DNA of 64,000 nt from positions 19,344,001 to 19,408,000 of the forward strand of contig OZ024749.1 of assembly GCA_964016885.1 (NCBI GenBank). The letters are read 5' to 3'. A program made the translations under genes and the position numbers. The notes under the pieces are model-generated. The model saw only the letters and a list, made by a program, of their open reading frames with translations, ran no database searches and had not been told where the DNA came from. This stretch comes from Eledone cirrhosa (taxonomy: Eukaryota). Of this stretch, positions 1 to 64,000 are shown piece by piece (position 1 is the stretch's first letter; each line of letters opens with the position of its first letter).

Positions 1-49
1 GACAGTGCAGATCCTGGTTAGGAGATACATCTAGGGTATCCTATAAAAA

Positions 50-104
50 AACTCGTCTAACCCATGCTAGCGTGGAAAAATGAATGTAAGACAATGATGA
101 TGAC
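50..104 (+). mobile_element. Degenerate 3' end of a SINE-like retroposon (AACCCATGCTAGC...GGAAAA...ATGATGATGA tail)
   Basis: AACCCATGCTAGCGTGGAAAAATGAATGTAAGACAATGATGATGAC ends in an (ATG)n tail and resembles 2229-2268 (AAACCCTTGCTAAGC...GGATGTTAAATGATGATGAT). It is similar, from memory only, to the 3' end of an octopus SINE family. Confidence 0.4.
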
Positions 105-160
105 AGACATATGCCCACATAGTTTTATGCATATTTGTTAATTGTTGTTGTTGTTTGTAG

Positions 161-242
161 GCTGCTGCTGCTCTCTGTATTGGTGTTGGGGGAATGTCTG
201 ACCCACCCGACATACAAGGATTGTCTCACTTCCTGGAGCATA
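161..242 (+). CDS. NRDC: Internal coding exon of a nardilysin-like M16A (insulinase family) zinc metallopeptidase, containing the HXXEH motif
   Basis: Preceded by a T-rich tract and acceptor (TTGTTGTTTGTAG, ending at 160) and followed by the donor GTAAGT (243-248). It is 82 nt and translates [27 protein letters not shown] plus 1 nt (A). This matches the nardilysin pattern SAAALCVGVGSFxDPxDLPGLAHFLEHM with the inverted zincin HFLEH. Confidence 0.92.
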
Positions 243-278
243 GTAAGTTCACATCATTATCTACATTGCTGTGGATCA

Positions 279-480
279 GGCGGTGGATTGGCAGTATCGG
301 TAGAGGGTCGGACACCATGCTTTGCAGCACAGATTTACGGCCCTTTACGGTCTGAGTTCAAATCCCGCCGAGGTTAACTTTGCCTTTCATCCTTACAGGG
401 GTCAAGAAAATAAAGTACCAGAAATGTACTGGGGTTGATTTAATCAACTTTCCCCTCTCCCCAAAATTGGTGGCCTTGTC
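279..480 (+). mobile_element. tRNA-derived SINE, copy 1 (near full length)
   Basis: Pol III A-box-like TGGCAGTATCGG (289-300) and B-box GTTCAAATCC (356-365). The body GCCGAGGTTAACTTTGCCTTTCATCCTTAC..GGGGTC..AAAATAAAGTACCAG..ACTGGGG..CCCCTCTCCCC..GGCCTTGT is shared with copies at 595 and 750. Confidence 0.8.
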
Positions 481-594
481 AGATTTAGGCCTTGAACTTG
501 GCAATAGAGGTTTTCATTGTAGAGAGGGAACTCGTCTGATAATGTGTGCTGTTTCTAGTAGCCCGATCTACTGTAGCTCATATTATTATTATTA

Positions 595-749
595 TTCAAA
601 TCCCGCCGAGGTTAACTTTGCCTTTCATCCTTACGGGGATCGATAAAATATAGTACCAGTCACGCACTGGGGTCGATTTAAACGACTTTCCCCTCTCCCC
701 CGAAAATTGCCGGCCTTGTGCTTATAGTTGAAATCATCATTATTATCAT
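595..749 (+). mobile_element. tRNA-derived SINE, copy 2 (5'-truncated at the B box)
   Basis: Begins TTCAAATCCCGCCGAGGTTAACTTTGCCTTTCATCC, nearly identical to 357-392. It follows a (TAT)n tract and ends in an ATC/ATT triplet tail. Confidence 0.8.
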
Positions 750-906
750 TGGCAGTATCGGTAGAGGGTCAGACGCCTTGCCATTCTGAGTTCAAATCCC
801 GCCGAGGTTAACTTTGCCTTTCATCCTTACGGGGTCGATAAAATAAAGTACCAGTAATACACTGGGATAATTGCTGGCCTTGTGCCAAAAGTAGAAGCAA
901 TTATTA
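750..906 (+). mobile_element. tRNA-derived SINE, copy 3 (with internal deletions)
   Basis: A-box TGGCAGTATCGGTAGAGGGTC is identical to copy 1, followed by B-box GAGTTCAAATCC and the same body. It lacks the pyrimidine-rich segment and ends GGCCTTGTGCCAAAAGTAGAAGCAATTATT. Confidence 0.8.
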
Positions 907-920
907 TCTACATTGCTGCC

Positions 921-1004
921 ATGTTACATTGCCCTGTCACTAGCATGTCACATGATCTGTCATGCTCTGTCACATTGGTTATGTTACATTGCCTTGTCAC
1001 ATGC
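921..1004. repeat. Short degenerate repeat (ATGTTACATTGCCYTGTCAC x2 with TGTCAC/TGTCAT sub-repeats)
   Basis: 20-mers at 921-940 and 981-1000 differ by one base, and TGTCA recurs between them. Confidence 0.55.
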
Positions 1005-1080
1005 TATTTCAATGTAATACCTTCCACCATTCACCTGGTGGAAGGGTTGTATCTATGGCCTTGTTCCAGGGCCTCTCACA

Positions 1081-2530
1081 GTATATGTGTGTGTGTGTAT
1101 AATATATACATGTATGTGTGTGTATAATATATACGTGTGTGTAGGTATAATATATACATGTATGTGTGTGTGTGTGTGTATAATATATACATGTATGTTT
1201 GTATGTGTATAATATATACATGTATGTATGTGTGTGTGTGTGTATAATATATGCATGTATGTGTGTGTGTGTGTGTATAATATATGCATGTATGTATGTG
1301 TGTGTATGTATAATATATACATGTATGTGTGTGTGTATGTATAATATATACATGTATATGTGTGTGTATAGTATATACATGTATGTGTGTATGTATAATA
1401 TATACATGTATGTGTGTGTGTATGTATAATATATACATGTATGTGTGTGTTGGTGTATGTATAATATATACATGTATGTGTGTGTTGGTGTATGTATAAT
1501 ATATACATGTATGTGTGTGTGTGTGTATGTATAATATATACATGTGTGTGTGTATGTATAATATATACATGTATGTATGTGTGTGTGTATGTATAATATA
1601 TACATGTTTGTATGTGTGTGTATGTATAATATATACATGTATGTATGTGTGTGTGTATGTATAATATATACATGTGTGTGTATAATATATACATGAATGT
1701 GTGTGTATGTATAATATATACATGTATGTGTGTGTGTGTGTATGTATAATATATACATGTATGTGTGTGTGTGTGTATGTATAATATATACATGTATGTG
1801 TGTGTGTGTGTATGTATATATACATGTATGTATGTGTGTGTGTATGTATAATATATACATGTATGTGTGTGTGTGTGTATGTATAATATATACATGTATG
1901 TGTGTGTGTGTGTATGTATAATATATACATGTATGTGTGTGTGTGTGTGTATGTATAATATATACATGTATGTGTGTGTGTGTGTGTATGTATAATATAT
2001 ACATGTATGTGTGTGTGTGTGTGTATGTATAATATATACATGTATGTATGTGTGTGTGTATGTATAATATATACATGTATGTATGTGTGTGTATGTATAA
2101 TATACATGTATGTGTGTGTGTGTGTATAATATATACATGTATGTGTGTGTGTGTGTATGTATAATTTATATATGTATGTGTGTGTGTATGTATAATATAT
2201 ACATGTATGTATGTGTGTGAGTGTGTGTAAACCCTTGCTAAGCAGAGTGGATGTTAAATGATGATGATATGTGTGTGTGTGTGTATGTATGTATAATATA
2301 TACATATATATGTGTGTATATGTATATATGATATATACATATATGTGTGTGTATATGTATATATGATATATACATATGTGTGTGTATATGTATATATACA
2401 TATATGTGTGTGTATATGTATATATGATATATAAATATATATATATCATATATACATATATACACATGTGTGTGTACATGTATGCATGTATATGTCCGCC
2501 TGAATGATGTATGTATTTATTTATATATGT
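1081..2530. repeat. Compound micro/minisatellite: [GTATAATATATACATGTAT(GT)n] units, followed by TA/TG-rich simple repeats
   Basis: Dozens of units of roughly 25-36 bp with a constant TATAATATATACATG core and a variable (GT)n linker (1081-2228). After a 40-bp interruption a related TATATGATATATACATATGTGTG unit continues. Confidence 0.95.
2229..2268 (+). mobile_element. Short SINE 3'-tail fragment inside the microsatellite
   Basis: A non-repetitive island, AAACCCTTGCTAAGCAGAGTGGATGTTAAATGATGATGAT, resembling 59-103. Confidence 0.4.
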
Positions 2531-2594
2531 ATGTAAGATTCTGTATATGTTACTCCATATATAATACAGTGAATCTGTTGCATTTCCATTTCAG

Positions 2595-2695
2595 TGGTGT
2601 TTATGGGAAGTAAGAAATATCCTAAGGAGAATGAATTTGATGATTTCCTGGCAAGACACGGTGGCTACTCCAATGCCTGGACTGACTATGAAGCT
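2595..2695 (+). CDS. NRDC: Next internal coding exon of the nardilysin-like M16A metallopeptidase
   Basis: Acceptor TTTCCATTTCAG ends at 2594 and donor GTATGT is at 2696-2701. The exon is 101 nt: TG completes the A|TG Met codon with the previous exon (phase 1), then [33 protein letters not shown]. This matches nardilysin MVFMGSxKYPxENxFDxFLxxHGGSxNAxTD better than IDE (MLFLGTKKYP..EYSQFL). Confidence 0.92.
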
Positions 2696-2796
2696 GTATG
2701 TAGATTTAGATATTGAGTTTTGTTTTTATAGATTTTATTATGACCTTGTTGGGCCACCATACAATGGTCTTCTACCAACACTGTCTATACACTGTT

Positions 2797-3139
2797 GTGA
2801 AGGTGCATGGCTTAGTGGTTAGAGTGTCTGACTTACAGTTGTAAGGTTCGATTCCTGGACCACGCTTTGCCTTGTGTCCTTGAGCAAGACACTTTATTTC
2901 ATGTTGCTCCAGTTCACTCAGCTGTAGAAATGAGTTGCAACGTCACTGGTGCCAAGCTGTACTGGCCATAACCTTTCTGTTGGACAACATCAGTGGCATG
3001 GAGAGGGGATACTGGTATGTATGGCTGACTACTGGTCTTCCTCAAACAATCTTGTCTGGACTTGTGCCTTGGAGGGAATCTTTCTAGGTGCAAATCCTAT
3101 GGTCATTTGTGACCGAAGAAGGTCTTTACTCTTGCCATT
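2797..3139 (+). mobile_element. tRNA-derived SINE (second family), apparently full length with an 11-bp TSD
   Basis: A-box TGGCTTAGTGG (2808-2818) and B-box GGTTCGATTCC (2845-2855). The downstream motif GTGTCCTTGAGCAAGACACTT...CACTCAGCTGTAGAAATGAGT is reminiscent of conserved SINE central domains. It is flanked by the direct repeat TATACACTGTT (2786-2796 and 3140-3150). Confidence 0.8.
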
Positions 3140-6100
3140 TATACACTGTTAATGACTGTATTTACACTATCTATACACTGTTAATGACTGTATTTACACT
3201 ATCTATACACTGTTAATAACTGTATTTACACTATCTATACACTGTTAATAACTGTATTTACACTATCTATACATTGTTAATGACTGTATTTACACTATCT
3301 ATACACTGTTAATAACTGTATTTACACTATCTATACACTGTTAATGACTGTATTTACACTATCTATACACTGTTAATGACTGTATTTACACTATCTATAC
3401 ATTGTTAATGACTGTATTTACACTATCTATAGACTGTTAATGACTGTATTTACACTATCTATACACTGTTAATGACTGTATTTACACTATCTATACACTG
3501 TTAATAACTGTATTTACACTATCTATACACTGTTAATGACTGTATTAACATTATCTATACACTGTTAATGACTGTATTTACACTATCTACATTGTTAATG
3601 ACTGTATTTACACTATCTATACACTGTTAATGACTGTATTTACACTATCTATATACCGTTAATGACTGTATTTACACTATCTATACACTGTTAATGACTG
3701 TATTTACACTATCTATACACTGTTAATGACTGTATTTACACTATCTATACACTGTTAATGACTGTATTTACACTATCTATACACTGTTAATGACTGTATT
3801 TACACTATCTATACATTGTTAATGACTGTATTTACACTATCTATACACTGTTAATAACTGTATTTACACTATCTATACACTGTTAATAACTGTATTTACA
3901 CTATCTATACACTGTTAATAACTGTAATACATCGTTAATGACTGTATTTACACTATCTATACACTGTTAATGACTGTATTTACACTATCTATACACTGTT
4001 AATAACTGTATTTACGCTATCTATACACTGTTAATAACTGTATTTACACTATCTATACACTGTTAATAACTGTATTTACACTATCTATACATTGTTAATG
4101 ACTGTATTTACACTATCTATACACTGTTAATAACTGTATTTACACTATCTATACACTGTTAATAACTGTATTTACACTATCTATACACTGTTAATGACTA
4201 TTTACACTATCTATACACTGTTAATAACTGTATTTACACTATCTATACATTGTTAATGACTGTATTTACACTATCTATACACTGTTAATAACTGTATTTA
4301 CACTATCTATACACTGTTAATGACTGTATTTACACTATCTATACATTGTTAATGACTGTATTTACACTATCTATACACTGTTAATAACTGTATTTACACT
4401 ATCTATACACTGTTAATGACTGTATTTACACTATCTATACACTGTTAATAACTGTATTTACACTATCTATACACTGTTGATAACTGTATTTACACTATCT
4501 ATACACTGTTAATAACTGTATTTACACTATCTATACATTGTTAATGACTGTATTTACACTATCTATACACTGTTAATAACTGTATTTACACTATCTATAC
4601 ACTGTTAATAACTGTATTTACACTATCTATACACTGTTAATAACTGTATTTACACTATCTATACACTGTTAATAACTGTATTTACACTATCTATACATTG
4701 TTAATGACTGTATTTACACTATCTATACACTGTTAATAACTGTATTTACACTATCTATACACTGTTAATGACTGTATTTACACTATCTATACACTGTTAA
4801 TAACTGTATTTACACTATCTATACACTGTTAATGCCTGTATTTACACTATCTATACACTGTTAATGACTGTATTTACACTATCTATACACTGTTAATAAC
4901 TGTATTTACACTATCTATACATTGTTAATGACTGTATTTACACTATCTTTACACTGTTAATGACTGTATTTACACTATCTATACACTGTTAATGACTGTA
5001 TTTACACTATCTATACACTGTTAATGACTGTATTTACACTATCTATTCATTGTTAATGACTGTATTTACACTATCTATACATTGTTAATGACTGTATTTA
5101 CACTATCTATACACTGTTAATGACTGTATTTACACTATCTATACACTGTTAATGACTGTATTTACACTATCTATACACTGTTAATGACTGTATTTACATT
5201 ATCTATACACTGTTAATGACTGTATTTACACTATCTATACACTGTTAAGGACTGTATTTACACTATCTATACATTGTTAATGACTGTATTTACACTATCT
5301 ATACATTGTTAATGACTGTATTTACACTATCTATACACTGTTAATGACTGTATTTACACTATCTATACACTGTTAATGACTGTATTTACACTATCTATAC
5401 ATTGTTAATGACTGTATTTACACTATCTATACACTGTTAATGACTGTATTTACACTATCTATGCACTGTTAATGACTATTTACACTATCTATACACTGTT
5501 AATGACTGTATTTACACTATCTATACACCGTTAATGACTGTATTTACACTATCTATACACTGTTAATAACTGTATTTACACTATCTATACACTGTTAATG
5601 ACTGTATTTACACCATCTATACATTGTTAATGACTGTATTTACACTATCTATACACCGTTAATGACTGTATTTACATTATCTATACACTGTTAATGACTG
5701 TATTTGCACTATCTATACACCGTTAATGACTGTATTTACATTATCTATACACTGTTAATGACTGTATTTACACTATCTATACACTGTTAATGACTGTATT
5801 TACACTATCTATACACTGTTAATGACTGTATTTACACTATCTATACACCGTTAATGACTGTATTTACACTATCTATACACCGTTAATAACTGTATTTACA
5901 CTATCTATACACTGTTAATGACTGTATTTACACTATCTATACACTGTTAATGACTGTATTTACACTATCTATACACTGTTAATAACTGTATTTACACTGT
6001 TAATAACTGTATTTACACTGTTAATAACTGTATTTACACTATCTATACACTGTTAATGACTGTATTTACACTATCTATACACTGTTTATGACTGTATTTA

Positions 6101-9100
6101 CACTATCTATACACTGTTAATGACTGTATTTACACTATCTATACATTGTTAATGACTGTATTTACACTATCTATACATTGTTAATGACTGTATTTACACT
6201 ATCTATACACTGTTAATGACTGTATTTACACTATCTATACACTGTTAACGACTGTATTTACACTATCTATAGACTGTTAATGACTGTATTTACACTATCT
6301 ATACACTGTTAATGACTGTATTTACACTATCTATACGTTGTTAATGACTGTATTTACACTATCTATAGACTGTTAATGATTGTATTTACACTATCTATAC
6401 ACTGTTAATGACTGTATTTACACTATCTATACATTGTTAATGACTGTATTTACACTATCTATACACTGTTAATAACTGTATTTACACTATCTATACACTG
6501 TTAATGACTGTATTTACACTATCTATACACTGTTAATGACTGTATTTACACTATCTATACACTGTTAATAACTGTATTTACACTATCTATACACTGTTAA
6601 TAACTGTATTTACACTATCTATACACTGTTAATAACTGTATTTACACTATCTATACACTGTTGATAACTGTATTTACACTATCTATACACTGTTAATAAC
6701 TGTATTTACACTATCTATACATTTTTAAAACTGTATTTACACTATCTATACACTGTTAATAACTGTATTTACACTATCTATACACTGTTAATGACTGTAT
6801 TTACACTATCTATACACTGTTAATAACTGTATTTACACTATCTATACACTGTTAATAACTGTATTTACACTATCTATACACTGTTAATAACTGTATTTAC
6901 ACTATCTATACACTGTTAATAACTGTATTTACACTATCTATACACTGTTAATAACTGTATTTACACTATCTATACATTGTTAGTGACTGTATTTACACTA
7001 TCTATACACTGTTAATAACTGTATTTACACTATCTATACACTGTTAATGACTGTATTTACACTATCTATACACTGTTAATAACTGTATTTACACTATCTA
7101 TACACTGTTAATGCCTGTATTTACACTATCTATACACTGTTAATGACTGTATTTACACTATCTATACACTGTTAATAACTGTATTTACACTATCTATACA
7201 TTGTTAATGACTGTATTTACACTATCTTTACACTGTTAATGACTGTATTTACACTATCTATACACTGTTAATGACTGTATTTACACTATCTATACACTGT
7301 TAATGACTGTATTTACACTATCTATTCATTGTTAATGACTGTATTTACACTATCTATACATTGTTAATGACTGTATTTACACTATCTATACACTGTTAAT
7401 GACTGTATTTACACTATCTATACACTGTTAATGACTGTATTTACACTATCTATACACTGTTAATGACTGTATTTACATTATCTATACACTGTTAATGACT
7501 GTATTTACACTATCTATACACTGTTAAGGACTGTATTTACACTATCTATACATTGTTAATGACTGTATTTACACTATCTATACATTGTTAATGACTGTAT
7601 TTACACTATCTATACATTGTTAATGACTGTATTTACACTATCTATACACTGTTAATGACTGTATTTACACTATCTATACACCGTTAATGACTGTATTTAC
7701 ACTATCTATACACTGTTAATAACTGTATTTACACTATCTATACACTGTTAATGACTGTATTTACACCATCTATACATTGTTAATGACTGTATTTACACTA
7801 TCTATACACCGTTAATGACTGTATTTACATTATCTATACACTGTTAATGACTGTATTTGCACTATCTATACACCGTTAATGACTGTATTTACATTATCTA
7901 TACACTGTTAATGACTGTATTTACACTATCTATACACTGTTAATGACTGTATTTACACTATCTATACACTGTTAATGACTGTATTTACACTATCTATACA
8001 CCGTTAATGACTGTATTTACACTATCTATACACCGTTAATAACTGTATTTACACTATCTATAAACTGTTAATGACTGTATTTACACTATCTATACACTGT
8101 TAATGACTGTATTTACACTATCTATACACTGTTAATAACTGTATTTACACTGTTAATAACTGTATTTACACTGTTAATAACTGTATTTACACTATCTATA
8201 CACTGTTAATGACTGTATTTACACTATCTATACACTGTTTATGACTGTATTTACACTATCTATACACTGTTAATGACTGTATTTACACTATCTATACATT
8301 GTTAATGACTGTATTTACACTATCTATACATTGTTAATGACTGTATTTACACTATCTATACACTGTTAATGACTGTATTTACACTATCTATACACTGTTA
8401 ACGACTGTATTTACACTGTCTATAGACTGTTAATGACTGTATTTACACTATCTATACACTGTTAATGACTGTATTTACACTATCTATACATTGTTAATGA
8501 CTGTATTTACACTATCTATACACTGTTAATAACTGTATTTACACTATCTATACACTGTTAATGACTGTATTTACACTATCTATACACTGTTAATGACTGT
8601 ATTTACACTATCTATACACTGTTAATAACTGTATTTACACTATCTATACACTGTTAATAACTGTATTTACACTATCTATACACTGTTAATAACTGTATTT
8701 ACACTATCTATACACTGTTAATAACTGTATTTACACTATCTATACATTGTTAATGACTGTATTTACACTATCTATACACTGTTAATAACTGTATTTACAC
8801 TATCTATACACTGTTAATGACTGTATTTACACTATCTATACACTGTTAATAACTGTATTTACACTATCTATACACTGTTAATAACTGTATTTACACTATC
8901 TATACACTGTTAATAACTGTATTTACACTATCTATACACTGTTAATAACTGTATTTACACTATCTATACACTGTTAATAACTGTATTTACACTATCTATA
9001 CATTGTTAGTGACTGTATTTACACTATCTATACACTGTTAATAACTGTATTTACACTATCTATACACTGTTAATGACTGTATTTACACTATCTATACACT

Positions 9101-12100
9101 GTTAATAACTGTATTTACACTATCTATACACTGTTAATGCCTGTATTTACACTATCTATACACTGTTAATGACTGTATTTACACTATCTATACACTGTTA
9201 ATAACTGTATTTACACTATCTATACATTGTTAATGACTGTATTTACACTATCTTTACACTGTTAATGACTGTATTTACACTATCTATACACTGTTAATAA
9301 CTGTATTTACACTATCTATACATTGTTAGTGACTGTATTTACACTATCTATACACTGTTAAAAACTGTATTTACACTATCTATACACTGTTAATAACTGT
9401 ATTTACACTATCTATACACTGTTAATAACTGTATTTACACTATCTATACATTGTTAGTGACTGTATTTACACTATCTATACACTGTTAATAACTGTATTT
9501 ACACTATCTATACACTGTTAATGACTGTATTTACACTATCTATACACTGTTAATAACTGTATTTACACTATCTATACACTGTTAATGCCTGTATTTACAC
9601 TATCTATACACTGTTAATGACTGTATTTACACTATCTATACACTGTTAATAACTGTATTTACACTATCTATACATTGTTAATGACTGTATTTACACTATC
9701 TTTACACTGTTAATGACTGTATTTACACTATCTATACACTGTTAATGACTGTATTTACACTATCTATACACTGTTAATGACTGTATTTACACTATCTATT
9801 CATTGTTAATGACTGTATTTACACTATCTATACATTGTTAATGACTGTATTTACACTATCTATACACTGTTAATGACTGTATTTACACTATCTATACACT
9901 GTTAATGACTGTATTTACACTATCTATACACTGTTAATGACTGTATTTACATTATCTATACACTGTTAATGACTGTATTTACACTATCTATACACTGTTA
10001 AGGACTGTATTTACACTATCTATACATTGTTAATGACTGTATTTACACTATCTATACATTGTTAATGACTGTATTTACACTATCTATACATTGTTAATGA
10101 CTGTATTTACACTATCTATACACTGTTAATGACTGTATTTACACTATCTATACACCGTTAATGACTGTATTTACACTATCTATACACTGTTAATAACTGT
10201 ATTTACACTATCTATACACTGTTAATGACTGTATTTACACCATCTATACATTGTTAATGACTGTATTTACACTATCTATACACCGTTAATGACTGTATTT
10301 ACATTATCTATACACTGTTAATGACTGTATTTGCACTATCTATACACCGTTAATGACTGTATTTACATTATCTATACACTGTTAATGACTGTATTTACAC
10401 TATCTATACACTGTTAATGACTGTATTTACACTATCTATACACTGTTAATGACTGTATTTACACTATCTATACACCGTTAATGACTGTATTTACACTATC
10501 TATACACCGTTAATAACTGTATTTACACTATCTATAAACTGTTAATGACTGTATTTACACTATCTATACACTGTTAATGACTGTATTTACACTATCTATA
10601 CACTGTTAATAACTGTATTTACACTGTTAATAACTGTATTTACACTGTTAATAACTGTATTTACACTATCTATACACTGTTAATGACTGTATTTACACTA
10701 TCTATACACTGTTTATGACTGTATTTACACTATCTATACACTGTTAATGACTGTATTTACACTATCTATACATTGTTAATGACTGTATTTACACTATCTA
10801 TACATTGTTAATGACTGTATTTACACTATCTATACACTGTTAATGACTGTATTTACACTATCTATACACTGTTAACGACTGTATTTACACTATCTATAGA
10901 CTGTTAATGACTGTATTTACACTATCTATACACTGTTAATGACTGTATTTACACTATCTATACATTGTTAATGACTGTATTTACACTATCTATACACTGT
11001 TAATAACTGTATTTACACTATCTATACACTGTTAATGACTGTATTTACACTATCTATACACTGTTAATGACTGTATTTACACTATCTATACACTGTTAAT
11101 AACTGTATTTACACTATCTATACACTGTTAATAACTGTATTTACACTATCTATACACTGTTAATAACTGTATTTACACTATCTATACACTGTTAATAACT
11201 GTATTTACACTATCTATACATTGTTAATGACTGTATTTACACTATCTATACACTGTTAATAACTGTATTTACACTATCTATACACTGTTAATGACTGTAT
11301 TTACACTATCTATACACTGTTAATAACTGTATTTACACTATCTATACACTGTTAATAACTGTATTTACACTATCTATACACTGTTAATAACTGTATTTAC
11401 GCTATCTATACACTGTTAATAACTGTATTTACACTATCTATACACTGTTAATAACTGTATTTACACTATCTATACATTGTTAGTGACTGTATTTACACTA
11501 TCTATACACTGTTAATAACTGTATTTACACTATCTATACACTGTTAATGACTGTATTTACACTATCTATACACTGTTAATAACTGTATTTACACTATCTA
11601 TACACTGTTAATGCCTGTATTTACACTATCTATACACTGTTAATGACTGTATTTACACTATCTATACACTGTTAATAACTGTATTTACACTATCTATACA
11701 TTGTTAATGACTGTATTTACACTATCTTTACACTGTTAATGACTGTATTTACACTATCTATACATTGTTAATGACTGTATTTACACTATCTATACATTGT
11801 TAATGACTGTATTTACACTATCTATACACTGTTAATGACTGTATTTACACTATCTATACACTGTTAATGACTGTATTTACACTATCTATACATTGTTAAT
11901 GACTGTATTTACACTATCTATACACTGTTAATGACTGTATTTACACTATCTATACACTGTTAATGACTGTATTTACACTATCTATACATTGTTAATGACT
12001 GTATTTACACTATCTATACACTGTTAATGACTGTATTTACACTATCTATACACTGTTAATGACTGTATTTACGCTATCTATACACTGTTAATGACTGTAT

Positions 12101-15100
12101 TTACACTATCTATACACTGTTAATGACTGTATTTACACTATCTATACACTGTTAATAACTGTATTTACACTATCTATACACTGTTAATAACTGTATTTAC
12201 ACTATCTATACACTGTTAATGACTGTATTTACACTATCTATACACTGTTAATGACTGTATTTACACTATCTATACACCGTTAATGACTGTATTTACATTA
12301 TCTATACACTGTTAATGACTCTATTTACACTATCTATACACTGTTAATAACTGTATTTACACTATCTATACACTGTTAATAACTGTATTTACACTATCTA
12401 TACACTGTTAATGACTGTATTTACACTATCTATACACTGTTAATGACGTTATTTACACTATCTATACACCGTTAATGACTGTATTTACATTATCGATACA
12501 CTGTTAATGACTCTATTTACACTATCTATACACCGTTAATGACTGTATTTACATTATCTATACACTGTTAATGACTGTATTTACACTATCTATACACTGT
12601 TAATGACTGTATTTACACTATCTATACACCGTTAATGACTGTATTTACACTATCTATACACTGTTACTGACTGTATTTACACTATCTATACACTGTTAAT
12701 AACTGTATTTACACTATCTATACACTGTTATTGACTGTATTTACACTATCTATACACTGTTAATAACTGTATTTACACTATCCATACACTGTTAATAACT
12801 GTATTTACACTATCTATACACTGTTAATAACTGTATTTACACTATCTATACATTGTTAATGACTGTATTTACACTATCTATACACTGTTATTGACTGTAT
12901 TTACACTATCTATACACTGTTAATAACTGTATTTACACTATCTATACATTGTTAATAACTGTATTTACACTATCTATACACTGTTAATGACTGTATTTAC
13001 ACTATCTATACACTGTTAATGACTGTATTTACACTATCTATACACTGTTAATAACTGTATTTACACTATCTATACATTGTTAATAACTGTATTTACACTA
13101 TCTATACATTGTTAATGACTGTATTTACACTATCTATACACTGTTAATGACTGTATTTACACTATCTATACACTGTTAATGACTGTATTTACACTATCTA
13201 TACACTGTTAATGACTGTATTTACACTATCTATACACTGTTAATGACTGTATTTATACTATCTATACACTGTTAATAACTGTATTTACACTATCTATACA
13301 CTGTTAATAACTGTATTTACACTATCTATACACTGTTAATGACTGTATTTACACTATCTATACACTGTTAATGACTGTATTTACACTATCTATACACCGT
13401 TAATGACTGTATTTACATTATCTATACACTGTTAATGACTCTATTTACACTATCTATACACCGTTAATGACTGTATTTACATTATCTATACACTGTTAAT
13501 GACTGTATTTACACTATCTATACACTGCTAATGACTGTATTTACACTATCTATACACTGTTAATAACTGTATTTACACTGTTAATAACTGTATTTACACT
13601 ATCTATACACTGTTAATGACTGTATTTACACTATCTATACATTGTTAATGACTGTATTTACACTATCTATACATTGTTAATGACTGTATTTACACTATCT
13701 ATACATTGTTAATGACTGTATTTACACTATCTGTACACTGTTAATGACTGTATTTACACTATCTATACACTGTTAATGACTGTATTTACACTATCTATAC
13801 ACTGTTAATGACTGTATTTACACTATCTATACACTGTTAATGACTGTATTTACACTATCTATACACTGTTAATGACTGTATTTACACTATCTATACACCG
13901 TTAATGACTGTATTTACACTATCTATACACTGTTAATGACTGTATTAACATTATCTATACACTGTTAATGACTATTTACACTATCTATACACCGTTAATG
14001 ACTGTATTTACACTATCTATACACCGTTAATGACTGTATTTACACTATCTATACACTGTTAATGACTGTATTTACACTATCTATACACCGTTAATGACTG
14101 TATTTACACTATCTATACACTGTTAATGACTGTATTTACACTATCTATACACTGTTAATGACTGTATTTACGCTATCTATACACTGTTAATGACTGTATT
14201 TACACTATCTATACACTGTTAATGACTGTATTTATACTATCTATACACTGTTAATAACTGTATTTACACTATCTATACACTGTTAATAACTGTATTTACA
14301 CTATCTATACACTGTTAATGACTGTATTTACACTATCTATACACTGTTAATGACGTTATTTACACTATCTATACACCGTTAATGACTGTATTTACATTAT
14401 CGATACACTGTTAATGACTCTATTTACACTATCTATACACCGTTAATGACTGTATTTACATTATCTATACACTGTTAATGACTGTATTTACACTATCTAT
14501 ACACTGTTAATGACTGTATTTACACTATCTATACACCGTTAATGACTGTATTTACACTATCTATACACTGTTACTGACTGTATTTACACTATCTATACAC
14601 TGTTAATAACTGTATTTACACTATCTATACACTGTTATTGACTGTATTTACACTATCTATACACTGTTAATAACTGTATTTACACTATCCATACACTGTT
14701 AATAACTGTATTTACACTATCTATACACTGTTAATAACTGTATTTACACTATCTATACATTGTTAATGACTGTATTTACACTATCTATACACTGTTATTG
14801 ACTGTATTTACACTATCTATACACTGTTAATAACTGTATTTACACTATCTATACATTGTTAATAACTGTATTTACACTATCTATACACTGTTAATGACTG
14901 TATTTACACTATCTATACACTGTTAATGACTGTATTTACACTATCTATACACTGTTAATAACTGTATTTACACTATCTATACATTGTTAATAACTGTATT
15001 TACACTATCTATACATTGTTAATGACTGTATTTACACTATCTATACACTGTTAATGACTGTATTTACACTATCTATACACTGTTAATGACTGTATTTGCA

Positions 15101-18100
15101 CTATCTATACACTGTTAATGACTGTATTTACACTATCTATACATTGTTAATGACTGTATTTACACTATCTATACACTGTTAATGACTGTATTTACACTAT
15201 CTATACACTGTTAATGACTGTATTTACGCTATCTATACACTGTTAATGACTGTATTTACACTATCTATACACTGTTAATGACTGTATTTATACTATCTAT
15301 ACACTGTTAATAACTGTATTTACACTATCTATACACTGTTAATAACTGTATTTACACTATCTATACACTGTTAATGACTGTATTTACACTATCTATACAC
15401 TGTTAATGACTGTATTTACACTATCTATACACCGTTAATGACTGTATTTACATTATCTATACACTGTTAATGACTCTATTTACACTATCTATACACCGTT
15501 AATGACTGTATTTACATTATCTATACACTGTTAATGACTGTATTTACACTATCTATACACTGTTACTGACTGTATTTACACTATCTATACACTGTTAATA
15601 ACTGTATTTACACTATCTATACACTGTTATTGACTGTATTTACACTATCTATACACTGTTAATAACTGTATTTACACTATCCATACACTGTTAATAACTG
15701 TATTTACACTATCTATACACTGTTAATAACTGTATTTACACTATCTATACATTGTTAATGACTGTATTTACACTATCTATACACTGTTATTGACTGTATT
15801 TACACTATCTATACACTGTTAATAACTGTATTTACACTATCTATACATTGTTAATAACTGTATTTACACTATCTATACACTGTTAATGACTGTATTTACA
15901 CTATCTATACACTGTTAATGACTGTATTTACACTATCTATACACTGTTAATAACTGTATTTACACTACCTATACATTGTTAATAACTGTATTTACACTAT
16001 CTATACATTGTTAATGACTGTATTTACACTATCTATACACTGTTAATGACTGTATTTACACTATCTATACACTGTTAATAACTGTATTTACACTATCTAT
16101 ACACTGTTAATGACTGTATTTACACTATCTATACACTGTTAATGACTGTATTTACACTATCTATACACCGTTAATGACTGTATTTACATTATCTATACAC
16201 TGTTAATGACTGTATTTACACTATCTATACACTGCTAATGACTGTATTTACACTATCTATACACTGTTAATAACTGTATTTACACTGTTAATAACTGTAT
16301 TTACACTATCTATACACTGTTAATGACTGTATTTACACTATCTATACATTGTTAATGACTGTATTTACACTATCTATACATTGTTAATGACTGTATTTAC
16401 ACTATCTATACATTGTTAATGACTGTATTTACACTATCTGTACACTGTTAATGACTGTATTTACACTATCTATACACTGTTAATGACTGTATTTACACTA
16501 TCTATACACTGTTAATGACTGTATTTACACTATCTATACACTGTTAATGACTGTATTTACACTATCTATACACTGTTAATGACTGTATTTACACTATCTA
16601 TACACCGTTAATGACTGTATTTACACTATCTATACACTGTTAATGACTGTATTAACATTATCTATACACTGTTAATGACTATTTACACTATCTATACACC
16701 GTTAATGACTGTATTTACACTATCTATACACCGTTAATGACTGTATTTACACTATCTATACACTGTTAATGACTGTATTTACACTATCTATACACCGTTA
16801 ATGACTGTATTTACACTATCTATACACTGTTAATGACTGTATTTACACTATCTATACACTGTTAATGACTGTATTTACGCTATCTATACACTGTTAATGA
16901 CTGTATTTACACTATCTATACACTGTTAATGACTGTATTTATACTATCTATACACTGTTAATAACTGTATTTACACTATCTATACACTGTTAATAACTGT
17001 ATTTACACTATCTATACACTGTTAATGACTGTATTTACACTATCTATACACTGTTAATGACTGTATTTACACTATCTATACACCGTTAATGACTGTATTT
17101 ACATTATCTATACACTGTTAATGACTATTTACACTATCTATACACCGTTAATGACTGTATTTACATTATCTATACACTGTTAATGACTGTATTTACACTA
17201 TCTATACACTGTTAATGACTGTATTTACACTATCTATACACCGTTAATGACTGTATTTACACTATCTATACACTGTTACTGACTGTATTTACACTATCTA
17301 TACACTGTTAATAACTGTATTTACACTATCTATACACTGTTATTGACTGTATTTACACTATCTATACACTGTTAATAACTGTATTTACACTATCCATACA
17401 CTGTTAATAACTGTATTTACACTATCTATACACTGTTAATAACTGTATTTACACTATCTATACATTGTTAATGACTGTATTTACACTATCTATACACTGT
17501 TATTGACTGTATTTACACTATCTATACACTGTTAATAACTGTATTTACACTATCTATACATTGTTAATAACTGTATTTACACTATCTATACACTGTTAAT
17601 GACTGTATTTACACTATCTATACACTGTTAATGACTGTATTTACACTATCTATACACTGTTAATAACTGTATTTACACTACCTATACATTGTTAATAACT
17701 GTATTTACACTATCTATACATTGTTAATGACTGTATTTACACTATCTATACACTGTTAATGACTGTATTTACACTATCTATACACTGTTAATAACTGTAT
17801 TTACACTATCTATACACTGTTAATAACTGTATTTACACTATCTATACACTGTTAATAACTGTATTTACACTATCTATACACTGTTAATGACTGTATTTAC
17901 ACTATCTATACATTGTTAATGACTGTATTTACACTATCTATACATTGTTAATGACTGTATTTACACTATCTATACATTGTTAATGACTGTATTTACACTA
18001 TCTATGCACTGTTAATGACTGGATTTACACTATCTATACACTGTTAATGACTGTATTTACACTATCTATACATTGTTAATGACTGTATTTACACTATCTA

Positions 18101-21100
18101 TACACTGTTAATCACTGTATTTACACTATCTATACACTGTTAATGACTGTATTTACACTATCTATACATTGTTAATGACTGTATTTACACTATCTATACA
18201 TTGTTAATGACTGTATTTACACTATCTATACACTGTTAATGACTGTATTTACACTATCTATACACCGTTAATGACTGTATTTACACTATCTATACACTGT
18301 TACTGACTATATTTACACTATCTATACACTGTTAATAACTGTATTTACACTATCTATACACTGTTATTGACTGTATTTACACTATCTATACACTGTTAAT
18401 AACTGTATTTACACTATCCATACACTGTTAATAACTGTATTTACACTATCTATACACTGTTAATAACTGTATTTACACTATCTATACATTGTTAATGACT
18501 GTATTTACACTATCTATACACTGTTATTGACTGTATTTACACTATCTATACACTGTTAATAACTGTATTTACACTATCTATACATTGTTAATAACTGTAT
18601 TTACACTATCTATACACTGTTAATGACTGTATTTACACTATCTATACACTGTTAATGACTGTATTTACACTATCTATACACTGTTAATAACTGTATTTAC
18701 ACTATCTATACATTGTTAATAACTGTATTTACACTATCTATACATTGTTAATGACTGTATTTACACTATCTATACACTGTTAATGACTGTTTTTACACTA
18801 TCTATACACTGTTAATAACTGTATTTACACTATCTATACACTGTTAATGACTGTATTTACACTATCTATACACTGTTAATGACTGTATTTACACTATCTA
18901 TACACCGTTAATGACTGTATTTACATTATCTATACACTGTTAATGACTGTATTTACACTATCTATACACTGTTAATGACTGTATTTACACTATCTATACA
19001 CTGTTAATAACTGTATTTACACTGTTAATAACTGTATTTACACTATCTATACATTGTTAATGACTGTATTTACACTATCTATACATTGTTAATGACTGTA
19101 TTTACACTATACACTGTTAATGACTGTATTTACACTATCTATACATTGTTAATGACTGTATTTACACTATCTATACACTGTTAATGACTGCATTTACACT
19201 ATCTATACACTGTTAATGACTGTATTTACACTATCTAAACACTGTTAATGACTGTATTTACACTATCTATACACTGTTAATGACTGTATTTACACTATCT
19301 ATACACTGTTAATGACTGTATTTACACTATCTATACACTGTTAATGACTGTATTTACACTATCTATACACTGTTTATGACTGTATTTACACTATCTATAC
19401 ACTGTTAATGACTGTATTTACACTATCTATACACTGTTAATGACTGTATTTACACTATCTATACACCGTTAATGACTGTATTTACACTATCTATACACTG
19501 TTAATGACTGTATTTACACTATCTATACACTGTTAATAACTGTATTTACATTATCGATACACTGTTAATGACTCTATTTACACTATCTATACACCGTTAA
19601 TGACTGTATTTACATTATCTATACACTGTTAATAACTGTATTTACACTATCTATACACTGTTAATAACTGTATTTACACTATCTATACACTGTTAATAAC
19701 TGTATTTACACTATCTATACATTGTTAATGACTGTATTTACACTATCTATACACTGTTAATAACTGTATTTACACTATCTATACACTGTTAATGACTGTA
19801 TTTACACTATCTATACACTGTTAATAACTGTATTTACACTATCTATACACTGTTAATAACTGTATTTACACTATCTATACACTGTTAATAACTGTATTTA
19901 CACCATCTATACACTGTTAATGACTGTATTTACACTATCTATACATTGTTAATGACTGTATTTACACTATCTATACATTGTTAATGACTGTATTTACACT
20001 ATCTATACATTGTTAATGACTGTATTTACACTATCTATGCACTGTTAATGACTGGATTTACACTATCTATACACTGTTAATGACTGTATTTACACTATCT
20101 ATACATTGTTAATGACTGTATTTACACTATCTATACACTGTTAATCACTGTATTTACACTATCTATACACTGTTAATGACTGTATTTACACTATCTATAC
20201 ACTGTTAATCACTCTATTTACACTATCTATACACTGTTAATGACTGTATTTACACTATCTATACATTGTTAATGACTGTATTTACACTATCTATACATTG
20301 TTAATGACTGTATTTACACTATCTATACACTGTTAATGACTGTATTTACACTATCTATACACTGTTAATGACTGTATTTACACTATCTATACATTGTTAA
20401 TAACTGTATTTACACTATCTATACACTGTTAATAACTGTATTTACACTATCTATACATTGTTAATGACTGTATTTACACTATCTATACACTGTTAATGAC
20501 TGTATTTACACTATCTATACACCGTTAATGACTGTATTTACATTATCTATACACTGTTAATGACTCTATTTACACTATCTATACACTGTTAATAACTGTA
20601 TTTACACTATCTATACACTGTTAATAACTGTATTTACACTATCTATACACTGTTAATGACTGTATTTACACTATCTATACACTGTTAATGACTGTATTTA
20701 CACTATCTATACACCGTTAATGACTGTATTTACATTATCGATACACTGTTAATGACTCTATTTACACTATCTATACACCGTTAATGACTGTATTTACATT
20801 ATCTATACACTGTTAATGACTGTATTTACACTATCTATACACTGTTAATGACTGTATTTACACTATCTATACACCGTTAATGACTGTATTTACACTATCT
20901 ATACACTGTTACTGACTGTATTTACACTATCTATACACTGTTAATAACTGTATTTACACTATCTATACACTGTTATTGACTGTATTTACACTATCTATAC
21001 ACTGTTAATAACTGTATTTACACTATCCATACACTGTTAATAACTGTATTTACACTATCTATACACTGTTAATAACTGTATTTACACTATCTATACATTG

Positions 21101-24100
21101 TTAATGACTGTATTTACACTATCTATACACTGTTATTGACTGTATTTACACTATCTATACACTGTTAATAACTGTATTTACACTATCTATACATTGTTAA
21201 TAACTGTATTTACACTATCTATACACTGTTAATGACTGTATTTACACTATCTATACACTGTTAATGACTGTATTTACACTATCTATACACTGTTAATAAC
21301 TGTATTTACACTATCTATACATTGTTAATAACTGTATTTACACTATCTATACATTGTTAATGACTGTATTTACACTATCTATACACTGTTAATGACTGTA
21401 TTTACACTATCTATACACTGTTAATAACTGTATTTACACTATCTATACACTGTTAATGACTGTATTTACACTATCTATACACTGTTAATGACTGTATTTA
21501 CACTATCTATACACCGTTAATGACTGTATTTACATTATCTATACACTGTTAATGACTGTATTTACACTATCTATACACTGTTAATGACTGTATTTACACT
21601 ATCTATACACTGTTAATAACTGTATTTACACTGTTAATAACTGTATTTACACTATCTATACACTGTTAATGACTGTATTTACACTATCTATACATTGTTA
21701 ATGACTGTATTTACACTATCTATACATTGTTAATGACTGTATTTACACTATCTATACATTGTTAATGACTGTATTTACACTATACACTGTTAATGACTGT
21801 ATTTACACTATCTATACATTGTTAATGACTGTATTTACACTATCTATACACTGTTAATGACTGCATTTACACTATCTATACACTGTTAATGACTGTATTT
21901 ACACTATCTAAACACTGTTAATGACTGTATTTACACTATCTATACACTGTTAATGACTGTATTTACACTATCTATACACTGTTAATGACTGTATTTACAC
22001 TATCTATACACCGTTAATGACTGTATTTATGCTATCTATACACTGTTAATGACTGTATTAACATTATCTATACACTGTTAATGACTGTATTTACACTATC
22101 TATACACTGTTAATGACTGTATTTACACTATCTATACACTGTTAATGACTGTATTTACACTATCTATACATTGTTAATGACTGTATTTACACTATCTATA
22201 CACTGTTAATGACTGTATTTACACTATCTATACACTGTTAATGACTGCATTTACACTATCTATACACTGTTAATGACTGTATTTACACTATCTAAACACT
22301 GTTAATGACTGTATTTACACTATCTATACACTGTTAATGACTGTATTTACACTATCTATACACTGTTAATGACTGTATTTACACTATCTATACACCGTTA
22401 ATGACTGTATTTATGCTATCTATACACTGTTAATGACTGTATTAACATTATCTATACACTGTTAATGACTGTATTTACACTATCTATACACTGTTAATGA
22501 CTGTATTTACACTATCTATACACTGTTAATGACTGTATTTACACTATCTATACATTGTTAATGACTGTATTTACACTATCTATACACTGTTAATGACTGT
22601 ATTTACACTATCTATACACTGTTAATGACTGTATTTACACTATCTATACACTGTTAATGACTGTATTTACACTATCTATACACTGTTTATGACTGTATTT
22701 ACACTATCTATACACTGTTAATGACTGTATTTACACTATCTATACACTGTTAATGACTGTATTTACACTATCTATACACCGTTAATGACTGTATTTAAAC
22801 TATCTATACACTGTTAATGACTGTATTAACATTATCTATACACTGTTAATGACTATTTACACTATCTATACACCGTTAATGACTGTATTTACACTATCTA
22901 TACACCGTTAATGACTGTATTTACACTATCTATACACTGTTAATGACTGTATTTACACTATCTATACACCGTTAATGACTGTATTTACACTATCTATACA
23001 CTGTTAATGACTGTATTTACACTATCTATACACTGTTAATAACTGTATTTACATTATCGATACACTGTTAATGACTCTATTTACACTATCTATACACCGT
23101 TAATGACTGTATTTACATTATCTATACACTGTTAATAACTGTATTTACACTATCTATACACTGTTAATAACTGTATTTACACTATCTATACACTGTTAAT
23201 AACTGTATTTACACTATCTATACATTGTTAATGACTGTATTTACACTATCTATACACTGTTAATAACTGTATTTACACTATCTATACACTGTTAATGACT
23301 GTATTTACACTATCTATACACTGTTAATAACTGTATTTACACTATCTATACACTGTTAATAACTGTATTTACACTATCTATACACTGTTAATAACTGTAT
23401 TTACACTATCTATACACTGTTAATGACTGTATTTACACTATCTATACATTGTTAATGACTGTATTTACACTATCTATACATTGTTAATGACTGTATTTAC
23501 ACTATCTATACATTGTTAATGACTGTATTTACACTATCTATGCACTGTTAATGACTGGATTTACACTATCTATACACTGTTAATGACTGTATTTACACTA
23601 TCTATACATTGTTAATGACTGTATTTACACTATCTATACACTGTTAATCACTGTATTTACACTATCTATACACTGTTAATGACTGTATTTACACTATCTA
23701 TACACTGTTAATCACTCTATTTACACTATCTATACACTGTTAATGACTGTATTTACACTATCTATACATTGTTAATGACTGTATTTACACTATCTATACA
23801 TTGTTAATGACTGTATTTACACTATCTATACACTGTTAATGACTGTATTTACACTATCTATACACTGTTAATGACTGTATTTACACTATCTATACATTGT
23901 TAATAACTGTATTTACACTATCTATACACTGTTAATAACTGTATTTACACTATCTATACATTGTTAATGACTGTATTTACACTATCTATACACTGTTAAT
24001 GACTGTATTTACACTATCTATACACCGTTAATGACTGTATTTACATTATCTATACACTGTTAATGACTCTATTTACACTATCTATACACTGTTAATAACT

Positions 24101-27100
24101 GTATTTACACTATCTATACACTGTTAATAACTGTATTTACACTATCTATACACTGTTAATGACTGTATTTACACTATCTATACACTGTTAATGACTGTAT
24201 TTACACTATCTATACACCGTTAATGACTGTATTTACATTATCGATACACTGTTAATGACTCTATTTACACTATCTATACACCGTTAATGACTGTATTTAC
24301 ATTATCTATACACTGTTAATGACTGTATTTACACTATCTATACACTGTTAATGACTGTATTTACACTATCTAAACACCGTTAATGACTGTATTTACACTA
24401 TCTATACACTGTTACTGACTGTATTTACACTATCTATACACTGTTAATAACTGTATTTACACTATCTATACATTGTTAATAACTGTATTTACACTATCTA
24501 TACACTGTTAATGACTGTATTTACACTATCTATACACTGTTAATGACTGTATTTACACTATCTATACACTGTTAATAACTGTATTTACACTATCTATACA
24601 TTGTTAATAACTGTATTTACACTATCTATACATTGTTAATGACTGTATTTACACTATCTATACACTGTTAATGACTGTTTTTACACTATCTATACACTGT
24701 TAATAACTGTATTTACACTATCTATACACTGTTAATGACTGTATTTACACTATCTATACACTGTTAATGACTGTATTTACACTATCTATACACCGTTAAT
24801 GACTGTATTTACATTATCTATACACTGTTAATGACTGTATTTACACTATCTATACACTGTTAATGACTGTATTTACACTATCTATACACTGTTAATAACT
24901 GTATTTACACTGTTAATAACTGTATTTACACTATCTATACATTGTTAATGACTGTATTTACACTATCTATACATTGTTAATGACTGTATTTACACTATAC
25001 ACTGTTAATGACTGTATTTACACTATCTATACATTGTTAATGACTGTATTTACACTATCTATACACTGTTAATGACTGCATTTACACTATCTATACACTG
25101 TTAATGACTGTATTTACACTATCTAAACACTGTTAATGACTGTATTTACACTATCTATACACTGTTAATGACTGTATTTACACTATCTATACACTGTTAA
25201 TGACTGTATTTACACTATCTATACACTGTTAATGACTGTATTTACACTATCTATACACTGTTTATGACTGTATTTACACTATCTATACACTGTTAATGAC
25301 TGTATTTACACTATCTATACACTGTTAATGACTGTATTTACACTATCTATACACCGTTAATGACTGTATTTACACTATCTATACACTGTTAATGACTGTA
25401 TTTACACTATCTATACACTGTTAATAACTGTATTTACGTTATCGATACACTGTTAATGACTCTATTTACACTATCTATACACCGTTAATGACTGTATTTA
25501 CATTATCTATACACTGTTAATAACTGTATTTACACTATCTATACACTGTTAATAACTGTATTTACACTATCTATACACTGTTAATAACTGTATTTACACT
25601 ATCTATACATTGTTAATGACTGTATTTACACTATCTATACACTGTTAATAACTGTATTTACAATATCTATACACTGTTAATGACTGTATTTACACTATCT
25701 ATACACTGTTAATAACTGTATTTACACTATCTATACACTGTTAATAACTGTATTTACACTATCTATACACTGTTAATAACTGTATTTACACTATCTATAC
25801 ACTGTTAATGACTGTATTTACACTATCTATACATTGTTAATGACTGTATTTACACTATCTATACATTGTTAATGACTGTATTTACACTATCTATACATTG
25901 TTAATGACTGTATTTACACTATCTATGCACTGTTAATGACTGGATTTACACTATCTATACACTGTTAATGACTGTATTTACACTATCTATACATTGTTAA
26001 TGACTGTATTTACACTATCTATACACTGTTAATCACTGTATTTACACTATCTATACACTGTTAATGACTGTATTTACACTATCTATACACTGTTAATCAC
26101 TCTATTTACACTATCTATACACTGTTAATGACTGTATTTACACTATCTATACATTGTTAATGACTGTATTTACACTATCTATACATTGTTAATGACTGTA
26201 TTTACACTATCTATACACTGTTAATGACTGTATTTACACTATCTATACACTGTTAATGACTGTATTTACACTATCTATACATTGTTAATAACTGTATTTA
26301 CACTATCTATACACTGTTAATAACTGTATTTACACTATCTATACATTGTTAATGACTGTATTTACACTATCTATACACTGTTAATGACTGTATTTACACT
26401 ATCTATACACCGTTAATGACTGTATTTACATTATCTATACACTGTTAATGACTCTATTTACACTATCTATACACTGTTAATAACTGTATTTACACTATCT
26501 ATACACTGTTAATAACTGTATTTACACTATCTATACACTGTTAATGACTGTATTTACACTATCTATACACTGTTAATGACTGTATTTACACTATCTATAC
26601 ACCGTTAATGACTGTATTTACATTATCGATACACTGTTAATGACTCTATTTACACTATCTATACACCGTTAATGACTGTATTTACATTATCTATACACTG
26701 TTAATGACTGTATTTACACTATCTATACACTGTTAATGACTGTATTTACACTATCTATACACCGTTAATGACTGTATTTACACTATCTATACACTGTTAC
26801 TGACTGTATTTACACTATCTATACACTGTTAATAACTGTATTTACACTATCTATACACTGTTATTGACTGTATTTACACTATCTATACACTGTTAATAAC
26901 TGTATTTACACTATCCATACACTGTTAATAACTGTATTTACACTATCTATACACTGTTAATAACTGTATTTACACTATCTATACATTGTTAATGACTGTA
27001 TTTACACTATCTATACACTGTTATTGACTGTATTTACACTATCTATACACTGTTAATAACTGTATTTACACTATCTATACATTGTTAATAACTGTATTTA

Positions 27101-30100
27101 CACTATCTATACACTGTTAATGACTGTATTTACACTATCTATACACTGTTAATGACTGTATTTACACTATCTATACACTGTTAATAACTGTATTTACACT
27201 ATCTATACATTGTTAATAACTGTATTTACACTATCTATACATTGTTAATGACTGTATTTACACTATCTATACACTGTTAATGACTGTATTTACACTATCT
27301 ATACACTGTTAATAACTGTATTTACACTATCTATACACTGTTAATGACTGTATTTACACTATCTATACACTGTTAATGACTGTATTTACACTATCTATAC
27401 ACCGTTAATGACTGTATTTACATTATCTATACACTGTTAATGACTGTATTTACACTATCTATACACTGTTAATGACTGTATTTACACTATCTATACACTG
27501 TTAATAACTGTATTTACACTATCTATACATTGTTAATGACTGTATTTACACTATCTATACACTGTTATTGACTGTATTTACACTATCTATACACTGTTAA
27601 TAACTGTATTTACACTATCTATACATTGTTAATAACTGTATTTACACTATCTATACACTGTTAATGACTGTATTTACACTATCTATACACTGTTAATGAC
27701 TGTATTTACACTATCTATACACTGTTAATAACTGTATTTACACTATCTATACATTGTTAATAACTGTATTTACACTATCTATACATTGTTAATGACTGTA
27801 TTTACACTATCTATACACTGTTAATGACTGTATTTACACTATCTATACACTGTTAATAACTGTATTTACACTATCTATACACTGTTAATGACTGTATTTA
27901 CACTATCTATACACTGTTAATGACTGTATTTACACTATCTATACACCGTTAATGACTGTATTTACATTATCTATACACTGTTAATGACTGTATTTACACT
28001 ATCTATACACTGTTAATGACTGTATTTACACTATCTATACACTGTTAATAACTGTATTTACACTGTTAATAACTGTATTTACACTATCTATACACTGTTA
28101 ATGACTGTATTTACACTATCTATACATTGTTAATGACTGTATTTACACTATCTATACATTGTTAATGACTGTATTTACACTATCTATACATTGTTAATGA
28201 CTGTATTTACACTATACACTGTTAATGACTGTATTTACACTATCTATACATTGTTAATGACTGTATTTACACTATCTATACACTGTTAATGACTGCATTT
28301 ACACTATCTATACACTGTTAATGACTGTATTTACACTATCTAAACACTGTTAATGACTGTATTTACACTATCTATACACTGTTAATGACTGTATTTACAC
28401 TATCTATACACTGTTAATGACTGTATTTACACTATCTATACACCGTTAATGACTGTATTTATGCTATCTATACACTGTTAATGACTGTATTAACATTATC
28501 TATACACTGTTAATGACTGTATTTACACTATCTATACACTGTTAATGACTGTATTTACACTATCTATACACTGTTAATGACTGTATTTACACTATCTATA
28601 CATTGTTAATGACTGTATTTACACTATCTATACACTGTTAATGACTGTATTTACACTATCTATACACTGTTAATGACTGCATTTACACTATCTATACACT
28701 GTTAATGACTGTATTTACACTATCTAAACACTGTTAATGACTGTATTTACACTATCTATACACTGTTAATGACTGTATTTACACTATCTATACACTGTTA
28801 ATGACTGTATTTACACTATCTATACACCGTTAATGACTGTATTTATGCTATCTATACACTGTTAATGACTGTATTAACATTATCTATACACTGTTAATGA
28901 CTGTATTTACACTATCTATACACTGTTAATGACTGTATTTACACTATCTATACACTGTTAATGACTGTATTTACACTATCTATACATTGTTAATGACTGT
29001 ATTTACACTATCTATACACTGTTAATGACTGTATTTACACTATCTATACACTGTTAATGACTGTATTTACACTATCTATACACTGTTAATGACTGTATTT
29101 ACACTATCTATACACTGTTTATGACTGTATTTACACTATCTATACACTGTTAATGACTGTATTTACACTATCTATACACTGTTAATGACTGTATTTACAC
29201 TATCTATACACCGTTAATGACTGTATTTAAACTATCTATACACTGTTAATGACTGTATTAACATTATCTATACACTGTTAATGACTATTTACACTATCTA
29301 TACACCGTTAATGACTGTATTTACACTATCTATACACCGTTAATGACTGTATTTACACTATCTATACACTGTTAATGACTGTATTTACACTATCTATACA
29401 CCGTTAATGACTGTATTTACACTATCTATACACTGTTAATGACTGTATTTACACTATCTATACACTGTTAATAACTGTATTTACATTATCGATACACTGT
29501 TAATGACTCTATTTACACTATCTATACACCGTTAATGACTGTATTTACATTATCTATACACTGTTAATAACTGTATTTACACTATCTATACACTGTTAAT
29601 AACTGTATTTACACTATCTATACACTGTTAATAACTGTATTTACACTATCTATACATTGTTAATGACTGTATTTACACTATCTATACACTGTTAATAACT
29701 GTATTTACACTATCTATACACTGTTAATGACTGTATTTACACTATCTATACACTGTTAATAACTGTATTTACACTATCTATACACTGTTAATAACTGTAT
29801 TTACACTATCTATACACTGTTAATAACTGTATTTACACTATCTATACACTGTTAATGACTGTATTTACACTATCTATACATTGTTAATGACTGTATTTAC
29901 ACTATCTATACATTGTTAATGACTGTATTTACACTATCTATACATTGTTAATGACTGTATTTACACTATCTATGCACTGTTAATGACTGGATTTACACTA
30001 TCTATACACTGTTAATGACTGTATTTACACTATCTATACATTGTTAATGACTGTATTTACACTATCTATACACTGTTAATCACTGTATTTACACTATCTA

Positions 30101-33100
30101 TACACTGTTAATGACTGTATTTACACTATCTATACACTGTTAATCACTCTATTTACACTATCTATACACTGTTAATGACTGTATTTACACTATCTATACA
30201 TTGTTAATGACTGTATTTACACTATCTATACATTGTTAATGACTGTATTTACACTATCTATACACTGTTAATGACTGTATTTACACTATCTATACACTGT
30301 TAATGACTGTATTTACACTATCTATACATTGTTAATAACTGTATTTACACTATCTATACACTGTTAATAACTGTATTTACACTATCTATACATTGTTAAT
30401 GACTGTATTTACACTATCTATACACTGTTAATGACTGTATTTACACTATCTATACACCGTTAATGACTGTATTTACATTATCTATACACTGTTAATGACT
30501 CTATTTACACTATCTATACACTGTTAATAACTGTATTTACACTATCTATACACTGTTAATAACTGTATTTACACTATCTATACACTGTTAATGACTGTAT
30601 TTACACTATCTATACACTGTTAATGACTGTATTTACACTATCTATACACCGTTAATGACTGTATTTACATTATCGATACACTGTTAATGACTCTATTTAC
30701 ACTATCTATACACCGTTAATGACTGTATTTACATTATCTATACACTGTTAATGACTGTATTTACACTATCTATACACTGTTAATGACTGTATTTACACTA
30801 TCTATACACCGTTAATGACTGTATTTACACTATCTATACACTGTTACTGACTGTATTTACACTATCTATACACTGTTAATAACTGTATTTACACTATCTA
30901 TACGCTGTTATTGACTGTATTTACACTATCTATACACTGTTAATAACTGTATTTACACTATCCATACACTGTTAATAACTGTATTTACACTATCTATACA
31001 CTGTTAATAACTGTATTTACACTATCTATACATTGTTAATGACTGTATTTACACTATCTATACACTGTTATTGACTGTATTTACACTATCTATACACTGT
31101 TAATAACTGTATTTACACTATCTATACATTGTTAATAACTGTATTTACACTATCTATACACTGTTAATGACTGTATTTACACTATCTATACACTGTTAAT
31201 GACTGTATTTACACTATCTATACACTGTTAATAACTGTATTTACACTATCTATACATTGTTAATAACTGTATTTACACTATCTATACATTGTTAATGACT
31301 GTATTTACACTATCTATACACTGTTAATGACTGTATTTACACTATCTATACACTGTTAATAACTGTATTTACACTATCTATACACTGTTAATGACTGTAT
31401 TTACACTATCTATACACTGTTAATGACTGTATTTACACTATCTATACACCGTTAATGACTGTATTTACATTATCTATACACTGTTAATGACTGTATTTAC
31501 ACTATCTATACACTGTTAATGACTGTATTTACACTATCTATACACTGTTAATAACTGTATTTACACTGTTAATAACTGTATTTACACTATCTATACACTG
31601 TTAATGACTGTATTTACACTATCTATACATTGTTAATGACTGTATTTACACTATCTATACATTGTTAATGACTGTATTTACACTATCTATACATTGTTAA
31701 TGACTGTATTTACACTATACACTGTTAATGACTGTATTTACACTATCTATACATTGTTAATGACTGTATTTACACTATCTATACACTGTTAATGACTGCA
31801 TTTACACTATCTATACACTGTTAATGACTGTATTTACACTATCTAAACACTGTTAATGACTGTATTTACACTATCTATACACTGTTAATGACTGTATTTA
31901 CACTATCTATACACTGTTAATGACTGTATTTACACTATCTATACACCGTTAATGACTGTATTTATGCTATCTATACACTGTTAATGACTGTATTAACATT
32001 ATCTATACACTGTTAATGACTGTATTTACACTATCTATACACTGTTAATGACTGTATTTACACTATCTATACACTGTTAATGACTGTATTTACACTATCT
32101 ATACATTGTTAATGACTGTATTTACACTATCTATACACTGTTAATGACTGTATTTACACTATCTATACACTGTTAATGACTGTATTTACACTATCTATAC
32201 ACTGTTAATGACTGTATTTACACTATCTATACACTGTTTATGACTGTATTTACACTATCTATACACTGTTAATGACTGTATTTACACTATCTATACACTG
32301 TTAATGACTGTATTTACACTATCTATACACCGTTAATGACTGTATTTACACTATCTATACACTGTTAATGACTGTATTAACATTATCTATACACTGTTAA
32401 TGACTATTTACACTATCTATACACCGTTAATGACTGTATTTACACTATCTATACACCGTTAATGACTGTATTTACACTATCTATACACTGTTAATGACTG
32501 TATTTACACTATCTATACACCGTTAATGACTGTATTTACACTATCTATACACTGTTAATGACTGTATTTACACTATCTATACACTGTTAATAACTGTATT
32601 TACACTATCTATACACTGTTAATAACTGTATTTACACTATCTATACACTGTTAATAACTGTATTTACACTATCTATACACTGTTAATAACTGTATTTACA
32701 CTATCTATACATTGTTAATGACTGTATTTACACTATCTATACACTGTTAATAACTGTATTTACACTATCTATACACTGTTAATAACTGTATTTACACTAT
32801 CTATACACTGTTAATAACTGTATTTACACTATCTATACACTGTTAATGACTGTATTTACACTATCTATACATTGTTAATGACTGTATTTACACTATCTAT
32901 ACATTGTTAATGACTGTATTTACACTATCTATACATTGTTAATGACTGTATTTACACTATCTATGCACTGTTAATGACTGGATTTACACTATCTATACAC
33001 TGTTAATGACTGTATTTACACTATCTATACATTGTTAATGACTGTATTTACACTATCTATACACTGTTAATCACTGTATTTACACTATCTATACACTGTT

Positions 33101-36100
33101 AATGACTGTATTTACACTATCTATACACTGTTAATCACTCTATTTACACTATCTATACACTGTTAATGACTGTATTTACACTATCTATACATTGTTAATG
33201 ACTGTATTTACACTATCTATACATTGTTAATGACTGTATTTACACTATCTATACACTGTTAATGACTGTATTTACACTATCTATACACTGTTAATGACTG
33301 TATTTACACTATCTATACATTGTTAATGACTGTATTTACACTATCTATACACTGTTAATGACTGTATTTACACTATCTATACACTGTTAATGACTGTATT
33401 TACACTATCTATACATTGTTAATGACTGTATTTACACTATCTATACACTGTTAATGACTGTATTTACACTATCTATACACTGTTAATGACTGTATTTACG
33501 CTATCTATACACTGTTAATGACTGTATTTACACTATCTATACACTGTTAATGACTGTATTTACACTATCTATACACTGTTAATAACTGTATTTACACTAT
33601 CTATACACTGTTAATAACTGTATTTACACTATCTATACACTGTTAATGACTGTATTTACACTATCTATACACTGTTAATGACTGTATTTACACTATCTAT
33701 ACACCGTTAATGACTGTATTTACATTATCTATACACTGTTAATGACTCTATTTACACTATCTATACACCGTTAATGACTGTATTTACATTATCTATACAC
33801 TGTTAATGACTGTATTTACACTATCTATACACTGTTAATGACTGTATTTACACTATCTATACACCGTTAATGACTGTATTTACACTATCTATACACTGTT
33901 ACTGACTGTATTTACACTATCTATACACTGTTAATAACTGTATTTACACTATCTATACACTGTTATTGACTGTATTTACACTATCTATACACTGTTAATA
34001 ACTGTATTTACACTATCCATACACTGTTAATAACTGTATTTACACTATCTATACACTGTTAATAACTGTATTTACACTATCTATACATTGTTAATAACTG
34101 TATTTACACTATCTATACACTGTTAATGACTGTATTTACACTATCTATACACTGTTAATGACTGTATTTACACTATCTATACACTGTTAATAACTGTATT
34201 TACACTATCTATACATTGTTAATAACTGTATTTACACTATCTATACATTGTTAATGACTGTATTTACACTATCTATACACTGTTAATGACTGTATTTACA
34301 CTATCTATACACTGTTTATGACTGTATTTACACTATCTATACACTGTTAATGACTGTATTTACACTATCTATACACTGTTAATGACTGTATTTACACTAT
34401 CTATACACCGTTAATGACTGTATTTAAACTATCTATACACTGTTAATGACTGTATTAACATTATCTATACACTGTTAATGACTATTTACACTATCTATAC
34501 ACCGTTAATGACTGTATTTACACTATCTATACACCGTTAATGACTGTATTTACACTATCTATACACTGTTAATGACTGTATTTACACTATCTATACACCG
34601 TTAATGACTGTATTTACACTATCTATACACTGTTAATGACTGTATTTACACTATCTATACACTGTTAATAACTGTATTTACATTATCGATACACTGTTAA
34701 TGACTCTATTTACACTATCTATACACCGTTAATGACTGTATTTACATTATCTATACACTGTTAATAACTGTATTTACACTATCTATACACTGTTAATAAC
34801 TGTATTTACACTATCTATACACTGTTAATAACTGTATTTACACTATCTATACATTGTTAATGACTGTATTTACACTATCTATACACTGTTAATAACTGTA
34901 TTTACACTATCTATACACTGTTAATGACTGTATTTACACTATCTATACACTGTTAATAACTGTATTTACACTATCTATACACTGTTAATAACTGTATTTA
35001 CACTATCTATACACTGTTAATAACTGTATTTACACTATCTATACACTGTTAATGACTGTATTTACACTATCTATACATTGTTAATGACTGTATTTACACT
35101 ATCTATACATTGTTAATGACTGTATTTACACTATCTATACATTGTTAATGACTGTATTTACACTATCTATGCACTGTTAATGACTGGATTTACACTATCT
35201 ATACACTGTTAATGACTGTATTTACACTATCTATACATTGTTAATGACTGTATTTACACTATCTATACACTGTTATTGACTGTATTTACACTATCTATAC
35301 ACTGTTAATAACTGTATTTACACTATCTATACATTGTTAATAACTGTATTTACACTATCTATACACTGTTAATGACTGTATTTACACTATCTATACACTG
35401 TTAATGACTGTATTTACACTATCTATACACTGTTAATAACTGTATTTACACTATCTATACATTGTTAATAACTGTATTTACACTATCTATACATTGTTAA
35501 TGACTGTATTTACACTATCTATACACTGTTAATGACTGTATTTACACTATCTATACACTGTTAATAACTGTATTTACACTATCTATACACTGTTAATGAC
35601 TGTATTTACACTATCTATACACTGTTAATGACTGTATTTACACTATCTATACACCGTTAATGACTGTATTTACATTATCTATACACTGTTAATGACTGTA
35701 TTTACACTATCTATACACTGTTAATGACTGTATTTACACTATCTATACACTGTTAATAACTGTATTTACACTGTTAATAACTGTATTTACACTATCTATA
35801 CACTGTTAATGACTGTATTTACACTATCTATACATTGTTAATGACTGTATTTACACTATCTATACATTGTTAATGACTGTATTTACACTATCTATACATT
35901 GTTAATGACTGTATTTACACTATACACTGTTAATGACTGTATTTACACTATCTATACATTGTTAATGACTGTATTTACACTATCTATACACTGTTAATGA
36001 CTGCATTTACACTATCTATACACTGTTAATGACTGTATTTACACTATCTAAACACTGTTAATGACTGTATTTACACTATCTATACACTGTTAATGACTGT

Positions 36101-39100
36101 ATTTACACTATCTATACACTGTTAATGACTGTATTTACACTATCTATACACCGTTAATGACTGTATTTATGCTATCTATACACTGTTAATGACTGTATTA
36201 ACATTATCTATACACTGTTAATGACTGTATTTACACTATCTATACACTGTTAATGACTGTATTTACACTATCTATACACTGTTAATGACTGTATTTACAC
36301 TATCTATACATTGTTAATGACTGTATTTACACTATCTATACACTGTTAATGACTGTATTTACACTATCTATACACTGTTAATGACTGCATTTACACTATC
36401 TATACACTGTTAATGACTGTATTTACACTATCTAAACACTGTTAATGACTGTATTTACACTATCTATACACTGTTAATGACTGTATTTACACTATCTATA
36501 CACTGTTAATGACTGTATTTACACTATCTATACACCGTTAATGACTGTATTTATGCTATCTATACACTGTTAATGACTGTATTAACATTATCTATACACT
36601 GTTAATGACTGTATTTACACTATCTATACACTGTTAATGACTGTATTTACACTATCTATACACTGTTAATGACTGTATTTACACTATCTATACATTGTTA
36701 ATGACTGTATTTACACTATCTATACACTGTTAATGACTGTATTTACACTATCTATACACTGTTAATGACTGTATTTACACTATCTATACACTGTTTATGA
36801 CTGTATTTACACTATCTATACACTGTTAATGACTGTATTTACACTATCTATACACTGTTAATGACTGTATTTACACTATCTATACACCGTTAATGACTGT
36901 ATTTAAACTATCTATACACTGTTAATGACTGTATTAACATTATCTATACACTGTTAATGACTATTTACACTATCTATACACCGTTAATGACTGTATTTAC
37001 ACTATCTATACACCGTTAATGACTGTATTTACACTATCTATACACTGTTAATGACTGTATTTACACTATCTATACACCGTTAATGACTGTATTTACACTA
37101 TCTATACACTGTTAATGACTGTATTTACACTATCTATACACTGTTAATAACTGTATTTACATTATCGATACACTGTTAATGACTCTATTTACACTATCTA
37201 TACACCGTTAATGACTGTATTTACATTATCTATACACTGTTAATAACTGTATTTACACTATCTATACACTGTTAATAACTGTATTTACACTATCTATACA
37301 CTGTTAATAACTGTATTTACACTATCTATACATTGTTAATGACTGTATTTACACTATCTATACACTGTTAATAACTGTATTTACACTATCTATACACTGT
37401 TAATGACTGTATTTACACTATCTATACACTGTTAATAACTGTATTTACACTATCTATACACTGTTAATAACTGTATTTACACTATCTATACACTGTTAAT
37501 AACTGTATTTACACTATCTATACACTGTTAATGACTGTATTTACACTATCTATACATTGTTAATGACTGTATTTACACTATCTATACATTGTTAATGACT
37601 GTATTTACACTATCTATACATTGTTAATGACTGTATTTACACTATCTATGCACTGTTAATGACTGGATTTACACTATCTATACACTGTTAATGACTGTAT
37701 TTACACTATCTATACATTGTTAATGACTGTATTTACACTATCTATACACTGTTAATCACTGTATTTACACTATCTATACACTGTTAATGACTGTATTTAC
37801 ACTATCTATACACTGTTAATCACTCTATTTACACTATCTATACACTGTTAATGACTGTATTTACACTATCTATACATTGTTAATGACTGTATTTACACTA
37901 TCTATACATTGTTAATGACTGTATTTACACTATCTATACACTGTTAATGACTGTATTTACACTATCTATACACTGTTAATGACTGTATTTACACTATCTA
38001 TACATTGTTAATAACTGTATTTACACTATCTATACACTGTTAATAACTGTATTTACACTATCTATACATTGTTAATGACTGTATTTACACTATCTATACA
38101 CTGTTAATGACTGTATTTACACTATCTATACACCGTTAATGACTGTATTTACATTATCTATACACTGTTAATGACTCTATTTACACTATCTATACACTGT
38201 TAATAACTGTATTTACACTATCTATACACTGTTAATAACTGTATTTACACTATCTATACACTGTTAATGACTGTATTTACACTATCTATACACTGTTAAT
38301 GACTGTATTTACACTATCTATACACCGTTAATGACTGTATTTACATTATCGATACACTGTTAATGACTCTATTTACACTATCTATACACCGTTAATGACT
38401 GTATTTACATTATCTATACACTGTTAATGACTGTATTTACACTATCTATACACTGTTAATGACTGTATTTACACTATCTATACACCGTTAATGACTGTAT
38501 TTACACTATCTATACACTGTTACTGACTGTATTTACACTATCTATACACTGTTAATAACTGTATTTACACTATCTATACGCTGTTATTGACTGTATTTAC
38601 ACTATCTATACACTGTTAATAACTGTATTTACACTATCCATACACTGTTAATAACTGTATTTACACTATCTATACACTGTTAATAACTGTATTTACACTA
38701 TCTATACATTGTTAATGACTGTATTTACACTATCTATACACTGTTATTGACTGTATTTACACTATCTATACACTGTTAATAACTGTATTTACACTATCTA
38801 TACATTGTTAATAACTGTATTTACACTATCTATACACTGTTAATGACTGTATTTACACTATCTATACACTGTTAATGACTGTATTTACACTATCTATACA
38901 CTGTTAATAACTGTATTTACACTATCTATACATTGTTAATAACTGTATTTACACTATCTATACATTGTTAATGACTGTATTTACACTATCTATACACTGT
39001 TAATGACTGTATTTACACTATCTATACACTGTTAATAACTGTATTTACACTATCTATACACTGTTAATGACTGTATTTACACTATCTATACACTGTTAAT

Positions 39101-42100
39101 GACTGTATTTACACTATCTATACACCGTTAATGACTGTATTTACATTATCTATACACTGTTAATGACTGTATTTACACTATCTATACACTGTTAATGACT
39201 GTATTTACACTATCTATACACTGTTAATAACTGTATTTACACTGTTAATAACTGTATTTACACTATCTATACACTGTTAATGACTGTATTTACACTATCT
39301 ATACATTGTTAATGACTGTATTTACACTATCTATACATTGTTAATGACTGTATTTACACTATCTATACATTGTTAATGACTGTATTTACACTATACACTG
39401 TTAATGACTGTATTTACACTATCTATACATTGTTAATGACTGTATTTACACTATCTATACACTGTTAATGACTGCATTTACACTATCTATACACTGTTAA
39501 TGACTGTATTTACACTATCTAAACACTGTTAATGACTGTATTTACACTATCTATACACTGTTAATGACTGTATTTACACTATCTATACACTGTTAATGAC
39601 TGTATTTACACTATCTATACACCGTTAATGACTGTATTTATGCTATCTATACACTGTTAATGACTGTATTAACATTATCTATACACTGTTAATGACTGTA
39701 TTTACACTATCTATACACTGTTAATGACTGTATTTACACTATCTATACACTGTTAATGACTGTATTTACACTATCTATACATTGTTAATGACTGTATTTA
39801 CACTATCTATACACTGTTAATGACTGTATTTACACTATCTATACACTGTTAATGACTGTATTTACACTATCTATACACTGTTAATGACTGTATTTACACT
39901 ATCTATACACTGTTTATGACTGTATTTACACTATCTATACACTGTTAATGACTGTATTTACACTATCTATACACTGTTAATGACTGTATTTACACTATCT
40001 ATACACCGTTAATGACTGTATTTACACTATCTATACACTGTTAATGACTGTATTAACATTATCTATACACTGTTAATGACTATTTACACTATCTATACAC
40101 CGTTAATGACTGTATTTACACTATCTATACACCGTTAATGACTGTATTTACACTATCTATACACTGTTAATGACTGTATTTACACTATCTATACACCGTT
40201 AATGACTGTATTTACACTATCTATACACTGTTAATGACTGTATTTACACTATCTATACACTGTTAATAACTGTATTTACACTATCTATACACTGTTAATA
40301 ACTGTATTTACACTATCTATACACTGTTAATAACTGTATTTACACTATCTATACACTGTTAATAACTGTATTTACACTATCTATACATTGTTAATGACTG
40401 TATTTACACTATCTATACACTGTTAATAACTGTATTTACACTATCTATACACTGTTAATAACTGTATTTACACTATCTATACACTGTTAATAACTGTATT
40501 TACACTATCTATACACTGTTAATGACTGTATTTACACTATCTATACATTGTTAATGACTGTATTTACACTATCTATACATTGTTAATGACTGTATTTACA
40601 CTATCTATACATTGTTAATGACTGTATTTACACTATCTATGCACTGTTAATGACTGGATTTACACTATCTATACACTGTTAATGACTGTATTTACACTAT
40701 CTATACATTGTTAATGACTGTATTTACACTATCTATACACTGTTAATCACTGTATTTACACTATCTATACACTGTTAATGACTGTATTTACACTATCTAT
40801 ACACTGTTAATCACTCTATTTACACTATCTATACACTGTTAATGACTGTATTTACACTATCTATACATTGTTAATGACTGTATTTACACTATCTATACAT
40901 TGTTAATGACTGTATTTACACTATCTATACACTGTTAATGACTGTATTTACACTATCTATACACTGTTAATGACTGTATTTACACTATCTATACATTGTT
41001 AATGACTGTATTTACACTATCTATACACTGTTAATGACTGTATTTACACTATCTATACACTGTTAATGACTGTATTTACACTATCTATACATTGTTAATG
41101 ACTGTATTTACACTATCTATACACTGTTAATGACTGTATTTACACTATCTATACACTGTTAATGACTGTATTTACGCTATCTATACACTGTTAATGACTG
41201 TATTTACACTATCTATACACTGTTAATGACTGTATTTACACTATCTATACACTGTTAATAACTGTATTTACACTATCTATACACTGTTAATAACTGTATT
41301 TACACTATCTATACACTGTTAATGACTGTATTTACACTATCTATACACTGTTAATGACTGTATTTACACTATCTATACACCGTTAATGACTGTATTTACA
41401 TTATCTATACACTGTTAATGACTCTATTTACACTATCTATACACCGTTAATGACTGTATTTACATTATCTATACACTGTTAATGACTGTATTTACACTAT
41501 CTATACACTGTTAATGACTGTATTTACACTATCTATACACCGTTAATGACTGTATTTACACTATCTATACACTGTTACTGACTGTATTTACACTATCTAT
41601 ACACTGTTAATAACTGTATTTACACTATCTATACACTGTTATTGACTGTATTTACACTATCTATACACTGTTAATAACTGTATTTACACTATCCATACAC
41701 TGTTAATAACTGTATTTACACTATCTATACACTGTTAATAACTGTATTTACACTATCTATACATTGTTAATAACTGTATTTACACTATCTATACACTGTT
41801 AATGACTGTATTTACACTATCTATACACTGTTAATGACTGTATTTACACTATCTATACACTGTTAATAACTGTATTTACACTATCTATACATTGTTAATA
41901 ACTGTATTTACACTATCTATACATTGTTAATGACTGTATTTACACTATCTATACACTGTTAATGACTGTATTTACACTATCTATACACTGTTTATGACTG
42001 TATTTACACTATCTATACACTGTTAATGACTGTATTTACACTATCTATACACTGTTAATGACTGTATTTACACTATCTATACACCGTTAATGACTGTATT

Positions 42101-45100
42101 TAAACTATCTATACACTGTTAATGACTGTATTAACATTATCTATACACTGTTAATGACTATTTACACTATCTATACACCGTTAATGACTGTATTTACACT
42201 ATCTATACACCGTTAATGACTGTATTTACACTATCTATACACTGTTAATGACTGTATTTACACTATCTATACACCGTTAATGACTGTATTTACACTATCT
42301 ATACACTGTTAATGACTGTATTTACACTATCTATACACTGTTAATAACTGTATTTACATTATCGATACACTGTTAATGACTCTATTTACACTATCTATAC
42401 ACCGTTAATGACTGTATTTACATTATCTATACACTGTTAATAACTGTATTTACACTATCTATACACTGTTAATAACTGTATTTACACTATCTATACACTG
42501 TTAATAACTGTATTTACACTATCTATACATTGTTAATGACTGTATTTACACTATCTATACACTGTTAATAACTGTATTTACACTATCTATACACTGTTAA
42601 TGACTGTATTTACACTATCTATACACTGTTAATAACTGTATTTACACTATCTATACACTGTTAATAACTGTATTTACACTATCTATACACTGTTAATAAC
42701 TGTATTTACACTATCTATACACTGTTAATGACTGTATTTACACTATCTATACATTGTTAATGACTGTATTTACACTATCTATACATTGTTAATGACTGTA
42801 TTTACACTATCTATACATTGTTAATGACTGTATTTACACTATCTATGCACTGTTAATGACTGGATTTACACTATCTATACACTGTTAATGACTGTATTTA
42901 CACTATCTATACATTGTTAATGACTGTATTTACACTATCTATACACTGTTAATCACTGTATTTACACTATCTATACACTGTTAATGACTGTATTTACACT
43001 ATCTATACACTGTTAATCACTCTATTTACACTATCTATACACTGTTAATGACTGTATTTACACTATCTATACATTGTTAATGACTGTATTTACACTATCT
43101 ATACATTGTTAATGACTGTATTTACACTATCTATACACTGTTAATGACTGTATTTACACTATCTATACACTGTTAATGACTGTATTTACACTATCTATAC
43201 ATTGTTAATAACTGTATTTACACTATCTATACACTGTTAATAACTGTATTTACACTATCTATACATTGTTAATGACTGTATTTACACTATCTATACACTG
43301 TTAATGACTGTATTTACACTATCTATACACCGTTAATGACTGTATTTACATTATCTATACACTGTTAATGACTCTATTTACACTATCTATACACTGTTAA
43401 TAACTGTATTTACACTATCTATACACTGTTAATAACTGTATTTACACTATCTATACACTGTTAATGACTGTATTTACACTATCTATACACTGTTAATGAC
43501 TGTATTTACACTATCTATACACCGTTAATGACTGTATTTACATTATCGATACACTGTTAATGACTCTATTTACACTATCTATACACCGTTAATGACTGTA
43601 TTTACATTATCTATACACTGTTAATGACTGTATTTACACTATCTATACACTGTTAATGACTGTATTTACACTATCTATACACCGTTAATGACTGTATTTA
43701 CACTATCTATACACTGTTACTGACTGTATTTACACTATCTATACACTGTTAATAACTGTATTTACACTATCTATACGCTGTTATTGACTGTATTTACACT
43801 ATCTATACACTGTTAATAACTGTATTTACACTATCCATACACTGTTAATAACTGTATTTACACTATCTATACACTGTTAATAACTGTATTTACACTATCT
43901 ATACATTGTTAATGACTGTATTTACACTATCTATACACTGTTATTGACTGTATTTACACTATCTATACACTGTTAATAACTGTATTTACACTATCTATAC
44001 ATTGTTAATAACTGTATTTACACTATCTATACACTGTTAATGACTGTATTTACACTATCTATACACTGTTAATGACTGTATTTACACTATCTATACACTG
44101 TTAATAACTGTATTTACACTATCTATACATTGTTAATAACTGTATTTACACTATCTATACATTGTTAATGACTGTATTTACACTATCTATACACTGTTAA
44201 TGACTGTATTTACACTATCTATACACTGTTAATAACTGTATTTACACTATCTATACACTGTTAATGACTGTATTTACACTATCTATACACTGTTAATGAC
44301 TGTATTTACACTATCTATACACCGTTAATGACTGTATTTACATTATCTATACACTGTTAATGACTGTATTTACACTATCTATACACTGTTAATGACTGTA
44401 TTTACACTATCTATACACTGTTAATAACTGTATTTACACTGTTAATAACTGTATTTACACTATCTATACACTGTTAATGACTGTATTTACACTATCTATA
44501 CATTGTTAATGACTGTATTTACACTATCTATACATTGTTAATGACTGTATTTACACTATCTATACATTGTTAATGACTGTATTTACACTATACACTGTTA
44601 ATGACTGTATTTACACTATCTATACATTGTTAATGACTGTATTTACACTATCTATACACTGTTAATGACTGCATTTACACTATCTATACACTGTTAATGA
44701 CTGTATTTACACTATCTAAACACTGTTAATGACTGTATTTACACTATCTATACACTGTTAATGACTGTATTTACACTATCTATACACTGTTAATGACTGT
44801 ATTTACACTATCTATACACCGTTAATGACTGTATTTATGCTATCTATACACTGTTAATGACTGTATTAACATTATCTATACACTGTTAATGACTGTATTT
44901 ACACTATCTATACACTGTTAATGACTGTATTTACACTATCTATACACTGTTAATGACTGTATTTACACTATCTATACATTGTTAATGACTGTATTTACAC
45001 TATCTATACACTGTTAATGACTGTATTTACACTATCTATACACTGTTAATGACTGTATTTACACTATCTATACACTGTTAATGACTGTATTTACACTATC

Positions 45101-48100
45101 TATACACTGTTTATGACTGTATTTACACTATCTATACACTGTTAATGACTGTATTTACACTATCTATACACTGTTAATGACTGTATTTACACTATCTATA
45201 CACCGTTAATGACTGTATTTACACTATCTATACACTGTTAATGACTGTATTAACATTATCTATACACTGTTAATGACTATTTACACTATCTATACACCGT
45301 TAATGACTGTATTTACACTATCTATACACCGTTAATGACTGTATTTACACTATCTATACACTGTTAATGACTGTATTTACACTATCTATACACCGTTAAT
45401 GACTGTATTTACACTATCTATACACTGTTAATGACTGTATTTACACTATCTATACACTGTTAATAACTGTATTTACACTATCTATACACTGTTAATAACT
45501 GTATTTACACTATCTATACACTGTTAATAACTGTATTTACACTATCTATACACTGTTAATAACTGTATTTACACTATCTATACATTGTTAATGACTGTAT
45601 TTACACTATCTATACACTGTTAATAACTGTATTTACACTATCTATACACTGTTAATAACTGTATTTACACTATCTATACACTGTTAATAACTGTATTTAC
45701 ACTATCTATACACTGTTAATGACTGTATTTACACTATCTATACATTGTTAATGACTGTATTTACACTATCTATACATTGTTAATGACTGTATTTACACTA
45801 TCTATACATTGTTAATGACTGTATTTACACTATCTATGCACTGTTAATGACTGGATTTACACTATCTATACACTGTTAATGACTGTATTTACACTATCTA
45901 TACATTGTTAATGACTGTATTTACACTATCTATACACTGTTAATCACTGTATTTACACTATCTATACACTGTTAATGACTGTATTTACACTATCTATACA
46001 CTGTTAATCACTCTATTTACACTATCTATACACTGTTAATGACTGTATTTACACTATCTATACATTGTTAATGACTGTATTTACACTATCTATACATTGT
46101 TAATGACTGTATTTACACTATCTATACACTGTTAATGACTGTATTTACACTATCTATACACTGTTAATGACTGTATTTACACTATCTATACATTGTTAAT
46201 GACTGTATTTACACTATCTATACACTGTTAATGACTGTATTTACACTATCTATACACTGTTAATGACTGTATTTACACTATCTATACATTGTTAATGACT
46301 GTATTTACACTATCTATACACTGTTAATGACTGTATTTACACTATCTATACACTGTTAATGACTGTATTTACGCTATCTATACACTGTTAATGACTGTAT
46401 TTACACTATCTATACACTGTTAATGACTGTATTTACACTATCTATACACTGTTAATAACTGTATTTACACTATCTATACACTGTTAATAACTGTATTTAC
46501 ACTATCTATACACTGTTAATGACTGTATTTACACTATCTATACACTGTTAATGACTGTATTTACACTATCTATACACCGTTAATGACTGTATTTACATTA
46601 TCTATACACTGTTAATGACTCTATTTACACTATCTATACACCGTTAATGACTGTATTTACATTATCTATACACTGTTAATGACTGTATTTACACTATCTA
46701 TACACTGTTAATGACTGTATTTACACTATCTATACACCGTTAATGACTGTATTTACACTATCTATACACTGTTACTGACTGTATTTACACTATCTATACA
46801 CTGTTAATAACTGTATTTACACTATCTATACACTGTTATTGACTGTATTTACACTATCTATACACTGTTAATAACTGTATTTACACTATCCATACACTGT
46901 TAATAACTGTATTTACACTATCTATACACTGTTAATAACTGTATTTACACTATCTATACATTGTTAATAACTGTATTTACACTATCTATACACTGTTAAT
47001 GACTGTATTTACACTATCTATACACTGTTAATGACTGTATTTACACTATCTATACACTGTTAATAACTGTATTTACACTATCTATACATTGTTAATAACT
47101 GTATTTACACTATCTATACATTGTTAATGACTGTATTTACACTATCTATACACTGTTAATGACTGTATTTACACTATCTATACACTGTTAATAACTGTAT
47201 TTACACTATCTATACACTGTTAATGACTGTATTTACACTATCTATACACTGTTAATGACTGTATTTACACTATCTATACACCGTTAATGACTATTTACAT
47301 TATCTATACACTGTTAATGACTGTATTTACACTATCTATACACTGTTAATGACTGTATTTACACTATCTATACACTGTTAATAACTGTATTTACACTGTT
47401 AATAACTGTATTTACACTATCTATACACTGTTAATGACTGTATTTACACTATCTATACATTGTTAATGACTGTATTTACACTATCTATACATTGTTAATG
47501 ACTGTATTTACACTATCTATACATTGTTAATGACTGTATTTACACTATCTATACACTGTTAATGACTGTATTTACACTATCTATACATTGTTAATGACTG
47601 TATTTACACTATCTATACATTGTTAATGACTGTATTTACACTATCTATACACTGTTAATGACTGCATTTACACTATCTATACACTGTTAATGACTGTATT
47701 TACACTATCTATACACTGTTAATGACTGTATTTACACTATCTATACACTGTTAATGACTGTATTTACACTATCTATACACTGTTAATGACTGTATTTACA
47801 CTATCTATACACCGTTAATGACTGTATTTATGCTATCTATACACTGTTAATGACTGTATTAACATTATCTATACACTGTTAATGACTGTATTTACACTAT
47901 CTATACACTGTTAATGACTGTATTTACACTATCTATACACTGTTAATGACTGTATTTACACTATCTATACATTGTTAATGACTGTATTTACACTATCTAT
48001 ACACTGTTAATGACTGTATTTACACTATCTATACACTGTTAATGACTGTATTTACACTATCTATACACTGTTAATGACTGTATTTACACTATCTATACAC

Positions 48101-51100
48101 TGTTTATGACTGTATTTACACTATCTATACACTGTTAATGACTGTATTTACACTATCTATACACCGTTAATGACTGTATTTACACTATCTATACACTGTT
48201 AATGACTGTATTAACATTATCTATACACTGTTAATGACTATTTACACTATCTATACACCGTTAATGACTGTATTTACACTATCTATACACCGTTAATGAC
48301 TGTATTTACACTATCTATACACTGTTAATGACTGTATTTACACTATCTATACACCGTTAATGACTGTATTTACACTATCTATACACTGTTAATGACTGTA
48401 TTTACACTATCTATACACTGTTAATGACTGTACTTACACTATCTATACACTGTTAATGACTGTATTTACACTATCTATACACTGTTAATGACTGTATTTA
48501 CACTATCTATACACTGTTAATGACTGTATTTACACTATCTATACACTGTTAATAACTGTATTTACACTATCTATACATTGTTAATGACTGTATTTACACT
48601 AACTATACACTGTTAATGACTGTTTTTACACTATCTATACACTGTAAATAACTGTATTTACATTATCTATACCTTATTAATAACTGTATTTACACTATCT
48701 ATACACTGTTAATAACTGTATTTACACTATCTATACACTGTTAATAACTGTATTTACACTATCTATACACTTAATGACTGTATTAACATTATCTATACAC
48801 TGTTAATGACTGTATTTACACTATCTATACATTGTTAATGACTGTATTTACACTATCTATACACTGTTAATGACTGTATTTACACTATCTATACACTGTT
48901 AATAACTGTATTTACACTATCTATACACTGTTAATGACTGTATTTACACTATCTATACACTGTTAATGACTGTATTTACACTATCTATACACTGTTAATG
49001 ACTGTATTTACGCTATCTATACATTGTTAATGACTGTATTTACACTATCTATACACTGTTAATGACTGTATTTACACTATCTATACACTGTTAATAACTG
49101 TATTTACACTATCTATACACTGTTAATGACTGTATTTACACTATCTATACACTGTTTATAACTGTATTTACACTATCTATACACTGTTAATAACTGTATT
49201 TACACTATCTATACACTGTTAATAACTGTATTTACACTATCTATACATTGTTAATGACTGTATTTACATTATTTATACACTGTTAATGACTGTATTTACA
49301 CTATCTATACACTGTTAAGACTGTATTTACACTATCTATACACCGTTAATGACTGTATTTACACTATCTATACACTGTTAATAACTGTATTTACACTATC
49401 TATACACTGTTAATGACTGTATTTACACTATCTATACACCGTTAATGACTGTATTTACACTATCTATACACTGTTAATAACTGTATTTACACTATCTATA
49501 CACCGTTAATGACTGTATTTACATTATCTATACACTGTTAATGACTGTATTTACACTATCTATACACCGTTAATGACTGTATTTACATTATCAATACACT
49601 GTTAATGACTGTATTTACACTATCTATACACTGTTAATGACTGTATTTACACTATCTATACACCGTTAATGACTGTATTTACACTATCTATACACTGTTA
49701 ATCACTGTATTTACACTATCTATACACTGTTAATGACTGTATTTACACTATCTATGCACTGTTAATGACTGGATTTACACTATCTATACACTGTTAATGA
49801 CTGTATTTACACTATCTATACACCGTTAATGACTGTATTTACACTATCTATACACTGTTAATGACTGTATTTACACTATCTATACACTGTTAATGACTGT
49901 ATTTACACTATCTATACACTGTTAATAACTGTATTTACACTATCTATACATTGTTAATAACTGTATTTACACTATCTATACATTGTTAATGACTGTATTT
50001 ACACTATCTATACACTGTTAATGACTGTTTTTACACTATCTATACACTGTTAATAACTGTATTTACACTATCTATACACTGTTAATGACTGTATTTACAC
50101 TATCTATACACTGTTAATGACTGTATTTACACTATCTATACACCGTTAATGACTGTATTTACATTATCTATACACTGTTAATGACTGTATTTACACTATC
50201 TATACACTGTTAATGACTGTATTTACACTATCTATACACTGTTAATAACTGTATTTACACTGTTAATAACTGTATTTACACTATCTATACATTGTTAATG
50301 ACTGTATTTACACTATCTATACATTGTTAATGACTGTATTTACACTATACACTGTTAATGACTGTATTTACACTATCTATACATTGTTAATGACTGTATT
50401 TACACTATCTATACACTGTTAATGACTGCATTTACACTATCTATACACTGTTAATGACTGTATTTACACTATCTAAACACTGTTAATGACTGTATTTACA
50501 CTATCTATACACTGTTAATGACTGTATTTACACTATCTATACACTGTTAATGACTGTATTTACACTATCTATACACTGTTAATGACTGTATTTACACTAT
50601 CTATACACTGTTTATGACTGTATTTACACTATCTATACACTGTTAATGACTGTATTTACACTATCTATACACTGTTAATGACTGTATTTACACTATCTAT
50701 ACACCGTTAATGACTGTATTTACACTATCTATACACTGTTAATGACTGTATTTACACTATCTATACACTGTTAATAACTGTATTTACATTATCGATACAC
50801 TGTTAATGACTCTATTTACACTATCTATACACCGTTAATGACTGTATTTACATTATCTATACACTGTTAATAACTGTATTTACACTATCTATACACTGTT
50901 AATAACTGTATTTACACTATCTATACACTGTTAATAACTGTATTTACACTATCTATACATTGTTAATGACTGTATTTACACTATCTATACACTGTTAATA
51001 ACTGTATTTACACTATCTATACACTGTTAATGACTGTATTTACACTATCTATACACTGTTAATAACTGTATTTACACTATCTATACACTGTTAATAACTG

Positions 51101-54100
51101 TATTTACACTATCTATACACTGTTAATAACTGTATTTACACTATCTATACACTGTTAATGACTGTATTTACACTATCTATACATTGTTAATGACTGTATT
51201 TACACTATCTATACATTGTTAATGACTGTATTTACACTATCTATACATTGTTAATGACTGTATTTACACTATCTATGCACTGTTAATGACTGGATTTACA
51301 CTATCTATGCACTGTTAATGACTGTATTTACACTATCTATACATTGTTAATGACTGTATTTACACTATCTATACACTGTTAATCACTGTATTTACACTAT
51401 CTATACACTGTTAATGACTGTATTTACACTATCTATACACTGTTAATCACTCTATTTACACTATCTATACACTGTTAATGACTGTATTTACACTATCTAT
51501 ACATTGTTAATGACTGTATTTACACTATCTATACATTGTTAATGACTGTATTTACACTATCTATACACTGTTAATGACTGTATTTACACTATCTATACAC
51601 TGTTAATGACTGTATTTACACTATCTATACATTGTTAATAACTGTATTTACACTATCTATACACTGTTAATAACTGTATTTACACTATCTATACATTGTT
51701 AATGACTGTATTTACACTATCTATACACTGTTAATGACTGTATTTACACTATCTATACACCGTTAATGACTGTATTTACATTATCTATACACTGTTAATG
51801 ACTCTATTTACACTATCTATACACTGTTAATAACTGTATTTACACTATCTATACACTGTTAATAACTGTATTTACACTATCTATACACTGTTAATGACTG
51901 TATTTACACTATCTATACACTGTTAATGACTGTATTTACGCTATCTATACACCGTTAATGACTGTATTTACATTATCGATACACTGTTAATGACTCTATT
52001 TACACTATCTATACACCGTTAATGACTGTATTTACATTATCTATACACTGTTAATGACTGTATTTACACTATCTATACACTGTTAATGACTGTATTTACA
52101 CTATCTATACACCGTTAATGACTGTATTTACACTATCTATACACTGTTACTGACTGTATTTACACTATCTATACACTGATAATAACTGTATTTACACTAT
52201 CTATACACTGTTATTGACTGTATTTACACTATCTATACACTGTTAATAACTGTATTTACACTATCCATACACTGTTAATAACTGTATTTACACTATCTAT
52301 ACACTGTTAATAACTGTATTTACACTATCTATACATTGTTAATGACTGTATTTACACTATCTATACACTGTTATTGACTGTATTTACACTATCTATACAC
52401 TGTTAATAACTGTATTTACACTATCTATACATTGTTAATAACTGTATTTACACTATCTATACACTGTTAATGACTGTATTTACACTATCTATACACTGTT
52501 AATGACTGTATTTACACTATCTATACACTGTTAATAACTGTATTTACACTATCTATACATTGTTAATAACTGTATTTACACTATCTATACATTGTTAATG
52601 ACTGTATTTACACTATCTATACACTGTTAATGACTGTATTTACACTATCTATACACTGTTAATAACTGTATTTACACTATCTATACACTGCTAATGACTG
52701 TATTTACACTATCTATACACTGTTAATGACTGTATTTACACTATCTATACACCGTTAATGACTGTATTTACATTATCTATACACTGTTAATGACTGTATT
52801 TACACTATCTATACACTGTTAATGACTGTATTTACACTATCTATACACTGTTAATAACTGTATTTACACTGTTAATAACTGTATTTACACTATCTATACA
52901 CTGTTAATGACTGTATTTACACTATCTATACATTGTTAATGACTGTATTTACACTATCTATACATTGTTAATGACTGTATTTACACTATCTATACATTGT
53001 TAATGACTGTATTTACACTATACACTGTTAATGACTGTATTTACACTATCTATACATTGTTAATGACTGTATTTACACTATCTATACACTGTTAATGACT
53101 GCATTTACACTATCTATACACTGTTAATGACTGTATTTACACTATCTAAACACTGTTAATGACTGTATTTACACTATCTATACACTGTTAATGACTGTAT
53201 TTACACTATCTATACACTGTTAATGACTGTATTTACACTATCTATACACCGTTAATGACTGTATTTATGCTATCTATACACTGTTAATGACTGTATTAAC
53301 ATTATCTATACACTGTTAATGACTGTATTTACACTATCTATACACTGTTAATGACTGTATTTACACTATCTATACACTGTTAATGACTGTATTTACACTA
53401 TCTATACATTGTTAATGACTGTATTTACACTATCTATACACTGTTAATGACTGTATTTACACTATCTATACACTGTTAATGACTGCATTTACACTATCTA
53501 TACACTGTTAATGACTGTATTTACACTATCTAAACACTGTTAATGACTGTATTTACACTATCTATACACTGTTAATGACTGTATTTACACTATCTATACA
53601 CTGTTAATGACTGTATTTACACTATCTATACACCGTTAATGACTGTATTTATGCTATCTATACACTGTTAATGACTGTATTAACATTATCTATACACTGT
53701 TAATGACTGTATTTACACTATCTATACACTGTTAATGACTGTATTTACACTATCTATACACTGTTAATGACTGTATTTACACTATCTATACATTGTTAAT
53801 GACTGTATTTACACTATCTATACACTGTTAATGACTGTATTTACACTATCTATACACTGTTAATGACTGTATTTACACTATCTATACACTGTTAATGACT
53901 GTATTTACACTATCTATACACTGTTTATGACTGTATTTACACTATCTATACACTGTTAATGACTGTATTTACACTATCTATACACTGTTAATGACTGTAT
54001 TTACACTATCTATACACCGTTAATGACTGTATTTAAACTATCTATACACTGTTAATGACTGTATTAACATTATCTATACACTGTTAATGACTATTTACAC

Positions 54101-57100
54101 TATCTATACACCGTTAATGACTGTATTTACACTATCTATACACCGTTAATGACTGTATTTACACTATCTATACACTGTTAATGACTGTATTTACACTATC
54201 TATACACCGTTAATGACTGTATTTACACTATCTATACACTGTTAATGACTGTATTTACACTATCTATACACTGTTAATAACTGTATTTACATTATCGATA
54301 CACTGTTAATGACTCTATTTACACTATCTATACACCGTTAATGACTGTATTTACATTATCTATACACTGTTAATAACTGTATTTACACTATCTATACACT
54401 GTTAATAACTGTATTTACACTATCTATACACTGTTAATAACTGCATTTACACTATCTATTCATTGTTAATGACTGTATTTACACTATCTATACACTGTTA
54501 ATAACTGTATTTACACTATCTATGCACTGTTAATGACTGTATTTACACTATCTATACACTGTTAATAACTGTATTTACACTATCTATACACTGTTAATAA
54601 CTGTATTTACACTATCTATACACTGTTAATAACTGTATTTACACTATCTATACACTGTTAATGACTGTATTTACACTATCTATACATTGTTAATGACTGT
54701 ATTTACACTATCTATACATTGTTAATGACTGTATTTACACTATCTATACATTGTTAATGACTGTATTTACACTATCTATGCACTGTTAATGACTGGATTT
54801 ACACTATCTATACACTGTTAATGACTGTATTTACACTATCTATACATTGTTAATGACTGTATTTACACTATCTATACACTGTTAATCACTGTATTTACAC
54901 TATCTATACACTGTTAATGACTGTATTTACACTATCTATACACTGTTAATCACTCTATTTACACTATCTATACACTGTTAATGACTGTATTTACACTATC
55001 TATACATTGTTAATGACTGTATTTACACTATCTATACATTGTTAATGACTGTATTTACACTATCTATACACTGTTAATGACTGTATTTACACTATCTATA
55101 CACTGTTAATGACTGTATTTACACTATCTATACATTGTTAATAACTGTATTTACACTATCTATACACTGTTAATAACTGTATTTACACTATCTATACATT
55201 GTTAATGACTGTATTTACACTATCTATACACTGTTAATGACTGTATTTACACTATCTATACACCGTTAATGACTGTATTTACATTATCTATACACTGTTA
55301 ATGACTCTATTTACACTATCTATACACTGTTAATAACTGTATTTACACTATCTATACACTGTTAATAACTGTATTTACACTATCTATACACTGTTAATGA
55401 CTGTATTTACACTATCTATACACTGTTAATGACTGTATTTACACTATCTATACACCGTTAATGACTGTATTTACATTATCGATACACTGTTAATGACTCT
55501 ATTTACACTATCTATACACCGTTAATGACTGTATTTACATTATCTATACACTGTTAATGACTGTATTTACACTATCTATACACTGTTAATGACTGTATTT
55601 ACACTATCTATACACCGTTAATGACTGTATTTACACTATCTATACACTGTTACTGACTGTATTTACACTATCTATACACTGTTAATAACTGTATTTACAC
55701 TATCTATACGCTGTTATTGACTGTATTTACACTATCTATACACTGTTAATAACTGTATTTACACTATCCATACACTGTTAATAACTGTATTTACACTATC
55801 TATACACTGTTAATAACTGTATTTACACTATCTATACATTGTTAATGACTGTATTTACACTATCTATACACTGTTATTGACTGTATTTACACTATCTATA
55901 CACTGTTAATAACTGTATTTACACTATCTATACATTGTTAATAACTGTATTTACACTATCTATACACTGTTAATGACTGTATTTACACTATCTATACACT
56001 GTTAATGACTGTATTTACACTATCTATACACTGTTAATAACTGTATTTACACTATCTATACATTGTTAATAACTGTATTTACACTATCTATACATTGTTA
56101 ATGACTGTATTTACACTATCTATACACTGTTAATGACTGTATTTACACTATCTATACACTGTTAATAACTGTATTTACACTATCTATACACTGTTAATGA
56201 CTGTATTTACACTATCTATACACTGTTAATGACTGTATTTACACTATCTATACACCGTTAATGACTGTATTTACATTATCTATACACTGTTAATGACTGT
56301 ATTTACACTATCTATACACTGTTAATGACTGTATTTACACTATCTATACACTGTTAATAACTGTATTTACACTGTTAATAACTGTATTTACACTATCTAT
56401 ACACTGTTAATGACTGTATTTACACTATCTATACATTGTTAATGACTGTATTTACACTATCTATACATTGTTAATGACTGTATTTACACTATCTATACAT
56501 TGTTAATGACTGTATTTACACTATACACTGTTAATGACTGTATTTACACTATCTATACATTGTTAATGACTGTATTTACACTATCTATACACTGTTAATG
56601 ACTGCATTTACACTATCTATACACTGTTAATGACTGTATTTACACTATCTAAACACTGTTAATGACTGTATTTACACTATCTATACACTGTTAATGACTG
56701 TATTTACACTATCTATACACTGTTAATGACTGTATTTACACTATCTATACACCGTTAATGACTGTATTTATGCTATCTATACACTGTTAATGACTGTATT
56801 AACATTATCTATACACTGTTAATGACTGTATTTACACTATCTATACACTGTTAATGACTGTATTTACACTATCTATACACTGTTAATGACTGTATTTACA
56901 CTATCTATACATTGTTAATGACTGTATTTACACTATCTATACACTGTTAATGACTGTATTTACACTATCTATACACTGTTAATGACTGTATTTACACTAT
57001 CTATACACTGTTAATGACTGTATTTACACTATCTATACACTGTTTATGACTGTATTTACACTATCTATACACTGTTAATGACTGTATTTACACTATCTAT

Positions 57101-60100
57101 ACACTGTTAATGACTGTATTTACACTATCTATACACCGTTAATGACTGTATTTACACTATCTATACACTGTTAATGACTGTATTAACATTATCTATACAC
57201 TGTTAATGACTATTTACACTATCTATACACCGTTAATGACTGTATTTACACTATCTATACACCGTTAATGACTGTATTTACACTATCTATACACTGTTAA
57301 TGACTGTATTTACACTATCTATACACCGTTAATGACTGTATTTACACTATCTATACACTGTTAATGACTGTATTTACACTATCTATACACTGTTAATAAC
57401 TGTATTTACACTATCTATACACTGTTAATAACTGTATTTACACTATCTATACACTGTTAATAACTGTATTTACACTATCTATACACTGTTAATAACTGTA
57501 TTTACACTATCTATACATTGTTAATGACTGTATTTACACTATCTATACACTGTTAATAACTGTATTTACACTATCTATACACTGTTAATAACTGTATTTA
57601 CACTATCTATACACTGTTAATAACTGTATTTACACTATCTATACACTGTTAATGACTGTATTTACACTATCTATACATTGTTAATGACTGTATTTACACT
57701 ATCTATACATTGTTAATGACTGTATTTACACTATCTATACATTGTTAATGACTGTATTTACACTATCTATGCACTGTTAATGACTGGATTTACACTATCT
57801 ATACACTGTTAATGACTGTATTTACACTATCTATACATTGTTAATGACTGTATTTACACTATCTATACACTGTTAATCACTGTATTTACACTATCTATAC
57901 ACTGTTAATGACTGTATTTACACTATCTATACATTGTTAATGACTGTATTTACACTATCTATACACTGTTAATGACTGTATTTACACTATCTATACACTG
58001 TTAATGACTGTATTTACACTATCTATACATTGTTAATGACTGTATTTACACTATCTATACACTGTTAATGACTGTATTTACACTATCTATACACTGTTAA
58101 TGACTGTATTTACACTATCTATACACCGTTAATGACTGTATTTACATTATCTATACACTGTTAATGACTCTATTTACACTATCTATACACCGTTAATGAC
58201 TGTATTTACATTATCTATACACTGTTAATGACTGTATTTACACTATCTATACACTGTTAATGACTGTATTTACACTATCTATACACCGTTAATGACTGTA
58301 TTTACACTATCTATACACTGTTACTGACTGTATTTACACTATCTATACACTGTTAATAACTGTATTTACACTATCTATACACTGTTATTGACTGTATTTA
58401 CACTATCTATACACTGTTAATAACTGTATTTACACTATCCATACACTGTTAATAACTGTATTTACACTATCTATACACTGTTAATAACTGTATTTACACT
58501 ATCTATACATTGTTAATAACTGTATTTACACTATCTATACACTGTTAATGACTGTATTTACACTATCTATACACTGTTAATGACTGTATTTACACTATCT
58601 ATACACTGTTAATAACTGTATTTACACTATCTATACATTGTTAATAACTGTATTTACACTATCTATACATTGTTAATGACTGTATTTACACTATCTATAC
58701 ACTGTTAATGACTGTATTTACACTATCTATACACTGTTAATAACTGTATTTACACTATCTATACACTGTTAATGACTGTATTTACACTATCTATACACTG
58801 TTAATGACTGTATTTACACTATCTATACACCGTTAATGACTATTTACATTATCTATACACTGTTAATGACTGTATTTACACTATCTATACACTGTTAATG
58901 ACTGTATTTACACTATCTATACACTGTTAATAACTGTATTTACACTGTTAATAACTGTATTTACACTATCTATACACTGTTAATGACTGTATTTACACTA
59001 TCTATACATTGTTAATGACTGTATTTACACTATCTATACATTGTTAATGACTGTATTTACACTATCTATACATTGTTAATGACTGTATTTACACTATCTA
59101 TACACTGTTAATGACTGTATTTACACTATCTATACATTGTTAATGACTGTATTTACACTATCTATACATTGTTAATGACTGTATTTACACTATCTATACA
59201 CTGTTAATGACTGCATTTACACTATCTATACACTGTTAATGACTGTATTTACACTATCTATACACTGTTAATGACTGTATTTACACTATCTATACACTGT
59301 TAATGACTGTATTTACACTATCTATACACTGTTAATGACTGTATTTACACTATCTATACACCGTTAATGACTGTATTTATGCTATCTATACACTGTTAAT
59401 GACTGTATTAACATTATCTATACACTGTTAATGACTGTATTTACACTATCTATACACTGTTAATGACTGTATTTACACTATCTATACACTGTTAATGACT
59501 GTATTTACACTATCTATACATTGTTAATGACTGTATTTACACTATCTATACACTGTTAATGACTGTATTTACACTATCTATACACTGTTAATGACTGTAT
59601 TTACACTATCTATACACTGTTAATGACTGTATTTACACTATCTATACACTGTTTATGACTGTATTTACACTATCTATACACTGTTAATGACTGTATTTAC
59701 ACTATCTATACACCGTTAATGACTGTATTTACACTATCTATACACTGTTAATGACTGTATTAACATTATCTATACACTGTTAATGACTATTTACACTATC
59801 TATACACCGTTAATGACTGTATTTACACTATCTATACACCGTTAATGACTGTATTTACACTATCTATACACTGTTAATGACTGTATTTACACTATCTATA
59901 CACCGTTAATGACTGTATTTACACTATCTATACACTGTTAATGACTGTATTTACACTATCTATACACTGTTAATGACTGTACTTACACTATCTATACACT
60001 GTTAATGACTGTATTTACACTATCTATACACTGTTAATGACTGTATTTACACTATCTATACACTGTTAATGACTGTATTTACACTATCTATACACTGTTA

Positions 60101-63100
60101 ATAACTGTATTTACACTATCTATACATTGTTAATGACTGTATTTACACTAACTATACACTGTTAATGACTGTTTTTACACTATCTATACACTGTAAATAA
60201 CTGTATTTACATTATCTATACCTTATTAATAACTGTATTTACACTATCTATACACTGTTAATAACTGTATTTACACTATCTATACACTGTTAATAACTGT
60301 ATTTACACTATCTATACACTTAATGACTGTATTAACATTATCTATACACTGTTAATGACTGTATTTACACTATCTATACATTGTTAATGACTGTATTTAC
60401 ACTATCTATACACTGTTAATGACTGTATTTACACTATCTATACACTGTTAATAACTGTATTTACACTATCTATACACTGTTAATGACTGTATTTACACTA
60501 TCTATACACTGTTAATGACTGTATTTACACTATCTATACACTGTTAATGACTGTATTTACGCTATCTATACATTGTTAATGACTGTATTTACACTATCTA
60601 TACACTGTTAATGACTGTATTTACACTATCTATACACTGTTAATAACTGTATTTACACTATCTATACACTGTTAATGACTGTATTTACACTATCTATACA
60701 CTGTTTATAACTGTATTTACACTATCTATACACTGTTAATAACTGTATTTACACTATCTATACACTGTTAATAACTGTATTTACACTATCTATACATTGT
60801 TAATGACTGTATTTACATTATTTATACACTGTTAATGACTGTATTTACACTATCTATACACTGTTAAGACTGTATTTACACTATCTATACACCGTTAATG
60901 ACTGTATTTACACTATCTATACACTGTTAATAACTGTATTTACACTATCTATACACTGTTAATGACTGTATTTACACTATCTATACACCGTTAATGACTG
61001 TATTTACACTATCTATACACTGTTAATAACTGTATTTACACTATCTATACACCGTTAATGACTGTATTTACATTATCTATACACTGTTAATGACTGTATT
61101 TACACTATCTATACACCGTTAATGACTGTATTTACATTATCTATACACTGTTAATGACTGTATTTACACTATCTATACACTGTTAATGACTGTATTTACA
61201 CTATCTATACACCGTTAATGACTGTATTTACACTATCTATACACTGTTAATCACTGTATTTACACTATCTATACACTGTTAATGACTGTATTTACACTAT
61301 CTATGCACTGTTAATGACTGGATTTACACTATCTATACACTGTTAATGACTGTATTTACACTATCTATACACCGTTAATGACTGTATTTACACTATCTAT
61401 ACACTGTTAATCACTGTATTTACACTATCTATACACTGTTAATGACTGTATTTACACTATCTATACACTGTTAATAACTGTATTTACACTATCTATACAC
61501 TGTTAATGACTGTATTTACACTATCTATACACTGTTAATGACTGTATTTACACTATCTATACACTGTTAATGACTGTATTTACACTATCTATTCATTGTT
61601 AATGACTGTATTTACACTATCTATACACTGTTAATGACTGTATTTACACTATCTATACACTGTTAATAACTGTATTTACACTATCTATACACTGTTAATG
61701 ACTGTATTTACACTATCTATACACTGTTTATAACTGTATTTACACTATCTATACACTGTTAATAACTGTATTTACACTATCTATACACTGTTAATAACTG
61801 TATTTACACTATCTATACATTGTTAATGACTGTATTTACACTATCTATACACTGTTAATAACTGTATTTACACTATCTATACACTGTTAATGACTGTATT
61901 TACACTATCTATACACTGTTAATAACTGTATTTACACTATCTATACACTGTTAATAACTGTATTTACACTATCTATACACTTAATGACTGTATTAACATT
62001 ATCTATACACTGTTAATGACTGTATTTACACTATCTATACATTGTTAATGACTGTATTTACACTATCTATACACTGTTAATGACTGTATTTACACTATCT
62101 ATACACTGTTAATAACTGTATTTACACTATCTATACACTGTTAATGACTGTATTTACACTATCTATACACTGTTAATGACTGTATTTACACTATCTATAC
62201 ACTGTTAATGACTGTATTTACGCTATCTATACATTGTTAATGACTGTATTTACACTATCTATACACTGTTAATGACTGTATTTACACTATCTATACACTG
62301 TTAATAACTGTATTTACACTATCTATACACTGTTAATGACTGTATTTACACTATCTATACACTGTTTATAACTGTATTTACACTATCTATACACTGTTAA
62401 TAACTGTATTTACACTATCTATACACTGTTAATAACTGTATTTACACTATCTATACATTGTTAATGACTGTATTTACATTATTTATACACTGTTAATGAC
62501 TGTATTTACACTATCTATACACTGTTAAGACTGTATTTACACTATCTATACACCGTTAATGACTGTATTTACACTATCTATACACTGTTAATAACTGTAT
62601 TTACACTATCTATACACTGTTAATGACTGTATTTACACTATCTATACACCGTTAATGACTGTATTTACACTATCTATACACTGTTAATAACTGTATTTAC
62701 ACTATCTATACACCGTTAATGACTGTATTTACATTATCTATACACTGTTAATGACTGTATTTACACTATCTATACACCGTTAATGACTGTATTTACATTA
62801 TCTATACACTGTTAATGACTGTATTTACACTATCTATACACTGTTAATGACTGTATTTACACTATCTATACACCGTTAATGACTGTATTTACACTATCTA
62901 TACACTGTTAATCACTGTATTTACACTATCTATACACTGTTAATGACTGTATTTACACTATCTATGCACTGTTAATGACTGGATTTACACTATCTATACA
63001 CTGTTAATGACTGTATTTACACTATCTATACACCGTTAATGACTGTATTTACACTATCTATACACTGTTAATCACTGTATTTACACTATCTATACACTGT

Positions 63101-64000
63101 TAATGACTGTATTTACACTATCTATACACTGTTAATAACTGTATTTACACTATCTATACACTGTTAATGACTGTATTTACACTATCTATACACTGTTAAT
63201 GACTGTATTTACACTATCTATACACTGTTAATGACTGTATTTACACTATCTATTCATTGTTAATGACTGTATTTACACTATCTATACACTGTTAATGACT
63301 GTATTTACACTATCTATACACTGTTAATAACTGTATTTACACTATCTATACACTGTTAATGACTGTATTTACACTATCTATACACTGTTTATAACTGTAT
63401 TTACACTATCTATACACTGTTAATAACTGTATTTACACTATCTATACACTGTTAATAACTGTATTTACACTATCTATACATTGTTAATGACTGTATTTAC
63501 ACTATCTATACACTGTTAATAACTGTATTTACACTATCTATACACTGTTAATGACTGTATTTACACTATCTATACACTGTTAATAACTGTATTTACACTA
63601 TCTATACACTGTTAATAACTGTATTTACACTATCTATACACTGTTAATAACTGTATTTACACTATCTATACACTGTTAATAACTGTATTTACACTATCTA
63701 TACACTGTTAATAACTGTATTTACACTATCTATACACTGTTAATAACTGTATTTACACTATCTATACATTGTTAATGACTGTATTTACACTATCTATACA
63801 CTGTTAATAACTGTATTTACACTATCTATACACTGTTAATGACTGTATTTACACTATCTATACACTGTTAATAACTGTATTTACACTATCTATACACTGT
63901 TAATAACTGTATTTACACTATCTATACACTGTTAATAACTGTATTTACACTATCTATACACTGTTAATGACTGTATTTACACTATCTATACACTGTTAAT
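3140..64000. repeat. 32-bp satellite array, consensus ATACACTGTTAATGACTGTATTTACACTATCT, about 1,900 head-to-tail monomers, open at the right edge
   Basis: Direct reading shows a period of 32 (3141, 3173, ...) and a consensus GC of 9/32. Common variants are AATGAC/AATAAC and CACTG/CATTG/CACCG, with recurrent 11-, 4- and 2-bp deletions. I saw a single orientation and no inserted elements. Confidence 0.99.

Follow-up and report, generated by a model that had tools for sequence, protein, structure and literature searches.

In the genome assembly of Eledone cirrhosa, an intact nardilysin gene contains a 419-kb intron filled by a satellite that is private to this locus, and an assembled contig joins the two flanking exons exactly. 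The satellite has likely grown in place. Transcription likely runs through it, with one long splice taking it out, and it is probably a tolerated feature, not a useful one; this reading is given a probability of roughly 0.78. The window analyzed comprises 64,000 nucleotides (positions 19,344,001-19,408,000, forward strand) of contig OZ024749.1, hereafter C9. The features are listed below in window coordinates unless marked C9; X6 denotes a sequencing run.

161..242, + strand: nardilysin coding exon with the HFLEH (HXXEH) zinc-binding motif, ending in phase 1 (AG/GT borders, Pfam, gene model)
2595..2695, + strand: nardilysin coding exon preceding the giant intron, ending in phase 0 at Ala215 in O. 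vulgaris numbering (gene model, Pfam, X6 contig)
2696..64000, + strand: window part of the giant GT-AG intron (gene model, array scan, X6 contig)
2777..2796, + strand: remnant of a satellite unit of the old type, 80 nt past the donor (sequence comparison)
2797..3139, + strand: high-copy SINE-like element inserted in the first unit (sequence, summed contig depth)
3140..64000, + strand: window part of the homogeneous 32-bp satellite (repeat scan)
36696..64000, + strand: window part of the 65-kb internal repeated stretch (self-comparison of the array)
C9:19,764,664-19,765,830, + strand: degenerate older units with two MITE-like inserts, 1.17 kb at the 3' end of the intron
C9:19,765,831-19,765,957, + strand: next nardilysin exon behind the array, Thr216 onward, phase 0 (gene model, X6 contig)

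The nardilysin gene and its giant intron

Both window exons are bordered by AG/GT and keep the reading frame through HFLEH, and their peptides match PF00675 (Pfam) above the cut-off (2/2), in agreement with an earlier note that had read from the window two in-frame, canonically spliced exons encoding the HXXEH region; the GTATGT donor it placed at the end of the second exon is located at 2696. Downstream exons, sought on the same scaffold and strand, are found there, colinear and in frame; in the whole gene, 28 colinear exons with AG/GT borders form an open frame of 1,084 codons followed by a stop. In this model a script set the exon borders at the nearest AG/GT preserving the frame, and the leader exon furthest 5' fits the frame with just one of three candidate acceptors. 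The exon behind the array, predicted to begin T-x-F-x-F-D/E, begins with a close match, T-V-F-Y-F-N (C9:19,765,831).

Judged from its sequence, the gene is nardilysin (NRDC, peptidase family M16A), intact and the sole copy found. Its closest protein relatives, from Octopus vulgaris and Argonauta hians, are both named nardilysin (2/2 matches); the former is identical to the 28-exon model at 879 of 1,074 aligned residues (82%), the latter at 78% over about 1,050-1,070 aligned residues. The nardilysins of these two species and the Eledone gene share HFLEH, a preceding acidic stretch, here an Asp/Glu/Ser-rich exon at C9:19,338,844-19,339,045, and a downstream Glu. This Glu, 81 residues past the first His of HFLEH, is encoded downstream of the array, where the third zinc ligand had been expected, and is presumably that ligand, the spacing being assumed by analogy to insulin-degrading enzyme. 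PF16187 matches four places, every one within the Eledone nardilysin gene. Each flanking exon (2595-2695; C9:19,765,831-19,765,957) has one genomic match, and the concern that the window might hold a truncated duplicate largely falls away, with no second copy of either exon found in the genome.

The giant GT-AG intron spans 419,135 nt (C9:19,346,696-19,765,830) without any N, and the array makes up 99.6% of it. The other 26 modelled introns of the gene, by contrast, measure 533-23,936 nt (median 1,530 nt); this intron, made mainly of tandem satellite, is more than 100 times as long as a typical one. The claim that no exon appears before 60.8 kb of pure satellite holds from 3140 to the window end, which is uninterrupted, but positions 2696-3139 are not satellite: they hold a unique stretch of 80 nt, the remnant of one old unit and the SINE-like element.

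The 32-bp array, its length and its origin

Within the window, the satellite has a period of 32 and 1,909 copies from 3140 to the window end. The whole array (C9:19,347,140-19,764,663) is 417,524 bp long and comprises about 13,100 segments, unbroken and free of N, with all units on one strand and a mean identity to the consensus of 97.4%; its homogeneous part has no insert >95 bp, and 342 segments in the whole array have a length other than 32 bp. Two genome searches with unit patterns placed 3,838 of 3,840 and 5,763 of 5,765 matches inside this array, leaving at most two exact matches elsewhere per search (exact patterns), and returned 0 reverse-strand matches genome-wide. All matches of an old-type 22-mer (10/10) lie inside the giant intron. 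The 32-bp satellite is private to the nardilysin locus; a genome-wide centromeric satellite was rejected because exact matches of the unit are all but restricted to this one place.

Variant frequencies shift gradually along the array, and 90 of the 96 possible single substitutions are present in at least two units. Marker variants reappear irregularly, mostly every 2-5 kb, and no regular higher-order repeat is detected, the best unit-level autocorrelation being 0.23 vs. a baseline of 0.175. The array has little coding potential, its longest open frames reaching just 74 and 38 codons, and the RNA fold of one 161-nt piece is no better than that of shuffles (z -0.60).

The array length is uncertain because a near-exact duplication is present: the 65-kb stretch at C9:19,380,696-19,445,693 recurs 70,477 bp downstream, differing by one 1-bp indel, with 59,123 bp exactly identical and 5,859 bp more past the indel. 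This repeat may be a very recent duplication or an assembly artefact. An exact repeat of 59,123 bp exceeds usual accurate long reads and is therefore hard to assemble, and long-read sequencing can fail on homogeneous satellite, as one report demonstrates for units of up to 8 bp (PMC12758392). A false duplication or haplotype switch, with a real intron whose array is about 347 kb or less, is thus a serious minority possibility. The remaining exact repeats are all ≤7.8 kb, 86% of the 5-kb windows do not repeat an earlier window, and 224 unit types are found again beyond the second copy, all of which argues for a genuinely long array; moreover, large recent duplications are expected in growing satellite arrays. 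Should the internal duplication be false, the intron would shrink to about 349 kb, a change of size that leaves the interpretation as it stands and is compatible with a satellite that grew in place.

Old units are found at both array edges, and the MITE-like inserts are restricted to this old part. At the 5' edge, the last 11 nt of the old unit remnant (2786-2796) recur at 3140-3150 as the target-site duplication of the inserted element, which carries tRNA-type A/B boxes and is presumably a SINE; its summed contig depth is very high in runs X2, X3 and X6. At the 3' edge, about 11 nt separate the final partial unit from the acceptor, and the unit has no AG and no exon sequence. Small tandem arrays (74-bp, 58-bp and 130-bp) also lie at other nardilysin exon borders, and local tandem duplication is common within the gene. 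Because the older units sit 80 nt from the donor and reach the acceptor, it is most likely that a small intronic minisatellite expanded in place, although the unit may have been copied from the acceptor region or the array may have grown up to the acceptor.

The anatomy of the locus suggests how this may have happened. A 32-bp stretch just upstream of the acceptor, lacking AG, would have been duplicated in tandem, in parallel with events at several other exon borders of the gene. The SINE and the two MITE-like elements would then have inserted into an early small array, after which one unit variant would have entered runaway expansion through recurrent unequal exchange, a few kb to tens of kb at a time, perhaps including one 70-kb step, leaving the old units at both edges.

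Probable transcription and splicing across the array

Four of the six sequencing runs, none of them catalogued as RNA, were examined (X1, X2, X3 and X6); their contigs are unphased and may stem from either allele. An X6 contig (3,518 nt, depth 33.7) contains the upstream exon at bases 604-704 (101 nt) and the downstream exon at bases 705-831 (127 nt), each with 0 differences, and its sequence directly ahead of the downstream exon reads as window 2666-2695. The junction leaving 2695 across the array, which had been proposed as a check, is thereby found in what is likely a messenger-RNA contig, run X6 being taken as RNA solely because the contig covers exons alone and joins them. An X2 contig (2,041 nt) from another organism, with 15 differences in each exon, shares this junction. 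An X3 contig runs from old units into the downstream exon, with 0 differences across 213 nt; an apparent 64-base backward joint in it was dismissed, its first 45 bases most likely lying upstream of the examined stretch and fitting a similar unit. Neither the 0 records from X1 nor the lack of an X3 contig over the upstream exon is counted as absence. The cell probably reads through the array and cuts the repeat block out; on this allele, Pol II would pass through the array and yield satellite-containing pre-mRNA.

The sense strand of the array is poor in splice signals. AG occurs 206 times on it vs. 47,295 times on the antisense strand, a density of 0.49 per kb compared with 50 in the other introns of the gene. 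AGGT is absent from the 417.5 kb of sense array, the six AGGT of the intron all lying in its 1.6 kb of edges, and GTRAG (GTAAG, GTGAG) is likewise absent from the sense array; AATAAA is present five times, and 74 sites have a YAG with at least 8 pyrimidines in the preceding 12 nt. The AG-poor strand is permissive, with no sign of selection on splice signals. Selection against new AG was looked for and not found: the 12 types of AG-making transversions are not depleted (median 12.5 copies vs. 14.5 for 52 other types, p=0.25) and do not differ from their mirror class (p=0.27), in a test that counts copies, not independent events, and leaves out the second copy of the 65-kb duplication and segments other than 32 bp. 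Among shuffled units of the same composition, 30% lack AG. Other AG-free tandem repeats in the nardilysin gene all stayed under about 2 kb, and the lack of AG therefore does not explain the runaway. Branch-point enrichment of the unit was also dropped, since its two YTNAY words are, by a hand estimate, roughly what composition gives.

The array may be tolerable because its sense strand presents hardly any signals to the splicing and 3'-end machinery, so that the two short flanking exons would still be defined and paired. A recursively spliced long intron was rejected, AG|GT ratchet points being absent from the array (0 in 417.5 kb). Canonical recursive splicing is predicted to be unable to cut the array, and a one-step lariat of about 350-420 kb is predicted because there is no AG|GT inside; transcription of nardilysin would be about five times longer than without the array.

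The giant array might instead mark a poorly expressed or non-expressed allele, with the mRNA coming from a short-array allele or individual. The sample codes differ (S4 for X6 vs. S3 for X3-X5), contigs cannot be phased and one haplotype is seen, yet this haplotype has an intact coding frame that agrees with the contig over 228 nt with 0 differences, and the deep array history (90/96 substitutions, gradients, nested duplications) suggests many generations at large size, making a silent allele improbable. Less probable still is that no full 419-kb intron RNA exists, the gene halves being transcribed apart and trans-spliced, or the intron being cut stepwise in a non-canonical way. A joined contig does not demonstrate a single transcript, and trans-splicing is left open for kl-3 in one report (PMC6508621), but the halves of nardilysin follow each other colinearly on one strand and carry ordinary cis splice sites, and kl-3 and kl-5 are described as consistent with single long transcripts in another (PMC11207136).

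It is about equally hard to credit that the array is kept for a function, whether to time transcription or limit the dose of nardilysin, to scaffold RNA-binding proteins, or to act as a chromosome-specific centromere seeded within the intron. Its size, homogeneity and layered edges do resemble functional satellite arrays, and gigantic introns have been proposed to have regulatory uses (PMC6508621, PMC11207136); against this, the satellite is private to one locus, its RNA folds no better than shuffles, its longest open frame is 74 codons, the tested AG-making variant class is not depleted, and tandem duplication on a local scale is frequent in nardilysin. Nothing favors a scaffold misjoin, or a truncated extra gene copy abutting an unrelated satellite block, and both are largely refuted. 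The intron is N-free, the exon that comes straight after the array is in the correct phase, and at either end unit remnants are tied to unique sequence. Old units flank the SINE, with its 11-bp target duplication, and reappear at the acceptor. The X3 contig connects old units to the downstream exon, and each flanking exon has a single genomic match.

Known giant introns and the significance of the Eledone locus

Satellite-filled giant introns as such are already known from Drosophila; a literature search (top-ranked results, few subscription papers, no supplements) found none in cephalopods and no reports on this locus. The Y-linked Drosophila genes kl-3 and kl-5 have satellite-containing gigantic introns (PMC6508621, PMC11207136) and, like Eledone nardilysin, small exons of a conserved protein split by tandem satellite, with mRNA made across it. 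The likeness to Y-loop genes that the earlier note saw is borne out for the layout alone. The genes kl-3 and kl-5 are spermatocyte genes with megabase introns of simple satellites (AATAT, AAGAC), form lampbrush-like loops and require Blanks and Heph, whereas the Eledone gene has a single such intron with a locus-private 32-bp unit, fully assembled, its birth visible at the edges.

Gigantism is not confined to Y genes, since autosomal heterochromatic giants exist in Drosophila, namely Myo81F, Pzl, Mitf and DIP-lambda, with spliced mRNA verified for Myo81F (PMC4352887, PMC11207136, PMC12758392). These non-Y genes resemble Eledone nardilysin in having huge repeat-containing introns, with satellite blocks near exons, but are described as heterochromatic, with assembly gaps in their introns and Myo81F spread across five scaffolds; nardilysin has 26 ordinary introns (533-23,936 nt) besides a single one that is free of gaps and consists to 99.6% of one array.

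Closer in anatomy are the amphioxus 'mirage' minisatellites of Adh3, the globins BflGb6/9, troponin C and PGBD5 (PMC3087553, PMC3902484): tandem copies at exon borders, unstable in length, with a homogenized middle, divergent edge units and undisturbed splicing. Mirages span the exon-intron boundary, and BflGb6 has 3-6 units vs. about 13,100 here. The 32-bp array, with no splice site or exon sequence in its unit, is outside the mirage definition, and the three small nardilysin arrays (74-bp, 58-bp, 130-bp) are within it. The newborn locus-specific satellites of simulans-clade Y chromosomes (PMC8794474) are similarly young, homogenized and derived from local sequence, but measure 5.5-26 kb on a non-recombining Y; the Eledone array is 13-75 times longer and lies inside a coding gene.

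The origin of giant satellite introns and the need for special machinery have remained open because the Drosophila cases for the most part lack an assembled sequence and are linked to germline or heterochromatin. The Eledone locus offers both exon borders, the whole array, old edge units and a spliced product together. The unit is unique to this locus, and therefore one 32-mer probe would report on this intron alone. Elongation through satellite, the chromatin state over an array under transcription, the size of the lariat and differences in array length between individuals thereby become testable; should this intron be short in sister species, they would provide a natural with/without comparison. 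A bolder proposal, put forward tentatively and at somewhat less than even odds, is that the locus records the birth of a satellite in a working single-copy gene, a 32-bp piece of the intron's branch-point region having been amplified about 13,000-fold, the gene made five times longer, and a 350-420-kb pure-repeat intron removed in one step in ordinary tissue. If true, octopod cells would cope with satellite gigantism in the absence of a Y-loop-type programme, and the splice-signal content of the unit would set the limit on intronic repeat growth.

A nardilysin gene around a satellite intron

The region examined, C9:19,244,001-19,908,000 (664 kb), was compiled from 10-kb stretches around the window, which itself covers C9:19,344,001-19,408,000 on the + strand; contig C9 measures 56.8 Mb in an assembly of 2.996 Gb. 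An earlier note, made from the sequence alone, had described two exons with splice borders and an in-frame HXXEH, followed by satellite to the window end. Both points hold, the peptides of the two exons each scoring above the Pfam PF00675 cut-off, and the satellite in fact runs on well outside the window.

Window 161-242, + strand: nardilysin exon, AG/GT border, in frame through HFLEH with window 2595-2695
Window 2595-2695, + strand: nardilysin exon upstream of the array, AG/GT border, same frame through HFLEH
C9:19,347,140-19,764,663, one strand throughout: array of the 32-bp tandem repeat from window 3140, 417,524 bp, without break or N

An 86-residue query yields 20 candidates, including two full-length relatives, both named nardilysin, from Octopus vulgaris (P0006) and Argonauta hians (P0005). 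Both map colinearly, on the + strand, on either side of the array. The resulting model has 28 exons, with borders set by the nearest AG/GT fit, and 1,084 open codons; its protein is identical to P0006 at 879/1,074 and to P0005 at 823/1,052 aligned residues. The further exons anticipated behind the satellite are present: the next begins at C9:19,765,831, 1,167 nt past the array end, on the same contig and strand and in phase 0, matching the donor. The array fills 99.6% of this 419,135-nt intron, in line with the layout proposed, and the other 26 modelled introns measure 533-23,936 nt. The sole N run of the region lies 6.6 kb past the stop codon. Nardilysin is broadly expressed in vertebrates.

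A probable leader exon lies at C9:19,319,304-19,319,364; with it the gene spans 509 kb, or 92 kb minus the array. Two nucleotides seem to be missing from it relative to O. vulgaris, a loss that may touch an N-terminal targeting extension. Its ATG is in frame only if splicing picks the second of a pair of acceptors spaced by 4 nt (C9:19,335,404-19,335,428); the other choice gives a 22-codon upstream frame, and nardilysin would then start at the next Met.

Other repeats surround these features. At least three fragments of a dispersed SINE-like repeat occupy window 287-890 (common core near 360-400, 600-640 and 790-835). The 23.9-kb intron C9:19,802,334-19,826,269 holds a 919-codon open frame (+ strand, 19,809,512-19,812,268), which we take to be LINE-like, with further LINE-like fragments and long TA-rich repeats. 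Upstream of the gene, at C9:19,244,001-19,265,000, 112-bp and 232-bp units and TA runs recur about 11-14 kb apart, which suggests local tandem duplication.

Exon joining across the array

A 3,518-nt contig of sequencing run X6 (depth 33.7) passes from window 2695 straight into the downstream exon, the junction that the earlier note had proposed looking for. Its record bases 604-704 equal window 2595-2695 and bases 705-831 the downstream exon, with 0 differences in either; the two matches are taken as one contig for their equal length, equal depth and adjoining coordinates. The loose end ahead of the downstream exon is window 2666-2695, that after it is the following exon, and 2,814 nt extend past the upstream exon, a length that fits the model's remaining 2,679 coding nt followed by a brief untranslated stretch. 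Because the joining contig covers exons only, X6, which carries organism code C as do X3-X5, is read as a putative RNA run. A processed DNA copy is an unlikely source, since each flanking exon has one match found genome-wide; this count, a lower bound, also speaks against an intact copy elsewhere, of which the locus would be a truncated duplicate. The four PF16187 matches found, likewise a lower bound, all lie within this gene. Run X2, from another organism, joins the exons at this point too, each exon having 15 differences. The joined contig shows a spliced product and fixes neither the route of joining nor the source allele; we infer that Pol II reads through the array.

Anatomy and origin of the array

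In searches with exact unit patterns the satellite is private to this locus. A 49-mer of the unit has 3,840 genome matches (3,838 in the array) and a 20-mer 5,765 (5,763 in the array), none on the reverse strand; all ten matches of an old-type 22-mer lie inside this intron. The young part comprises 354 segment types with a mean identity of 97.4% to the consensus. Pairwise difference climbs merely from 4.4% to 4.8% with distance, and variant frequencies shift gradually along the array. Neither a regular higher-order period nor an insert >95 bp occurs in it; no long open reading frame was found in it, and its RNA structure is not above shuffles. The array also repeats itself exactly over 1.5-7.8 kb, at offsets between 4 and 95 kb (among the 40 longest such repeats of 128), as fits repeated unequal exchange. 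A 65-kb stretch recurs 70,477 bp downstream, one 1-bp indel apart. This may reflect either very recent duplication or an artefact of assembly; leaving out this step, the array would measure about 347 kb. Its order is mostly unique, because exact repeats elsewhere reach only 7.8 kb.

Beyond the donor, 80 nt lead to a remnant of the old-type unit, which a SINE-like element separates from the array. This element is preceded by 11 nt that recur right after it, a target duplication built of unit sequence. At the 3' edge the array gives way gradually to about 20 degenerate units. A dispersed element, presumably a TTAA-flanked MITE, interrupts them twice, in opposite orientations; it has 17 matches in the 664-kb region, counting itself. 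The last partial unit ends about 11 nt ahead of the acceptor AG. Old units at both edges, together with the target duplication, point to an ancestral intron that was likely small and mostly minisatellite made of the old-type unit. One unit variant would then have expanded within the middle of that small array.

Small tandem copies also occur at exon borders of the gene.

C9:19,768,472-19,769,061: eight 74-bp tandem copies of acceptor and exon start, before the exon at 19,769,033
C9:19,774,326-19,774,782; 19,766,648-19,766,887; 19,826,829-19,827,389; 19,793,811-19,794,138: further exon-border tandem copies

These match the definition of amphioxus mirages, minisatellites built of exon-intron border sequence (passages of PMC3087553, PMC3902484), and the 74-bp array is a true mirage. 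The giant 32-bp unit is mirage-like by position but contains neither exon sequence nor AG, and the array is therefore rejected as a member. Each 74-bp copy fuses an acceptor to a donor-like word (TAG then GTAAT), resembling a ratchet point. The four further stretches include 58-bp donor copies (about 8), a 130-bp acceptor duplicate, 55-79-bp acceptor copies, most keeping CAG then GT, and a 48-bp AG-free unit immediately ahead of an acceptor. A partial duplicate of the downstream exon's 3' end lies among GTG-rich repeats of the intron that follows this exon (C9:19,766,040-19,766,090).

Splice signals and known giant introns

The sense strand of the array has 206 AG, or 0.49 per kb, against 50 per kb in other introns of the gene; AGGT, GTAAG, GTGAG and ATTAAA are each absent from it, and AATAAA occurs five times. 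The antisense strand has 47,295 AG and 74 GTAAGT. The sense strand thus offers next to no cryptic exons or canonical ratchet points, which predicts a single long splice, and the array would be tolerated through this near-lack of splice and 3'-end signals. Variants that create an AG show no deficit relative to other transversions (p=0.25), so this test gives no sign of ongoing selection on AG content. Composition alone leaves 30% of shuffled units without AG, fair pyrimidine runs accompany 74 YAG sites, and the gene has other AG-free tandem repeats that have remained small; the low-AG pattern would agree with a survivor filter when the array was born. A 35-bp TA/TG-rich minisatellite at window 1088-2462 (about 33-38 copies), its consensus likewise without AG, occupies more than half of the intron that separates the two window exons.

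In Drosophila, kl-3 and kl-5 are established cases of giant introns filled with satellite; the two genes, which require Blanks and Heph, are transcribed in order, and this takes about 90 hours (passages of PMC6508621, PMC11207136). Myo81F, over 2.5 Mb with junction reads, as well as Pzl and others, are genes of autosomal heterochromatin that have satellite blocks (passages of PMC4352887, PMC12758392), so such introns also occur off the Y. Newly arisen satellites on the Y are reported to measure 5.5-26 kb (PMC8794474). For O. bimaculoides, passages report that the largest 14% of genes are over 30 kb long (PMC7222433) and that 5mC is higher in gene bodies and satellites than in transposons (PMC9476566). 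Among the top-ranked search results, we found no literature on this locus or on giant satellite introns in cephalopods. The nardilysin intron, known here from sequence and contigs, is not given the Y-loop gene label. Its way of working resembles satellite-driven intron gigantism, and it shows the three testable features of that descriptive class; new here are the size reached by a complex unit private to a single locus, its setting in an ordinary gene and an origin that can be seen.
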